A DNA stretch of 64,000 nucleotides. It comes from Psammoneis japonica. Lineage: Eukaryota. The stretch spans positions 1-64,000 of the forward strand of contig QPGO01000216.1 of the NCBI GenBank assembly GCA_008632985.1. Direction: 5' to 3'. The position numbers were made by a program, and so were the translations under genes. This document shows, one piece after another, positions 1 to 64,000 of the stretch. The notes under the pieces are model-generated. The model ran no database searches and was not told the origin of the DNA. It worked only from the letters and a program-made list of their open reading frames with translations. How positions within the stretch are numbered: position 1 is the stretch's first letter; every line of letters starts with the position of its first letter.

Positions 1-174
1 CAGCTCTTATTACGGCTCGACCCATCCAACCTACCCGAAGACGTGTATCTCCATTACCGTCAACAGGAGCCCGTCACCACTGGCGCCTCTATCAGTTCTG
101 GGCTTGCTATACCTGCTGTAGTGACCATGACCATCGACAACCTATATCTTGATATTGTGCACCGGCCCGAGTTT

Positions 175-863
175 GACATGATTGACGACAAACCCAAGAA
201 CAATTTGTCGCAACTTAGAGGAGAAACGGTTGCAATTGACGTGTCCATTCCTCTTTAAAAGATCCTCCTCGACCCAATAGCGGCAAGGCAAGTGTATGCC
301 TCACCGAAGACACCTGTTGGTCAAGCAGCAAAACTTTTGGTACAGCGTCACAACAGACTTTACAAACAAAACGGCATTGAAGCCATACACGTTTTTGACG
401 GCGCTCACAACCCGCTCAAATGGCGAACTGATGCAAAGCGTAGAGCCAGAAAAAGACCTGTTGAAGATAGGATATTGTTTCTTCTTCAGCAGAACCGGCC
501 AGAACAAGATAGACTCGAGGTGCTGAACAGGTGGAAAAGTATTGTTTGTCCAAGAGGTGACATTATGCTCCTGATCAAGAAAGTATTCGACTGAGAACCC
601 GTATATGCAAGCTGCCATTGAAGCTGAAGCGCAGTGCGTGGAGATGCAAAATTTGGGGATTGTCACATATATAGAATCTGAGGATGGCGACGTGTATGGG
701 TACAATGGTGAGAAATGGATCACCAACTTAAACCCCCACAATGGTGACTGCTGTATGGGTGGCGGCTGATATCGATGCTCGTGAGAGTGCTGGAGGTGGC
801 CGTTGGAAGGATTTCAAGTATGCCATTCCTGCTTTTCGTGGTTGTGACTACAATACTGGGTAG
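175..863 (+). pseudogene. XPG/FEN1/EXO1-family 5' nuclease remnant (in-frame stop at 256-258, frameshift near 595)
   Basis: Motifs in the expected order: LRGETVAIDVS (XPG-N), GIEAIHVFDG, AIEAEAQC..LGIVTYIESEDGD (XPG-I EADAQ...EDSD), FRGCDYN (H3TH GCDY). Tyr codons are retained here. Confidence 0.75.
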
Positions 864-867
864 GTAG

Positions 868-1137
868 TGTTCGATAGCTACCGGTGGCATTTGATGTGAT
901 AGCCAATAGCCAGCATTCGATACTGTACGACAGGGTAGCTAGCATTCGATACTGTACGATAGGGTAGCTAGCATTCGAAAGCTAGAGTACTAGCATTTGG
1001 CACGATGTGACAGATAGTAGTATTTGATAGCTACTGGTAGGAGTAGTATTTGATCTGATACGATGGATAGTATTCGATGCGATGCGGCAGCTAGAGTGTT
1101 TGACAGCTAATGTTCGATACGATACGATAGCTAGAGT
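868..1137. repeat. Degenerate minisatellite, core unit ~29 bp (agcattcgatactgtacgayagggtagct)
   Basis: Two near-exact units from ~912, with decayed ttcgata/gctag units on both sides. Confidence 0.7.
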
Positions 1138-1287
1138 TCCCCAATGGCTTCCTGGATTACTTCTTAGATTTTACAACAGAAGCTGAGGGGATAAATGTGT
1201 CCTCTGACCAAAGCTATTAAAGGCAATGACAAAAACGGAAGTTATCCTTTATAGTTACATGCACGACCACAACAAAGAAGCTCAGCA

Positions 1288-1760
1288 AAACGACTTTTGA
1301 CGATGACGACAATGCCCGCCATGAAATGCAACACTCAGTCGCTCTTCTATATACAATAAACAAATGACACCAGCGATGAAATTCAATGGATGAAGCCAAA
1401 TCAACGAAGTGTAAACGACACAGCCAAAACGGCATGCGATCAAAAACCACAACACTGCACAAAACGACTTTACACAACGACGACAACACCCGCCATAACA
1501 ACAAAAGACTCGGTTGCTCTTCTCAATGCAACAAACAAATGATACGAGCCGTGAAAGCCAATGGATGAAGCCAAATCAACAAAGTACCGGTATAAACAAC
1601 ACGGCCAATGGCATTTGATCAAAAACCACAACACTGCACACATAAAACGACTTTGTGCGACGATGACAATGCTTGCCACAGCAACAAAACATTCAAGCAT
1701 GCTTTTCTTGATACAACAAACAAACATGATAGCCACCTTGCCAAGCCAAATCAATGAAGT
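1288..1760. repeat. Tandem repeat, ~175-180 bp unit, about 2.7 copies
   Basis: atggatgaagccaaatcaac at 1386 and 1561, aagccaaatcaa at ~1743; aaaacgacttt occurs three times. Confidence 0.8.
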
Positions 1761-3185
1761 AACATCAAAATAGCCAACAACGGACGCAAAAATTGAATCC
1801 AATGTATTCAAAATTGCATGTGGGTCCCGGTGGCACACAAGAGTTCTCAACAAGGTGCCCACACACCACATCTCTCATGTTGTTGTTGCTTGCATTGCCA
1901 CTTCCATAATGTGGCCTTCTTTTGCTGGCACACGGCAGATGCAAGGGTGGAGCCGCACACCTTTGCAATGGTTCCTCTGGGGATCTCGCTTGCGTTTTGG
2001 GAGACGATGCCATGGGCGATTCTTCTGTCATCACTGCAACAGGTAGAGGAAGGAGAGGTCAATCAAAAGCGCCAGTGGTGACGGGCTCCTTTTGACGGTA
2101 ATTGAGATACACATCTTCGAGTAGGGTGTGATGGGTCGAGCCGCAATGGGAGCTGAAGAGGAAAAAATGGGTTGGTGCCGATGATTCCTGAGCCCGTGGA
2201 AAGCGCACGATAAAGGATATGACTTGCCAAAAACAAGGCTCTTAGCATCTGTTGTTAAGAGCCCAAGTGGTGTCGGGGAGAGTAACCTTCTTGTTGAACA
2301 GCGGTGATGTCAAAAGAGGAGGTCGTCAGAGGCCGTGGTTTTGTCGTGGTAAAAAAATGGCTCCGGAGGGTCACAGCAATTCAGCGTCCGGGTTCCGTCC
2401 ATTGTTGGACTGCTAGAACGCACATGGTCAAGTGGGTGTCCTTGGCCATTGTCAATTGCTTGTGACCGTGGAAGTGAGTTCATTGGACACCAGTTTAAGA
2501 ACATGGTTGAAGATGACTGTGGCATTGAAGTCAAGCCCACAACTGCACAAAATCCACAAGCAAACACAATTGTTGAATGTGTGCATCAAGCACTTGGAAA
2601 CATGACCCGCGTGTTTGATTTGCAACATGCACCTCTGGACACTGAGGATCCCTTCACTGGAACATTGTCAGGAGTGGCATTTGCAGCACGATCAACACAT
2701 CATGCCATGATGCAAGCTGCGCCAGGACAATTGGTCTTCAATCAAGACATGACATTTAACGTCCAACACATTGCAGACTGGAAGCACATCCAGCAGCATG
2801 AACAAAAAATCACAAATGAAAATGATGCTCAAGAGAATGCTCAACATGCTCCTCACACATGCAATGCAGGAGAAAAAGCACTGCTTGAACAAAGCTCCCA
2901 AAAACCAGAACAGCCATGTGCTGGACTGTGCACAATTGCAATGGCACATGCCAATGGCACAGTGCCACAGATCAAACGCAGTGAGGTCATTGACACTGTC
3001 AATGTCCATTGCATGACGCCGTTCAATGAATGACTCCAATGTGCAATTGGGGAGGCGAATGCAGTGTGCACTGTCATGCACATTTTATGTGCACACACAT
3101 GTGTGCTCAAATGTTGTTTTATGTTCAATTGCACATCAATCATGGGTTCGCATGAAGGACAGAACAATCACACAGAGTTGATTGG

Positions 3186-4566
3186 GGACACACGGCAATT
3201 CGTCTCACTTTCTGACAAAACCATCCAAGGTCCTGCACGCTTGTCAAGGATGACCCATTTGAGTGAAAATTTTTCAGCAAAATGACCGTTGAGGACAAAA
3301 AATTGATTGTGCACACATTCGCGTGCAAAGGTTTGTGTCAATGTTGCCAACTTGCATGTGCATCACTTTGTTTGGCAAGCAAGTCTTTGTTCAGCAATTT
3401 GTCTCAGTTTTGAAGTAGAAGCATTTTGTTGTGAGACATGCGGCGGATGCAAAATTTTGTTGTCAAAGACAAACAACAACAAACGACAACAAACGACAAC
3501 AGATGGAGACAGACAGAGACAAACATGCCAGTGTCATCGTACATTGCACATCTGTCTGTCCTGTCATCGAACGATCCTCATCCATTGGTTTAAGAAGCAG
3601 AGAGAAATGGCAAGCACAGACGGCATTGAGGATGGATCGTCTAGATGAGGCATTTTTTTAATTAGCTCGTGATTTTGCAATTTTCTCACACTTCGCCCAT
3701 GTTGTTTTGCGATGCCTCTGAGCACCCCCAAACACTTGTGAATGTGTCCAGCCCCCATCAGGGCTGTTAGACCTACATGCAAACTACACATTTCAACCTT
3801 CAAACGCCAATTGTCGGATTTGGTGCAGTTGTCACATTCGACAAACTGCTGTTTTTTGCCAAAATTGCACTGCTTGTGAGAGACAAGCCACAACTTTCCA
3901 GGAAATGCCGAAAATTGGTGTTTGACTGGGCATGGACATGTCTGCAGTCGTCAAGCTAAAGATCGCACATGGTCACAACCATCGCCAACACATTCTATGA
4001 TGTCTTTGGAAGGGACAAAGTTCAACCTGTCACTGAAAATATTTTGTTGGCGAGTGTGCGCATCCAGCATGAGAAATCCGGGTTTTTTCCAAAGAAACAT
4101 GAGCTCGCGCGCAAACAGACCTCATTTGGATGATCCATCCTCAACACGCAGCAGCAGTTTCAATTTGCAGCTTGGTGGGTGCCGGTGTCATTGTGCATCG
4201 CACATCTGTCTGTCCTGTCATCGATCAATCTGCATCCATTGGTTTGTCTCCATCTGTCGCCGTTTGTCACCGTTTTTGTCTTCATTTGTCTCTGTTTGTC
4301 ATGGACAAAAAAATTTTTGTCGTCATTTGTCATCAACAACAAAGATTTGTTGTCAACAACAAAAAGAGAATCAAACAATTTTGTCTCCACGACGAAAAGA
4401 GAATCGCCAAACAATGAAATCGTGTTGCTGAAACATGTTGAAATTAACAGTGCATGCGTTGAATTTTAAAGCATTGATTGCATTTTCATCAAATGCATCT
4501 GTTTGTCGTGAATTGTCCACAACAAATGATCAATGTCTCGCACTGATTTCAAAATGCCGTGTGTCC
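3186..4566. mobile_element. Non-autonomous TIR element inserted in the gypsy LTR; probable 3-bp TSD (tgg/cgg), possibly Harbinger-like
   Basis: TIR ggacacacggca...tgccgtgtgtcc; removing it restores the LTR sequence gagttgatcggatgtcg; internal (gacaa)-rich inverted low-complexity arms. Confidence 0.75.
3630..4140. mobile_element. MITE family M1, copy 1 (~510 bp), TTAA-derived TSD, Kolobok/piggyBac-type target
   Basis: TIR ggatggatcgtctagatgagg / cctcatttggatgatccatcc; flanks ttga and tcaa; inverted second copy at 32122-32629. Confidence 0.9.
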
Positions 4567-4824
4567 CGGAAGTCGAAAATTGCAAGTGCAATTGCTTGAC
4601 AATGTTGACATCTCATGTGTCAATGGCAATCGCATCTGGACAATCTGTTGTCACAAATGCATTTTCCGAAAGGCCCTTCAGTCTGCAGGGCCAGTGCAAA
4701 AGCTTTGGGCCATTGAGAACTTGTTCAGAGAATCCCCAAATGATTGGGTAAAATGTGATCTTGCAATTTTCACTTTTGCACTTCACTCTACTTTCGTTTG
4801 TGCTTGTTCTTTGAGCACAGTGCA

Positions 4825-5198
4825 GGCCATGACTGGGAAATTGGTGACAACCCGGAACTCATCAAATTCATTTGTTTGGTTGACAATGATGAATGTGAGG
4901 AAATCCTTGCCTGCAGCGACATCATCCATCACATCAAGCAAGAAGACAAAGACACCACTGTCTGAAAATTCTGACACAGTTTCACAAGAAGGACCATTGC
5001 AACCTCATGACCCCTCTTGGAAAAGCTCAAGCCACCAAATCATGCTTGAATGGGAAAGTGGGGAGGTCATGTCCAAACCCCTTGCCATCGTTGCCAAGGA
5101 TGATCCTGTCACCTGTGCCATCCATGCACGTGAGCATGGCCTGCTTGAAGCTGATGAATGGAAATGCTTTCACATGACAGCTCAGCATCAGAAGAAGC
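4825..5198 (+). mobile_element. Ty1/copia (CoDi-like) pol fragment, continuing at 17731
   Basis: MLEWESGE..PLAIVAKDDPVTCAI matches the copies at 25850 and 41452. Confidence 0.85.
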
Positions 5199-8100
5199 TG
5201 CACTGTGCTCAAAGAACAAGCACAAACAAAAGTGGGGTCAAGCATGAAAAGTGAAGATTGTGAGATTAAATTTTGCTCTGTGATTTTTGGTTTCTCCGAA
5301 TGAGTTCTCAATGGCCTGAAGCTTCTGTGCTGCTTCTGCAGACAAAAGGCCTTTCAGAGAATGTGTTTGTGACAACAGATTGTCTGGATGTGATTGCCAT
5401 TGACACGCAAGATGTCAACATCATCAATCGATCGTGTTTGCAATTTTCGACATCCGATCAACTCTGTGTGATCGTTCTGTCCTTTGTGCGCATCCACGAC
5501 TGTGGTGCGATTGACACACAAATGACACCTGATTGTCAATGTGCACACAACAGTCGCACACTGCATTCGCCTCCCGAATTGCACACAAGAGTTGTTCGTC
5601 AAGTGGAACAATTCGACGGACATTGACATTGTCAACAATGTCTCCATGTCAACTGCATTGTGCCATTGGTGATGACTGTTGTTGTTGCATTTAGGCCAGC
5701 ATGGGGCCGTTTCAATTTCCAAATGTCTTTCGAGAGCATCATGGTTTGTCTCACGCTCCACGTGAATGTGACGCTCTCTGTGTGTGTGCATGAATGTGTT
5801 GCAGTGTTGCGTCGAGCATTCTCTGTGACATTGTTTTGTTCATGTGGACACAAGGACCAATTGTCCTGCTGTTCTTTCATGGTGTTGATTGCACACAACA
5901 TTTTGCCCCAGTGCTCGATGTACAGTGCGCACTCAATTGGCGTTCATTTGCTCACTTGTGGATTTCGTGCAGTTTGGTGGGCTCACTTTGTGTGCCACAT
6001 TGCTCTGCGGCACCACCACTTTTCTTAAGTGGCAATTAACGATGGTCAAGGACACGACCATTTCGTCTTGACAGTCAATCCTGTGATGGCTGTATGAACT
6101 CCATTGTGGATTTTTTGCACTCCAACCATTTATCAGTTGGTTTGTGATTGTCACTTGGACGTTTCTTTTTGACACACCGGCGTTATTTTGTCATTCCGAA
6201 GGCACTGCTTTCGTGCACTGAGTGGACAAATGTCCATTTTTCACACAGCAGGTTGTTTTGTTTCTGAATCTTTGGCACATCTCGTGCGTCGACATGACAA
6301 CATTGTTTGTGTCTTGCCTCGTACATTGTGCGTTACAACCGTATGGGTGTCATGAGATTGTCTTTTGCCAGTGTGAAGTGGATGCTGTAAACAACATCGC
6401 ACTGCACACCAATCTGCCACAGGGTTTTTTTCTAACCGTCCTTGTGTAAGACGATTTTATCCTTGTGACATGAGCATTTTTTTGATCTCGCTCGCCTCCA
6501 CGAAAAGTGTTCGTATGACATGTCGCGTCCGACAATTTGGAGGGAAATGTCTTTGTCCCGTTTTAATGGCAGGACATTGTCGCAGGATTCAATTTTCTTT
6601 GCAGCAAGTTGGCTGATCGTGTCGATCGACAGTGTCGCGACGACGTTCGCCTTGCCCTCGATTTGTGTTATTTGGGGACTGAAGTTTTCTGTTGTAAGTT
6701 GCCAACGTATGACTTTGTCCGTTGTGTCTTATGATCCACATGTGTGCAACAATCTGTTGGCCAAACAGTGTGTGTTTCAGAATTTTGTGACTGTTTTCAC
6801 TGTGGACAACAGTTCTTTTTTCCGTTGCAATGCATGATGTTGAAATTCGTGCATGATGACAATGTGATTTTTGATTTGATGCGCTCCATGTTTTCGGTGA
6901 CTTTTCGTTCCGTACTTGCACTTTTGCCATTTGACCTTTGTTGAGGTGAATCTGGCTAGCATTGCACAGGAGATCATTGAGACTGCATGTCTCGACAGTG
7001 GCGACGTGTGACGACGAGATGTCGCAGTGTTCTTTGCATTTTTCTCGTGTTGCGATTGCTTGAATCGCCTCCATTTTCTTTGCAATCGAATGCATGTCGT
7101 TGCGCATGGAAGTCTTGACATTTTATTTCAAGTTGAACAGTGAAGGACTTTTGTTGTCAACCTTCTAAGCAACTGTTCCAGTTGATTGAATGCCGCACCA
7201 AGCTGTCACTTGCACAGGTGATGTTTTGAAGTCACTTTTTGTCAGGCATGAACGATCACATGTGGTCGTTCTGACAACTTCAAACCTGTTGTGAGTTCAC
7301 TCATGTGTTGTTTAAAAACATCTGGGGCTCTGCAGCTTCTCACAGGAAGTCCACAGCACTCATTTTCTCCCCACGGCATGATTTTCATGTTGGCACGACA
7401 TTTGTTTCTTTTGTTTGATGTGACAGTGTCCCACATTCAAATTGAGCAAGGTCGCACATGTGAACCCTTTTCTGGTTTCTGAAGTGTGTCCTGAACATTT
7501 GGTGGAGGATGCGGCACACGCACTGGCCTCTTGTTCAGTTCACGAAAGCCGGACAGAAACCGAGCTTCGACCATTTTTCTGTTTTTTAAAGGTTGGAGCT
7601 GTCCATTCAGAACAGTTCATTTTCCTTTAGGACTTTTAGCTTACAGAGCCTTTCAATCTCCTTACAAGTTGCCTCCAAGGCTTGTAGAAACAGGAAACCT
7701 TTTGCGTGGTGCGGTTTCGCGCCAGATTTCACTGCGAGGTTTTCTGGTCCACTCGCCCAGAGAACCATTGAAAAGAGATTTGAATCTTTTCAAAGGGAAG
7801 ATCAATTGCTTCTGCTCCTGTGGAGTCAGATGAGTTGCCGCAGCTGTCACATCATTGAGATTAGAAGCATGACAATGTGAGTCGAGGACCATTGGTTCCG
7901 TCATTGACTCTGTTCACGGCGTCACATTTTTCAATGTGATCGGCATTCAGCTGGAAACATCGGCTTCGAAGAGTGGTGCACTGTGCTCGAAGAACGAGCA
8001 CAAACAAAAAGCAGAATCAAGTGTGAAAAGTGAAAATTGTGAGAATTGTTTCTGTGCAATCATTTTGGGTTTCTCCGAACAAGTTCTCAATGGCCTGAAG

Positions 8101-8386
8101 CATTTGTGCTGTTCCTGCAGACAAGAGGCCTTTCGGAGAACAAGATCGTGATGACAGATTGTCCGGATGCGATTGACATTGACACACAAGATGTCAACAT
8201 CACATCGCACGATTGCATTTGCATTTTTCGACATCTGATCAATTCTGTGTGATTGATCTGTCCTTTGTGCCAACCCACGATTGATGCACGATTGAAATGT
8301 AAACTCATTTAATGTGTGGACACACACACATGCAACGCACATGACACAATGCACACTGCATTTGCCTCCCCAATTGCACATTAGAG

Positions 8387-11300
8387 TCAGTCGTTAAACG
8401 GCGTCATCCGATGGATGTTGACAGTGTCAATGACGTCACCGCGTTTGATCTGTGCTGTGCCATTGGTGTGCACCGTCGTCATTGCATGCGGTCCAATGCA
8501 GGGCTGTTCCAATTTCTGCGAGTCTTTTTCGAGCAGTGTCTTCTCTCCTGCTCTGTGCACATGAGGAGTGCACCAAGCATTCTCTTGAGTGTTGTTTTTA
8601 TTTGTGATTTCTTGTTTTCCCTGCTGGATCAATTTCCAGTCTGCGACATGTTGGACGTTAAACATCATGTCTCTGTCAAAGACTGATTGTCCAGGTGCAG
8701 CTTGTGCAGCAGTGTGATGCACAGAATGCACTGCAAATGCCACTGCTGACAACATTCCAGTGAAAGGATCCTCAGTGTCCAGAGGTGCATGTTGCAAATC
8801 AAGTGCATGGATCACATTTCCCAGTGCTTGATGTGCGCGTTCAACAATTGTGTTTGCTTGTGGATTTTGTGCAGTTGCAGGCTTGACTTCAATGCCACAA
8901 TCATCTTGCACCATGTCTTTAAATTGGTGTCCGATGAACTCACTTCCACGATCACAAGCAATTGATGATGGCCAAGGGCATCTGCTTGACCATGTTTGTT
9001 CCAATGGTCCAGCTGCAGTTGTGGATTCCTCATTTGGAATTTCTGCAACTTCAAACCATCCGGTTGCCGGATCAATCATTGTCAAACACTTCAGGACTGG
9101 GGGTTCTTTCTCCCCTTTATGACACATTTTGTGTGGTCCAACAAGATCCACACACAGTCGTTCCCATGGCACTGATTCTGTGCACTTGGGAGGTAAATGT
9201 CCACATTTTTTGTGTTTCTTTTTGAATTTCTGGCACGTCTCACATTTCGACACGTATTTTCGTATGTCTTCATGCAAGGCAGACCACCACAAGTGTTGTG
9301 AGATTGTTTCTTCTGTTCGATTTGTGCCAGGATGAAGAAGGTGCACATGACACCAATCTGTCACTGCTTTTTGTAACGTCTTTGGAATGACGATTTTATC
9401 CTTGTGACATGTGAGCAACCGGTCTCGCTTGCCTCCACAAAAAGTCTTCGTGTGAAAGGTCTCATTGGACAATTTGGAGAGAATGTCTTTGTCCCGTTTT
9501 TGTTCAGTGTCGAGAACTTTGTAATTTAACGGAAAGACATTGTCGCAGGATTTTGGTGGGATTTTTTCAGCCAACTCTTCTGTGCTGAAGTTTTCCACAG
9601 AGATTGTTTTTTTCATGGTAAGTCAGCTGATCGCATCTGCGACAATGTTCGCCTTGCCCCCGAGATGTGTTGTTTTGGGACTGTGTTCTTCTGTTGTTAG
9701 ACGCCAACGCATGACTCTGTCCGTTGTGAAGTTTTTGCATGTGAGATTTTTGTGATCCATGTGTGCATTTGTCGGTTGGCCAAACAGTGTGTTTCGGAAC
9801 TCTTTTAACGTCTCCACTGTGGACAATGGTTCTTTTTCCATTGCAGCATGACGCGTCTGCGCTCCATTCAGCTTGTGGCTGCAGAAGGCAATTGGTCGGT
9901 TGTTTCTGCATGATGACCGCCCCCAATTGAGACTTGCTCACATCGGCATGTGTCTCAAAGGGTGCGCTGAAATTCGGATGTGATGACAGCATGTCTTTAG
10001 AGATGATGCGCTTCATGTTTTTGAAGGCTTTTTGTTCTGTTTCGGTCCACTGCCACTTCACTTGGGTTGAGGTGAGTTTGGCCAAAGGAGCTAGAACATG
10101 AGATCGTCGGGGCCACATGTCTTGACAGCAGTTGATCACACCGACAAAGCGTCGCAATTCTTTGTGAGTTTTGGGTGTTGCGATCGCGTGAACAGCTTCC
10201 ATTTTTTTTGGTGTGGGACTGATGCCATTGCGGGTGACATGAAAGCCTAGATAGTCTGCTTCGGGTTCATCAAAAAAAGACTTTTCAGCATTGACTTTCA
10301 ATCCGGCTTGTTCAAGGCGTAAAAACACCATCTCAAGCTTCTTGAGGTGGTCTTGAAAATCACCTTTTGCAAGGCACAATGTGTTGTCAATGCAAGTTCT
10401 GACAAACTCCAGACCTGCCATGAGCTCACTCGTGTGCTCTTGAAAAACATCTGGAGCTCCACAGATTCCCATGGGGAGTCCACAGCATTCATGTTTTCCC
10501 AAGGCATGACAATCATGCACAAACGACGTGCATGCGGCGTCAATTCAATGTGACAGCATCCCACATTTAAACCAAGGGATGTCGCACACATGAAACCTTT
10601 GAGTTTCTGTGGCATGTCCTGAATGTTGGGCAGAGGAAATGGTGCACGTGTTGACCTCTTGTTCAGCTCACGAAAGTTGGACAAAAACCAAACTCGACCA
10701 TTTTTCTTGGGTTGGACAAAGGTTGGAGCTGCCCATTCAGAGCAATTTGTTTTTCTTGGGACTTTTAACTTGCACAGTCTTTCAACCTCCTTTCAAGCAG
10801 TCGCCTCCAAGGCTTGTGGCAAGGGAAATGGTTTGGTGTGACACGGCCTCGCACCGATTTCAACTTTAAATCCACCGGTTTCCCGGTCCATTTGCCTGGA
10901 GAACCATCAAAAAGGTTTTCAAACCTCTTTGAGAGGAAGTTCAACTGCTTCTGCTCTTCTGGAGTTAGATGAGTTGCTGCTGCTGCAACGTTGTTGAGGT
11001 TGGCAGCGTGACAATCTGAGTCAAGGATCCGATTGACCCTGTCATTGAGGCTGATCACGGCATGAGATTCCTCAACATGATTGGCAATCAACTTGAAAAC
11101 GTTGGCATCGAAGAGTGCATCAACATTCTTCATGGGCACAGTTGCATCCTCCCATTTGATCTCTTCATTTGAGAAGCCTGACACCATTCCAAGACTTGAC
11201 ATTAAGTCGCGTCCCATGATCATGTCACAACGACTCAAAGAAGAAGGGGTCTTGTCAACATGTGCCGTTGTTTCAATCATCTTGTGTTTGTCAAATTCGG

Positions 11301-11586
11301 GCAAGGAGAACTGGATTTTGCGCCAACTGTCAGTTGTAAAGTGCCCTCCTTTGGTTTCCCAGATTTTGGTGGCGGATGTTTTTGTTCTGAGTTTCTACAT
11401 GAATTTGCGCAAAATTGTGGTTGACGATGTTCCGCTGTCGAGGAGAACGCGCGGAGGCTTGTTTTTCGCTTTTCCCAATGAGGCATTCACATGAGCGACG
11501 ATTGCTGGACTAGTGTGAGTTATTTTGGCCCTTTTTCCGGGCTTCCTGACATCCAGTGACGCGCGAGACTCCTCTTGCGGTGCGAG
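8387..11586 (-). pseudogene. pol: Gypsy pol (protease, RT, RNase H, integrase), frameshifted and TA-mutated
   Basis: LDSG protease; RLPMG-like/VRTCIDN RT; DVSKSQLGAV RNase H; HLLHPG..C..C and DRGSEF integrase. Confidence 0.92.
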
Positions 11587-13135
11587 TCATTCCTCAGAAT
11601 CACTGCGCGTCAATTTTTCAAACTGACAATTTTTCTTGTCAAGAGCATCAGAGTCAGAATCATTGCTCTTGCACTTTCCATCTTTGTTCGAAGAGCTCGC
11701 CTTGAGTGTTTTCTGAACTGCCTGGACTGCCATGGCGTTCAACTCTTCTTTGCGAGCGGCGTTGTCATTGTCGCTACGCGACCACGTGCGATTGCCATTT
11801 GAACGGCGGACGTGTTCCAGCTCTAGGTGGGACCTCGCACTGCTGAACTGTGACACAATTATTTTTTATCATCCGTCGTATGTTTCGCACGCACATTTCT
11901 ACGTGTTCTGTTGTAAAAAATTGTTCCACACTGCCTGTTTTGCAAAGCCAAAGGCTTTCTGTTATCTGCACTTGTGTCAATAAAAATGCACTGGGTGTGT
12001 TCTTTAATGTCTAAAGAATGTACCCGGGCACACTGCATGTGTTGTGCTTCAAGTGTGGAGGAGGAGATACGTTCGCAAAATTGCCTCTTTTTCTGTTGGC
12101 GATCATTCACATGTCCATCGCTCAATGATTTTACTGCGGAGCTCGCACGTAGAATTCTACGGGCCCAATGTCACAAAAAGTCCCACCTAGGACTGGAACC
12201 CGTCGGCATCGTTTTGGATCACGTTCAGTGTTTCCACGACGTTCTTTCACTGGTTTCTTGATCGACCAGCATCTGTCCGCACCATGAGTGGATTTTTTGC
12301 ATGGAATGCACCACTTGTCGGACTGGGATTTTTCGGTGCCATGTTGGTGACCATTTTTGGAACCAACCATTCTTGGCTTTCGATCCAGCACTGCCACTGG
12401 GATCAGCCTTGGCATGAATGCCATCGAATGTGTCCTCAGCGACCTCCAGGCGCTCCAGAAACTCAACCAACTTGTCGCAAGCATGTTTCAAAATTTCGAA
12501 ACCTTGGACAGTCGACTGACACTGCCACTTTCGAGGTGCAAGATTGAAGAGGATGTCCTTGAGTTCGTCCTCCTCCATCTTCTGATCCTCTGCGAAAAGG
12601 GAGGACAGAACTTGAGGTCTTCGTTGACTTCTTGGACCCAAGCAGCGATTTCGCATGCTTTCATGGACTCTGGCTTCTTGAGATCACGACGCAAGTAACG
12701 TTTCTGAATCTGAAGTGCGTTCTTGGGAAACACATGCTGAGTGAAATGTTGCAGGCATTTCTCGAAGCTTCCTTTGGCAGATTTGTTTTCAACATTCATC
12801 GCCCCATTTTCGAAAGCACACAGAGCATCTCCTTGCAACAACACACGCATGAGACGGAACTTGTCAGATTGCTTCTTGATGTTCTGACCCACTGGAAGTT
12901 GATCGCAGCTCTTTAAAAATTCGATGCACTTGGGAACACCCTGCTTCTTGCAGTGCTCGACATTGACCATGTGGGTGCGACTGTCCTTCTTCTCGGGATG
13001 AAAACACTGCTCCATCTTGAGATGCTGGCTCGGTTTGAGCGTCTTTGGCTCGGAATTCGATTCCAACGGCTGAGGAACGATTTTCTCCTGCCTTGGCGAA
13101 GTCTTGGCGTTAGCAACTTGAGGTGAAAGCTTCAT
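11587..13135 (-). pseudogene. gag: Gypsy gag, interrupted by a MITE and frameshifts
   Basis: Homologous to 19042-20196; CX2CX4HX4C knuckle CIPCKKSTHGADRC. Confidence 0.85.
11809..12204. mobile_element. MITE family M2, copy 1; 4-bp TSD ggcg/ggca
   Basis: TIR gacgtgttccagctctaggtgggac / gtcccacctaggactggaacccgtc; absent from the gag copy at ~19975. Confidence 0.85.
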
Positions 13136-14287
13136 TTTTCGACTTGTCACCTTCTGTGGTGTGCACACACAATGCACTGTGCTCAAAGAACGAGTGCAAA
13201 CGAAAGTAGAATCAAGTGTGAAAAGTGAAAATTATGAGAATTATTTCTGTGCAATCATTTTGGGTTTCTCCGAATGAGTTCTCAATGGCCTAAAGCATTT
13301 GTGCTGTCCCTGCAGACAAGAGGCCTTTCGGAGAATAAGATCGTGACAACAGATTGTCCGGATGCGATTGACATTGACACACAAGATGTCAACATTGTCG
13401 CATGATCGTATTTGCATTTTTCGACATCCGATCAATTCTGTGTGATTGATCTGTCCTTCGCACGAACCCACGATTGACGCACGATTGAAATGCAAACTCA
13501 TCCAACACACAGATGTGAGATGTGCACGTGCATGTCGCACATGACAACGCATGTTGCAGTGGATCAACATTCTTCATAGATGCAGTTGCTTCTTCCTCTT
13601 TGATTTCTTCATTTGCATGGTCCAATGTGATTTCAAGACTGGACATTAAGTCGCGTCTTATGATCACATCACATGGACTTGAAGAAGAATTCTCATCATC
13701 AACACACACTGTTTGAATGTCAGCACGTCTTAAATTCGCACAGTGAGAACTGAATTCGGTGTTTACTGTCAGTTGTAAAGAGCTCACCCTTGGTTTTCCA
13801 AGTTTTTGGTGGCTGATTCTTGTGTTCTCAACTTTTGCACGAATTTGCGTAAAATTGTGGTTGACGATGTTCCGCTGTCGACAGGAACACGCAGATGCTT
13901 GTTTTTCTCCTTCCCCAAGGAAGTGTTCATATAAATGATGACTCCTGGACTAGTGTGAATTATTTCTGCCTTTTTTCTAGGCTTCCTAATGTCCAGTGGA
14001 GCAAACAATTCGTGAACAGACCCAAATTGTTCTTCGGATTCACTCTGGATCATCCGATTAAATTGGCAATTTTCTTCACTGAGGGCATCAGAATCCAATT
14101 CTTTGCCCTTGTGCTCTTTTTCTTTGTTCGAGGAACTCGCTTTGAGCATTTTTTTTTTGAACTGTCTGATCATTCATGACGTTCAACTCTTTTTTGCGAG
14201 CGGCATTTTCGTTGTCACGCCAAGTGCGATTGCCATTTGAACGCGCCGTTTCGGATCACGCTCAATGTGTCCACGGCATTCTTTTGC

Positions 14288-16460
14288 ACTCTTTGTTTAC
14301 CACAGCGACACGCGCGCGTTTTTTTTTTCGTGCCGCGCAACGCAGCACCCAACCAAAAAGACAACCAACATGGCACGTCGCCGTTCCGAGTCATTACAAC
14401 AGATAGCACCCCCATGCCATACGCGGTGATCGTTGACACGGTAAAGTGTATTATGATAGCTTGGTTTGGTTTGTTGTTGCGTTGGCGTTGTTTTTTCACG
14501 TCTTCACTTACCGGATGTCGTATCGGCATTTCTTGCATTGTGTCATGCGCGACCGACCGAAACCCACAGAATCGGTGTTGTCGTTTCGTCGTCTGTAGGA
14601 CGGAATCTGGTGGAATAGCAAACAAATAGGTAAGCATACATCACAATACTGTTGTTCTGTAGTGTCAGATTGTCCTTTTTAGCATTTCATATTCCCTCAG
14701 CTAACCCTTGCTTTTCGTGCTACTGTTTTTTGCTTTTCAGTACGAAATCACGGTCGTTGATGGCATGGGCATGATGGACGTGGATATTGGCAAGCATGTC
14801 TCTATACTTACCTTCAGTTCTCTCGACACTGCCATGGAGGATGCTGATTTGGAGTCCTGGGTGGCTCCTGCAGCCGCTAGTTTACCTGCAGCGCCGTCAA
14901 AATTTTGCGACAGTTTCACCCGTCGCTTCTTGCGCCAATCCGATCAAAGAAAATAAGGCAGGACGGAATCTGGTGGAATTTCAAACAAACAGGTAAGCAT
15001 ACATCACAATGCAATTGTTCTAATTTGTCAGATTGTCCTTTTTCACATTTCACATTCCCTCAGCTAACCCTTGCTTTTTGTGCTACTGTTTCTTGCTTTT
15101 CACAAAGACAACAGAAAGGCACGTCGACGTTCGGAGTCATTACAATCAACTGCACCCCGACACCATACTTGGTGATTGTTAACATGGTAAGGTGTATTAT
15201 GATAGCTTGTATTGGGTTGTTGTTGTGTTTTTGATGCGTTTTCAATTCGTGGTTTCTCACCGGCTCTTATCGGCATTTCTTGCATCGCGACAGGTGCGAC
15301 CGACCGAGGCTGACAGAATCGGTATTGTTGTTTTCGGCTTCCTACTGACAAAATCTGGTGGAATATCAACAAATAGGTAAGCCTACAACACAATGCTGTT
15401 GTTCTGTTGATTATGAAACCCAACAAGGAAACACTAGCTTGTTGCAGTTTAGGATTCGAAAGCAATCCGTCGCCCAGAGTGCCCTATCTTTGACTTTGGA
15501 GACTCGAGTCCTGGAGCCAGCTTGAAAGAAGAAAGCTCGTACATGACTGTGAAATGATAACTCCATGTAGCTAAAAATTAAAGACCTATTACTATATGCT
15601 ATTTGTTGTTGTTGATAAACATGCGTTAGTGCGTAGTGCCGAGAAATAAAAAACATGCTTTAGCGCGTGATGCCGAGGTGTAACATGAAATGCATTGAGC
15701 AATAAATAACAACGGAAGAGACGACAACATAAACTTACTTTGAAAAAAAGCAAACAAAAGCTTGCCTGCATCTATCGCTTTCGCCCCCCCATCCATATTT
15801 CAAATCCAACAGCATCAACACGACAACCGTTTCCAAAAATGTTGTTTCCAAAGGAAGAGCGACTTCTTAAAAAGTGCCAGGTATCCTTGCCATTCCTGTA
15901 GTATCAGCACTGACACCTGAATCCGAGCGACAGGTATTGCTTTGATAGTCTACTGCCACGCCATCAACGGTACTGTACTCTCTATTAATTCTGACGCAAC
16001 AAATGAGCGCAGCCAGAAACACGCGTTAGTGTGTAATGCCAAGACATTGCATGAAATGTGTCGAGTGACAAATAACAACAACGCAAGAGACAGCAATGTA
16101 ACTTACTTTGGTGCTGAAACAAAAGATTACCTGCATCTCTTTCGCCCCCCTTCTATAATTCAAAGCACAATTCATAGTTGTAATGTCTCAAACAGCGGAA
16201 CAACAGTAACGCTTTGAATGCAGTCAAATTGCTGCAGCAGAAGAAGCGGCAACGCCAGGAAGCACATTATTAAATATCAAAAATGCAATTGGACGATAGA
16301 AGACATCACCCACTGTGGTGATTCTGTCACAACGGCGAAGACAGTCACATCCATGAAGGCTTTTTGCGTCGATGTGGTGTGTGGTGTGGTGTGAAAAAAA
16401 TGTGCGTCCGCACGACCGCGCGAAAAAATCCGTAGTAATCCGTAGTGGTAAACAAAGAGT
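14288..16460. mobile_element. 2.2-kb non-autonomous TIR insertion with internal duplications and intron-like segments
   Basis: 16-bp TIR actctttgtttaccac / gtggtaaacaaagagt; absent from the family B copy at ~58670-58720; repeated blocks at 14372/15118 and 14598/14961/15350. Confidence 0.75.
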
Positions 16461-17730
16461 TAATCCGTGATGTGGGTGTTCTTTTTTCAAAGATTAGACC
16501 TTGCATTCACTTTGGATTGTTCAGGTGCCATGCAGGAGACCATTTTTGGAACCAACTTTGGAACCATTTGGTTTTGGAATCAATTCCGTTATCAGAGCCT
16601 GATTTGACATGTTTTGTTGTCATAGACGTCATGAACGACTTCCAAACGACTCAAAACTCAATCAGCTCATCAAGGACAAGTTCCAACAGTTGATTGTTTT
16701 GGACAGTGGACTGATGCTGCCATCCTTGCGGTGCGAGTGATGGCCAATAGCTCATGACTCGGTTTCCCGCTAGATTCAACTTAGAATCGATTGAAGGGTC
16801 GCACAGACTCTCTTCAATGACCTCTTGGGTCTGACAGAGGCTTTCTTGCTGTCAAGCAGCTCCGGTTTCTTCAGATCGTCTTGAAAATAACAACTCTGAT
16901 TCTGAAGTGCAATTCCTGGAAAGACATGAGACAAGAGACTCTTGAGGCACTTTCCAACGGTTCCTTCTAGCTCTTTGGACTCGAGGCTCATTGATTCGGT
17001 CTCTAAAAATTCTGCAATGGTCTCTCCTTGCATGCCAGATGCATTTCTCGGACCTGATCAACTCAAGGCTTGAAATTCTACCCAACCATGACTTGGTGTG
17101 GGCATTTCGATAATGCTGTGCACTTGCAGAGTCCTTGATCCTGAGGTGCTTGAAATGGATCATATTGGAACGAATCCTCTTGTCTTGCAGACGAAAAACA
17201 GGGTTCCATCTTGAGGCACTGCTCGGATTGAGCTGCTTCCGCTCGGAAATCGATTCCAGCAGAACCAACGCATTTCATGCCTGCTCATGGAAGAATTTAC
17301 AAAGGCACATCAGCAAAAATTTTCATTTTCTGTGTTTTTACCTTCTGTGGTGTGTGTGCACAATGCACTGTGCTCGAAGAACGAGCACAAACGAAAGTAG
17401 AATCAAGCATGAAAAGTGAAAATTATGAGATTAAATTTTACTCTGTGATTTTTGGTTTCTCTGAATGAGTTCTCAATGGCCCAAAGCTTCTGCACTGCTT
17501 CTACAGACAAAAGGCCTTTCGGAGAATACATTCGTGACAACAGATTGTCCGGGTGCGATTGCCATTGACACGTAAGATGTCAACATCATCAATCGATCGC
17601 ACTTGCAATTTTCAACATCCAATCAACTCTGTGTGATCATTCTGTCCTTCGCACGCATCCACGACTGTGGTGCGATTGACACATAAATGACACGTGATTG
17701 TGAACATGCATGTGACAGTCGCATGCTGCA

Positions 17731-18630
17731 AAGCTGTTCCAAATGGCCAATCAAGCCCCAAGCTGTGCTTGTTCTGCACTGTGCCATGCTGCAAGTTCAG
17801 ATTTGAAGTGCCATGGGACTGCAAGCCTGCCCTGGCACTTGACAAACGCAATGGCAGCTGCAAGTGGGGAGATGCAACTGACCTTGAGATGACTCAGCTC
17901 AGTGAGCCCAAGGTGTTCCATGACTGCAAACACTGCAAGGACTCTGGTGCCCCAGCAGGACACAAGAAGATTCAGGTGCACCTTGTCTGTGACGTCAAAC
18001 ATGACGGCAGGCACAAGGCACAACTTGCTGCCTGATGGGCACCTCACTGACATGCCCATTGATGGTGTTCACTCTGGTGCAGCATCCCTCTGTGGCCTTT
18101 GAATGATGATCTTCCTGGCTGAACTCAATGAGCTGGAGACATGGGCAACCGACATTGGCAAAATGCCTGCCCAAAAAAGCTGTGACCAAGGAGAAACTGC
18201 ACATCATTGCAGGTTCTGAATTTGGAAGTTTGAAAGGGCACATCCTTGCAATCCATGAGACTCTGTGCAGTCTCCACCACTGTGGTTTCAGGTGACACTG
18301 ATGCTTTGCCAGTTGTTCAAGAGCTGAAGGATTTTTCCTGTGCTGCACTGAACCTGACATTTGGTTGTGCCGGAATGTTCATCGCACTTTCAATTGCATG
18401 ACCCAGCATGCTTGCATGCCCACCAGCACACACCTGAAAAAGGTGTGCAAGTCACCCAACCCGGTTCTCAATGTCCATTGCCATGACAAACCTGTTGCCA
18501 CTGACACGGTGCACTCCGACAACTCCGCCATCGACTCTGGATGTGCCAGCACACAGCTCTTTGTTGGCTTGAAATCCCTCATCACCAATGTGTGCAGCAA
18601 CAAGATGGACAAAGAATTTGTCAGTGCACT
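17731..18630 (+). mobile_element. Copia (CoDi-like) RT 5' fragment joined to an integrase N-terminal fragment
   Basis: KKIQVHLVCDVKHDGRHKA (RT); PVATDTVHSD..AIDSG...QLFVG (integrase). Confidence 0.85.
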
Positions 18631-19041
18631 TGCAACATGCGTTGTCATGCACATCACATGTGTGCATGTCTGTGCATTAAACAAATTTGTGTTCCAATCG
18701 TACGTCAATCGTGGGTTCGTACGAAGGACAGATCAATCACACAGAGTTGATCGGATGTCGAGAATCGCAAATGCGACTGTATGATGATGTTGACATCTCA
18801 TGTGTCAATGTCAATCACACCCAGACAATCTGTTGCATCGCACTCTCCAAAAGGCCTCTTGTCTGTGGGAGCAGTGCAAAAGGTTCAGGCTGTTGAGAAC
18901 CCGTTCGGAGAAACCCAAAATGATTGCGCAGAAATGATCCTCACAATTTTCACTTTTCGAACTTCGTTCTACTTTCGTCCACACTTGTTCTTCGAGCACA
19001 GTGCATTGTGCACACACACCACAGAAGGCAACAAGTTCAAA

Positions 19042-20196
19042 ATGAAGCTTTCACCTCATGTGACCAACACCAAAACTTCGTCAAGGCAGGAGAGAATCGT
19101 TCCTCAACCGTTGGAATCGAATTCTGAGCCGAAGAGCCTCAAACTGAGTCAGTGCCTCAAGATGGAGCAATGTTTTCATCCCGAGAAGAAGGATGGCCGC
19201 ACCTGCACCATCAATGTCGAGCACTGCAAGAAACAGGGTGTCCCCAAATACATTGAATTTCTCAAGAGCTACGATCAACTTCCAGTGGGCCAGAACATCA
19301 GCAAGCAAGCCGATGAGTTCCGTTTCATGCGCATGTCACTACAAGGAGATGCTCTGTGTGCTTTTGAGAATGCGGTGGCGAACATTGAAGATGAATCTAT
19401 GGAAGGAAGCTTCGAAAAATGCCTGCAGCACCTCACGAAGCATGTGTTTCCCAAGAACGCACTTTCGGTTCAGAAACGCTGTTTGCGTAGTGATCTCAAG
19501 AAGCCAGAGTCAACGAAAGCACGCGAAATTGCCGCCTGGGTCCAGGAAGTCAACAAAGACCTCAAGTTCTATCCTCCCTTTGGGAAGGATCAGAAGATCG
19601 AGGAGGACGAGCTCAAGGATGTCCTCTTCAATCTTGCACCTCGAAAGTGGCAGCATCAGTCGACCGTCCAGGGTTTCGAAATTTTGAAACACACCTGTGA
19701 CGAGTTGGTTGAGTTTTTGGAGCGCCCAGAGGTCGCAGAGGATGCATTTGACGGCATCCATGCCAAGGCTGATCCCAGCAGCAGTGCTGGATCAAAAGCC
19801 AAGAGTGGTTCTCAACGTGGTTCCAAAAATGGTCACCAACATGGTGCCGAAAAATCTCAGTCCGAGAAGTGGTGCATTTCATGCGAGAAATCCACTCACA
19901 ACATGGACAAGTGCTGGTCGATTAAAAGACTTGCGAAAGAACACCGTGGGAACTATGAACCCAATCCAAAATGGCGTCATTCAAATGGCAATTGCATGTG
20001 GTCTCGTCGCGATGACGATGATGCCGCTCGCAAAGAAGAGTTGAAAGCTGTGGCGGTCCAAGCAGATCAAAAAATGCTCAAAGCGAGTTCTTTGAACAAC
20101 GACAAGAAGCGCAAGAGCAAAGATCATGACTCTGACACCCTTGACGAGGAGAATTGTCAGTTTGAAAAATTGACGCGCAGCGATTCTGAGGAATGA
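19042..20196 (+). CDS. gag: Gypsy Gag (open frame, heavily substituted)
   Basis: MKLSPH start after the 5' LTR; CISCEKSTHNMDKC zinc knuckle. Confidence 0.85.
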   Translation: MKLSPHVTNTKTSSRQERIVPQPLESNSEPKSLKLSQCLKMEQCFHPEKKDGRTCTINVEHCKKQGVPKYIEFLKSYDQLPVGQNISKQADEFRFMRMSLQGDALCAFENAVANIEDESMEGSFEKCLQHLTKHVFPKNALSVQKRCLRSDLKKPESTKAREIAAWVQEVNKDLKFYPPFGKDQKIEEDELKDVLFNLAPRKWQHQSTVQGFEILKHTCDELVEFLERPEVAEDAFDGIHAKADPSSSAGSKAKSGSQRGSKNGHQHGAEKSQSEKWCISCEKSTHNMDKCWSIKRLAKEHRGNYEPNPKWRHSNGNCMWSRRDDDDAARKEELKAVAVQADQKMLKASSLNNDKKRKSKDHDSDTLDEENCQFEKLTRSDSEE

Positions 20197-23100
20197 CTTG
20201 CACCACAAGAGGAGTCTTGCGCATTGCTGGATGTCAGGAAGCCCGGAAAAAGGGCCAAAACAACTCATGCTAGTCCAGTGGTCGTCGCTCACATGAGTGC
20301 CTCTTTAGGTGAAGCGAAAAACAAGCCTCCACGCATTCTCCTTGACAGCAGAACATCATCAACCATGATTTTGCGCAAATTCACGCGGATGCTCAGAACC
20401 AAAGTGTCCGCCACCAAACTCTGGGAAACCAAAGGAGGGCTCTTTACGACTGACAGTCAATGTAAAATCCAATTCTCCTCACCCGAATTTGACAAACACA
20501 AGATGATTGAAACAACAGTGCATGTTGATGATTCCCCTTCTTCTTTGAGTCGTTATGACATGATCATGGGACGCGACTTAATGTCGAGTCTTGGGACAAT
20601 GTTGGACTTCTCGAATGAAGAGATTAAATGGGAAGATGCAACTGCTCCTGTGAAGAATGTTGACACACTCTTTGATGCCAAAGTTTTTTTAAGTTGATTG
20701 CCGATCATGTTGAGGAATCTCATGCAGTGATTGGTCTTAATGACAGGGTCAATTGGATCCTTGACTCAGACTGTCACCCCGCAAACCTCAATGATGTGAC
20801 AGCAGCAGCCACTCATCTAACTCCTGAAGAGCAGAAGCAGCTAAACCCACTCTTAAAAAGATTTGAAAACCTTTTTGATGGTTCTCCAGGCAAATGGACC
20901 GGGAAACCGGCAGATTTAAAGTTGAAATTGGGCATGAGTTCGTGTCATGCCAAACCATTTCCTGCACCACAAGCCTTGGAGGCAACTGCTCATAAAGAGG
21001 TTGAAAGACTGTGCAAGTCAAAGGTCTTAAGAAAAATAAATTGTTCTGAATGGGCAGCTCCAACCTTTGTTCAACCCAAGAAAAATGGTCGAGTTCGGTT
21101 TCCATCCGACTTTCGTGAGCCAAACAAGAGGTCAAAATGCACTCCGTTTCCTCTGCCCAATGTTCAGGATGTGCTGCAGAAGCTTGAAGGTTTCATGTGT
21201 GCAACATCCCTAGATTTAAACATGGGATGCTGTCACATCGAGCTGATGCCACATGCACGTCGTTTGTGCATGATTGTCATGCCTTGGGGCAAATGTGAGT
21301 GATGTAGACTGCCTGTGGGAATCTGTGGAGCTCCAGACATTTTCCAAGAGCACACGAGTGAGCTCATGGCAGGTCTGGAGTTTGTCAGAACTTATGTTGA
21401 CGACACATTGTGCCTTGCAAAAGGTGATTTTCAAGACCACCTCAAGAAGCTTGAGATGGTGTTTTTACGCCTGGAACAAGCCGGATTGAAGGTCAACGCC
21501 AAAAAGTCCTTTTTTGCTAAACCCGAAGTGGACTGTCCAGGCTTCCACATCACCCGCAATGGCATCAGTCCGATTCCAAAAAAAGTAGAAGCAATTCACG
21601 TGATCGCAACTCCTGAGACTTGCAAGGAATTGCGACGCTTTGTTGGTGTGATCAACTGCCATCAAGACATGTGGCCTCGATGATCTCATGTTTTAGCTCT
21701 TTTAGCCAAACTCACTTCAACACAAGTAAAGTGGCAATGGACCGAAACAGAACAAAAAGCCTTCAAAAATGTGAAGCGCACAATCTCCAAAGATGTGCTG
21801 TTGTCACATCCGAATTTCAATGTGCCCTTTGAGACATGTGCTGATGCGAGCAATTCTCAATTGGGGGCGGTCATTATGCAGAAAAACTGACCAATTGCTT
21901 TCTACAGCCGCAAGCTGAATGGAGCGCATGCGCGTTGTGCTGCAACAGAAAAAGAGCTGTTGTCCACAGTGGAGACGTTAAAAGAGTTCCGAAATGTGCT
22001 GTTCAGCCAACAGATAAATGTGCACACGGATCACAAAAATCTCACACATGAAAATTTCACAACGGACAGAGTCATGCGTTGGCGTCTAACAACAAAAGAG
22101 CACAGTCCCAAAACAACATGCCTTGAGGGCAAGGCGAATGTTGTCACAGATGCGATCAGCCGACTCACTGTGGTGAAAAAAATAGAACCCATGGAAACCC
22201 TCAGCACAGAAGAGTTGGCTGAAAAGGTCCCACCAAAATCCTGCGACAATGTCTTTCTGTTAAATCACAAAGTTCTTGATTGTGAACAAAAGCGGGACAA
22301 AGACATTCTCTCCAAATTGTCAAATGAGACATTTCATGCGAAGACTTTTCGTGGAGGCGAGCAAGACCGGTTGCTCACATGTCACAAGGACAAAATTGTC
22401 ATCCCAAAGACGTTGCAAAAAGCAGTGATAGATTGGCATCATGCGCACCTTCTTCACCCTGGCACAAATCGAACAGAAGAAACAATCTCACAACACTTGT
22501 TCTCCAAATTGTCAAATGAGACATTTCATGCGAAGACTTTTCATGGAGGTGAGCGAGACCAGTTGCTCATGTGTCACAAGGATAAAATCATTGTTCCAAA
22601 GACGTCACAAAAAGCAGTGATGGATTGGTGCTGTGTCACACGCACCTTCTCCATCCTGGCATAAATCGAACAGAAGAGACAATCTCACAACACCTGTGGT
22701 GGTCCACCTTGCGTGAAGACATACGAAAATAAGTGTCGAGATGTGAGACGTGCCAGAAATTCAAAAAGAAACACAAGAAATGTGGACATTTGCCTCCCAA
22801 GTGCGCAGAATCAGTGCCATGGGAACGACTGTGTGTGGATCTTGTTGGGCCATACAAAATGCGTTGTAAGGGAAAGAAAGAACCCCCAGTCCTGAAATGT
22901 TTGACAATGATTGATCCGGCAACCGGATGGTTTGAAGTTGTGGAAATCCCAAATGAGGAATCCACAACTGTGGCTGGACTGTTAGAACGAACGTGGTCAA
23001 GTAGACATCCTTGGCCATTGTTAGTTGCATGTGACCGTGGAAGAGAGTTCATCGGACACCAATTTAAAGACATGGTGCAAGATGATTATGGCATTAAAGT

Positions 23101-24533
23101 CAAGCCTATAACTGCACGAAATCCACAAGCAAACGCAATCATTGAACGCGTACATCAATTGCTCGGAAATGTGATCCGTACACTTGATTTGCAACACACA
23201 CCTCTGAATGCTGAGGATCCCTTCGCTGGAATATTATCAGCAGTAGCATTTGCAGTACGTTCTACGTATCATACTACAGTACTACGCAAGCTACACCTGG
23301 ACAATTAGACCCCGTCCAAACTGGATCGTACTTGCGTACTATCGTACTTGAGTATAGCCTGCTTTATGACGTCACGAGCCATAAAAAGGGAGTCGTGTCC
23401 AAACTGCATCGTACTTGCGTACATGAGTACTATCATACCCAAAAAATTAGTCGAGTTACTCATTTCTGACATCACCGGAGCGCGTATCGAGTGGATGCGA
23501 TACAAGTCGCCATGGCGATGTGTGGTTGTTTTTGACAGCTTCTTTCGATTTTACCACTTTATAAGTAACACCAATCGATAATATGAAGCGGATATGATAT
23601 GTTACGGCAAGAAAATGTTAAAATATTGTGCACTTGTTGCTGAAATAGACCTTTTGTATTCAAAGGAATTTTTTCTGTCTGTTGCATCATACAAAGTCAA
23701 TGCATAAGGTGGCTAAACTAGATCTGTTAGGCCCAACAACAATCTTATCGACTAATTTAGATACGAAGGATTTAATGGGTTTATTTGTATGTGGTGTGAC
23801 TTTAGAGTAAGGGTCGATATGGCCCGAGAAGAATGTGCAGAAACGTTCAAATGAAAAGTTTCTGAAATCACCCCGTAAGTCTAACGTTATTTCACTGAAC
23901 AAAACAAGAAACCACACCTACACACTAAGTAAAATATGGCGGTTCTAATAAGGTTACTTTATCATCATAAGGTAAAACTTTGATGCCGCTGTGGGCCGTC
24001 ATCTTCATTCGTCGTGATGCTGTTTCTCGTGCGAGCGGGGGTATGATGTCAGGGGTATGATGTCGCGAAGGAACAGACAGGGCCGGTGGTCTCTGTTCCT
24101 GACGCGAGATCGTATGGCCTAAATATTGTAGAATCATAGGGCACATAACCCTAAAAAAGTCGCAAAGCGCCTTTTTTAGGCCATACTCAAGTACGAAAGT
24201 ACGCAAGTACGATCCAGTTTGGACGGGGTCTTAGTCTTTAACAGAGACATGGTATTTAACGTCCAACATGTCGCAGACTGGAAATTAATCCAGCAGCGAA
24301 AGCAAGAAATTATAAATAAAAATAACGCTCGAGAGAATGCTCGACGTACTCCTTATACTGTACGTACAGAGTAGGAGAGAAGATACTACTCGAAAAAGAC
24401 TCGCAGAAATTAGAACAGCCCTATTGGACCGTATGTAATAACAACGGTACACACTGATGGCACAGTACAGATCAAACGCGGTGACGTCATTGACACTATC
24501 AATATCCGTCGGATAATACCGTTTAACGACTGA
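20197..24533 (+). pseudogene. pol: Gypsy pol with frameshifts, an internal ~193-bp tandem duplication and a MITE insertion
   Basis: ILLDS protease; SEWAAP, DFRE, VRTYVDD RT; RNase H; integrase core; GPY-type C-terminus. Confidence 0.92.
23308..24230. mobile_element. PIF/Harbinger-like MITE, 923 bp, 53-bp TIRs, TSD TTA
   Basis: TIR gaccccgtccaaactggatcgtacttgcgtact... with 2 mismatches; tta at 23305-23307 and 24231-24233; removal restores GQLVF. Confidence 0.93.
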
Positions 24534-24939
24534 CTCTAATGTGCAATTAGGGAGGCGAATGCAATATTCGTTGTTATGTACGTTATATATATGTATATCT
24601 ATATATTTAATAAATTTATATTCCAATCGTACGTCAATCGTGGGTTCGTACGAAGGACAGATCAATCACACAGAGTTGATCGGATGTCGAGAATCGCAAA
24701 TGCGACTGTACGATGATGTTGACATCTTATGTGTCAACATCAATCGTATCCAGACAATCTGTTGTCACGATCGTATTCTCCGAAAGGCCTTTTGTCTGTA
24801 GGAGCAGTACAAAAGGTTTTAGGCCATTGAGGACCCGTTCGGAGAAACCCAAAATGATTGTGCAGAAACAATCCTCACAGTTTTCACTTTTCGAACTTCG
24901 TTCTACTTTCGTTTACACTCATTCTTCGAGCATGGTGCA

Positions 24940-27900
24940 CACTCAAAGACAACATTTGCAACTGTGGTGCCCCACCCAAGCTTGTCAGCCATCGTGCTCA
25001 AATCAAGATCAGCAACAAGGTCCTTGGCATCCTCAGTGCTCTCTTCATGTCCAGTTGGCAAAGCAAGCCCCACCAAGAACAGCACCAGAACTTTGCTGAA
25101 CACCGCCACCAAACCATGAAGAACATGGCCAACACCATCATGGATTGCTTTGGCTCCCAGGCCCGCACCCACTGGCACACCCCCACTGAAGTGCTGTCTG
25201 GATCCACTCCCGGCATCAGCCCCCTTCTCCATTTTCAATGGAGGGAACCCAAGCACCACCATCTGGATGATTCCAACTGGCCATCTGAATCCCGCAATTG
25301 TTGGCATTGCTGAACATGAGGGCCATCAAACAATGACCAAGATTCTCTCTTACAACACCCAGAAGATTCTTTGTCGGTCTGGCATCCGCTCTGCCACTGG
25401 TGACCCGTCAATGCACAATTTGCATCTTGACACTCTTGATGGGGAGTCTGCTGCACCCATCATTGAATCCCACCATGACTCCAAGGATTTGCTGGATTCA
25501 TCAGATGGGGAGGAGATCAGGATGCCCAAGATGCCAGTGTTCAACCCCGAGGATGTCGTTGGACTCACCTTCCTCATGAAGCCATGACAGAATGGACAGC
25601 ACTGCAGAGCCCGCATCATCAAAGCCATTGAGGATCATGGCTTTGAGATCAGTGACAACGCGGAACTTGTTCAGTTCATTTGTTCAGTCAAAAACAATGA
25701 ATGAGAGGAAATCCTTGCCTGCAATGACATCATCCATCACATGGAGCAAGAAGAAGATGACACCACCATCTGGAAATTCTGGCACATTGTGTGGCATGAA
25801 GGACCGTTGAGACCTCACGACCCCTCCTGGAAAGGCTCAAGCTGCAACATCATGCTTGAATGGGAAAGTGGGGAGATCATGTCTGAGCCCCTTGCCATCA
25901 TTGCCAAGGATGATCCCGTCACCTGTGCCATCTGCGCATGAGAGCACGGCCTCCTCAAAACTGAAGGATGGAAGCATTTCTGCAAAATGGCTCTGCACCA
26001 GAAGAAGCTGTTCCACATGGCCAACCAAGCCAAACTGTGCTCATTTTGCACCACTCATTTGTGGGCATGAAGTGTGTCACATGACTGCAAGCATGCCTTG
26101 GCCCTTGACAAGCACAATGGCAACTGCAATTGGGGAGACACAACAGACCTTGAGACAACTCAATGAGTGTGAGGTCTTCCACGATTGTGGACACCTCAAG
26201 GACTCCAGTGCTCCAGCAGAACACAAGACGAGATTTGAGTGCAGCTGGTCTGTGATGTCAAACACAACGGCAGGCACAAATCATGACTTGTTGCAGATGG
26301 ACACCTCACCGACATGCCCATCGACAGCATCCATTCTGGTGCAGTGTCTCTTTGCAGTCTCCGAATGATGATCTTCCCAGCTGAATTCAACAAGTTGGAG
26401 ATGTGGGTAAATGACATTGGCAAAGCCTGCCTGGAAGCCATGACCAAGGAGAAACTGCATATCATTGCAGGTCCTGAATTTGGAAGTTTGGAAGGACACA
26501 TCTTTGCAATCCACGAGGCTCTGTACAGTCTCCGCAGCTCTGGTCTCAGGTGGCACAAACGCTTTGCCGATTGTCTGCAAGCTGAGGGATTCTTCCTGTG
26601 CAGCGCCCAACCCAACATTTGGTTGCGCCAGAATGGTGACCATTGTGAATGTGTGGCAGTGCATGCAGATGACCTGGCCTTTGCTGTGAAAGATCCCCAG
26701 GCCTTTGTCGACACTCTCACAGAGAAATGTAATTTCAAGCTCAGGGGCACTGGATCACTGGCATTCCACCTTGGTTGCAACTTCTCTCGTGACTCAGATG
26801 GCATGCTGTGCATGGCTCCTTGCAAGCACATTGAGCGCATGGTCAAGAATTGCTCACGCCTTTTGGGGGAGAAGCCTTGCACCAATGTGCTGTCCCCTCT
26901 TGAAAAGGAAGACCACCCCAAGCTTGACAACTCCGAAAGGAAGACCACCCCAAGCTTGACAACTCCGAACTGCTAGAGCCTGAGGGCATTCACCAATTCC
27001 AGTCACATCCCTGGTTGGTTCCCTGCAATGGGGCTGTGTCACTCAGATGCACAGACATCACTGTGGCTGTCATGTCCCTCTCCAGCTTCTGTGCAGCACC
27101 CCAACAGGGCCATTTGGATCACGCCAAATGTGTCTGCAGATTCTTGTCCAAGATGTGACATGGTGCCCTGCGAGTGCACACCAAGGAACCCGACTGTTCA
27201 GACCTCCCCAATCCTGTGTGCAACTGGGCTCAAACTGCACATGGTGATGTGAAGGAACCAATCCCTGAAGACACACCTGAGCCTCTTGGTTGGCAAATTT
27301 CATCACCACAGCCCATTGTTTTGATGTGAACTTGCTCCATTGCATGCTCACTGCATGCTCCATCACATGCATCACTCATTTCCTCAACAAGTTTCTGGCT
27401 GATTGGTTCTCCAAGAAACAAGCTGCAGTCAAGAGTGTGACCTGTGGATCTGAGTTTGTCGCCACTGGGGACACATGTAGAACAGATCATTGATCTGTGC
27501 TTCACATTGCATCACCTTGGCATCCTGACTCACTGCACATGTCACATGTTCGGGGACAACAAGTCGGTTGTGGACAGTGCCACCATCCCACACTCCAAGT
27601 TGCAAGAGAGACATGCTGCCCTCTTGTCCCATCATGTGCACGAGGTGATTGGCTCCGGTTTCCCTAAGCTCCACTTTGTCAAAGGTTCCCGCAACCCTGC
27701 TGACATCCTCAGCAAACACTGGGGCTGCTCCCAGGTTTGGAACCTCCTGTGTCCTCTCATGTTTTGGAATTTTGATCCTGAGGCCTTCAGCAAATCTGAT
27801 TTTGAATCCATTGCTGTGGACTCCTCAAGCAAACTGGGGAGTGACAGGATTTGAACAAGATCTTGGTTTGTTTTGGTTTGTTGCACACAATTGCATGTGC

Positions 27901-28098
27901 TCTCAGCTCCACTCATGGCATGCACGATGCATTTTGCTTTCAAGCCACTCAGCTCACAAGAATGATGACAGCAGCACCAACATCACGACACCAGTTGTGT
28001 GGCTCCTGCAGTGGCATCTGCACAGATGCTCATCTGCAGTTTGGACAGCACCAAGGAGTTGTTGTTTTCTTCCACCCAGTCATCTTCAATTTCTGTCA
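24940..28098 (+). mobile_element. Copia (CoDi-like) integrase-RT-RNase H, PPT and 3' LTR (27842-28098)
   Basis: AVHADDL (YVDD), FGDNKSVV, NPADILSKHWG; PPT aaactggggag; LTR tgacag...ctgtca. Confidence 0.9.
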
Positions 28099-28458
28099 CC
28101 CAGGTTTGGAACCTCCTCCATCCTCTCATGTTTTGGAACTTTGATCCTGAGGACTTTGGCCAATCTGACTTCAAATCTGTCACTGTGGACTCCTCTGGCA
28201 AACTGGGGAGTGACAGGATTTAAACAAGAATCCAATTTGTTGTGTGCAATTTTGTGTGCTCTCAGTTCCGTGCGTGACATGTGACGCAGTTTGCTTTTGA
28301 GCCACTCGGCTCACAAAAATGATGGCATTTGCACCGACATCATGACACTGGTCTTTTGGCTCCTGTGATGGCATCTGTGCGGATGCTTGTCTGCTGTTTA
28401 GACAGCAGCAAGGAGTCATTGTTTTTTTTTTCACCCAATTTCTCTTCAATTTCTGTCA
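28099..28458 (+). repeat. Tandem second copy of the copia RNase H end, PPT and LTR (LTR 28211-28458)
   Basis: Repeats the sequence 27731-28098. Confidence 0.85.
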
Positions 28459-28469
28459 CAGTCACTTGC

Positions 28470-28960
28470 AGCACACAGAGCCCAGAGTCCACTTTGAAGA
28501 AGAAGTCAACTCAATTTGCTGCCATGCCATCAGGGAGTTGGTGGCAATGGGCAAGTTCCTCACAGAACACATGAGGCTGGAATGCAATCTGGCAGATCTC
28601 ACCACCAAGATCATGTGTGGTAGAGTCAAATGAGATGGACTCGTGAACATGGTGCTTCGCGACTTGTGCGATGACTGAGGCACAATCAATCCAGTTCCCT
28701 CATCCCATGAGGTTTGCTGCTGGTCATCAAGGTTCCCTTGTTGCATTGGAGCAGCCAATTGATGCCAGAAAGTAAATTGGGTCAAGCCGATTCCATGCAT
28801 GGACTTGAGTGGACTGAAGAATTTACCATGTGAAATTAGCTTCACAGGAATTTGCCATGTTGAACAAGGAATTTGGCGACTGTGTGCATTTGATGTCCAT
28901 GCACGATAAAGCAGCACGATGTTGCATCCTTTTCTTTTAGTCTTTCCCTGGTGCATGTGA
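28470..28960 (+). mobile_element. 3' remnant of a second copia family (RNase H end, PPT, LTR start)
   Basis: PESTLKKKS..ICCHAIRE..AMG...NLADLTTK; purine tract ttgagtggac at ~28805. The right boundary is uncertain. Confidence 0.65.
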
Positions 28961-29144
28961 CCACAAGGCATTCATTCAGGTTGTTGTGCAATTTCTGCAG
29001 TTGCGTGTCTGCTCAGAACACAGCTCCTCTGTGGGCAATTTTTAACACAACCATTGTCATTGCAGATCACACATCCCCAAGGATGACTTCTACAAGACAA
29101 CAATGGTGCCTCTTGTGTTGTTCTTTGCAAACAACACCTTGGGG

Positions 29145-29660
29145 TTAGGGCGACAGTGGCGGAGGAGGTGGCGGTGGTGGAGGGCTCAGGAGGCGGAAAA
29201 TTGCAATCAGCGAGGGTAAAGCCATTGAAAAGAATGTTTTGGCCACTGCAGTTGGGACCACAATCAGATGTGCACTGCTTGGTGAAGCAGCAAGTGTCGC
29301 TGTTTGGTTGGTTTCTGGGACCGGGACACACGGGATCAAAACCATTGACTGGCGTCGGCCCATTTCCATCTGTGAAATGGCACGAAATCTCCTGGTTGCT
29401 GTTGCCGGAGACAAGGGGATCACAATTTCCCGGGTCGACAGTCGTTCCTTGAAGAACAACAAAATTGTAGCAATCGCAGGCGTGTTGCCGGCATTCCGCA
29501 TCAGTGGGCGGTGTGGGAGGCGGTGGTGGTGGCGGTGGCAGAGGAGGAGGCGGTGGCGGAGGAGGAGGTGGCGGCGGCGGAGGAGGTGGCAGAGGAGGAG
29601 GATGAGGAGGCGGTGGCGGAGGAGGAGGTGGCGGAGGAGGAGGCGGCGGCGCGGTCCGAA
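29145..29660 (-). pseudogene. Poly-Pro plus Cys-rich extracellular protein segment (exon or paralogue remnant; apparent frameshift near its 3' end)
   Basis: Long Pro run with varied codons, then CRQHACDCY...CCFTKQCTSDCGPNC; terminal poly-Pro in a different frame. Confidence 0.55.
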
Positions 29661-30124
29661 GTCGGAAGAGAGTGAACGGGTCATTTGTTGTTTTGCGTTT
29701 CTGATCACAGTTGTCTCTCCATGGATGTTCAATGTGTGTGCCAATTCGTTGTGTTGCATTGTAGTTAGCGTGGTACACCCAGAAAAGCACATTGTCTGTG
29801 CTTGGGTTTTTTGTCGCCCAGCTGAAGCTACGAGTAACCTTACCGGTGCCAGCAGGGCCCTACTAGAGCGAAAAAAAAAAAAATTGTAGTCTACACTTCA
29901 AAAGATAAAGTACTTGTAAGTTCTCCACCTCGACTTTCCGTTTCACGCAAGCTGGAGCTTTCAAGCAGTAGCGTGCACCCAAACTTTGAAATACACCGTG
30001 TGCAATAAACAAAAAATCGGCGCGACATTGAGTAGATTGGTTGTTCGTGCTTCTACTGTATGGTGAATCATCACTCTGAAATTAAAAAAACAATCATGCA
30101 AATCACTAACTGAAGAACTAAGTG

Positions 30125-31631
30125 TTAAGGAGGGCAGTCATCTATTGGACTGGTATTTGGCGTAGCCCTGGGAGGGTTGACGCACACCTGCGGTGCAGAC
30201 GTTGGTCCGTAGGTTGCTGAAGTGGTGCAATCGAAGCCTCCGTCACAACAAAGAGGATCACCAGAATTTTGGCAAATTAGGCCAGTCGTGGCTGCCGCCT
30301 TAACGTCTTCACACGAAGGCATGTTTTCGATCACAACATCTGAAATGACACAATAGGTCGAAGGATACTCTGGGTTGTTTCCTATAGTTTCGCCAGAGAT
30401 ACAACCCACGCCACATTCGGTGCTGCAGGTTACTGTGGCCTGAGCTGCCCAAGCATCCTTGACGCATCCGCTAGTTGCGGGGCAACATTTGGCGCGGTTG
30501 TTACTTAACCCCGTCATTGCCTTATAGGCGTCATCGCAAAGAGCTTTGTCGGCGTCACTGCANNNNNNNNNNNNNNNNNNNNNNNNNNNNNNNNNNNNNN
30601 NNNNNNNNNNNNNNNNNNNNNNNNNNNNNNNNNNNNNNNNNNNNNNNNNNNNNNNNNNNNNNNNNNNNNNNNNNNNNNNNNNNNNNNNNNNNNNNNNNNN
30701 NNNNNNNNNNNNNNNNNNNNNNNNNNNNNNNNNNNNNNNNNNNNNNNNNNNNNNNNNNNNNNNNNNNNNNNNNNNNNNNNNNNNNNNNNNNNNNNNNNNN
30801 NNNNNNNNNNNNNNNNNNNNNNNNNNNNNNNNNNNNNNNNNNNNNNNNNNNNNNNNNNNNNNNNNNNNNNNNNNNNNNNNNNNNNNNNNNNNNNNNNNNN
30901 NNNNNNNNNNNNNNNNNNNNNNNNNNNNNNNNNNNNNNNNNNNNNNNNNNNNNNNNNNNNNNNNNNNNNNNNNNNNNNNNNNNNNNNNNNNNNNNNNNNN
31001 NNNNNNNNNNNNNNNNNNNNNNNNNNNNNNNNNNNNNNNNNNNNNNNNNNNNNNNNNNNNNNNNNNNNNNNNNNNNNNNNNNNNNNNNNNNNNNNNNNNN
31101 NNNNNNNNNNNNNNNNNNNNNNNNNNNNNNNNNNNNNNNNNNNNNNNNNNNNNNNNNNNNNNNNNNNNNNNNNNNNNNNNNNNNNNNNNNNNNNNNNNNN
31201 NNNNNNNNNNNNNNNNNNNNNNNNNNNNNNNNNNNNNNNNNNNNNNNNNNNNNNNNNNNNNNNNNNNNNNNNNATCCTCCCTTGCCCTTGCTGCTTGAGC
31301 TGCTGGGGCTTGATCCTCCCTTGCCCTTGCTGCTTGAACTGCTGCTGGAGCTTAATCCTCCCTTGCCCTTGCTGCAGGAGCTGCTACTGGAGCTCGATCC
31401 TCCCTTGCCCTTGCTGCTCGAACTCGGAAGTTTATAGTCGTCAGTCGAGGAACGGCTTCGGTCCTTACGCTTGCTGTTGGGAGTGGGTTCTATCAGGAGC
31501 TTTCTCTCTCCATGTCGGAGATGATGTCGGTGCAAGCGTCCGTGAACCTCAGATCTGTAGAGAGAATCTTCCGCTGCCGCTTGCAGCAGTGCAGAAATCA
31601 GCAGCAGGAGTGCTTTAACGCGCATCATCAT
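30125..31631 (-). CDS. Secreted silaffin/cingulin-like cell-wall protein: signal peptide, RKL site, (S)n-KGKGG repeats, probable Cys-rich C-terminus across the gap
   Basis: MRVKALLLLISALLQAAA signal; ERKL; at least 4 poly-Ser/KGKGG units; open Cys-rich frame 30562-30125. The join across the Ns is assumed. Confidence 0.7.
30563..31273. other. Assembly gap (711 N)
   Basis: Run of n. Confidence 1.
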
Positions 31632-31997
31632 TGTCTCAGGTCACTGGAACCACACTGCATAAAGAGTTGTGCTTGTTAGCAGGCTGTGAACAAACTCTTG
31701 CTGCAAAGCGGACTATCGTGGTGAATCTTCTCGCGCTGGACAAAATTGTGAGACTTTGGTGACGAACTTTGCGGATTTAGTCGTGTAGCTTTACATTTAG
31801 TCGTGTAGCTTTACATGGAGTCTTGTAACTGACTACAGGGGATCAGGTTTGGCTGCATCGCAGCCCCCTGGAGGTGACACGTGTTTCAGTGGTTATTAGG
31901 GCCCTTGGCATGAACCAGGGAGAGCACAAAAGATGCTGCCGCCTTAACCTACTTAAAATAGATGCTACACACACACACACACACACAGAGTCTTGCA

Positions 31998-32962
31998 AGG
32001 ACTGAGGCGAGCGCGCGGCTACACGAAGTTGTCAGTCCCGCCCACTCGTGACTCAGTGCATTTCTACGGTGAAAATTGCGTGGGAATCCTTGTTCTTTTA
32101 TACGTGAATTAACACCTTTAAGGATGGATCGTCCAGATGAGGTCTGTTTACGCGCGAGCTCGCATTTTTTGGAAAAAACCCGGATTTCTCGTGCTGGATG
32201 CGCGGGCTCGCCAACAAAATATTTTCAGCGACAGGTCGAACTTTGTCCCTTCGAAAGACATCATAGAAGGTGTTGGCGATGGTTGTGACCATGCGCGATC
32301 TTTAGCTTAATGACTGCAGACATGTCTGTGGCCAGTCAAACGCCAATTGTCGGCATTTCCTGGAAAGTTGTGGCTTGTCTCCCAAAGCAGTGCGATTTTG
32401 GCAAAAAACAGCGGTTTGTCGAACACAACAACTGCACCGAATCCGACAATTGGCATTTGAAGGTTGAAATGTGTAGTTCACATGTGGGTCTAACAGCCCT
32501 GATGGGGGCTGGACACACTCATAAGTGTTTGGGGGTGCTCAGAGGCATCGCAAAATGACACGGGCGAAGTGCGGGGAAATTGCAAAATCACGAGCCAATT
32601 AAAAAATGCCTCATCTAGATGATCCATCCTCAAGCGTTAGATGCAGTTACTTTGATGAATTTCGCCAAAATGGTGCCAAGCACTGCATTGCGTGCAAATC
32701 CACGGCACTCCGTGCGATTCGTGTTTTGTTTCGGATGACTTCCAATTCGTCAAAGCAACTGCATGCAATGCCTGAAATAGTTGGTTCAACTGTGAACGAA
32801 CAAAGAATGTACATCAGGTGCAGTTCACATTGCAGTTAGCGGAAGTTGTCTGACCGTTTTTGTCATCGTCGGATTCCTGCACAATTTTCACCGCAGAAAT
32901 GCACTGAGTCACGAGTGGGTGGGACTGACAACTTTGTGTGGCCGCGCGCTCGCCTCAGTCCT
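31998..32962. mobile_element. MITE with ~90-bp TIRs; probable TA TSD (ca/ta); hosts MITE M1
   Basis: aggactgaggcgagcgcgcggc...gggaatcc is inverted at 32871-32962. Confidence 0.85.
32122..32629. mobile_element. MITE family M1, copy 2; TSD ttaa/tcaa
   Basis: Reverse complement of 3630-4140. Confidence 0.9.
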
Positions 32963-33024
32963 TACAATCCCCGCGAGTCGTCCCATCGAAAAATTCAAAA
33001 ATGTGGGTGCGTGCATAAGACGTT

Positions 33025-35021
33025 TTGAATGGCATTGAAGCCAAGGAAGCTTGTGGGACAGATCAGCTTTGCGCTGGACTAGAAGCAGGCATTGAAGGTG
33101 CCGTTCACATGATGAACCCACTCTGGGAGCAACACAAATTCAAAGATGACTGCGGTTTCCTCTTTGTTGATGCCTCTGACGGATTCAACGAAGAGAATCG
33201 GATCCTCATGCCACACAACGCAAGGCGCCTGTGGCCATTGGGTGCAAGGTTCACCTTCAACAGTTACAAGCATTGGAGCATCCTGATCATCCATGGAAAC
33301 TTCGGAACCGCCTTCATTTTGTTCAGCAAAGAAGGCGTCACGCAGGGCGATCCACTTGGCATGGTGGCATGTGGACCAGGCCTTCTTCCACCAGTCCGTG
33401 AAATGAATGAGCATTTCAAAGACACATTCACACCATGGCATGCTGACGACTCTGCAGCAGCAGGAAAATTCGCGACACTGCGAGAATTCTTCCTCAGTCT
33501 CCGAGCCGAAGGCCCGAAACATGGCTGCCACCCTGCTGACAACTCCAAGAACATCCTGGCAGTCCCGGAACGCAACCTGGAAAATGCTGGAACATGCTTT
33601 GGAGATCTGGGCTTTACCATCAAGTCTGGCAGCCGTTGCCTCAGAGGCTTCATCGGAGAGTCCGACGCGCGCGACCAATGGCTGGCGGAAAAAGCCAAGT
33701 CATGGACCTCGGTCGTCCAGGGACTCGCCAAAATCGCGATTCATCACCCTCAGACCACCTGCGCCGGTCTGCAGAAGTCCCCACAACACCAGTGGCAATG
33801 CGTCCAACAGGCAGTTAAGGACTGCGGCGAATCGTTTGCCGACATGGAATGCGCAATGCAGCGCAATTTCCTGCCGGCATTGACAGGCGAGACCCTGACA
33901 GACGATGACCCGAGACCAGCCCTGTCCGCCCTCCCAATCAAATTTTTGGGACTGTCCATCCCTCGTCCAACTGAGTCCACAGCTCACAACCATGAAGCAA
34001 GCACTCTCACGTGTTCCCACGTGATCGACTCACTCCGCGGCCACTCCCAGTTCTCATCCGCAGTCCACAAGGACACCATGCACGAAGTGAAACAAGAAGC
34101 AGCCGATCAAAAGGTTGCAGCACACGGGGAGACCCTCAAAACGATCCTCAGGACCCCACCCGACCTCCAGGCCAGAGCTGTCAAGCGCAGCACCAAGACA
34201 GGCACGTGGCTCTCAGCATGCCCTTTTCGACACTGAATGGCACGGAACTCTCATGCCAAGAGTTCCGCGATGCGCTCTTCCTGCGGCATGGCAGTGCTCC
34301 ACCAGACCTCCTGGAGCACTGCAATGGATGTGGATGCAAATTCACAATGAACCACACTCTTCAGTGCAAGAAGGGCGGCCCAGTCATCTCACGACATGAT
34401 GAAGTCCGTGACAACCTGGGCGACCCAGTGGGCAAGACTTGCAAACCTTCCCACGTGCGCGACGAACCTCCAATCAACCCCACTGGTCACAGCGTAGGAA
34501 GCTCAAGCACTCCCACTGGCTGCCCAGGAAACACTGACTCCAACAAGTCCAAGGATGGCGATCGCGGTGACCTTCTCGGCATGCGATTCTGGGATGGAAG
34601 GACAGACATGGTGACGGATGTTCGCATTCCCGACACGGATGCGAAGTCATGCCTGTCCAAAACACCAGAGGATGTCCCAGCAATGCACAAACGGGAGAAA
34701 AAGCGTAAGTGCCTCAAGCCCTGTCTTGAGCAACGCCGTCACTTCACGCCCTTCGCAGCATCATGCGACGGACTCTTCAGCAAAGAAGCCAAAGCAATGC
34801 TCCGCAAGACAGCCTCGAGACTGTCAGACAAATGGCAAAAGCCATGCTCTGAAGCATGTGGCTACGTCAACACGAGAATGAGCATTACCACAGTCCAGGC
34901 GACTCACCGTTGCCTCCGGGGATCCCGCACTCCCGCCTCTCACATCAGCTCCAGACGACCCCAGTGGGAAGACGGCGCTGGTCTGTCCCTGCACAGACAC
35001 CAAATGACCCCGCCCAACTGA
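33025..35021 (+). mobile_element. 5'-truncated CRE-like non-LTR retrotransposon (RT, zinc finger, restriction-like endonuclease), one frameshift at ~34225
   Basis: QLCAGLEAGIEGAVH, EGVTQGDPL, WHADD (YADD), CxxC...H..C.KGG...RHD, RGDL, DVRI, EKKRK, FTPF. Confidence 0.9.
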
Positions 35022-35357
35022 CTCGCACCCTTCCAGACAACATGCCAACTGACCATCCACCTACAACATCGACATCGTGCCTAGAAGTTGACAAAAACCC
35101 ACCACCACCCCGAAAAAGGCGCCACAACTATTTCAAATTTCGCGCGCACAGCCTACAATCTTGCGCGCGACAACTACCCCTTATTCGTACGACTGCATTA
35201 ACTATATAATACCCACTACTTTTTGTCTTAAGGAAAAACGACACGAATCGGAGTCTTTCGGGAATAAATAATGTCTTCGAGCTTTTGGAATTCAGTCGTG
35301 TTGGCGAGAATGACTTTTAATCAACGTATATACTATATAACAGCTGTTTCACTAAAA

Positions 35358-35450
35358 CGACTAAAAACTGGCGGGAAAGGCTGGTTAGTAGTCGTGCAGG
35401 CGACTAAAACTGGCGGGCAACGGCTGGTTAGTCGTGCAGGCGACCAAAAC
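35358..35450. repeat. Short tandem repeat, ~41-bp unit, about 2.3 copies
   Basis: cgactaaaactggcggg...ggctggttagtcgtgcagg repeated. Confidence 0.7.
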
Positions 35451-38400
35451 AGGTCGGATGCAAATTTTATCTCTCGCATGCACGTGTGCGCTGTCATTAG
35501 ACTGTGTAGGGCCTACTCTCTATCATAGCTACAGTAGCAGAGGTGTGTGCAGGTGTGTGAGAAGTAAGTACTCGTAGAATATACGTAGAATTACTACTGA
35601 GTGAGTTGACATGCGGTGGATTATCCGCCGGTACACAATCTACGTGGTCTACATGAAAGATAAGTTTATGTTTGTCTCTGAAGCTTTTAAACATTATTAA
35701 ATTTTGTTTTGCTTTTTAAATATATACCGTATAATATATAGAAGCCCTTCTCAAAATATGTAAAGATTTAATGTGGTAAAACATCTACTATTACCCAAAC
35801 AAAGTCACTGTCGTATAAATAGATCCCGTGTTCTCCGCGCGCAAACAACACGATAACGCCCAACAACACCATGGCGAGCAACGCGAGCGGCGTTCACTGA
35901 TCTACAAGCTGGGAATACGAGATGCTGTTGAAGTGGTTGGACAATGTTTATGCGCTGCATTCATGGGTCAAGTTGGGTTTCTTCTCACTGCTTGTTGTTG
36001 CGTCATTTTACAACTTTTTTGCCCACGCGTGCCTTTTGTTCTTTTTGTTGCTTCTGCTCTCGCGCCACCAACAGCTGTTCCTGCAGGGTGTGACCAGTTG
36101 CACGGCTGCATCGAACCCAAATGTGCATAACCAACTAGCCCCACCCTGGCTAACTTACAGTTTTGAAACCCTCAGGAAGTCTGCACATCGCCCATGGCAG
36201 CTTCAGCTCCGCGACAGCTGCAGGCACAGCATGGCAGGTGCCATTTTTTTTGCACTGCAGGCAGGGCCCACCCTGCTGTAGAGCATAAATTCACTTTGTT
36301 GCCCAAATGATGGACCATGGCTCTTGCCAACATTGTGATGTTGTGACAACCAGGCCTGCGGGGAGCATTGACCACTTGTCTTTCGCTTGTGGGTGTGGGT
36401 GTGTGCCGTTGCATGCTGTGTTGCCTGTGCGTGCATGGGGCCCTGCCGCCGGGGCCGGCATTGTGGTGGCTGAGTGGTGTGGCCACTGCACCAGTGACGC
36501 GGATGACCATCACATTTGATGTCTCATGCCATTTTTGGGGCTGCAGCTAGGTGCACGGACACTCTTTTTTTCCAATTTATCGCCACAATGGCGAATCGGC
36601 AAATCGCACAAACTCACTTGTTGTTCGATGTGTTTTCCCCAACATGACTTTTTCATGTAGAATTCACGATAAATTGTCTTTGTGTGCAACTGAATGCATT
36701 TTTGAACATGCCATGCCGGCAATCCCAATTTTTCAGAACTTTTGAGCTCTCCTGAAAAACCGTGCCACGCACCCGTCGCAGGGAATTTATCAATTTTTTA
36801 GGATGTCCCCACAACCTCTCATGTCCTCAATGATCATTCTGTGAATCCAAAGAATTCATCTGTGCCAAACAACCCATCCCATTCCAAAATCCGAGGAACA
36901 CACTTTCAAATTCAGACGGACAACCCGACTGCCTGACCCCCCGACTGCCCGACTGCCTCTGCAATCACCAACCACTGAGTGGTCAATGAAAAAGTGTCAT
37001 CATCAACTGAATCAACCCAACCTTTCTCACCCAATCACTCTTTTGCCTGCCATCAGGATCATCATAAAAAGTTGCACTTTTGTTGCAATGGTGTCTGCCA
37101 TCATCAAATCAGGTGGGGTGAATCAAAGCACAACTTTTGACTGCAATCTCACCAAACAATTTTGAAATGACTGGGTGGGGACATCTTCTTCACTCATCTG
37201 AGCAACATGCAGTCATCCAAGTGGCACCTTCAAGAGAAAGATTTTTTTGCATGCTGGAAACAAAGACCACAGAGACTTTGTCCATCAGCAAACAACTTGC
37301 AAACATGACAAAAGCTCTGAGGAAAGGATTTTTGGGCTCTGAGACTCTGACATTTTGAGAACAATTGATTCTGTGTTCATGACAAGCAACAAGCATTCCA
37401 ACATTGTGTTTTCAGCCATGTCAACGGGAAGAGTGCCACCAAGAGGCACATTTTGGAGAGCAAGAACTGGTGGTTAAAAACATGGTTGGCAGTTGCTGCA
37501 CATCCACTCCACCCATCACATCAAGGCCACTCACAAAATGTTGGAGCAGCACAAGCCAAGAAAGCTGCCAGACATTGGCTGCCCTGAGATTTGGCTTTCT
37601 GGTCTCAAAGATTTGTTTTGTGGACAATGTTCACAGCCGCTTGAATTGTTCCTTGTTTTTGCATGTGGGTGAGCATTGCAACATTTCCAGATTAACTTGC
37701 TTCAAAAAGCTCATGTGATGGCGGGTGACTGTGGCACAACTGTGGACATGGCAAAAAAGCAAGTGTCAAGGATGGGGGCATGTGATTGACAGAAGTGTCA
37801 ATTGGAAAGTGAGAGCTCCCACTTCTGCTGCTGCTGCCAATCTGAACAATGCAACAATGGTTTCAGTTTGTGTCACATGCAAAGTCACACATTTATGACA
37901 CCACTGTTGGGGATCGATTGGTGCATGTGTCATCCCCTTTTGCATGACGTTGTGGAAAAACCAATGGGTCTTGCAACAATTGTTGCATGCATGGCACAAC
38001 ACTTGCACAATGAGAACATGGTGCATGATTTCCTCACCATGGTGGAACATGTTGGTTTGATGAGGGTGGAATCATGTTGTTTTTTTGTGTTTCATCGCAC
38101 AAACACAATGTGTTAGCCTTGCCTGATGATGACCATCAGAGGCCCATTTCCATGAATTGTCTTGTGGTCATGCCAATGGACATTGTTTGTGACAAAAAAT
38201 GTGACAGCCTGCACACATGTTCATTTATGATGAATCGAGGTGACATGACATGAATCACGACTGTTTGCCACAAAAGTTGTGATTAAAAATAAACAAATGT
38301 CCGCCCCAGCCAACAAATGTCTGTGGACTTTCTAAAACAGTTGTCGATCCCAACAAGTGGGGTGCTGCCCAACCAGTTGATGATTCCGAACTAGTTGCTT

Positions 38401-39622
38401 CATTGGATTTTACTTTTCTCATTGGTGCCGACTGGGTGATAACTGAATGCCGTGTTTTGATTCGTTTTCAATTTTTACGGTTGAATTCAATGGGTTGACT
38501 GGCGTGTTCAAACAGTGTTTTCCGTGGTCCCATCCACTCATTGCATTTCTCCGCTGCAATTGACTGACAGGATTTGAACAAGGTTTTAGTTTGTCACACA
38601 CAATTATGTGTGCTCTTGGTTCCGCGCGCGTCGCATGATGCAGTTTGCTTTCGAGCCACATGGCTCACAAGAATGATGACAGCAGCACCGACATCACGAC
38701 ACCAGTCTTTCGGCTCCTGTGATGGTCTCTGCATGGAGACTCATCTGCTGTTTAGACAGCAGCAAGGAGCCATTGTTTTCTTCCACCCAGTCATCTTCAT
38801 TTTCTGTCAGATCAACAGTCTTGCTCTTTGTCATCCATTGAGTGTTCATCATCGTCATTGAGAAATTTTTCGACGATGCGCACCGTTGGCGGTGGAAGTG
38901 TGTGTCTACCTTCTTCACTGCTGGACACTGGATTAAATCTGTGCGTTTGGATTTATCCAAAACCTTGCATCTCTGGACACATCCATTCCACGCACATTTG
39001 TTTGGCCAGGAATTCCCAAATTCTCAGACATCCGAGATTCCGGATTCCTTGCAGCGGATCCTGCCAATGCATCCGCACGCGTCCACGCGCACACGACATA
39101 AATCCCTGACTCTGGCTCTGCTCCACGCATGCCAAGTCTACTGCCTCATGTCTGCACCGGATTGTTGGTCTTCTACAGTCCTGCAAGGTCCACGAGGACA
39201 ACTGTGAGAGGAAGCAGTTCGCGATTGCAGCCTGCGTTGGGGCGAGGGTGCATTTCCCATGTTTGTTCATCCCTCCACAGTGCCAAATTTGGCCGGCCTG
39301 ATCGGGTTATCCAACTGACATAAAATAAGAACGGTTCAGAGGTCTTGTCCACCTCTAGTCAGCTTGTCAGCAGGGGTTTTTAACCCGTCACTCCGCTCTC
39401 AGGCAACCCAAAGCGTCGCCAGCTGCGGGTTTGGATGTGCCGGCACAACTCCAAGGACCGGACAGGAAGCTCAGCACTTGCCTACGAACGGGATGTCACA
39501 GCCCAGCGGCTTCTGACTCTTAAGATAGTTCAAGACATCAAGTCAAGATTCAAGTCAAGTTTCAAGTTGTTTCAAGCTCACCCTCCGACCCCAGCCAGTT
39601 CCGACATCCACCCAGTTGCAAC

Positions 39623-40660
39623 ATGGTTCTCACCAGGCAACAACAAATTGATGGCCTCAAGCACATTCTAGGCACTGTTCTGAATCAAGCCATGGGCAGT
39701 CCATTGCACTCTGCCCTCAACATTGATGGAACCGATTCGCATCAGGAGCTTTTCACTTTTGCTCTGACGCAACTGGATGCCCTTGTGTGCAACGATGGCA
39801 CCAATCAGATGCCCTTGCCACGTGGTTACAAAGCACAGATAGCTGTGTTGATTAGCCTGTACACGGTAAAAGTGCGCAGCGGCGCGGATGTTGGCAATGA
39901 CCCTCAATTGTTCACACAAGAGGAGTTCACCAACTGTCGTCTTAGTCCTGAGCATGTGCCGTCCCTCTCCATGGGTGCAGCACCATCTGCTCCCACTCCT
40001 GGCTCGTTGCCACCCAAACCACGTGATCCCGTATGTGACTTTAAACGAGGCATCAAATGTGACCCACTTGCCTTTGCGCTTCTCAAGTCTGACAAACAGT
40101 GGCACACGTGGCACACCTCCATCATCGCACAGGCCCGTTCCCAAGACGTCGCACACATTCTCGACCCGACGTACAAGCCCTCTACAGCTGAGGACAAGGC
40201 CCTGTTTAATGAACAACAGAAGCACATGTTTGCAGTGTTCGAACAGATCTTGCAGAATGACAAAGGCAAGGCAGTTGTCCGTCAACATGTCAGCTCCTCT
40301 GATGCTCAAGCGGTCTGTCGTGACCTCTCCAAGTACACCCTTGCTTCCACTCGCGCATCCCTGGAGTCCTCGACCCTTCTCACGTACCTCACCACTGCTT
40401 GTCTTGGTGATGGCACCTGGAAAGGATCCACTCATGCTTTCACACTTCACTGGCAGGACCAGCTTCGCAAGTGTGAAGCTCTTGTCCCGGGCACGGACCA
40501 TTTCTCTGCTGGCCAGAAACGTGTCATGCTTGAGAATGCCGTTCATCCCATCAAAGAACTCCATTCGGTGAAGAATCAGGCGGATCAAAGGGTCTCTCTT
40601 ACAAAGAGTGCTGTGGACTCTTGCTTTCTGCTGCAGCACAGTACGACAGCACGTTCGCCC
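39623..40660 (+). pseudogene. gag: Copia Gag N-terminal part, truncated
   Basis: DFKRGIKCDP, AQARSQDV..ILDPTY.P, FILHWQDQ-like motifs; tcaag repeats in the leader. Confidence 0.8.
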
Positions 40661-40689
40661 CCAAGACGGCTCCTTGTGCGGGGTCCCCG

Positions 40690-43337
40690 GCTTGCACCTG
40701 GCTGCTCACCCTGATGTGCGTGTGTTTTGTGCTCAACCACACGGTGTCTGCCAAGCTCCACTGGCACACCCCCACCGAGGTGCTGTCCAGCTCTACTCCT
40801 GACATCAGCCCGCTCCTCCGCTTTCAATGGTGGGAACCCGCGCACTGCCACCTGGATGATTCCGACTGGCCACCCGAATCTCGTGAATTGCGTGGTCGCT
40901 TCGTTGGCGTCGCCAAACACGTTGGTCACCAAATGACATTTAAGATTCTTTCTGATGACACTCAGAAGATTCTCCACCGTTCCAACATGCGCTCCGCCCA
41001 TGATCCGTCTGCTCCAAACCTGCGTCTTGATCCTCCTGATGAGAAATCTGCTGACCCTGTCATTAAATCCCGCCACGACTCCGAGAATTCGCCAGATTCA
41101 CCAGATGGGGAGGCGATCAGGATGCCCAAAATGCCGGTCTTTGACCCCGAGGACATCACAGGATGCACCTTCCTCATGAAGCTACAAGAGAATGGACAAC
41201 GCCACAGAGCCCGCATCGTCAAAGCCATTGAGGACCATGACTGGAAAATCGGAGGCAATCCTGAACTGGTCAAGTTCATTTGCTCCATCAACAATGACAA
41301 ACACGAGGAAGTCCTAGCCTGCAATGACATCATGCACCACATTGAGCAAGAAGACAAGGACTCAACTCTCTGGAAGTTCTGACGCATTGCATCGCATGAA
41401 GGACCATTGCGACCCCATGATCCCTCTTGGAAAGGCTCAAGCTAAAACGTCATGCTTGAATGGGAGAATGGGGAGATCACGTCCGAGACCCTTGCCATCA
41501 TTGCCAAGGACGACCCTGTCACCTGTGCCATCTACGCGCGTGAGCACAGCCTTCTAGAAACCGAAGGATGGAGACGTTTTTGCAAGATGGCACTTCATCA
41601 GAAGAAGCTGTTCCGCATGGCCAACCAAGCCAAGTTGTGCTCCTTTCGCACTGCACCACGATGCAAGTGCGGGTGTGAAGTGCCATGGGACTGCAAGCAT
41701 GCCATGGCCCTTGATGAGCGCAACGGCAACCGCAAGTGGGGAGATGAAACGGACCTCGAGATGACTCAGCTTGATGAGTGCGAGGTCTTCCACGACTGCG
41801 GACACCACAAGGATTCCAGTGCTCCATCAGGACACAAGAAGATCCGGGTGCATCTCGTCCACGATGTCAAACATGACGGATGGCACAAAGCAAGGCTTGT
41901 TGCCGATGGACACCTCACAGACGTTCCCGTTGACAGTGTCTGTTCCGGAGTGGTGTCTCTCCGTGGCCTGCAAATGATGATCTTCTTGGCCGAACTCAAC
42001 GAACTAGAGACCTGGGCCACTGACGTTGGGAATGCCTGCCTTGAAGCTACGACCAAGGAGAAACTGCACATCGTAGCAGGCCCCGAGTTTGGCAACCTGG
42101 AAGGACACATCCTTGTCATCCTCAAGGCCTCACATGGACTCCACAGCTCCAGCCTCAGATGGCATGAATGCTTTGCCAATTGCTTGCGTGCCAAAGGCTT
42201 CTTTCCATGCAAAGCCGAACCCGACATCTGGCTGCGCAGGAATGGTGACCACTGCGAATGCATGGCAGTGCATGTGGACGACCTGGCCTTTGCCATGAAG
42301 GACCCCCAGGCTTTTGCAGACACCCTCATGGAGAAGTGCAAGTTCAAGCTCAAGGGCACTGGACCATTGGAGTTCCATCTTGGCTGCGATTTCACCCGTG
42401 ACCCAGACGGCACCCTGTGCCTTGCTCCCCGCAAGTGCATTGAGCGCATGGTTGACAACTGTGCACGCCTCTTTGGGGAGAAGCCCAGCACTGATGTGCT
42501 TTCACCCCTTGACAAGGGTGACCACCCTGAGCTCAACACCTCCAAATTACTCAAACCGGATGGCATCCACCAATTCCAATCCTTGATTGGATCCCTGCAA
42601 TGGGTCGCATCTCCAGGTTGCATTGACATTGCTGCGGCTGTCATGTCCCTGTCCAGCTTCCGTGCAGCACCCCATCAAGGCCACCCAGACCGTGCCAAAT
42701 GCATCTGCGGATTCCTCTCCAAGATGCGTCATGGCACCCTCCGAGTGCGCACCGAGGAGCCCGACTGTTTGGACCTCCCTGAGCCTGTGTACAACTGGGC
42801 TCAATCCGTGCATGGGGAGGTAGAAGAGCTGCTCCCGCAAGATGCACCCGAGCCGCTTGGCAAGTTCGTCACCACCAGGCACTGCGTTGATGCGAGCTTG
42901 TTCCATTGCATGCTCACTGGATGCTCTGTCACCGGCATCCTCCATTTCCTCAACAAGTTTCCGGCTGATTGGTTCTCCAAGAAACAAGCAACAGTCGAGA
43001 CTGCTGTGCATGGATCCAAGTTTGTTGCCGCAAGGACGTGTGTCGAGCAGATCATTGATCTGCGCATCACTCTTTACGTCACCTTGGCATTCCCATTCAT
43101 GAAACATGTTGCATGTTTGGGGACAACAAGTCGGTTGTGGACAGTGCTGCCATCCCGCACTCCAAGTTACACAAGCGACACACTGCCCTCTCATTCCATC
43201 GTGTGCGTGAGGCGATTGCCTCCGGTTTCCTTGAGTTTCATTTTGTCGAAGGCTCCCGCAACCTGGCTGACATCCTCAGCAAGCATTGGGGTTACTCCCA
43301 AATCTGGAACCTCCTTCATCCTCTAATGCTTTGGAAT
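40690..43337 (+). pseudogene. pol: Copia pol: integrase C-terminal half, RT, RNase H
   Basis: DVKHDG.HKARLVA, DVGNACL, AVHVDDL, WFSKKQATVET, NLADILSKHWGY. Confidence 0.92.
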
Positions 43338-43705
43338 GACGCGTTCCAGGTCTAGGTGGGACCTCGTGCTGCTGAACTGTGACATCGACAGTTTTTTGAA
43401 TCACGTCGCATGTCGCGCACGTAGATTTCTACGTGATTTTTTCGATGTTTTGTGTCATTTTACGGTGCACTTGTTGAGTGATCCGTCCAACAACTTTTGA
43501 CATTTTTTGTTACAGCGCAATTCTACAATGTCTTAAGAATCGCGCAGGGCAGGCGCATTTGCAAAAACGTCGAGTGGCAAGAGGCACAATTGCACCACAA
43601 ACTTGGCCGTTCATTTGATGTTGAAGACAAATGCATGCATTAATTTAATTCTCGCATTACGGAGCTCGCACGCACACGGAGTCCCACCCAGGGCTGGAAC
43701 GCGTC
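43338..43705. mobile_element. MITE family M2, copy 2; TSD gaat/gaac
   Basis: TIR gacgcgttccag...ctggaacgcgtc; empty site ttggaactttgatcc at ~28133. Confidence 0.87.
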
Positions 43706-44029
43706 GAACTTTGATCCCGAGGCTTTCAACCAATCCGACTTCGAATCTGTCACTGTTGACCCCTCAAGCAAACTGGGGAGTGACAGGATTTGAACAAGGT
43801 TTTGTTCATCACACACAATTATGTGTGCTCTTAGTTCCGCGCACGTCGCGTGATGTAGTTTGCTTTCGAGCCACACGGCTCACAAGAACAATGACAGCAG
43901 CACCGACATCATGACACCAGTCTTTCGGCTCCTGTGACGGTCTCTGCACGGAGACTCATCTGCCATTTAGACAGCAGCAAGGAGTTGTTGTTTTCTTCCA
44001 CCCAGTCATCTTCATTTTCTGTCATTGAC

Positions 44030-47000
44030 TTTCAACAAGTGCAGTTGCAATTAATGGCTGCTGAGTCACTCTTGACTAAACCGGTGCCAACTCCAGTTTG
44101 CACACTTTGGCACAGTTGACCTGTTGGTCGTCTTCATCATCCGAGCCATCCTGTGCTTCTTCTGCCGCCCGTTGATCTTGCTTGGTTGCAATGGCTCTGC
44201 AGTGCTCTTCCCACCGGCCCAGGCATCTGCTTGCAACATCTTGCTTGATCTCCTTGACCATGTCAACAAAGAACTTGTTGGCCTTTGGTGACCACCCTTT
44301 GCTCTTCCTTGGTGTTGACCCATGCAGAAACAGGGAACAAGTGCTTAAACCGCAGAGACAGAGATTTTCTGTGTGTGCAAAAATTGTGAGATCACATTTT
44401 AGTCAGAGCAACAATGCGCATTGGTGTCTTTTTCCAAGAAACAAGAATTCTTGTTACATGACAAGTCATTGGAAAGATTTGAGCATGAGTCTTTTGCAAC
44501 ACTTGTTGACACTCATGCGGAGCCAATTCTCAGGCTCATACACGGCACTGCGTGCATCCTACGCAGACCCTTCATGCGAGGTGAGTCACATGCGCGATGG
44601 CCAGTCACGCCGGTCTCAGTTGCATGGGTCACTCCTGTAGCCTGTCGCAGGTCTCACACTGGGAGTCGTGTTTTCTGCAACACGCCTCTGCAGGATCAGC
44701 GTTGCTGTGGACAGCCTGCAGATGCAGGAAAGTGGCATCATCGGTGGCCATGGCAGGGATGCCCACTGCAGGGTCTTGCGCTTCCGCGGTCCCATGTTTC
44801 CGTCCAAGTTTTTCGGCTTTGCCACCGTGAAATGCTTGAGGTTCCTGACAACCTTTCTCTTTTTGCTTGCACTGCACATGCCTTCTCATGCATGAAGGAT
44901 GTCATTGTCATTGTTGCTGTTTCAGTGGACATTTCGCCATGCATTCGTGCGTCAGTCGTTTTCTGAGCTGACGTCATGTAGTGGAGCATGCACTTCCTGT
45001 GCTGTCACAGCACGCGCAGCATCTGACATCATTGAAGCTCACTTCTGCTGACTCACTTGGTGCATGACTCTCACGACTCAGTCGTTTAGGGCCCTGCGCG
45101 GAATCGGATCATCTGCCGTTCAGTGGCCCCCACTGGGGGCACCACCTTTCGTCTCAAGGTTCGTCTTGTCTTATCTTGAGGGTCGTCTTGCTTGAGGGTC
45201 GTCTTCAGGGTCGTCTTGAGGGTCATCTTGAGGTGCGGCAGGTGAGGAAGAAGTGTCTATGACGTGTGCAGGATGCTGTGCATGGGAACAGCACATGAGC
45301 ATTGCTGCAGCTCTGGGCCATTTTTCACAGGCCTTGCAGGAATGTCCTGTCTTTTCCACGTCCCAGAGACATGGAAAACATGCCACAGGCCTTGTCGTGA
45401 GTCATTTTCTGTTGACATTTTATCTCAGGCCGTTTGGCATTTCTAAACTGCTGTTTTTGTAGTTTGCAACAGTGCTGCCTTCTTGGCAGTCATTGGTGTC
45501 AGCATCTTTCTCACCGGCAATTAGCAAATTTTTGAACAGGATTTTCGAATCGCTCATGAAACGCGACATCTGTGGCGTTCGTGTCGAGCGGGTTGAATGT
45601 TGGAGTTTTTGTCTTGCGCTGACATGCACGAGGCATGCCACATTCGACGTGATCGATTCTCTCATCGTTCGGCATCGTTTTTAGTGCATCACCACCATTG
45701 TCGAGCGGCGAATTCTTTGAATTTTGCTCGCACGTGTTCTTCTCACCGCACGAGTGCCATCTTGGCGATTTTTGCTTTCTGCTGCACTCCTAACTGAACA
45801 GTCATGGAGAACAGGAAAATGACATTCCATTGCTTCCACTCTTCTCTGCAGAACGGCTGACAGTCATGGCCAGTTAAATAAAAGCCATTCTTGCACTTGC
45901 CGGAAGTAATGTCACTGTGACCCATGCAGAAATGGGGAGTGGGTGCTTAAACCGTAGAGACAGAGATTTTCTGTGTGTGTAAAAATTATGAGATTATTTT
46001 AGTTAGAGTGCAAATGTGCGATGGTGTCTTTTTCCAAGAAACAAGAATTCTTGTTGCATGACAAGTCATTGGAAAGATTTAAGCATGAGTCTTTTGCAAC
46101 ACTTGTTGACACTCATGCGGAGCCAATTTGCAGGCTCATGCTCGGCACTGCATGCATCCTACGCAGACCCTTCATGCGAGGTGAGTCATGTGCACCATGG
46201 CCAGTCACGCCGGTCTCAGTCGCATGGGTCACTCCTGTGGCCTGTCACAGGTCTCGCACTGGGAGTCGTGTTTTCTGCAACACGCTTCTGCAGGATCAGT
46301 GTTGCTGTGGACAGCCTGCAGACGCAGGAAAGTGGCATCATCGGTGGCCATGGCAGGGATGCCCACTGCAGGGTCTTGCGCTTCTGCGGTCCCATGTTTC
46401 CATCCAAGTTTTTCGGCTTTGCCACCGTGAAATGCTTGAGGTTCCTGACAACCTTTCTCTTTTTGCTGGATGCATCCACATTGTTTTGGATGTCAATGAG
46501 CACTTTCGTAGCCTTGGTCAGAGCCGTCACTCGCAGTGCAGCATTTGGCTCTTCTCTGATCTTCTTGACCATGGCATCACATTTCACAACGGCCTCCCCC
46601 CTTGTGTTCTTGAACTTCTGCTGCATTTTTTGTGCTGATGGACCTGCCTCCTCCAACGGCTCTTGTGGATCTTTCTGGAGCAGCACAAATTTGCTCTGGT
46701 CCTGGCCGTCCTTCTCTTTGGCCACCGCAATGTCTGGCATGATTGTCTCGCACAAGTCCTTGCCTCCTCCATCATCAACCAACTCCATGTTGCAATCCAT
46801 CATCAAAGTGCTTTCCTTGTTTTGGCTCTTGCACTTGGCATGCCATGCACAGCAGTTGTTTTTGAGGAGCATGTGGGCAAATGCCTCGGCACGCGCTGTG
46901 CCCACCCTCTTGTTCTTGGAGATGCACTCTTTCCAGCATGCGTCTCCAACCAACGGACGCAGCATGCAGTCACAGAACACCATCTGCAAAGCCGGGTTTC

Positions 47001-47712
47001 CCAAGCGATCTTGGAATCTTTCTGGCAATGGCAAGATGCAATTCTTCTCTTTGCAGCATGCACAAAGAGCTTCATTTGCGGCAGGAAAAATCAGTGACGA
47101 TGACACTGTCAGCAGTTGCATTGGCTGTTCTTGTTGCACACTCTGTCATCACTCACTGTGGAACTTGTCCTGCTGTGCCTGGTGCGCATTTGATCTCTTA
47201 ATTGCTGGCCACTCCTGATGCATCTTTTTTTGTTTCATTGCAATCCAAAGGTGTCGCGGGCATGTTTTTTGCTCCACCTCAGGCAATGCGTTCAGCAGGC
47301 CATGCATCATTTTGGGGCCGCAATTCTGTTCACAATCTTGGCAGAGCATGCCCGTTTCCTCCATTTCCTTTTTGTCGAACATGAACACGACACTGAGGAA
47401 CAATGTTTCCTTTGCATGATCTCTCACCTTTCCTTGGCCTGGTCCGCCATCCACTCGGTTGAGCTTAGTTCCCGCTCCACACACACCATCGTCTCTGCCA
47501 TTGCTGCTGTGTTTATTTCCGGTGTGTGCTGAAGCACACGGAAGTACGTTGATGGATGTGGTTGAGTCTTGCAGATGATGTGCAGGTGACGGTTGTCCTT
47601 TTCCATTCCCCCATGTAAATTTCCACTCACCTGAACAGTGTCTTTCACCAATGTTTCTTTGTTTGGCTGGACATCTGCATTGAAATTTAAACAGATCCTC
47701 TCTCCAATTCAA
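44030..47712 (-). pseudogene. Decayed transposon accessory ORF (type seen beside Plavaka-like transposases), interrupted by family C LTRs
   Basis: ORFs 47149-47712 and 46216-47139 with EAFA..LLKNN..AW; continues ..TPRKSKGW after 44315. Family call is from memory. Confidence 0.45.
44316..46370 (-). mobile_element. LTR family C, rearranged copy; LTRs 44316-44770 and 45918-46370
   Basis: Two ~455-bp direct repeats related to the 52037-52416 LTR; internal 45260-45917 is homologous to 52417-53030. Confidence 0.8.
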
Positions 47713-48049
47713 AAAATGTCATGTTTAATTTCCGAACATGTGCATGCCCTCATGTCCAATTGCCTCCCTGTGGCCAACCCTCTGATGGCCATTGTCGCCA
47801 TGCCAAGTGTCTCCCATTCAAAAATCAACCAGGTGCACACTCAACAATTTGATTCAAAAATCAATCTGACACCTGCACGCCAACAAATGGTTGTGAACAA
47901 GCATCCAATTGTTTCATCCTGCATCTTTGCCTTCCTCATCTCCAATCATTCTCTTAGCTTGGCATGCCAGTTTGCCACCATCGCTGCCGGTTTGCACAAA
48001 ATGCGGCCCGTCCCCGTGCATCTGCCACAACTCAATTGAGCCAGTTATC

Positions 48050-48617
48050 GCAAGCCACTGTTTTTGCATTCCAAGAGACAGACGAAGAACCAAATCGCAG
48101 CACGGACCTCAATGGAGATGATGACTCACCCAGTTTCCCACCTGCAGACAATCCAGAGCCCACGCCTCCCCCTGATGAAGAATCTGAGGAGGAGGAGGAG
48201 GAAGATGATGATGAGGATTGCGATGACGACAAGCATGACGACGACAATTCCTCTCTTTACGAAATGTTCCCTGGCACTCCTCTTGCTGCTTCTTTGCATT
48301 CTTCCCCAGTGGAGGCATGTGAAGAATCCAACTTGCCCCAGGTTCAACCCCCTGGCGTCCTCCCCACCAGCAGCACTGCCAACTCCGATGCCTTGCACGG
48401 GGAGGCACCTGATCCACCAACCTTTACACTGATGGAGGAAGCCTCTTTGGAGCTGATTATGCTGTGTGACAATTCCGGCGCCACTCGCAAATTCTGCGGG
48501 AAGTTGCTCACCCTGTTGTGCCGATTTTGCAACAAGCGGAAATTTGATTGTTCCCAGTGTCTTGGTCATGACTTGTTGGTGAAGACACTCCACAAGAAGG
48601 TTTTCCTGCCCCAGCCC
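48050..48617 (+). pseudogene. Plavaka-like transposase N-terminal fragment
   Basis: Acidic tract followed by EEASLELIMLCDNSGA.RKF..LL.LL; cut by an LTR. Recognition from memory only. Confidence 0.4.
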
Positions 48618-48925
48618 TGCAGCATGCGACTGTCACACACACACACACACAATTGTGCATCATTTGCATGTCAATCGCACCACAGTCGTGGATGTGCACG
48701 AAGGACAGAATGATCACACAGAGTTGATCGGATGTCGAAAATTGCAAACACGATTGATTGACAATGTTGACATCTTGCGTGTCAATGGCAATCGCATCTG
48801 GACAATCTGTTGTCACGATTGCATTCTCCGAAAGGCCTTTTGTCTGCAGAAGCAGTGCAGAAGCTTTGGGCCATTGAGAACTCGTTCGGAGAAACCAAAA
48901 ATCACAGAGCAAAATTTAATCTCAT
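48618..48925 (+). repeat. Truncated gypsy family B LTR
   Basis: tgcagcatgcgactg start; homologous to 49640-50006. Confidence 0.85.
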
Positions 48926-49639
48926 TGCCCGATGGTGCCAGACAGTTGTAAAGCAGCGTTGTTAATTTGACTGTTGCTGACATTGTGAGAAGAACTAGAT
49001 GAGATTCGGCTGCTCCGAAAGCTTGTAGAAAAGATGCTGAGAAACCATGTGGAAATTGACAGAAAGCAGAATTCGGAAGACATCTAGAAGACTCTGGAGA
49101 CACAGAGATCTTTCTAGAAAGTGTCATCTTTGACATGTTTGACATCTCGTTGACACTTCTTGACATCCACGAATGAACACACAAATGAAGCATGGATGAC
49201 CATGACACTCGGCACTCGCTTCCCCAATTGAGGCATTAAAAGACAGGGTGAAGATGACTGACATTGATCCGCTCAGTGACGTTGGGTGAGCACTGGATGG
49301 CAACGGTTCCATTGGTGTGAACACGGACAATGCGGAAGGGACCATCTTTGGCATTGAGTTTGCATTGGACGTCTTTGGTCATGACAAAGACTTGATCGCT
49401 GACATTGCAACCATGAGTGAGATGTTTTGTGTTCTCATGGACATTGTTGCGCAGGACGTCATGCTTGTGACCGGAGTTAATCATCTTTCAATTGGCAAGA
49501 CAAGCAGCAGAAATGACCATGTCTTGACCAAAAACGACTTGTCCGGGAGATGACATGAGGGCAGCATGATGAGTGCTGCACAAGGCCCATGCAACAGATT
49601 GCAAAATGCCGTGGATCATGTCCTCGTCACAATCACGTG
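48926..49639 (-). mobile_element. 3' remnant of another gypsy family (integrase end, PPT, LTR)
   Basis: SPGQVVFGQDM, GPFRIVRVHTNGTV...ERINV; PPT ttggggaagcgag. Confidence 0.8.
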
Positions 49640-52600
49640 TGCAGCATGTGACTGTTACATGCACATTCACAATCATGTGTTATTTGCATGTCAATTGCAC
49701 CACAGTCGTGGATGCCTGCAAAGGACAGAACGACCACACAGAATTGATCGGATGTCGAAAATTGCAAGTGCAATCGATTGACAATGTTGACATCTTGCGT
49801 GTCAATGGCAATCGCATCCAGACAATCTGTTTTCCCGAATGCATTCTCCGAAAGGCCTTTTGTCTGTAGAAGCAGCACAGAAGCTTTGGGCCATTGAGAA
49901 CTTGTTCGGAGAAACCAAAAATCACAGAGCAAAATTTAACCTCATAATTTTCACTTTTCACACTTGATTCTGCTTTTGTTTGTACTTGTTCTTCGAGCAC
50001 AGTGCATTGTGCATGCACACCACAGAAGGTAAAAACACGGAAAATGAAAATTTCAACCAACGTGCCTTTGTGCATTCTTCTGCAAACAGGAACAAATCGC
50101 ACCAGTGCTGCTGGAATCAAATTCCGAGCAGAAGAAGCTCAACCCGAGCAGTGCTTCAAGAAAAAACACTGTGTTTCATCTGCAAAACAAGAAGATTTGT
50201 TCTGACATGATCCATTTCAAGTGCCTCAGGACCAAGGACTCTACAAGAGCACAGCATTGTCGAAATGTCTGCCCCAAGTCATGGTTGGATGGAATTTTAA
50301 GTCTCGAGTCGATCAGGTCCGAGAAATGCATCTGCTGTTCAAGGAGAGACTGTTGGAGAGTTTTTAGAGACCAAATCAACGAGCCTCGAGTCTGAAGACC
50401 AAGAAGAAACCATTGAAAAGTGCTTCAAGAGTCTCTCAACTCATGTCTTCCAAGAAATTACACTTCAGAATCAGAGTTGTTATTTTCAAGACAATCTGAA
50501 GAAACCAGAGCTGCTTGACAGCAAGAAAGCCTCTGTTAGACCCAAGAGGTCAATGAAGAGCGTCCACATGACCCTTCAATTGATTCTAAGTTGAATCTAG
50601 TGGGAAACCAAGCCGTGAGCTTTTGGCTGTTGCTCGCACCGCAAGGATGGCAGCATCAGTCTACTGTCCAAAACAATCAACTGTTGGAACTCATCCTTGA
50701 TGAGCTGATTAAGTTTTGAGTCATCTAAAGGTCGTTGAAGACGTCCATGACGGAAAAAATGTGTCAAATCAGGCTCTGACAGCAAAGTTGATTCCAAAAC
50801 CAAAATGGCTCCAAATTTGGTTCCACAAATGGTCTCCTGCATGGTGCCTGAACAATCCAAATTGATCAAGAGGTCCAATCTTTGAAAAAAGAACACCCAC
50901 ATCACGGATTGAAGCTGTTCTGAAAATGAAGCAGCAGAAAGAGTGCAAGGGTGGCTCTGAGAGAGACCCAAAAATATGATGCTCTAACAGCAATCCCACG
51001 CGACGTGACGACAGCAGAAAAATGTCTCTGTGAAAGAGGAATTGAACGCCACAGTGACTGGGCAGTTCACAAAAACAATTAAAATGAGTTCCTCAGCAAA
51101 GGAACATAAAAACAAGAGCGAAAATTACGACTCTAAAACACTTAGTGAATGAAACCATCAATTTGGAAAAATTGATCCGATTGATTCAGATCAAAATTTT
51201 GTGCCACTCGAGGAGTGTAACGCGTTACAGGACGTCTGGCAATCCAGAAAAAACATCACAGTGTGTCAGACCAGTCCTGTTCTTGCTGTTCATATGAGCA
51301 CTTCTCTCAGGAAAGCAAAAAACAAGCTTCAACGCCATTCTTTTCATTGAAGAACATCGTCATCCACAATTTTGTGCAAATTCACGCGGAAGTGAGAATG
51401 AAGAAATCCGCCACCAAAACTTGGGAAACCAAGGGTGACTCTTCATGACTGACAGTCGCTGTCAAACACAGTTCTCTTTGCCTGAATTTGACAATCATGC
51501 GATGGTGTGAACAACACAATGTGTTGACAACACCGAATGTTCTTCAAGTCCATGTGATGTGATCATGAGACACGACTCAATGTCCAGTCTTGAAATCACA
51601 TTGGACTGTGCAGCTGAAGAAATCAAAGAGGAAGAAGCAGCTGCATCCATGAAGAATGTTGATCCACTCTTCGAAGCCGATGTTTCCAGCTGAGTGCCAA
51701 TCACATTGAAAAATGTGACGCCATGAACAGAGTTGACAATGGAGCCAATGTTCCTTGACTCACATTGTCATGCTGCCAATCTTATGATGTGACAGCTGCG
51801 GCAACTTGTCTGACTCCAGAGGAGCAGAAGCCATCAATCTTCCCTAAAAAAATTTAAATCTCTTTTCGATGGTTCTCCAGGCGAGTGGACCGGAAAACCT
51901 CGCAGTGAAATCTGGCTCGAAGCCGCATCACACGAAAGGTTTCCTGTTTCCACAAGCTTTGGAGGCGACTCGTAAGTGGATTGAAAGGCTCTGTAAGCCA
52001 AAAGTGTCCCAAAGAAAAACAAACTGTTCTGAATGGTGCAGCAGGCATCCCCACCGCAGCCGCCGATGATGCCATTTTCCTGCGTCTGTGGGCTGTCCGC
52101 AGCAACGCTGATCCTGCAGAAGCATGCATTGGGAAACACGACTCTCAGTGCGAGACCCACGAAGGGCTGCGGGAGCTCCACACGACTGAGACCGGCGCGA
52201 CTGGCCATCGCGTGCGTGACTCACTTTGCACGAAGGGACTGCGCAGGATGCACGCAGTGCCGAGCATGATTGGTTCCACGCAGGGACTAAAGACGCGGCA
52301 TGTCTTGCTGTCATGCGCACACATGCTCTGCGCAAAACAGTCTCACAATTTTCGTAACACACGAATTGTCAACCTCTTTATGACTGAGTGCTCACACCCT
52401 GTTTTTGCATGGGGCACAGCAATGTTGCTCCCAGCAAGTGCAAGAACACCCTTTGTTTAACTAACCATGACTGTCAGCCATTCTGCAGAGAAGAGTGGGA
52501 CGCAACAGAATGTCAATTTCCTGTTCTCTATGACTGTTTCTTTGGGAGGATAGCAGAAAGCAAAAAAGTCGCCAAAATGGCGATCGTGCGGTAAGAACGC

Positions 52601-55600
52601 GTACGAATGTCTTTTCAGAACTTTCAACGATTGACAATGGTGGTGATGCGCTGCAAGCGCTGCCGAACGATGAGAAAAGTAATTTCGTCAAAAACAGCTC
52701 TCTCTGTGCATGTCAGCACGAGATTGAGAACTCCAGATTCAATGCGCTCGACACGGAAACCGCAGATGTCGCGTTTCGTGAGCGATTGGAGCATCTTATT
52801 TAAAAATTCATACATTACCGGTGAGAAAGATACTGACACCGATGACTGCCAAGAAGCAGTACTGTAAACTACGCGAAAATAGTAGTTTAGATATGCCAAA
52901 CGGCCTAAGACAAAATGTGTCTACAGAAAATGACTTATGACACTGCCTATGGTATATTTTCCACGTCTCCGGGACGTAGAATGGACAAGATATTTCTGCA
53001 AGGCCTATAAATGGCCTAGAACTAATGCTCATGTATACTGGACATACATAATTCTATGCGCAGTATCACGCACACGTCATTTAGTGACACTTAAATGTGA
53101 GAATGACCGTACAGTAGCGAAGATACTAGCTGCTACGTAAAATGAAAAAGGCCGAATAGTACGTCAGACGAAAGGCCTACACAAAGAATGACGCGCAGCA
53201 AGAATGACTGCATGCGCTGATATTTGGATACGAGACGTTAATTGATATAACGCTCGAAGGGTTCAACGGAAAAACCCATAATGCGAGAAAAGCACATACA
53301 CACAGGAGTACTGTACACACATGCTCTCCTCTACTATGTAAAAAAATGCTGAACGAGCCTTTATGTGACGAAACGCTCGAAGGGTGAAACGGAACACCCC
53401 AATTTATGTGATAAATCACGCGCGTAAAAGTCAATATGCTCAAGAAAATCAGAGTACTTAACCGCTCGTGGGCTGCAGACCATTCGGTTTAACTGACTTC
53501 AACGACGCCAACGGACAAGAAGAATGCCGTTTCGAAAGGCCGAATATGGATATGACACTTCGGCCACAAAAATTGTAAAAATCATAAAAATGCTCGGAAA
53601 AGGCATAAAAATGCCCAAAAAAGGCATGCAAACTTCAAAAAACAACCCGAACTGGCGTAAAAAGAGCTTTATGACGAAAAGCCCGCCATTCAAATGCAAA
53701 TTTGATGCGTTCTTTCCGTGAAGGTGAAAGAATGTGACATGAGCAAAAATTTTTTGCTTTGTCTATTGCCTGTCAAAGACAGAAGGGGTGTTGCCATGAC
53801 AGAAAGTGGAGCCTGATCAACTCTGCAATTGTGTCGATGCGCCACCTTTTTTTCTTTTTTTTTTTGCCCAGGTCGAACTCCATCGTGGAACGCGCACATC
53901 AGACGATTGGAAACTTGATGCTGCCATGCCGGCACACGTATGTTCTTAGCACAGCACTCCGAGCACAAGACATGGAGTTAGACGAAGATGACCCTTGGAC
54001 TGAAACTTTCTGCCGTGACCTTTGCTGACGTGTTCCAGCCGCACGTGAACCAAATCGTGCACAAAAATGACATTTGCGCGATTTTTGCGCGGTCCTTAAC
54101 TTACAATCGAACTTTCACCACCAAAAGTATAGATTTATACAAACACAAATGTTTTGCAACACTAACAAGACTCGTGTGAGTGTTGCAATGTCATTGTCAT
54201 TGTGCCATCTGTGTTTTTCATTGCGTGAAAAGATTCGTAACACAACGGATGATTTTCGGCGAAAACATTGCCGTCATTTGGATGTCACCCAAATGTGTCT
54301 TTCTACGATGCTACTTGGTAGGTTTTCTACCTACAAAAAAATCTCAGCACAAATCTGCTGACGTACAATCAGCACTGAGTCTGCTGAGGAAGTTCATGAT
54401 GCATGTCCCATGAGGATTTGAACACCCCTCAAAAAACTGTTTAAATGTTCATACTTTAGAAGCCTGTGAAAGTCAATCCGTCTAAGTGTTTTTATTAAAA
54501 TGCTCTGTACACTAGAACACACATAAATTGTGTTCAAAATCCGATTGTCGTTTTGTGCGTCACCTGGGACTGGAACACGTCTGCTGCACGTGCAATTGCA
54601 CAGACCACTGCCAAGGCAACTCCGATGCAGTTGGTCTTCGGATGTGATGCAACATTGTCTGTTGTCTTTTGCAACAAGTGGAGGCATGTCTCGGACAGAA
54701 TTCAGAAAATGTTCCGCTCAACAGACAAGCATGAGAATCAAGCACGAACAATGGACAAACAGTGGCACCGACAATTGTTGTGCAGGGCCAGCTGCAGTTG
54801 TTCAAGTCAATGAAAATGTCATCCTTTGTGTGCAAGAAGGTACACTGGTTTTTTGGACACAACAAAAAATGTCCTTTTCCAGCAGTGGGACCCTTCTGTC
54901 ACTCATACGACCTTGTCACAGGGGCGAGTGCAGCAGGCATCCCTGCTGTGGCCGCCGATGATGCCACTTTCCTGCATCTGCAGGCTGTCCGCAGCGACGC
55001 TAATCCCGCAGAAGTGCGCATCAGGAAACGCGACTCTCAGTGCGAGACCCACGAAGGGCTACGGGAGTTCCACACAACTGAGACCGGCACGACTGGCCAT
55101 CGTGCACGTGACTCACTTTGCATGAAGGGACTGCGCAGGATGCACGCAGCACCGAGTGTGATTGGTTCCACACAGGGACTGAAGACGCGGCATGTCTTGC
55201 TGTTGCGTGCACACATGCTCTGCATAAAACAGTCTCACAATTTTTGTAACACACGAATTGTCAACCTCTTTATGACTGAGCACTTGTGCCCTGTTTTTGC
55301 ATGGGGCAATGGACAGCTCCAACCTTTAAAAAATGGAAAAATGGTCGAAGCTCGGTTTCTGTCCGACTTTCGTGAACTGAACAAGAGGCCAATGTGCGTG
55401 CTGCATCCTCTGCCAAATGTTCAGGATGTGCTTCAGAAACTAGAAGGTTTCGTGCATACGACCTCAGTTGATTTGAATGTGGGACACTGTCACATCAAAT
55501 TAAAAAGGCACATGTCGTGCCAACACAAAATCATGCTGTGGGGAGAAAACAAGTGCTGTGAACTTCCCATGAGAAGCCACAGAGCCCCAGACATTTTTGT

Positions 55601-57484
55601 GCAACACATGAGTGAACTCATGACAGGTTTGAAGTTGTCAGAACAACCATGTGTGATCGTTTGTGCCTGACAAAAAGTGACTTCAAAATGTCACCTGCAC
55701 AAGAAAAGCTTGAAACAGCATTGTGTGACTAGAACAGTCGCTTTGAAGGTTAACAACAGAAAGTCCTTCACTGTTTAACTTGAAATAAACTGTCAAGACT
55801 TCCACACGTAACGACATGCATTCGATTGCAAAGAAAATGGAGGCGATTTAGGCAATCGCAACATGAGAAAAACGCAAAGAACACTGCGACATCTCGTCAT
55901 CATATGTTGCTGCTGTCAAGACATGCAGTCTCAATGATCTCCTGTGCAACACCAGCCAGATTCACCTCAACAAAGGTCAAACGGCAAAAGCACAAGTACG
56001 GAACAAAAAGTCTCCGAAAACATGGAGAGCGCATCAAATCAAAAACTGCATTGTTGTCATGCACGAATTTCAATGTCACACGTTACAACGGAAAAAAGAA
56101 CTTCTGTCCATGGTGAAAACGCTCACAAAATTTCGAAATGTGCTGTTTGGCCAACAGATTTTTGTGCATGTGCGGATCACAAGACACAACGGACAAAGTC
56201 ACACGTTGGCGACTTACAACAGAAAACTTCAGTCCCGAATTAAAATGCATCGAGGGCAAGGCGAACATCGCGATCAGCCGACTCACTGCAGAAAATTGAA
56301 TCCTGCGACACTGTCCTGCCGTTAAAACGGGATAAAGACATTCCCTCCAAATTGTCGGACGCAACATGTCATACGAACACTTTTCGTGGAGGCGAGCGAG
56401 ATCGAAAAATGCTCATGTCACATGGATAAAATCGTCTTACACAAGGACGGTTAGAAAAAAAACCTGTGACAGATTGGCACACGATCATACACTGTCCACT
56501 TCACACTGGCAAAAGACAATCTCACAACACCCGCACGGTTGCATGCACAATGCACGAGGCAAGACATTAAAACACACATCATGTCGACACACAAGATGTG
56601 CCAAAGATTCAGAAAAGAAAAGAAAAATGGACATTTGTCCACTTAGTGCACGAAAGCAGTGCCTTCAGAATGACAAAATGGCATGGGCATGTCAAAAAGA
56701 AATGTCCAAATGACGATTAAAATCCAACTGACAGATGGTTGAAGTGCAAAAAAATCCACAATGGAGTTCACAACCATCACAGGATTGATTGTTAAGACGA
56801 AATGGTCACATCCTTTACCATCGTTAATTGCCACTTAAGAAACGTGGCAGTGCAGCAGAGCAACATGGCACATGAAGTAAGCCCGCCAAACTGCACGAAA
56901 TCCACAAGCAAGTGAGTGAACGCCACAATTTTAAGAGCGCACATCGAGTGCTGGGCAAAATGCTGCAGCACGCACAATCGATGCCATGAAAGAACAGCAG
57001 GGCAATTGGTCCTTGTGTCCACATGAACAAAACAATGTCAGAGAGAATGCTTGACACAATGCTGCAGCATGTTTACATGTGCACACACACAGAGCATTGT
57101 TCACACACATGGAGCGTGAGACAAACCATGATGCTCTCGAAAGACATTTGGAAATTGAAACGGCCCTGTGCTGGCCTGTGTAAAACAACAACAGTCATTG
57201 CCAATGGCACAACGCAGTTAACGTGGAGACATCATTGACAATGTCAATGATCGTCGAATTGTTCCACTTAACGAACAACTCTAATGTGCAATTGGGGAGG
57301 CGAATGCAGCACGCGACACATGCACAATCACAATTACACATCATTTGCATGTCAATCGTGCCACAGTCGTGGACATGTGCAAAGGACAGAAGGATCACAC
57401 AGAATTGATCGGATGTTGAAAATTGCAAATACGATGGATTGACGATGTTGACATCTTACGTGTCAATGGCAATCGTATCCGGAC
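49640..57484 (+). mobile_element. Degenerate gypsy family B, copy 2; 5' LTR 49640-50006, partial 3' LTR 57305-57484
   Basis: Collinear with copy 1; PPT at ~57292-57304. Confidence 0.88.
52037..55308 (+). mobile_element. Non-autonomous gypsy-derived LTR element, family C; LTRs 52037-52416 and 54929-55308; TSD ATGG
   Basis: 380-bp direct repeats; atgg on both flanks; PPT acaggggcgag; only integrase scraps inside (NSIVERAHQTIGN, KATPMQLVFG). Confidence 0.9.
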
Positions 57485-60400
57485 TGCAGCATGCGACTGT
57501 TGTGCACATGTTTATGATTGCACATTGTTTGTGTGTCAATCGCACCACAGTCGTGGATACGTACAAAGGACAGAATGATCACACAGAGTTGATCGGATGT
57601 CGAGAATTGCAAATACGATCGATTGACGATGTTGACATCTTACGTGTCAACAGCAATCGCACCCGGACAATCTGTTGTCACGAACATATTCTCCGAAAGG
57701 CCTTTTGTCTGTAGAAGCAGTGCAGAAGCTTTAGGCCATTGAGAACTCGTTCGGAGAAACCAAAAATCACAGAGTAAAATTTAATCTTATAATTTCCACT
57801 TTTCGTACACTGTTCTAAAATTTTTACTAATGTGCCTTTGTAAATTCTTCTACAAACAGGGACGAATCGCATCAGTTCTGCTAGAATCGATTTCCGAGCG
57901 GAAGAAGCTCAATCCGAGCAGTGCCTCAAAATGGAATGCTGTTTTTCGTCTAGCAAATGACAAGATTCGTTCTAATACGGTCTGTTCCAAGCATCCAAGG
58001 ATCAAGGACTCTACAAGTGCACCGCATTGTCAAAAAATCTACACCAAGTCATGGTTGCAGAGAGTGCAAGTCCCGAGTCGATCAGATCCAAGAAATGCAT
58101 CTACTTTGCAAGGAGAGACTATTGGAGAGTTTTTTGAGACCGAATCGACGAGCCTCGAGTCCAAAGAGCAAGAGGGAACCGTTCAAAAGTACCTCAAGTG
58201 TCTCATGTCTCATGTCTTTCCAGGAATTGCACTTCAGAATCAGAGTTGTTATTTTCGAAACGATCTGAAGAAACCAGAGCTGCTTAACAGCAAGAAAGCC
58301 TCTGTTAGACCCAAGAGGTCAATGAAGAGCGTCTATACGACCCTTCAATGGATTCTAAGTTGAATCTAGCGGGAAACCGAGTCGTGAGCTATCAGCCATC
58401 ACTTGCACCGCAAGGATGGCAGCATCAGTCTACTGTCCAAAACAATCAACTGTTGCAACTCATCCTTGATGAGCTGATTAAGTTTTGAGTCATCTAAAGG
58501 TCGTTCATGACGTCCGTGACGAAAAAACATATCAACTCAGGCTCTGACAGCAAAGTTGATTCCAAAACCAAAAAAGGTTCCAAATTTGGTTCCCAAAATG
58601 GTCTCCCATGTGGTGCCAGAACAATCCAAAGTGAATGCAAGGTCCAATCTTTGAAAAAAGAACACCTACATCACGGATTGAAGCTATTCTAAAAATGAAG
58701 TAGCGAAAGAACGCCGTGGACACATTGAGCGTGATCCGAAACGGCGCCGTTCTAATGGCAATCGCACGTGGCGTCGCGACAACGAAAATGCCGCTCGCAA
58801 AAAAAGAGTTGAACGTCATGATTGATCAGGCAGTTCAAAAAATACTCAAAGCAAGTTCCTCGAACAAAGAAAAAGAGCACAAGGGCAAAGAATTGGATTC
58901 TGATACCCTCAGTGAAGAAAATTACCAATTTGATCGGATGATCCAGAGTGAATCCGAAGAACAATTTTGGTCTATTCACGAATTATATGCTTTACTGGAT
59001 ATTAGGAAGCCTAGAAAAAAGGCAGAAATAATTCATACTAGTCCAGGAGTCATCATTTATATGAATGCTTCCTTGGGAAAGGAGAGAAAAAAGCATCTAC
59101 GTGTTCCTATCGATAACGGAACATCGTCAACCATAATTTTGCGCAAATTCGTGCGAAAGTTGAGAACACAAGAATCCGCCACCAAAAACTTGGGAAACCA
59201 AGGGTGAGCTCTTTACGACTGACAGTAAAAACCGAATTCAGTTCTCACTATGCAAATTTAAGACGTACTGATATTCAAACAGTGTATGTCGATAATACGA
59301 AATCTTCTTCAAGGTCGAGTAATATGATCATGGGACGCGACTTAATGTCCAGTCTTGTAATCATATTTTAGACTACGCAATTGAGGAAATCAAATGGGAA
59401 GAAGCAATTACCCTATGAAGAATGTTCATACACTCTTCGATGCCGATGTTTTCAAGCTGAAAACCGATCACATTGAAAAATATGACGCCGTGAATAGAGT
59501 TAATAACGGAACCAATGGTCCTCGACTCACATTATCACGCCATCGATCCTAATCAAGTGACAACTACGGCGATGCATCTAACCCAAATGAACAATCTTCT
59601 TCTTAAGAGGTTGAAATCTTTTTGAAAAGTTCCTCAGACGAATGCATGGGAAGAACCAGTGGATCTCATCGTGGAAAATCTGACGCGATTCCACGACGCG
59701 TGAGAACCTTCTCCTATCATAGTCTTTGGAGGCATCCAATCAAAAGGAATTTGACCTATTATGAAAGATTGAAGTCTTAAAAAATGAAATTACTCTGAAT
59801 CAGTCGCTCTGAGACTCATTGTCTAAAGAAAACAGGTCGAGTTTGACCGCATCCGACACTCAGAAGCTTGGTAAAAGGTTCATACACGTGGTGTATCCTT
59901 TACTTAATATTCAGGAAATGCTGTTGAAGCAAGAACGTTTCATATATGTAATCTATTTGATTCAAACATGGAATGCCACCATGTCAAATAAAAAAAAGGC
60001 ACACGTCGTGCTCACACGAAAATCATGCCGTGGGGAAAAAATGAGTGCTATAGACTTCCAACGAGAGGCTATAGAGCCCCAGATATTTTTATACAACACA
60101 TGAGCGAACTCATGGCAGGTTTGAAGTTGTCAGAACGACTATAAATGATCGTTTGTGCCTGACAAAAAGTGACTTCAAAATATCACCTGTACAAGTGACA
60201 GCTTAATACGGCATTCAAACGACTAGAACAGTCGGTTAGAAGGTTAACAACAAAAGTCCTTCACTATTTAACTTGAAATAAACTATCAAGACTTCCATAC
60301 GTAACGATATGCAATCGATTACAAAGAAAATGGAGGCGATTCAAGCAATCGCAACACGAGAAAAACGTAAAGAACTCTACGACATCTCGTCGTCATACGC

Positions 60401-60788
60401 CACTACTATCGAGACATGCAGTCTCAACGATCTCCTGTACAATACTAGCCAAATTCACCTCAATAAAGGTCAAACGGCAAAAGTACAAGTACGGAACGAA
60501 AAGTCTCCGAAAATATGGAGCGTATCAAATCAAAAACTATATTGTTATCATACACGTATTTCAATATTATACGTTACAACGGAAAAAAGAACTTTTGTCC
60601 ATAGTGAAAACACTTATAAAATTCCGAAATATACTGTTTGGCCAACAGATTTATATATATACGTATCACAAGACACAACGGACAAAGTCATACGTTGACC
60701 ACTTACAATAGAAAACTTCAGTCCCGAATTAAATACATCGAGGGCAAGGCGAACATCATTGCGGTAGACGCGATCAGCTGACTTACTA
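57485..60788 (+). mobile_element. Degenerate gypsy family B, copy 3; 3'-truncated, largely TA-retaining
   Basis: LTR from 57485, then gag-PR-RT-RH collinear with copies 1 and 2. Confidence 0.88.
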
Positions 60789-61235
60789 TCCCCCATGAAC
60801 AAATCCGTCTGTTTTCCGACCGATGGTGCCGCACACGGCACCATAATCGCCACCGTAGAACAACACTGAATTTGCCGTAGAGAATCTTTCCGTTGGAACA
60901 ATTTTCGATCACTAAAACTGCCTCCGACAATTCACCTCCGAAGATGAGGTGATGCCTTCAGATGTGCCCGAAAGCTCTGTCAATGAAGAACACTGCGTGC
61001 ACATTAGTTGTTCAGCTTCCAAGGAATGAATGCTGAATCAATTTTGAACGGGGCATTCTGTTTCGCCTGTCAAGGGAGACGAGTTCAGCGGTCTCGATTT
61101 CCGATCGCTTGCACTCGGCGTCTTGTGTCTTGCTCCGAGCACCAAGCACCAAGTTGCACTTGGAACATAGAACGACAACAACAAGACAAGCCATTGCATC
61201 AAGGTTTTTGAAATCGCGAGTGCCTGAGTGTTGCC

Positions 61236-64000
61236 ATGAATGGATTGTCAGTTGATTTCATTCCTTCATTGGAGTCGGATTGGTTGCATTGCTACGAGGA
61301 GAAAACGGATGTTGCTTTTTCCGAAGAAGATCTTCATTTGTTTCTTGATTCCATGCAGGACAAGCACTCGACGGAATCAACACAGAACCGTCCAACGTGG
61401 CATGCAGATGATGACTTTGGGAAAGATGTGAAGATGCCATTTGGCGAGGCCCGTGCAGAGGTGTGGAAAGCAGCAAAAGACGAGACAAAGGGGTGCAGAG
61501 CGCGGGTGCAGAAAATGATTGGGAAAAGTTTTGACGAAGTCAATGATCCCATCGAAGATCTTCTTCTCTTGTACATGGGGAAGTCAAGTCCATTGATGCA
61601 GTTGCTGCAATCAGAATGTGCTTTGTCTTTTGAAGAGACCGCATCTTTCATGTCTACATGTTGCACGCAAAAAGCACACGGATTCTCGGTTGATCGACTG
61701 CACGACGGCAAGTGCGACAGACTCGACAGGTCTGGGTTGATGGACAAAGAGAAGCACAAGGCAGTTTGGAAAATGATTGGCAAATCACCTTCAGAAATGG
61801 CGGCACGTAAAAAGACAGCTTTCTGGGAGAAATTCCAAGATCGGTTCAATGAGTTGTGTCAAAATGTTAATGTGAGCAACAGTTTGAATTTGATTGCATC
61901 TCTTGACGATGATGAGAAGAAAGCTGCGGTTGACAATGGTGCAGACATGCAGGGTTTAAAGCAAGTCGTCCACACCGACAAACGCAAAGGAATCACAGGC
62001 CACACCGCAGTGTCTCCCGCCACACTTCTTGCTTACGGTGTTTGTTGGGAGCAAGAGGGCGACACTGCATGCGACTGCCACGTAAAGCTTGTTAAAAGAA
62101 TTTTTGGCAATAAACCTGTGCTTGACAGGGTTGCTTTTTGTTCTGACCGTGGCCATTGGACACTTAAGTTGCTTGTCTGTCTGTTGGAGAACGGGGCTGA
62201 AGTTCATGGTGCGGTGCGTCATCAACATTGGTGTCAGTTTACCTGCAATCAAGATTTGAAGACAGGTGACCCGCGGACATTGATTGACAAAGTTGGGCCA
62301 TCGACTCTTTGCACTGGCACAGGGAAGGTTGCAGATCGGGACATTTGTCTGAATGCATGTCGAAATGGCACAAATGGCATAGCGCTTGCAATGTCGTCGA
62401 TCATTGGCGGAGCGCATTGGGATTGTGTGCCGATTGAGCCAAAGCAAGTCTCTGCTCGAATTCCATGCGCTTGCAGTTCAGAGTGGCGCCAAGCTCTTAC
62501 TTTTCATCCATTTCTCCTGGACAAGAACAGCAGCATTGATGATGAAACAATGTTGATGTTGGGCAAATTGGGCATCGATCATGTCACTGAGTGTCAAGGA
62601 CATGTAGAATGGCGTGCTGCTCGGAAAAACGCAGTGACCTCATCAGGTGCCAACACACAAGTGTCAATGCAGCTTAAGATTGACAAAGAAAGAGAGCAGC
62701 GACGACCGCATTGGGTTGTCATTGAAGAGCATCTTAGCACTTCGTCGGGCATCGTGGGAGATGAGTCAAACAATGAGGCAAGCAGAGTCTCGCAAGCTGA
62801 TGCTGTGGGAGTGGAAGATGGTCATGTCAACCAAACTGCTGATGGCTCTGAGAACAATGTGGGAGAACAAGTGGGCCTGGAGCACCATTTGGCCGAGATC
62901 GAAAAAGGACTAGATTCTGACATGGACATGGCTGACTTCCAAAAGGACTTAGATTCTGACATGGATGACGATGAACGACTCTTAGCCATTGAAAGCCGAG
63001 TGGATGAAGCAAAAGAGAAGAGAAGGGAGCAGAAAGAGAAAGCAAAGGAGCTGCTGAGTGACGCAGCTGACACGACCGCAAGAAACAATGAGCTGCGTGT
63101 CAAACTCACAGCAGATTTGAAAGCGGGCTTACACAAAAATTTGCTCAAGGACATCACAAAGCAGATGGGATGGAAAGTTCTAAAGACAAGTGGTGGAAAC
63201 TTGAAGAATGCCATTAAATGGCTAGAGGCTTCACTGGCCTCTTGTCCCTTCATTGTGCTCAGCAAACCTCAGCTGCAAGCGAAGTGTCGTGGGTGCATTA
63301 ACAGCACGGCACCGTCTAGTGTCAACACGGTCCCTCAGCTGGTGGCTGTTTTAAGTGGCAAAACTTCTGCACCCGTCGCCTCAAAAGACACTGTGGATCC
63401 AACCACGCCTCTTGAAGCTGCCATTCACACCAACTTTCTTCCTCCGCTTAAAGGCGAAGCAGCAGAATTGTGTAAGACAGGTCATCAGATGGAGCCCAAG
63501 TATGGAGAAGATCTTCTCACCGTTACAAAAGATGGTTTGTCGCTGGAGAATGGTTCTATTTTGTCGGTGGACTGTCTCTTTAGAGCTGGATTGCTGCAAA
63601 AAGAAGGAAGACGACATCAGAAGGATTCTCCAGATTTCATTGCTGTCGCATCCCTTGATGGCGAGCGAATCATCGTGGTTGCGGAAATGAAGGCACGATG
63701 CAAATCGTCAACTGCTGCAAAGGAAAGGAAGCGACTCTCAGAAGTCGGCAACTTCTCCATCATTGATTGCAACTCTCCCAAACTGGGCAAGTGCACATTA
63801 AAGCGATCAGAGGCCATCCAGGTTAGTGTCATTCCATGCAATCAAAAGTTTTTTGTACGGACAATGCTCACAAATGCTTTTCCTCGACACACCATCGCAG
63901 TGCGCCCATCATGCTAGCACTGTCGGAGTCAACTATGTCATGCTTGCCACAGGGGACCGCCTGGGTTTAACTGGCACAGTGGTGATCAGGCACAACAATG
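61236..64000 (+). CDS. DNA-transposon protein: DDE/D-like transposase region fused to a YqaJ/lambda-exonuclease domain; probable intron 63822-63900; runs off the window; probably decayed
   Basis: SLDDD and SDRGHW (DRGY-like); QG..EW..ARK..VTSS, GHQMEP, DSPD, EMK; GTTAGT donor, ctcac branch site and cag acceptor keep the frame open (EAIQ|CAHHA). Confidence 0.7.

Follow-up and report, generated by a model that had tools for sequence, protein, structure and literature searches.

The stretch of Psammoneis japonica DNA analysed here, 64 kb in length and called the window below, holds copies of Ty3/gypsy and Ty1/copia elements, an RVT_1-type retroelement and an unclassified mobile-element-like open frame, together with six hypermutated tracts and several spared segments (Table 1).

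Table 1. Features of the window. Positions count from its first letter.
Feature	Position	Strand	Content or basis
Hypermutated tract 1	1501–14400	.	Nested TE fragments; TA o/e 0.03–0.39 per 500-bp bin
Ty3/gypsy copy A	7971–13558	-	Pfam rve, Integrase_H2C2, RVT_1, RT_RNaseH_2; self-BLAST
Gypsy copy A LTRs	7971–8684 and 13173–13514	-	Self-BLAST
Gypsy copy A ORFs	IN 8390–9622; RT/RNaseH 9570–10544	-	Pfam
Spared island	14501–16500	+	TA o/e 0.53–0.78; spliced run X2 contigs; boundary within about 200 bp
Hypermutated tract 2	16501–23000	.	Contains most of gypsy copy B
Ty3/gypsy copy B	18631–24944	+	Pfam; self-BLAST
Gypsy copy B parts	5′ LTR piece 18631–19005; RT 21303–21680; RNaseH/IN 21891–23305; LTR 24233–24944	+	
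Hypermutated tract 3, most extreme	25001–29500	.	TA 0.00–0.17, CG 0.13–0.61
Ty1/copia copy 1	25169–27770	+	RVT_2 at 26287–26973
Spared host-like gene, Cys-rich secreted protein	30128–31640	-	Signal-peptide-like start; interrupted by N gap 30563–31273
Hypermutated tract 4	32001–35000	.	
RVT_1-type retroelement	33019–35018	+	Two overlapping ORFs; DASDGFN, QGDPL, WHADD (33436); translation
Spared island, ~0.8 kb	35101–35900	.	Sharp edges: TA 4–16 per 100 bp vs 0–2 outside
Hypermutated tract 5	36001–52500	.	
Ty1/copia copy 2	40758–43337	+	RVT_2 ORF 41446–43323
Spared repeat copy	52801–53500	.	Partner copy at 45293–45941 mutated
Little-mutated gypsy-like copy	57817–60763	+	TA o/e 0.33–0.85; degenerate, many stops
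Hypermutated tract 6	61001–64000	.	
901-aa open frame, unclassified mobile-element-like family	61212–63917	+	Without Pfam domain

The reverse transcriptase motif YxDD is intact in gypsy copy B (TYVDD at 21390, plus strand) and reads TCIDN in copy A (10397, minus strand), the two lying in identical surroundings, MAGLEFVRT..TLCLAKGD. Copy B carries a 926-bp insertion at 23306–24231, which sequencing run X1 omits at a joint 23305/24232 where its local depth is 167–179. From about 23000 on copy B is unmutated, and TA per 100 bp rises there from 1–2 to 5–15; this switch, with its multi-copy X1 depth, may be an assembly chimera. In copia copy 1 the motif reads HADD (26662) and HWGC stands at 27717, and in copia copy 2 it reads HVDD (42271) with HWGY intact at 43284. 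The RVT_1-type ORF matches 4297 library proteins at E<=0.001, RVT_1 was found in 4 of 6 relatives scanned, and the element is possibly non-LTR. The 901-aa frame has DRGHW at 62145 where its relatives have DRGYW. The gypsy, copia and RVT_1-type assignments of an earlier note on this DNA thus stand, while its MITE and DNA transposon are unconfirmed: no transposase domain was found in the 140 ORFs scanned within the window, and no terminal inverted repeats at the single island checked (35101–35900). All motifs quoted in that note were recovered within a few bases of the positions it gave, including MGCCHI at 21222, DDYGI at 23081 as against DDCGI at 2512 and 8905, and the pairs GPYK/GPHK, STYH/STHH and HWGY/HWGC.

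Over the whole window the observed/expected ratio is 0.299 for TA, 1.552 for TG, 1.501 for CA and 0.710 for CG, and the remaining dinucleotides range between 0.84 and 1.20. TA o/e is at most 0.3 in 89 of the 126 N-free 500-bp bins. Pooled, these depleted bins (44.5 kb, GC 47.8%) have TA 0.147, CG 0.61, TG 1.63 and CA 1.59, and the 18 bins with TA o/e of at least 0.6 have TA 0.82, CG 1.07 and a GC content of 43.5%. The near-absence of TA from long tracts and their enrichment in TG and CA, as described earlier, are thus confirmed, and the effect is strong. By the thresholds of a preprint on Bigelowiella (10.64898/2026.01.13.699255), with its Rho formula approximated here, Rho_TpA is <=0.43 in 51 of 62 usable 1-kb windows, and 29 of the 62 combine this with Rho_CpA+TpG >=1.52, including 5 runs of at least 3 windows. 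TAA and TAG together fall to 6.5 per kb in depleted bins versus 27.2 in spared bins, and TGA stands at 24.5 versus 18.3. Stop codons are never created by the change of TA to TG or CA, and TAA and TAG are removed by it; therefore inactivation proceeds by missense while the frames stay open. The missense types are Tyr to Cys or His, Ile to Met, Thr or Val, and Val to Ala.

The evidence for direction comes from three sources only: conserved-residue columns, an LTR family, and an outgroup comparison of gypsy A and B. Across three unrelated element families just 2 of 26 conserved Tyr columns are retained, the lost ones being mostly Cys or His. Against 120 homologues, the 13 conserved Tyr columns of the gypsy IN ORF read 1 Tyr, 5 Cys and 2 His, and 9 of 22 Ile columns are kept (4 Met, 3 Thr, 3 Val), and His is kept at 7/7, Pro at 16/17 and Trp at 8/9; each of the 120 homologues retains 9 or more of those 13 Tyr columns. 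In the 901-aa ORF, compared with 5 homologues, none of 8 invariant Tyr columns survives (5 His, 3 Cys) and all 10 Trp columns do. The RVT_1-type ORF, compared with 126 homologues, keeps 1 of 5 conserved Tyr columns (3 Cys, 1 His). An LTR family with 11 members includes one unmutated copy, whose 54 TA sites appear as CA in 38%, TG in 37% and TA in 12% of 233 cells of the other copies; both TG and CA occur among copies at 31 of the 54, and the TG and CA sites of this reference copy are TA in no more than 3% of cells. With the little-mutated gypsy-like copy (57817–60763) as outgroup and reference, both gypsy A and B have TA at only 4 of 125 outgroup TA sites, and at outgroup TG (100) or CA (149) sites no TA-containing class appears among the nine commonest classes. 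The direction proposed in the earlier note, which had called for polarisation with intact homologues, is thereby upheld: mutation runs from TA to TG/CA. We put at roughly 80% the probability of the following reading: Ty3/gypsy, Ty1/copia and RVT_1-type elements, along with unclassified mobile ones, are nested in the window, and a targeted A:T>G:C mutator has converted about 85–95% of their ancestral 5′-TA-3′ to TG or CA.

Sequence context is sharply defined. When the TA-richer copy of each pair is set as ancestral, a choice that makes these rates and the TA-survival values circular for direction, A>G occurs at a rate of 0.383 after T, 0.133 after C, 0.111 after A and 0.070 after G. By 3′ base the rates are TAC 0.47, TAT 0.43, TAA 0.29 and TAG 0.27, and TA survival over 571 sites is 0.32 in YTAR, 0.10 in RTAR, 0.08 in YTAY and 0.04 in RTAY. 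Polarised by the outgroup, TpA changed at 8/30 (n=30 sites only) versus 18/287 for ApA, and the other two contexts gave 14/204 and 7/199. The change is confined to A with a 5′ T, with a 3′ pyrimidine preferred (5′-TAY-3′), and the TA specificity claimed earlier is confirmed by the unequal rates. Errors of Pol-eta are A>G at WA motifs, and the earlier note had listed error-prone repair synthesis by such a Y-family polymerase in methylated chromatin among its candidates. The CpG decay in the tracts is compatible with methylation and repair, yet ApA lies 3.4-fold below TpA and no higher than CpA, the outgroup-polarised counts agree, and strand-coordinated patches are absent, so that this explanation is very unlikely.

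Only 1.6–2.3% of sites show the double change TA>CG; the process stops at a site that already reads TG or CA. The outcomes number 217 TG and 210 CA, and neighbouring outcomes are alike in 211 of 415 pairs versus 205.6 expected (p=0.30). Both DNA strands are affected equally, site by site and without strand runs. Because the TA dinucleotide is palindromic, A>G following T is indistinguishable from T>C preceding A, and the counts fit damage to either base. Alternatively, a TET/JBP-type dioxygenase could oxidise the T of 5′-RTA-3′ in silenced DNA to 5-hydroxymethyl- or 5-formyl-uracil, and mispairing of the modified base with G would give T>C, seen as A>G on the opposite strand. Every count agrees equally well with T>C at a T followed by A, preferentially with a purine on its 5′ side; 5-formyluracil mispairs with G, and 5hmU is present at TpA in some protists. 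Exact X1 unitigs over many mutated sites represent fixed changes rather than a modified-base read-out, and the sole published treatment, in the passages bearing on this, proposes adenine deamination (10.64898/2026.01.13.699255). We consider thymine damage improbable, though the most credible of the rivals.

A weaker decay of CpG to TpG/CpA accompanies the loss of TpA. TA and CG o/e are correlated over the 126 bins (Spearman +0.66), the gypsy IN ORF keeps 6 of 16 conserved Arg columns (5 His, 2 Gln, 1 Cys), and at CpG sites of the LTR family 50% of cells still read CpG, TG and CA accounting for 21% each. This shared depletion, along with a GC content 4.3 points higher in depleted bins, is what could be expected without a special mutator, from ordinary 5mC decay combined with either GC-biased gene conversion or selection against TA. 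Such an account has next to no probability. CpG decay cannot remove TA, biased gene conversion requires A>G to be raised after A, C and G too, which it is not, and the destruction of conserved Tyr codons is the opposite of selection; the context specificity refutes it.

The LTRs of an element are identical when it integrates, yet those of gypsy A now disagree at 15/37 ancestral-TA positions, 9/40 CpG and 11/265 other positions. Of the 18 TA sites common to this pair, 4 are discordant, and TA persists in one LTR at 4. Much of the mutation, at the least, thus followed integration and arose independently in separate copies. Between gypsy A and B, 26 outgroup TA sites are discordant for TG or CA and 48 mutated TA sites are concordant, where context bias predicts about 53% concordance by our own rough estimate; because of this excess, some of the changes probably came down from an ancestor that had been mutated before, and these are neither independent nor demonstrably post-integration. 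The excess would also suit an activity, ADAR-like or associated with the RT, that hyper-edits retroelement RNA or cDNA (A>I) before integration, and the affected elements are mostly retroelements. Nevertheless, the LTR-pair differences and the strand symmetry, with no consistent sense-strand bias, largely refute such editing as the sole cause, and the earlier placement of the mutagenesis at the DNA level is supported by the same two observations. Further, 3′ G is disfavoured here, and ADARs prefer it. The 5′ U preference of ADAR, as discussed in the Bigelowiella natans preprint, favours editing, but the signature there develops in DNA that is already integrated, while the cells grow clonally (10.64898/2026.01.13.699255). 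Pre-integration editing is accordingly given very little credence.

Unitigs of run X1 are identical to hypermutated stretches over 258–512 bp, with 0 differences at depth 29–36 across TA o/e of 0.0–0.15; the read check proposed earlier thus returns the mutated sequence exactly, although X1 is possibly the assembly's own source sample and hence non-independent. A sequencing or assembly artefact, in which sequencing misreports a modified base at TpA of silent chromatin and the DNA itself still has TA, could draw on the occurrence of the stretch in one DNA run only, possibly the assembly source. A modified palindromic site predicts a TG/CA mixture and a unitig break at every site, in conflict with these unitigs; sites vary between copies in being TG, CA or retained TA, and the B. 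natans changes are reported as heritable new mutations (10.64898/2026.01.13.699255). We regard the artefact as highly improbable.

The spared islands are 0.8–2 kb long, with edges sharp to 100–200 bp. One has spliced contigs from run X2, whose GT..AG joints lie at 14627/14739 and 14990/15106; the rest consist of element copies with little mutation, two of them multi-copy in X1, and these spared copies may be young. The Cys-rich protein gene (30128–31640) gave no Pfam match and no atlas match. X1 depth is 167–202 over unmutated multi-copy segments, observed only for 23406–24231 and 15266–15772, versus 29–36 over mutated single-copy parts. The main target in B. natans is a single-copy viral insert, according to the preprint's text (10.64898/2026.01.13.699255). 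With multi-copy segments unmutated here and a single-copy target there, repetition as such is not shown to be the trigger, and the term repeat-targeted used earlier is not supported.

The earlier note knew of no description of such a process. The same TpA->TpG/CpA hypermutation is in fact described in a 2026 bioRxiv preprint (Mettrop et al., 10.64898/2026.01.13.699255), the only description of a TA-specific A:T->G:C mutator found, on an alga. There, mutation-accumulation lines of B. natans showed the process de novo: in two viral inserts 230 of 231 mutations were A>G or T>C, all of those on TpA, and a subset of the lines mutated at ~6e-7 per site and generation. Its targets, an NCLDV and a virophage insert, are only mildly depleted (Rho_TpA 0.45), and TpA-poor CDS are enriched in RT and DDE domains. 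An ADAT2 homologue, or ADAT2-like deaminase, is proposed as the enzyme, and a DNA-editing amphioxus BjADAT2 is cited (10.64898/2026.01.13.699255). The window bears the same mutational signature as the new mutations recorded in viral DNA integrated in B. natans. We infer a slow mutator that would be directed at chromatin, with silenced and probably CpG-methylated mobile DNA as its target and a trigger other than duplication. Chemically, an enzyme would deaminate adenine in DNA to hypoxanthine, and a TadA/ADAT2-like deaminase, a candidate of the earlier note, stays the leading one, at somewhat less than even odds.

Judged by the preprint's main-text passages (10.64898/2026.01.13.699255), B. natans and the window are alike in that nearly all changes are A:T>G:C, at TpA only, giving TpG or CpA by strand; in that the changes are confined to foreign or mobile DNA lying beside normal DNA; and in a lasting footprint, clustered 1-kb windows that are poor in TpA and rich in CpA+TpG. 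They differ in that the window bears a fossil, near-saturated footprint (TA o/e 0.15) in gypsy, copia and RVT_1-type elements, whereas B. natans shows de novo change in viral DNA; the words gypsy, copia, LTR and integrase were absent from the preprint text in a term search, and the 3′ context and the link to CpG decay, seen here, are without mention in the passages of it covered here. RIP of Neurospora and other fungi resembles the window in that dinucleotide-specific transitions inactivate mobile DNA in place with a strong skew, but it is opposite in direction, turning CpA/TpG into the TpA that is destroyed here, and it creates stop codons where the present process removes them. RIP is triggered by duplication, acts within one sexual cycle and is strand-coordinated; in the window, unlike RIP, multi-copy segments are unmutated and strand runs are absent. 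Deamination of 5mC likewise yields TG and CA and operates here too, more weakly, yet it neither removes TA nor turns Tyr codons into Cys or His, in agreement with the earlier separation of the process from both RIP and 5mC decay. Animal ADAR and APOBEC3 footprints are also deaminase-type clustered transitions in integrated retroelements, and ADAR shares the 5′ U/T preference (as given in passages of 10.64898/2026.01.13.699255). Both of these act before integration, on RNA or cDNA and on one strand, whereas the window was changed after integration on both strands, and APOBEC produces G>A rather than A>G. Known members of the TadA/ADAT2-ADAT3 family edit tRNA, while the change in the window lies in genomic DNA, and we know of no member for which chromatin-targeted genomic editing is established. 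Nevertheless, their natural target A34 is always preceded by U33, which matches the strict 5′ T of the window, and TAC, the bacterial tRNA-Arg context, is the one with the highest rate here (0.47).

Within this window the mobile DNA has been altered, in large part after its integration, by a TpA-specific, strand-symmetric, site-by-site A:T>G:C process that prefers TAY (Y, pyrimidine; R, purine) and is confined to mobile DNA. Neighboring DNA is normal, and the edges between the two are 100–200 bp. Over the 64,000 bases (GC about 46%, single N gap at 30563–31273), the observed/expected ratio (o/e) is 0.299 for 5′-TpA-3′ (TA), 1.552 for TG, 1.501 for CA and 0.710 for CG, and every other dinucleotide lies at 0.84–1.20. 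TA o/e is at most 0.3 in 89 of the 126 N-free 500-bp bins (44.5 kb), which when pooled give TA 0.147, CG 0.61, TG 1.63, CA 1.59 and a GC content of 47.8%. Another 18 of the 126 have TA of at least 0.6 (pooled TA 0.82, CG 1.07, TG 1.25, CA 1.11, GC 43.5%). The background TA composition is about 0.8, not 0.15, and the spared bins provide an internal control. With thresholds from excerpts of a preprint on Bigelowiella natans (Mettrop et al., bioRxiv 10.64898/2026.01.13.699255) and a Rho that approximates its formula, Rho_TpA is at most 0.43 in 51 of the 62 usable 1-kb windows, and 29 windows combine this with Rho_CpA+TpG of at least 1.52, forming 5 runs of at least 3 windows.

Features assigned in the window by domain search and self-comparison
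Feature	Position	Strand	Basis or remark
Ty3/gypsy copy A	~7971–13558	-	Pfam and self-comparison
Ty3/gypsy copy B	18631–24944	+	Pfam and self-comparison
Ty1/copia, two copies	25169–27770; 40758–43337		Pfam and self-comparison
Gypsy-like copy, degenerate, little mutated	57817–60763		Pfam and self-comparison
One LTR family, 11 pieces			Self-comparison
901-aa open frame	61212–63917	+	Small family, 5 relatives at 40–48% identity

The ORF at 33019–34233 gave no match in Pfam and an empty PDB sequence search. It carries the reverse transcriptase (RT) motifs DASDGFN, QGDPL and WHADD, and has 4297 library relatives at E≤0.001, with RVT_1 in 4 of the 6 relatives scanned. The family of the 901-aa frame is without any Pfam domain, and the frame itself gave chance-level matches only (E 0.14) in the PDB sequence search. 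Its conserved blocks include SDWxxxYE, LDDDKKKA, GHTAVSPATLL, FCSDRGYW and YRNGTGG, and its nearest named relative is a diatom (Gedaniella) transcript at 46% identity. The relatives of the window ORFs carry only the names "hypothetical" and "transposase InsO", apart from that one diatom transcript. None of 10 ATG-to-stop ORFs of the window, nor a close paralogue, was present in the protein collection, and the protein atlas gave no usable match for either of two queries. Neither a transposase domain nor a MITE was found in the window, terminal inverted repeats are absent from the spared island at 35.1–35.9 kb, and the Rfam and tRNA scans were empty; the MITE and DNA-transposon sequence listed in the earlier note is thus unconfirmed. 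At the start of the window (1–591, plus strand) lies an XPG_N-like fragment with an in-frame stop in TA-normal surroundings; its Pfam E value of 2e-4 is at the cut-off, and a search for its relatives found none. A low-complexity stretch at 29400–29900 reads as poly-Pro on one strand and, on the opposite one, as repeats rich in Arg/Trp or Glu/Ala, and adjoins a gene resembling one for a Cys-rich secreted protein, itself split by the N gap.

Judged by sequence comparison, TA is the ancestral state, since three independent polarisations, by homologues, by an LTR family and by an outgroup, concur; the outgroup check proposed in the earlier note did not return TG/CA as ancestral. The gypsy integrase ORF was compared with 120 homologues, and differs in 85 of the 248 columns that are conserved at 70% or more. 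A single one of its 13 conserved Tyr columns survives, the others reading Cys (5), His (2), Phe (2) or another residue (3), while each of the 120 homologues retains at least 9 of the 13. Ile persists in 9 of 22 columns (4 Met, 3 Thr, 3 Val) and Val in 6 of 12 (4 Ala); His (7/7), Pro (16/17) and Trp (8/9) are retained. Similarly, the 901-aa frame keeps none of 8 invariant Tyr columns (5 His, 3 Cys) and all of 10 Trp columns, and the RVT_1-type ORF at 33019–34233 keeps 1 of 5 Tyr columns (3 Cys, 1 His). The catalytic YxDD of the RT has become C/HxDD in 4 of 5 copies, and every peptide motif that the earlier note had quoted is present where it was reported.

Within the LTR family, the copy at 24233–24944 has 57 TA and the other copies have 0–13. 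At 54 TA sites of this copy, the others (233 cells) read CA in 38%, TG in 37% and TA in 12%, so that 75% of the cells at ancestral TA sites are TG or CA and the substitutions are almost only A:T>G:C transitions. Conversely, at the TG and CA sites of the same copy, at most 3% of the cells of the other copies are TA. Both TG and CA occur among the copies at 31 of the 54 sites, which requires that the copies were hit independently and that the ancestor had TA (or CG). The distant gypsy-like copy at 57817–60763 served as outgroup to gypsy A (compared over 9289–11808) and gypsy B (19933–22500). At its 125 TA sites, both copies still read TA in 4, show the same TG/CA outcome in 48 and different outcomes in 26. 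At its 100 TG and 149 CA sites, the nine commonest classes all lack TA.

The sequence context of the change was taken from the 12 of 83 self-alignments of at least 250 bp that pair a TA-rich (≥0.6) with a TA-poor (≤0.3) copy; because the richer copy is assumed to be the ancestral-like one, the direction is built into the comparison, and the rates serve for context only. The rate of A>G is highest behind a 5′ T (0.383) and lower behind C (0.133), A (0.111) and G (0.070), with transversions at 0.01–0.05 and G>A at 0.209 in CpG against about 0.10 elsewhere. Equal A>G rates across contexts, which by the earlier note would refute its idea, are not what is found. Polarisation by the outgroup involves no selection on TA content, and on few sites gives A>G at 8/30 for TpA against 18/287, 14/204 and 7/199 (about 0.035–0.069) elsewhere, with CpG changed at 18/109. 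Pol-eta-type WA>WG errors, one of the candidates in the earlier note, predict that ApA is raised as well as TpA, and are contradicted by an ApA rate no higher than that of CpA. gBGC is contradicted too. On the 3′ side, TAC (0.47) and TAT (0.43) change more than TAA (0.29) and TAG (0.27). From this preference for a 3′ pyrimidine it follows that TA persists best in YTAR and worst in RTAY; survival over 571 sites is 0.32 in YTAR, 0.10 in RTAR, 0.08 in YTAY and 0.04 in RTAY. The outcome is skewed accordingly in the same sites, YTAY giving TG in 0.53 and CA in 0.22, and RTAR giving CA in 0.48 and TG in 0.29. The double change of TA to CG is rare (1.6–2.3%). A site is immune after one hit, which agrees with TpA itself being the unit that is recognised.

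The two LTRs of gypsy A date the change relative to integration. They differ at 15 of 37 ancestral TA positions, 9 of 40 CpG positions and 11 of 265 others, nearly always by transitions. Of the 18 TA sites that they share, 9 show the same outcome in both LTRs, 4 show different outcomes and another 4 retain TA in one LTR. LTRs are identical at integration, and a large part of the change must therefore have occurred afterwards, on DNA. Editing of the element RNA before integration, in which an ADAR-type enzyme changes A to G on the sense strand and retrotransposition follows, could also yield A>G, yet it predicts identical LTRs and a sense-strand bias. It is contradicted on both counts, with the strand outcomes standing at 217 TG and 210 CA. 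Processive runs along a single strand were considered as well and rejected: at the current saturation, neighboring outcomes are alike in 211 of 415 pairs against 205.6 expected within context classes (p=0.30), which matches chance. The sharing of outcomes between gypsy A and B exceeds what context bias predicts, and an ancestor that was already mutated probably passed on some of the changes. This suggests that a partly mutated gypsy element was still copied.

The altered sequence is present in reads. Unitigs of 258–512 bp from X1, a DNA run, are identical (0 differences) to hypermutated stretches at single-copy depth. A modified base misread at a palindromic dinucleotide would yield mixtures of TG and CA, and the exact agreement excludes an artefact of the assembler or of polishing, within the limit that X1 is possibly the assembly's own sample. 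An artefact as the source of the pattern is contradicted within that limit.

Spared islands are 0.8–2 kb long, and those other than the one at 14.4–16.3 kb are little-mutated copies of elements, which would be young. The island at 14.4–16.3 kb is almost the only place in the window with spliced contigs from the run X2; no RNA run is listed for 32001–42000, and uncovered parts are not counted as evidence. On the plus strand of 14300–16300 the introns are 107–120 nt long with GT..AG ends (14627/14739 and 14990/15106), and an internal duplication relates 14300–14640 to 14881–15231; no clean coding frame was found in the spliced region at 14.3–16.5 kb. X3, a run of 42–45 nt records, has few matches, which lie in transposable-element spots at 11809–11855 and 27819–27861; these could be small RNAs and are too few to interpret.

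The earlier note called the process "repeat-targeted"; a trigger by duplication is not supported. X1 depth is 167–202 for the listed unitigs in spared sequence (23406–24231, 15266–15772) and 29–36 for the exact unitigs over mutated parts, so multi-copy DNA can stay unmutated and the mutated copies are unique. These observations fit a process that acts slowly, with time, on silent DNA already resident in the genome; they do not fit a duplication trigger. Depletion of TA and of CG are correlated across the 126 bins (Spearman +0.66), and decay of the 5mC type, CpG>TpG/CpA, is also present (CG o/e 0.61 in depleted against 1.07 in spared bins). The CpG decay co-occurs with the TA loss without explaining it, and the coupling would reflect CpG methylation of the same chromatin. 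Within gypsy B (22900–24950), the sequence switches from mutated to unmutated inside the integrase at about 23000, and carries a 926-bp unmutated insertion (23306–24231, X1 depth 167–179) that is absent from other copies (X1 joint 23305/24232). The switch may have arisen from recombination with a young copy or may be an assembly chimera.

The process cannot turn a sense codon into a stop codon, whereas TAA and TAG are themselves destroyed by it. These two triplets number 6.5 per kb in depleted and 27.2 per kb in spared bins, and the window holds 37 stop-to-stop frames of at least 200 aa, many of them overlapping and on both strands. The 901-aa frame extends about 200 aa beyond the ends of its relatives, perhaps through loss of a stop codon. 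Gene callers can take such long frames for genes. Homology searches are also less sensitive on these tracts, as the RVT_1-type ORF that escaped Pfam demonstrates.

Relatives in public data suggest further hypermutated copies. Across 80 metagenome loci that code for gypsy-integrase relatives, the median TA o/e is 0.78. One metagenome contig, L018 (1–1518), has TA 0.19, CG 0.04, TG 1.78 and CA 1.56, the next-lowest locus being at TA 0.57, and is the only one of the 80 with a skew like that of the window. Of 9 conserved Tyr columns it retains 3 and reads Cys in 2 and His in 2, and it may represent another case of the same process. Similarly, P0274, a 396-aa library relative of the RVT_1-type ORF, contains 1 Tyr (a fraction of 0.003) and has Cys or His at 4 of 4 aligned conserved Tyr columns. 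This protein appears to be the annotated product of a hypermutated copy; a search for its DNA among the metagenome contigs found none.

As for the agent, adenine in DNA may be deaminated by a TadA/ADAT2-like enzyme, which silent, methylated chromatin would recruit. The tRNA deaminases act in an invariant U33-A34 context and TadA has its optimum at TAC, and both features fit such an enzyme. A domain scan of the window ORFs found no deaminase of the CDA fold (HxE, PCxxC). Alternatively, thymine may be the modified base, with T>C at RTA; TpA is palindromic, and sequence alone therefore does not distinguish this route from the adenine route. Returning to adenine, the broader reading is that the window belongs to a lineage other than Bigelowiella and that a chromatin-guided, TAY-preferring DNA adenine editor acting on CpG-methylated silent DNA is a widespread genome defence of protists. 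The closest named relative of one element is of diatom origin. We consider the whole tentative, with roughly three chances in ten of being right. If true, TpA editing of integrated mobile DNA is no chlorarachniophyte curiosity, and all classes of elements are inactivated by missense changes without stops, so that long spurious ORFs fill the annotations. A deaminase, if that is the agent, would be a natural adenine editor of genomic DNA, of direct interest for base editing.

The process, which the earlier note named "reverse RIP" and of which it knew no description, is already in print as a 2026 preprint (10.64898/2026.01.13.699255); a full-text search returned no other relevant work on a TpA-specific A:T>G:C mutator, and a search of the literature on Bigelowiella retrotransposons returned nothing useful. 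According to excerpts of the preprint, 231 of 302 nuclear point mutations in mutation-accumulation lines of B. natans fell in integrated NCLDV and virophage DNA. Of these, 230 were changes of the A>G or T>C type, every one of them at TpA, and the rate, seen in some lines only, was about 6e-7 per site and generation. The excerpts also report that RT, endonuclease-RT and DDE domains are enriched among 324 TpA-poor CDS, count 124 clusters of windows poor in TpA and rich in CpA+TpG, and propose an ADAT2 homologue as the agent (10.64898/2026.01.13.699255). The differences between the LTRs of gypsy A at TA positions lend indirect support to an origin of the window changes in integrated DNA as well. 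The likeness to the window lies in a change at TpA only, from A:T to G:C, giving TpG or CpA by strand and local to mobile or foreign DNA. The window differs in its LTR elements; the terms gypsy, copia, LTR and integrase never occur in the preprint text, and the enriched domains named in its excerpts lack integrase and RVT_2, both of which the window elements carry. This lack, the absence of the window ORFs from the protein collection, the diatom relative and the occurrence of the stretch in the DNA of a single study point weakly away from B. natans as the source, to which we give between two and three chances in ten. On that basis the window adds a new case to a kind of process already described; if it does come from B. 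natans, it shows the LTR-element side of that known phenomenon. Sections 4, 12 and 20 of the preprint report neither a 3′ context nor a connection with CpG decay, whereas the window shows a 3′ pyrimidine preference and a coupling to CpG decay; further features beyond these sections are that a site is immune after a hit, that the strands are affected symmetrically and without runs, and that TAA and TAG stops are lost. The window also illustrates how far the process can go, with LTR retrotransposons almost free of TA and Tyr codons nearly erased. Fungal RIP, on the other hand, is triggered by duplication and hits sizeable repeats, whereas multi-copy segments of the window are unmutated. RIP makes C:G>T:A changes at CpA/TpG and raises TpA, whereas the window loses TpA, and a mutator that changes A:T to G:C at TpA only, and only in DNA that is mobile or foreign, mirrors the fungal process.

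Follow-up and report, generated by a model that had tools for sequence, protein, structure and literature searches.

The two LTRs of a retrotransposon are identical at insertion, and a Ty3/gypsy element in the window analyzed here, a stretch of 64,000 nucleotides, raises the question of what made its own pair 12% different, on which molecule, and when. The element, A1, occupies 18631–24939 on the + strand, with a 375-nt 5′ LTR (18631–19005) and a 380-nt 3′ LTR (24560–24939), both with TG..CA termini and the latter preceded by a purine tract. Its CACT target-site duplication is intact, as an earlier note on this DNA had stated: the left copy (18627–18630) ends the flank ...GTGCACT directly before the LTR start TGCAAC, and at the right copy (24940–24943) ...GGTGCA is followed by CACTCAAAG. 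In the internal region (19006–24559), a gag sequence carrying a zinc knuckle is followed by the RT, RNase H and integrase domains, and the Pfam matches fall in the same order (RVT_1, 3.1e-10; RT_RNaseH, 1e-15; rve, 9.7e-11), with Integrase_H2C2 at 21.9 bits, under the cut-off of 25.5. Direct TG..CA LTRs, a target duplication and the RT/RNase H/integrase order place A1 with the Ty3/gypsy elements, and its internal region is disrupted by frameshifts and by a nested insertion considered below.

Alignment of the two LTRs gives 375 aligned columns, 5 gap columns and 46 substitutions. The earlier note had claimed that many of the differences fall at TA sites, quoting three sequence pairs, all of which are found as written. 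This holds for the single transitions, where 22 of 34 lie in TA context against 20.4% of transition-capable sites (binomial p = 2.6e-8), but it does not extend to 14 of the 46 differences, which belong to other classes (5 CpG, 7 other transitions and 2 transversions); the remaining 10 columns are five sites at which one copy reads TG and the other CA. All 22 single TA-class changes sit in the 5′ LTR, 13 as CA and 9 as TG, and so both outcomes co-occur in one copy as had been reported. The 5′ LTR is hypermutated, retaining 5 TA, and the 3′ LTR is nearly unmutated, retaining 27, so that mutated informative sites number 27 of 31 in the former and 5 of 31 in the latter (Fisher p = 2.4e-8). The TG-vs-CA doubles could in principle also stem from CpG. 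Two of the five such sites in A1 have CA in each of the eight other family copies, and one site has CG in three copies, so not every double is cleanly TA-derived.

By itself the raw LTR comparison is silent on direction, and repeat-induced point mutation (RIP) is a known source of CA/TG-vs-TA differences. A RIP-like change of C to T at CpA/TpG could have made the TAs of the 3′ LTR, with the TA-poor state being the original one. The coding sequence decides between these directions. At 33 codons where tyrosine is conserved among 56 long homologues, A1 has 11 TGY (Cys), 8 CAY (His), 1 TGA, 6 TAY (Tyr) and 7 other codons, and its sibling A2 at 35 such codons has 17 TGY, 9 CAY, 2 TAY and 7 other. 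The N-terminal frame of the A1 RT contains no tyrosine, compared to 3.4% in 62 homologues, and the eight positions with Tyr in at least half of the homologues read Cys six times, Phe once and Ala once. Within the element, positions of conserved tyrosine carry Cys or His codons where TA is scarce and Tyr codons where it is abundant; the direction of change is therefore TA to TG/CA, and the enrichment described above is at ancestral TA, as had been proposed. Moreover, the ratio of observed to expected TpA, which falls as low as 0.05 in the window, is at 0.05–0.1 incompatible with encoding a working polymerase, and TA, TG and CA are all seen at the same dinucleotide among copies, with TG and CA each one step from TA and two steps from each other. 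The reverse direction is accordingly very improbable.

The strand and the timing of these changes bear on the molecule that was altered. Window-wide, 1138 sites have a TA-bearing paralogue, and they now read CA at 418, TG at 417, TA at 283 and CG at 20. Relative to the sense strand the TG:CA counts are 61:59 in A1 and 105:91 in A2, and none of the 10 element segments has a sense-strand bias. Timing can be followed in A2 (7977–13558, − strand; LTRs 13173–13558 and 7977–8360; target duplication CCAC), which is 82–87% identical to A1 and nested in a related gypsy element, B1 (5199–17730, − strand; LTRs 17364–17730 and 5199–5565; target duplication GCTT). Using the nearly intact 3′ LTR of A1 as an ancestral proxy with 27 TA sites, both A2 LTRs are mutated at 21, with identical outcomes at 11 of these and different ones at 10, while a single LTR is mutated at 4 sites and the remaining 2 sites fall in none of these classes. 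Agreement at 11 of 21 doubly mutated sites, against 16 of 40 in comparisons of non-sister LTRs, points to independent hits after integration and not to editing of RNA or cDNA.

A-to-G changes made before integration, whether by ADAR-like editing of the element RNA, in cDNA, or by reverse-transcriptase error, and then copied into the genome, would share several features with these data. Clustered A-to-G transitions are found in retroelements, ADARs prefer a 5′ T/U neighbor, which the 5′ T preference seen here resembles, and A1 and A2 have Cys in common at five consecutive conserved-Tyr RT codons (20772–21231 and 11013–10555, respectively). However, ADAR or APOBEC editing before integration affects one strand only and is inherited by both LTRs. 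Although the clustering of transitions in retrotransposon copies is alike, both strands are used equally here and the outcomes in sister LTRs are independent, with the A1 LTRs differing at 22 sites and showing TG and CA in one copy. In addition, the A1 flanks at 18378–18630 and 24940–25168, which have no paralogue in the window, contain no TA. The argument of the earlier note against ADAR editing and RT error, that these would be strand-biased and largely shared by both LTRs, is borne out in A1 and A2, where both expectations fail. Sister LTRs thus supply an internally controlled timing argument: independent hits on both strands since insertion exclude RNA editing as well as errors of reverse transcription, and they place the process on chromosomal DNA. 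We regard editing before integration as having a negligible chance of explaining the pattern.

This argument could be misled if the two A1 LTRs were not true sisters, having been brought together from different elements by recombination, by 3′ gene conversion from a younger copy, or by an assembly join. The TA-retaining zone of A1 begins inside the element, at about 23000, and holds an insertion missing from its siblings, and the family is plentiful in the reads, with a summed contig depth in the thousands that favors mis-joins. Nevertheless, the CACT duplication is present on both sides of A1, and four further pairs with matching target duplications show the same difference classes, namely A2, B1, the copia element C (38565–44024, + strand; LTRs 38565–38809 and 43781–44024; TTGAC) and element D (52037–55308, + strand; LTRs 52037–52416 and 54929–55308; ATGG). 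A short-read unitig crosses the 5′ junction with 0 differences; none of the listed read pieces covers the whole A1 stretch, and the 3′ junction is not among the 8 listed of 1490 pieces. These read data are contigs and unitigs of one sequencing run, probably of the assembly's own sample. The A2 test needs only that the 3′ LTR of A1 be little mutated, not that the A1 pair be genuine, and mutation of the 5′ LTR at its present location would stand even if the 3′ part had been converted. A chimera of two elements is therefore highly unlikely, and the interpretation in the earlier note, of mutation acting after integration and on both DNA strands, is upheld at the points on which it might have failed, since TA enrichment is present, strand asymmetry is absent and the target duplications are intact.

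The distribution of TA along the locus is regional. From 18631 to 23000 the fraction TA/(TA+TG+CA) is 0.00–0.15, and across a graded boundary at about 22980–23230 it rises to 0.35–0.53 in the zone from 23000 to 24939, which comprises the final stretch of the integrase gene, the nested insertion and most of the 3′ LTR, and which keeps TA where A2 and the third sibling, A3, read TG or CA. The 22-to-0 lopsidedness of the A1 LTRs arises because this zone takes in most of the 3′ LTR. Directly beyond the TA-rich 3′ LTR, the right flank (24940–25350) has no TA in 411 bp, with successive TA positions at 24914 and 25351, which implies that this DNA had already been mutated when A1 inserted. Domain boundaries are at most 250 bp wide and one of them coincides with an insertion junction. 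Loss of TA goes together with loss of CpG (Spearman 0.62 over 157 bins).

The nested insertion (23308–24230) is 923 bp long with 54-nt terminal inverted repeats that are 96% complementary. It is missing from A2 and A3, and comparison with their uninterrupted sequence shows a TTA duplication on either side, at 23305–23307 and from 24231; one read contig connects 23306 to 24254 without it. Terminal inverted repeats together with a 3-bp TTA/TAA duplication are hallmarks of PIF/Harbinger-type miniature inverted-repeat elements (MITEs), and we note as a lead from these sequence features that the insertion, a non-autonomous DNA transposon, may belong to that superfamily. It is multi-copy yet unmutated. 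Inverted repeats were also sought in two TA-normal islands of the window, 34900–36300 and 52500–53900, and none was found; these islands are therefore not MITE-like inserts.

We consider the most likely explanation, with a probability of about 0.8, to be a TA-erasing process at the level of DNA that acted after A1 integrated and changed TpA to TpG or CpA on either strand, regionally and in episodes. Following integration of the Ty3/gypsy element, such a process would have converted TpA in A1 to TpG or CpA through A:T to G:C transitions of adenine, using either strand about equally and nearly independently from site to site, and its action would be regional and episodic rather than clock-like. 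It would have brought the 5′ 4.4 kb of A1, including the 5′ LTR, near to saturation, in flanking DNA that had presumably been saturated before A1 arrived, and would so far have left the final 1.9 kb largely untouched, with most of the 3′ LTR, while ordinary CpG decay proceeded alongside in the same domains. The LTRs would now differ by 12% because the 5′ part is saturated and most of the 3′ part is spared. The data presented here establish the direction of change, its TpA specificity, the involvement of both strands, its occurrence after integration, its regional nature and the inflated LTR ages.

Context and rate further characterize the process. It favors a pyrimidine after TA (TpApY), and a few neighboring non-TpA T>C changes are also present. 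Clustering is weak. Adjacent events fall on the same strand in 436 of 801 cases (54.4%), a value reached in 5 out of 2000 plain shuffles and in 10 out of 2000 simulations that took context into account. The strands of neighboring events agree at a frequency of 0.53 for distances up to 10 bp and of 0.50 farther apart; long strand-coordinated tracts in saturated copies, considered as a candidate, were dropped given the concordance of 0.50 beyond 10 bp. Undirected context rates from 92 paralogue alignments show a modest excess at T[A/G] (0.153) and [C/T]A (0.130) relative to A[A/G] (0.093) and G[A/G] (0.062), on which we do not rely because most TA sites have already changed in both copies. Each TA site has received an estimated 0.9–2.0 hits, and with a background of 0.004–0.02 substitutions per site in each lineage the excess is about 40- to 310-fold. 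Together with equal use of the strands and the width of the boundaries, the following pyrimidine, the weak clustering and this rate are usable parameters for the process.

The same signature is known from the chlorarachniophyte Bigelowiella natans, in which integrated giant-virus and virophage DNA undergoes TpA hypermutation (Mettrop et al., bioRxiv 10.64898/2026.01.13.699255). According to that preprint, nearly all changes are A>G or T>C and every one lies at TpA, giving TpG or CpA by strand; they affect integrated nuclear DNA locally and irregularly in time, leaving TpA-poor clusters rich in CpA and TpG, with reverse-transcriptase domains enriched among the TpA-poor genes; and the signature is seen live in mutation-accumulation lines (bioRxiv 10.64898/2026.01.13.699255). 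The A:T to G:C transitions, their limitation to TpA, the use of both strands and the action on integrated DNA are all found here. In contrast, the targets in the present case are LTR retrotransposons and their surroundings, probably in a diatom, the evidence is comparative (sister LTRs, paralogues and Tyr codons) rather than from mutation-accumulation lines, and the observed/expected TpA ratio reaches 0.05, versus 0.45 given for the viral region in the preprint. The signature is thereby extended from a chlorarachniophyte to LTR retrotransposons of a probable diatom, with much deeper depletion. The word diatom does not occur in the text of the preprint (bioRxiv 10.64898/2026.01.13.699255), and a literature search, with most subscription journals outside its reach, returned no account of a TA-erasing process in diatoms; the published record of the signature consists only of this one 2026 preprint on B. 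natans.

Whether an enzyme is responsible bears on the chemistry that might underlie these transitions. An enzyme that deaminates DNA adenine to inosine, aimed at transposons or silenced chromatin and acting as a genome defense, has in our judgment roughly even odds. Alternatively, TA-specific DNA damage such as a photoproduct, or replication errors at a step prone to slippage, could be repaired inefficiently where chromatin is silenced and methylated, and so build up there. The correlated loss of TA and CpG is as expected if both track chromatin state; no enzyme is named by the present analysis or in the B. natans preprint (bioRxiv 10.64898/2026.01.13.699255). We consider this alternative unlikely, given the estimated rate excess and near-saturation, the narrow boundaries with one at an insertion junction, and the restriction to transitions, with CG at just 20 of the 1138 sites. 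Furthermore, the B. natans process is on in only some laboratory lines, as described in the preprint, pointing to regulation and not passive damage (bioRxiv 10.64898/2026.01.13.699255).

Among other systems that alter transposon sequences, comparison with RIP is instructive, although the direction of change is opposite. As known from Neurospora and other ascomycetes, RIP acts after integration and on both strands, makes dinucleotide-specific transitions that inactivate transposons in domains, and inflates LTR divergence, all of which apply here. The chemistry is opposite as well: in RIP, C becomes T at CpA, which creates TpA and stop codons, whereas the present process changes A to G at TpA, erasing TpA, removing TAA and TAG stops and raising G+C. 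The RIP hallmark of C:G to T:A change at CpA is absent. RIP is triggered by sequence duplication above a length threshold and depends on a RID/DNMT4-type enzyme and a premeiotic stage. With regard to such a trigger, flanks that lack any paralogue within the window have been mutated throughout, and the multi-copy MITE is unmutated. CpG decay likewise yields TG and CA in the same domains but cannot remove TA. PMC9998398 mentions RIP, describes a diatom DNMT4 that is RID-related with its function unassigned, and reports CpG decay via cytosine methylation in diatom transposons.

These comparisons invite the tentative suggestion, which we hold at somewhat less than even odds, that diatoms, and perhaps the stramenopile-alveolate-rhizarian group, may have a dedicated defense resembling RIP in reverse, in which a chromatin- or repeat-directed enzyme would deaminate adenine in TpA, preferably TpApY, on either strand of nuclear DNA in episodic bursts of kilobase scale. 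Such a defense would rid transposons of their Tyr codons and of signals that contain TA while ordinary sites barely change and, as a side effect, would make the mutated DNA immune to transposons that require TA-containing target sites.

An important consequence concerns the dating of insertions. We tabulated LTR pairs by difference class for A1, A2, B1, C, D and a repeat pair, E (44316–46467; copies 44316–44867 and 45918–46467), for which a target duplication was looked for and none found, leaving it doubtful whether E is an LTR pair; the pair B2 (49640 and 57485) was left out, its second copy being truncated and its target duplication unreadable. The window otherwise contains no recognizable host gene, and among its ten long frames the copia RT of element C (RVT_2, 1.4e-20) was the sole Pfam match, the other nine having no family. 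Enrichment of single TA-vs-TG/CA differences is weak or nil outside A1 (A2, p = 0.036; E, 0.037; B1, 0.16; D, 0.50; C, 0.55), and the signal in these five pairs is carried by TG-vs-CA doubles, 41 sites in all, whose ancestral state was checked directly at 10 sites in A2 and rests on a CpG-decay model for the others. Modeled CpG decay explains 0.6–2.6 doubles per pair in those other pairs, and decay estimated from counts of intact and singly decayed CpG accounts for 0.2–2.6 of the 4–12 TG-vs-CA sites per pair; the CpG class makes up 59 of 242 LTR differences over all pairs. Masking of TA, TG, CA and CG sites cuts LTR divergence 3- to 10-fold, in agreement with the earlier statement that LTR-divergence dating is unreliable here, and in such genomes ages would be overestimated by the same factor and the order of nested elements could be inverted unless these sites are masked. 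After masking, A2 is again younger than B1, matching its nesting within that element, a comparison of 3 versus 5 differences.

A1, at 18631–24939, is a single Ty3/gypsy LTR retrotransposon whose LTRs (18631–19005 and 24560–24939) were found as direct repeats and then aligned. Each LTR begins with TG and ends with CA, a purine tract lies upstream of the 3′ LTR, and the interior encodes gag with a zinc knuckle followed, in Ty3/gypsy order, by RVT_1 (3.1e-10), RT_RNaseH (1e-15) and rve (9.7e-11). In the RNase H-integrase linker of A1, some 192 bp are duplicated in tandem (22309–22500 and 22501–22697, 85% identity), which leaves a protein stretch present twice. The 64-kb window is a nest of LTR-type elements throughout, with matching target duplications at A1 (CACT), its minus-strand sibling A2 (7977–13558, 82–87% identity to A1, CCAC), the gypsy-related host B1 in which A2 is nested (5199–17730, GCTT), the copia element C (38565–44024, RVT_2 at 1.4e-20, TTGAC) and a further element, D (52037–55308, ATGG); for the repeat pair E (44316–46467) a duplication was looked for and none was read. 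Pfam recognized no host gene among ten long frames of the window. An assembly gap of 711 N occupies 30563–31273.

Several lines of evidence bear on whether these sequences are genuine. Short-read unitigs from X1, the only sequencing run found with contigs or unitigs matching the window, match hypermutated stretches with 0 differences, and one spans the 5′ junction of A1 (18431–18719). Together with CACT at both ends of the element, this upholds the argument of the earlier note against a chimera of two elements. X1 is probably the assembly's own sample, and so its matches exclude only assembly-level error. The region 18000–26000 has 12 listed positions at which window and X1 contigs disagree: two are CpG-class and five are TA versus TG or CA (19571, 20445, 21394, 22792 and 23114), one of these five in the YVDD tyrosine codon. 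As weak evidence, they are compatible with near-identical copies or another allele that mutated independently.

The two LTRs of A1 align over 375 columns, with 5 gap columns and 46 substitutions: 22 with TA in one copy and TG or CA in the other, 10 columns (5 sites) with TG against CA, 5 of CpG class, 7 other transitions and 2 transversions. The three sequence pairs quoted previously occur in this alignment exactly as quoted, and the claim that the differences fall at TA holds as an enrichment (22/34 single transitions versus 20.4% of transition-capable sites; binomial p = 2.6e-8), but not for the 14 of 46 that lie outside the TA class. At all 22 single TA-class sites it is the 5′ LTR that carries the changed state, 13 as CA and 9 as TG; both products therefore do occur together, as had been proposed, and both strands were hit within one copy. 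Three of the seven other transitions are T>C changes directly beside TA>CA (columns 187–189, 214–216 and 353–354; two TAT to CAC and one TTTA to TCCA), and these may be collateral hits on neighboring adenines of the same strand.

The 3′ LTR of A1 retains 27 TA and has none of the 22 one-sided changes, and so was taken as a near-ancestral copy of the LTR family against which the two LTRs of A2 could be scored. At these 27 sites the A2 sisters have both changed with the same outcome at 11 and with different outcomes at 10, show a change in only one copy at 4 and are otherwise different at 2. Agreement between sisters is no higher than between non-sister copies (16/40 for the A1 5′ LTR versus either A2 LTR), matching independent, random-strand hits after integration. 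The opposite would be expected if element RNA or cDNA had been edited, or if the master copy had itself been mutated beforehand, and the proposal that mutation followed integration and was not ADAR editing of the RNA is borne out. Sites with TG against CA dominate the other pairs (12 in A2, 9 in B1, 4 in C, 12 in D and 4 in E), and the counts of intact and singly decayed CpG lead to an expectation of only 0.2–2.6 such sites per pair from CpG decay. Given the A2 result, these doubles appear to derive mostly from ancestral TA; the exceptions among the five in A1 are two with CA in all eight other copies and one with CG in three.

Across the window the observed/expected ratio is 0.30 for TpA, 1.50 for CpA and 1.55 for TpG, and TpA falls to 0.05 in some 2-kb blocks. 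Depletion alone is mute on loss versus gain, and protein conservation was used instead. The N-terminal RT frame of A1 (208 aa) contains 0 Tyr versus 3.4% in 62 homologues, and of 8 positions with Tyr in at least half of the homologues, six are Cys in A1, one is Phe and one is Ala. Conserved-Tyr codons were then located by tblastn of 56 pol homologues against the window (103 hits, 59 with at least 850 aa, three dropped for having <3% Tyr). The 33 such codons of A1 read TGY (Cys) in 11 cases, CAY (His) in 8, TAY (Tyr) in 6, TGA in 1 and other in 7; the 35 of A2 comprise 17 TGY, 9 CAY, 2 TAY, 0 TGA and 7 other, and the catalytic tyrosine of its YVDD motif is TGC (Cys). Half of the six tyrosines kept by A1 lie within or beside its TA-rich 3′ zone. 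Because conserved Tyr codons now specify Cys or His, the direction of change was TA to TG or CA; the reverse, RIP-like direction, in which TA is gained, fails against these codons.

From 184 self-alignments of the window we obtained 1138 dinucleotide sites at which a paralogue is still TA, and these now read CA (418), TG (417), TA (283) or CG (20). The equality of TG and CA agrees with the earlier claim that both DNA strands are hit, and no sense-strand bias is seen in any of ten element segments (61:59 in A1, 105:91 in A2). The mutated fraction depends on the base after TA, being higher before a pyrimidine (0.91 at ATAT, 0.88 at GTAC) than before a purine (0.54 at TTAA, 0.42 at CTAG). Where the context is asymmetric, the favored adenine is the one with a pyrimidine on its 3′ side, so that the target motif looks like T-A-Y. 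Neighboring events share a strand in 436 of 801 cases, slightly above chance (reached in 5 of 2000 shuffles), and this excess is limited to about 10 bp.

The process is regional and episodic rather than clock-like. Up to about 23000, A1 has almost no TA; beyond about 23230, the remainder of the element is TA-normal. Of 31 sites that are informative, 27 have changed in the 5′ LTR and 5 in the 3′ LTR (Fisher p = 2.4e-8), and thus two LTRs of the same age, 5.9 kb apart, received very unequal doses. The right flank has 0 TA over 411 bp beginning exactly at the insertion junction; it must already have been saturated when A1 inserted, so that two episodes or more are implied for this locus. Within the spared zone, in the integrase gene, lies a non-autonomous DNA transposon of 923 bp (23308–24230), whose inverted ends measure 54 nt (96% complementary) and which is flanked by duplicated TTA (23305–23307 and 24231–24233). 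It is absent from A2 and from another sibling, A3, its TA content is normal, and its X1 contig depth is about 170–180 versus 27–42 for single-copy-looking neighbors. The coincidence may be explained by a TTA-requiring transposon landing only where TA survives, and hypermutated DNA may be closed to such an element. Further TA-normal islands occur at 1–1600, 14401–16400, 29601–32400, 35201–36000, 52801–53600 and 57601–60800; the last is a less mutated gypsy copy with many Tyr codons kept, and no inverted repeats were found in the two of about 800 bp (35201–36000 and 52801–53600). Depletion of TA and CpG is correlated (Spearman 0.62, 157 bins), a link between the process and DNA that is silenced and methylated.

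An important consequence is that LTR dating fails in such hypermutated DNA, as had been suspected. With masking of all columns that belong to TA, TG, CA or CG in one LTR or the other, Jukes-Cantor distances drop 3.2- to 10.5-fold in six pairs: from 0.134 to 0.042 (A1), 0.151 to 0.018 (A2), 0.131 to 0.030 (B1), 0.073 to 0.009 (C), 0.129 to 0.012 (D) and 0.073 to 0.015 (E). Raw distances rank A2 as older than B1 despite its being nested in that host, and masking gives the required order, on small counts of 3 versus 5 differences. Together the six pairs have 242 differences, 203 in the TA, TG/CA-double or CpG classes and 39 ordinary ones. Each TA site has taken an estimated 0.9–2.0 hits, about 40- to 310-fold above the background of 0.004–0.02 changes per site per lineage.

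The signature in the window is the same as that reported in a preprint for mutation-accumulation lines of Bigelowiella natans, where almost all changes are A>G or T>C and every one falls at TpA of integrated DNA, clustered locally and switched on irregularly (bioRxiv 10.64898/2026.01.13.699255). There the targets are integrated giant virus and virophage, reverse-transcriptase domains are enriched among TpA-poor genes, and an adenosine deaminase is the proposed agent. Our search of the accessible literature found no description of a TA-erasing process in diatoms; PMC9998398 describes diatom transposons as CpG-methylated and DNMT4 as RID-related. A weak pointer to a diatom source is a neighbor cluster in the Atlas, whose few labelled members are Bacillariophyta. 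The process resembles RIP in being post-integration, dinucleotide-specific, active on both strands and lethal to transposons, but its chemistry is inverted. To the known signature the present analysis adds a timing test on sister LTRs that draws its ancestral proxy from the window itself, strand and context parameters, a domain boundary inside an LTR pair and the failure of LTR dating.

Very long open frames occur on both strands, with 44 of at least 80 aa in 9 kb (18000–27000), because TAA and TAG have been lost, and gene finders would over-call such TA-erased DNA. One frame of 901 aa (61212–63917) has no Pfam family.

Follow-up and report, generated by a model that had tools for sequence, protein, structure and literature searches.

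An old Gypsy retrotransposon keeps a TA-normal tract around a Harbinger-type MITE within hypermutated DNA

Introduction

Hypermutation that destroys TA dinucleotides has been reported only recently, in one preprint and for one alga. That preprint describes, for Bigelowiella natans, a TpA hypermutation that affects foreign DNA after its integration; the changes are nearly exclusively TpA to TpG/CpA, occur on both strands, and are restricted to regions of foreign origin, and viral insertions of 25 to 186 kb were analyzed there in 1-kb windows (Mettrop et al., bioRxiv 10.64898/2026.01.13.699255). According to the same text, the hypermutable region reaches ~21 kb past the viral insert as annotated, reverse transcriptase and DDE domains are overrepresented among TpA-depleted coding sequences, the candidate enzyme is ADAT2-like, and mutations continue to arise de novo in mutation-accumulation lines (10.64898/2026.01.13.699255).

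The window analyzed here, a repeat-rich eukaryotic stretch of 64,000 nucleotides, resembles the B. natans system in that TA is changed to TG/CA on both strands, after integration, and within limits that do not follow annotation. A preliminary description of this DNA had noted a TA-protected halo centered on a miniature inverted-repeat transposon (MITE) inside a Gypsy element, and had proposed that the MITE either insulates its surroundings or frees them from a pairing-dependent process. We followed up these proposals by comparing the element with its relatives, site by site.

Results

A TA-normal tract in TA-depleted DNA

In most of the window, TA dinucleotides have been lost to TG and CA (window-wide observed/expected 0.30 for TA, 1.55 for TG, and 1.50 for CA), with TA values of 0.03 to 0.3 in the majority of bins. 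The four 500-bp bins of 23001-25000 stand at 0.96, 0.85, 1.05, and 0.76, and the adjoining ones at 0.19 (22501-23000) and 0.03 (25001-25500). A two-state HMM, applied over the window to TA versus TG/CA sites, called a TA-normal tract at this place (Table 1), flanked by TA-poor DNA in which 79/1359 (16468-23083) and 23/1082 (24825-29760) sites are TA. The tract contains the 923-bp MITE together with Gypsy copy A sequence, 220 bp to its left and 590 bp to its right; because the MITE occupies only 23308-24230 within 23087-24820, the tract is larger than the MITE alone. The two midpoints lie at most ~185 bp apart, that of the tract being 23953. Thus, ~0.8 kb of an old Gypsy retrotransposon constitutes a genuine escape tract within hypermutated DNA.

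The same map is followed by CpG. TA and CG observed/expected are correlated over 126 bins (Spearman 0.66), and CpG losses in the tract number 3 in copy A versus 22 in copy B, compared with 58 versus 45 elsewhere (Fisher p=8e-5); decay of both kinds is reduced in the tract. A search of the window for sequence motifs common to the TA-normal islands found none apart from LTR homology.

Table 1. Coordinates of the features discussed, with the state or evidence recorded for each
Feature	Position	Strand	State or evidence
Gypsy copy B	7977..13558	-	Fully mutated; MITE site near 8683-8686 empty; target duplication CCAC; comparator
DNA transposon with 16-nt perfect inverted ends	14288..16460	.	Largely unmutated; inside mutated Gypsy Z; without halo
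Ty3/Gypsy LTR retrotransposon, copy A	18631..24939	+	LTR pair, Pfam domains, target duplication
5' LTR of copy A	18631..19005	+	Mutated state; compared with 3' LTR
Left shoulder	22850..23231	+	Kept and mutated TA sites mixed, ~45% kept
TA-normal tract	23087..24820	.	Two-state HMM; 146/374 TA/TG/CA sites are TA
Left flank, full retention (integrase core end)	23232..23306	+	9/9 inferred ancestral TA kept
TTA target-site duplication, left copy	23305..23307	.	Single trinucleotide in empty sites
Non-autonomous inverted-repeat DNA transposon, Harbinger-type MITE, 923 bp	23308..24230	.	Unmutated; terminal inverted repeats and TTA duplication
TTA target-site duplication, right copy	24231..24233	.	Read from sequence
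Right flank, near-full retention	24235..24699	+	39/43 inferred ancestral TA kept
Putative polypurine tract AGGGAGGCGAA	24549..24559	+	Directly before 3' LTR; position relative to LTR start
3' LTR of copy A	24560..24939	+	TA kept to ~24820; last 100-120 bp mutated; four-LTR alignment
Escape tract in LTR element E (52036-55308)	52797..53670	.	HMM and TA counts; without inverted-repeat insertion

Mutation in place after integration

Copy A is bounded by a 4-bp target duplication (CACT at 18627-18630 and 24940-24943) and has LTRs of 375 and 380 bp with ends TGCA...TGCA. Its Pfam matches, RVT_1, RT_RNaseH, Integrase_H2C2, and rve, follow one another along 21303-23305, an order (RT, RNase H, integrase) also found in full-length relatives. 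Between the two LTRs, 45 transitions and 3 transversions were counted; TA/CG steps account for 37 of these 48 differences, and 22 dinucleotide columns oppose TA to TG/CA. Since the LTRs of one insertion (CACT/CACT) differ mostly by transitions, mutation took place on the integrated element. Copy B obeys the same 4-bp duplication rule (CCAC/CCAC), its TA sites have been converted to TG 55 times and to CA 41 times, and its LTR pair shows 48 transitions, 2 transversions, and 14 TG-versus-CA discordances. At TA/CG steps, divergence within the LTR pair arose independently in A, B, and E. Mutation struck integrated DNA on both strands.

Other origins of the pattern were considered and rejected. Editing before integration, whether of cDNA (an APOBEC-like gradient) or of RNA, is rejected because the two LTRs of copy A differ and both strands are equally mutated, and template switching between mutated and unmutated RNAs is ruled out by the same difference between LTRs of one insertion. 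Unequal crossover of two insertions is ruled out by the matching CACT and by the mutated state that is regained at the LTR end. Local base composition does not act as the protector, the same LTR stretch being mutated in the 5' LTR of A and in both LTRs of B.

Copy A and copy B are 0.80 to 0.92 identical. Within 23050-24900, copy A has 71 TA, 63 of which are TG (35) or CA (28) in copy B. The ratio of sites with TA kept in A and mutated in B to the reverse is 63:0 in this interval and 33:17 elsewhere in the element (Fisher p=1.6e-7).

Graded and asymmetric edges

Ancestral TA sites of copy A were inferred from multi-copy alignments, and retention was counted per bin. To the left of the MITE it rises from 3/6 (22975-23086) and 5/11 (23087-23231) to 9/9 (23232-23306); to the right it is 13/14 (24235-24399), 10/13 (24400-24559), and 16/16 (24560-24699), followed at the right end by 6/10 (24700-24819) and 3/8 (24820-24939). 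The remainder of copy A retains ~0.1-0.26. Full retention therefore spans ~75 bp on the left versus ~465 bp on the right, with a shoulder of partial retention beyond each. In the left shoulder, for instance, SRYPWP has become SRHPWP in copy A at ~23006, with GPYK (22853) and DDYG (23087) kept, and the near-fully retained right flank spans the integrase C terminus, the polypurine tract, and the first 140 bp of the 3' LTR. Gypsy polyproteins from metagenomes (57-64% identity) have Tyr where copy A reads DDYGI and STYHTT and copy B reads DDCGI and SVHHTA; these relatives show Tyr to be the ancestral state at these positions.

Much of the preliminary description is borne out by these data. TA and Tyr are indeed regained toward the MITE (DDYGI and STYHTT match the outgroup Tyr, and TA observed/expected is 0.76-1.05 in 23001-25000), and TA persists for several hundred base pairs past it, as the 590 bp of Gypsy sequence in the tract and the 39/43 ancestral TA in 24235-24699 illustrate. 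gagcatggtgca, which had been taken for a mutated LTR end, deserves that reading, for the other three LTRs have CACAG there, fitting an ancestral CATAG. Protection also disregards element boundaries, beginning within the integrase gene and ending ~100 bp before the 3' LTR end. The MITE-centered TA halo needs revision: a local tract does surround the MITE, but it is not symmetric, and CpG is spared along with TA.

The MITE and the sibling copies

The terminal inverted repeats of the MITE measure 54 nt and are 96% complementary; their 32-nt ends are exact on both strands and occur in the window at 23308 and 24230 only, i.e., as one copy. Empty sites hold one trinucleotide, TCA in copy B and TTG in copy C, and a contig of public run X1 passes from 23305 to 24232, skipping 926 bases (923+3). 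The longest frames of the element reach at most 101 amino acids, and searches of it returned no Pfam family in 6 frames, no tRNA gene with ARAGORN, and a single, chance-level Rfam match (E=0.91); its terminal repeat had no match in metagenome contigs. The run X1 contigs of the MITE have a depth of 167-179 versus 29-36 for unique DNA, which indicates ~5 near-identical copies, every one unmutated. With 3 differences in 857 positions between the MITE and these multi-copy contigs, the family looks young. As for target availability, 31/81 of the TTA/TAA targets in copy A lie in the tract, which makes up 15% of its length (a 2.5-fold enrichment), and 272/801 of those in the whole window outside the MITE lie in TA-normal DNA. 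Because insertion of the MITE requires TTA, and TA-retaining DNA contains 34-38% of these sites, its co-location with the tract would arise by chance about 1 time in 3.

The stretch was matched in one public DNA sample, with no RNA run among the listed matches. A search with an XPG-like, apparently host-derived fragment of the window returned no relatives. From depth, the run X1 contigs represent roughly 8-15 near-identical, TA-retaining siblings of this Gypsy. One contig crossing the empty MITE site (depth 285) is at least 90% like the TA-rich flanks of copy A, and contigs without the private indels of copy A have depths of 378-523 versus 29-36 for unique DNA. Over 761 aligned columns, the tract differs from its relatives by 3 private indels (+5, +5, -2) and 4 private transversions; those specific to A in the right flank include indels at ~24345 (+5) and ~24425 (-2). 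Some of the private letters are missing from the high-depth sibling contigs, and at position 24706 ~5% of the contig depth has the letter of copy A. Judged by these differences, the tract seems too old to be a fresh copy. The variants common to both LTRs of copy A appear from contig depths to be subfamily variants, so that a test against the LTR partner excludes only B-like donors.

Other elements in the window

The second unmutated DNA transposon (Table 1) has mutated surroundings: on its 16461 side, 0/5 firm TA sites are kept within 250 bp and the closest mutated site is 13 bp off the junction, and on the opposite side both of the closest firm TA sites are mutated. Beside it, a piece of Gypsy Z lying between two insertions (13559-14287, 729 bp) keeps 11/30 sites versus ~0.1-0.2 elsewhere in Z, which hints that the interruption of an element may matter.

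An escape tract also occurs away from any recognized MITE. Both LTRs of element E are mutated, its own internal sequence at 52797-53045 keeps 19/21 TA, and its shoulder at 52417-52796 shows 4 TA kept versus 10 mutated; an inverted-repeat insertion was sought at this escape tract and none was found. The tract runs on into 53050-53670 (620 bp), which is absent from copy E2, and an unrecognized insertion in this part could do in E what the MITE does in A. Gypsy Y was discarded as a second case of partial mutation in place: Y and Z have many mutated sites in common, and part of the pattern in Y may therefore come from a partly mutated source copy.

Discussion

Our leading explanation, held tentatively, is that copy A contains an escape tract with fuzzy edges and that the MITE is a later passenger. 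A DNA-level process acting after integration would have turned both TA and CG into TG/CA over 4.4 kb of the insertion, 5' LTR included, and would have nearly spared ~0.8 kb of copy A, comprising the last part of the integrase gene, the polypurine tract, and the greater part of the 3' LTR. Such a process would work on domains that do not follow element boundaries and whose edges are fuzzy over 100-400 bp, and a local state, perhaps of chromatin, methylation, or guide coverage, would decide which stretch is mutated. The escape would have come first; afterwards the MITE, from a young family of ~5 copies that needs TTA, may have landed where targets survived, at a site that was probably accessible. 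Several points speak against this explanation. Retention is 100% beside the MITE on both sides and lower farther out, as an effect centered on the MITE predicts, and the explanation gives no reason why this particular kilobase escaped. The 620 bp of element E that E2 lacks and the partly retained 729-bp piece of Gypsy Z also count against it.

The converse, that the MITE was inserted before copy A was hypermutated and kept its neighborhood out of the targeted state, is possible but on balance unlikely. It might do so through an open or unmethylated patch of 1-3 nucleosomes per side, or by breaking a continuous target that the machinery needs. The nearest bins (9/9 left, 13/14 right) with their outward decay and the near-coincident midpoints suit it, as does the joint sparing of TA and CG, which is expected of a chromatin state; moreover, the MITE separates the right flank from the rest of the element as a 705-bp remnant, comparable to the isolated 729-bp piece of Gypsy Z that keeps 11/30. 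Yet this is a single case, the other unmutated DNA transposon (14288-16460) has no halo, element E has an escape tract without a recognizable inverted-repeat insertion, full retention is lopsided (75 bp left versus 465 bp right), the family appears to be of recent origin (3 differences in 857 bp), and no tRNA gene, RNA family, or protein domain in the MITE suggests a barrier element. Together with the bias of TTA targets toward TA-retaining DNA, these observations tell against the MITE as the insulating cause. The pairing-dependent version loses further ground, since ~8-15 nearly identical siblings of this Gypsy, and ~5 copies of the MITE, remain unmutated and, according to the preprint, a single-copy region is hypermutated (10.64898/2026.01.13.699255). 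The stronger formulation, in which a non-coding 0.9-kb DNA transposon makes, in cis, a zone free of a genome defense of the DNA adenine-editing type and thereby shields both TpA and CpG, is in our view unlikely; this zone would extend fully for 75-465 bp, and partly to ~0.4-0.7 kb, into the host retrotransposon.

Restoration by a sibling copy is improbable. Here, ectopic gene conversion from an unmutated Gypsy, before the MITE insertion or from a MITE-bearing donor, would have restored TA and CG together, and its mosaic edges would reflect mismatch repair that was patchy toward the ends of the conversion tract. Unmutated siblings do exist (the contigs at depths 285 and 378-523 versus 29-36 for unique DNA), and because the LTR-shared variants of A appear to mark a subfamily, a sibling donor is indistinguishable from the original sequence. 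Against this, the recipient would have differed by ~15% from any unmutated donor (A and B being 0.80-0.92 identical), and mismatch-repair anti-recombination strongly disfavors homologous repair at such divergence. Element E would also require a second, independent conversion. A recent conversion, an origin that the preliminary description had allowed for, is contradicted by the private indels (+5, +5, -2) and substitutions unseen in sibling contigs, and at either edge retention changes gradually across hundreds of bases, with no single switch points. An assembly chimera, in which reads from a young, unmutated, MITE-bearing copy were merged into a mutated one, is highly improbable. The assembly is scaffolded with a 711-N gap, the family is multi-copy, 51% of sampled words of 22000-26000 are present in run X1, whose contigs are short in repeats, and none of its listed contigs spans either tract edge; but a chimera predicts sharp switches where interleaved shoulders of 150-400 bp are seen on both sides, the 3' LTR is mutated again in its final 100 bp and ends in the matching CACT, and 85%-identical copies are hard for an assembler to collapse. 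An escape tract joined later by the MITE thus remains the explanation that we tentatively prefer.

What follows depends on the role of the MITE. If it is causal, a short sequence blocks the targeting signal, and the mechanism is open to experiment; if it makes a protected zone in cis, a defense signal spreads along DNA, and MITEs may be safe harbors, or anti-defense devices, for neighboring repeats. If it is a passenger, caution is advised, as TA-requiring transposons would gather in escape tracts and mimic protection. The element itself resembles the PIF/Harbinger (Tourist-like) MITEs in its 3-bp TTA duplication, long terminal inverted repeats, lack of coding capacity, and few near-identical copies, but its 923 bp exceed the usual length of a MITE; to our knowledge, shielding of flanking DNA is not a property of this family. 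MITEs of this type have their ends in common with an autonomous element coding for a DDE (Plant_tran/DDE_Tnp_4) transposase and a Myb-like protein. Heterochromatin barriers and insulators, exemplified by yeast tRNA genes and TFIIIC sites, offer a functional parallel, in that a halo of such size would be expected from a short element that limits repressive spread within a range of one to a few nucleosomes. Unlike barriers of the Pol III type, the MITE has no tRNA gene or known RNA family.

Fungal RIP, known from ascomycetes, likewise produces dense transitions at one dinucleotide in integrated repeats, mutates copies independently, and sets repeats strongly apart from unique DNA. RIP, however, turns CpA into TpA, the opposite of the loss of TpA seen here (Tyr TAY to TGY/CAY relative to outgroup proteins). 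RIP spreads outward from repeats into unique flanks; here, by contrast, the unmutated state extends into a repeat. RIP also depends on sequence duplication. All mutated tracts seen here are repeats, and near-identical multi-copy Gypsy and MITE copies are nonetheless unmutated.

The closest likeness remains TpA hypermutation in B. natans, and from the mutation signature the process in the window may be the same system. In the preprint text as available, the strings "LTR", "retrotransposon", "bounda", and "context" do not occur (10.64898/2026.01.13.699255), so LTR-pair dating, sub-element escape tracts, flanking-base preference, and CpG co-decay do not appear to be described in it. To that picture the window adds a process that acts in place on integrated retrotransposons and spares kilobase-sized tracts inside single elements, with edges graded over a few hundred bases and with CpG decay sharing the same map. 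These features point to targeting by a regional state, for which chromatin, methylation, and guide coverage are candidates, rather than by element identity or simple repetition.

Composition and mutation signature of the window

The 64-kb window is eukaryotic and consists almost entirely of nested transposable elements, with Pfam matches to Gypsy-type RVT_1, RT_RNaseH, Integrase_H2C2, and rve and to Copia-type RVT_2 in many frames. Window-wide observed/expected ratios are 0.30 for TA, 1.55 for TG, 1.50 for CA, and 0.71 for CG, and TA lies at 0.03 to 0.3 in the majority of 500-bp bins. A two-state model (TA versus TG/CA) across the window separates long TA-poor stretches, where TA makes up 2 to 7% of TA/TG/CA sites, from a few TA-normal islands with 27 to 46%; one of these (23087 to 24820, here the tract) lies within copy A, a Ty3/Gypsy LTR retrotransposon. 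The loss of TA to TG or CA varies with neighboring bases. When flanking bases were compared over the whole window in the segments of this model (678 and 635 TA counted), TTAA, CTAG, and TTAG were 2.0- to 2.5-fold over-represented among TA surviving in mutated DNA relative to TA-normal DNA, and ATAT (0.17), CTAT (0.32), GTAT (0.38), and ATAC (0.43) were depleted; this bias among leftover TA points to TA before a pyrimidine or after a purine as the preferred substrate. Long frames run across all mutated DNA because TAA and TAG are destroyed, and a 901-codon open frame in TA-poor DNA (61212 to 63914, plus strand), to which Pfam gives no match, may be an artifact generated by the process and not a gene.

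Several other islands and elements were delineated. The 726-bp TA-normal island at 35129 to 35854 (72 TA among 155 sites) has abrupt borders amid GC-rich, TA-poor sequence, has no relative within the window, and terminates in a motif, TATAAATAG, which lies about 50 bp ahead of an ATG. Positions 1 to 1256 are TA-normal and contain XPG/FEN-type nuclease gene fragments (XPG_N, E=2.3e-4), the sole host-like sequence of the window; a protein search with this fragment returned no relatives. In the second Gypsy family (copies X, Y, and Z), Y is mostly unmutated, its last 450 bp keeping 21/21 and 18/19 sites, and several TG/CA states are common to Y and Z where X has TA or the other outcome, which suggests that partly mutated source copies kept transposing. 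Inserted in Z is a 2.2-kb, largely TA-normal DNA transposon with sharp borders and internal duplications, which stands in place of about 23 bp seen in Y and X and has no clear target duplication. Element E is an LTR element of 3.3 kb that lies nested within a Gypsy copy; its LTRs are mutated, and its interior contains a TA-normal stretch of about 0.9 kb. The first 250 bp of this stretch belong to the element itself and recur in a shorter mutated copy, E2.

Features of the window and retention of ancestral TA in copy A
Feature	Position	Details
Gypsy copy A	18631-24939	TG..CA LTR ends
Copy A LTRs	18631-19005 and 24560-24939	
Copy A polypurine run	24549-24559	
Copy A target duplication		CACT, 4 bp, both flanks
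Gypsy copy B	7977-13558	minus strand; target duplication CCAC/CCAC
MITE	23308-24230	923 bp, inside copy A; 54-nt terminal inverted repeats, 96% complementary; TTA duplication
Gypsy Y	57485-60913	
Gypsy Z	5199-17730	minus strand
Gypsy X	49640-57817	
DNA transposon in Z	14288-16460	16-nt perfect inverted ends
Element E	52036-55308	
Element E LTRs	52036-52416 and 54928-55308	
Element E TA-normal tract	52797-53670	
E2, shorter copy of E	44390-46370	
Ancestral TA kept, copy A	22975-23086	3/6
Ancestral TA kept, copy A	23087-23231	5/11
Ancestral TA kept, copy A	23232-23306	9/9
Ancestral TA kept, copy A	24235-24399	13/14
Ancestral TA kept, copy A	24400-24559	10/13
Ancestral TA kept, copy A	24560-24699	16/16
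Ancestral TA kept, copy A	24700-24819	6/10
Ancestral TA kept, copy A	24820-24939	3/8

TA retention around the MITE in copy A

Copy B belongs to the same family as copy A, and since it also has a 4-bp target duplication, this length is the family rule. By the features tested, the 923-bp element inside the tract is a PIF/Harbinger-type MITE; searches of it for a protein domain, a tRNA gene, and a known RNA family found none. Its insertion site is empty, with a single trinucleotide, in copy B and in a further copy, C (2406 to 3185). In the RNase H-integrase linker of copy A, about 195 bp occur twice in tandem (22309 to 22500 and 22501 to 22697, 85% identity); copy B lacks this duplication, and the halves in copy A later diverged mainly through the same transitions.

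Between 23050 and 24900, 63 of the 71 TA of copy A read TG (35) or CA (28) in copy B, and none kept by copy B is lost from copy A; the corresponding counts in the rest of the element are 33 and 17 (Fisher p=1.6e-7). At ancestral sites inferred from multi-copy alignments, retention in the remaining 4.4 kb of copy A is roughly 0.1 to 0.26. Metagenomic Gypsy polyproteins (57 to 64% identity) have Tyr at GPY, SRYPWP, DDYGI, and STYHTT, where copy A has Y, H, Y, and Y and copy B has H, C, C, and H, so that the outgroup fixes the direction of change. These counts, the binned retention, and the outgroup confirm the TA- and Tyr-retaining halo of the preliminary description and support its disregard of element boundaries, the left limit lying inside the integrase gene and the right about 100 bp short of the LTR end. 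Two refinements are added. The halo is asymmetric, with full retention over about 75 bp on the left versus about 465 bp on the right and, beyond this on each side, a shoulder of interleaved mutated and retained sites; and CpG is co-protected. Within the tract, copy A has lost 3 CpG versus 22 in copy B (58 versus 45 elsewhere; p=8e-5), and of the 51 CG that copy A has in the tract, 22 read TG/CA in copy B. TA and CG observed/expected values correlate over 126 bins (Spearman 0.66). Decay of both on one map suggests either a single enzyme or methylated chromatin marking the targets.

Timing and strand of the process

The two LTRs of an element are identical at integration. The copy A pair now differs by 45 transitions and 3 transversions over 375 positions, 37 of these 48 changes being at TA/CG steps; the copy B pair differs by 48 transitions and 2 transversions, with 14 TG-versus-CA discordances, and the LTRs of element E behave in the same way. 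Outcomes in copy B are balanced (55 TG versus 41 CA), indicating that both strands are hit. The process thus works on integrated DNA, and LTR-pair divergence together with both-strand hits excludes RNA or cDNA editing and template switching as sources. The mutated 5' LTR of copy A, compared with the 3' LTR, has extra T-to-C changes at T's adjoining mutated TA (TATT to CACT, TTTA to TCCA), a hint that the editing is clustered or slightly relaxed.

Origin of the tract

That the MITE itself caused the halo, as previously proposed, agrees with complete retention directly beside it on both sides, falling outward, with tract and MITE midpoints at most about 185 bp apart, and with the joint block of TA and CpG decay, which would match a chromatin effect. 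However, this is a single case, and the transposon in mutated Gypsy Z has no such halo: judged against copies Y and X, one side retains 0/5 firm TA sites within 250 bp and has its nearest mutated site 13 bp from the junction, and on the opposite side the closest firm sites have mutated as well. Element E, in turn, has a shoulder (52417 to 52796) of 4 kept versus 10 mutated sites next to its own sequence (52797 to 53045), where 19/21 TA are kept relative to E2; positions 52400 to 54100 contain no inverted repeat of at least 16 nt, so that escape tracts with graded shoulders arise without this MITE. Moreover, the MITE needs TTA, and the tract, 15% of the length of copy A, holds 31 of its 81 TTA/TAA sites; TA-normal DNA holds 272 of the 801 in the window outside the MITE. 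By chance alone, co-location is therefore expected in about one case out of three, not counting a possible preference for accessible DNA. The causal claim is thus not supported, and we consider it unlikely. Our tentative preference, somewhat short of an even chance, is that a domain-wise process would have left an escape tract, which the MITE later entered as a TTA-seeking passenger.

Less probable still is an old gene conversion from a sibling Gypsy copy. Siblings were assessed in a public DNA sequencing run through contigs only, which lose rare variants and, among those listed, stop short of spanning the tract edges. Pieces exactly matching mutated repeats have depths of 29 to 36, taken as single-copy. 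MITE pieces (depth 167 to 179, 3 differences in 857 bp) stop at the MITE border and indicate about five near-identical copies. One contig spanning the empty MITE site (depth 285) is at least 90% like the TA-rich flanks of copy A, and contigs without the private indels of copy A reach 378 to 523; these depths indicate some 8 to 15 unmutated siblings, so that repetition alone does not trigger the process. Such siblings are available donors, and variants common to both copy A LTRs versus copy B are probably of subfamily level, hence compatible with a sibling donor. Several points speak against conversion: the recipient would have differed by about 15% from every unmutated donor, the tract is graded at both edges, some of its letters are absent from the sibling contigs, and it has accumulated changes of its own (+5, +5, and -2 indels; 4 private transversions in 761 columns versus 2 for copy B). 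An assembly chimera is very improbable. Readings outside these four take the remaining probability.

Comparison with TpA hypermutation in Bigelowiella natans

A literature search returned no description of such repeat mutation besides a 2026 preprint on Bigelowiella natans (Mettrop et al., bioRxiv 10.64898/2026.01.13.699255). According to its available text, the rate in mutation-accumulation lines is elevated 1000-fold within two integrated viral regions, with changes exclusively from TpA to TpG/CpA; genomic clusters show a depletion of TpA along with an enrichment of CpA+TpG, with reverse-transcriptase and DDE domains over-represented, and an ADAT2-like deaminase is proposed. The terms "LTR," "retrotransposon," "bounda," and "context" are absent from that text. 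One hypermutated viral region there is single-copy, which, together with the unmutated Gypsy siblings, weakens the pairing-dependent process that had been suggested for the window. The signature in the window is identical in kind (TpA to TpG/CpA). The present case adds a new detail to a process that has only just been described; its value lies in constraining how the process picks its targets.
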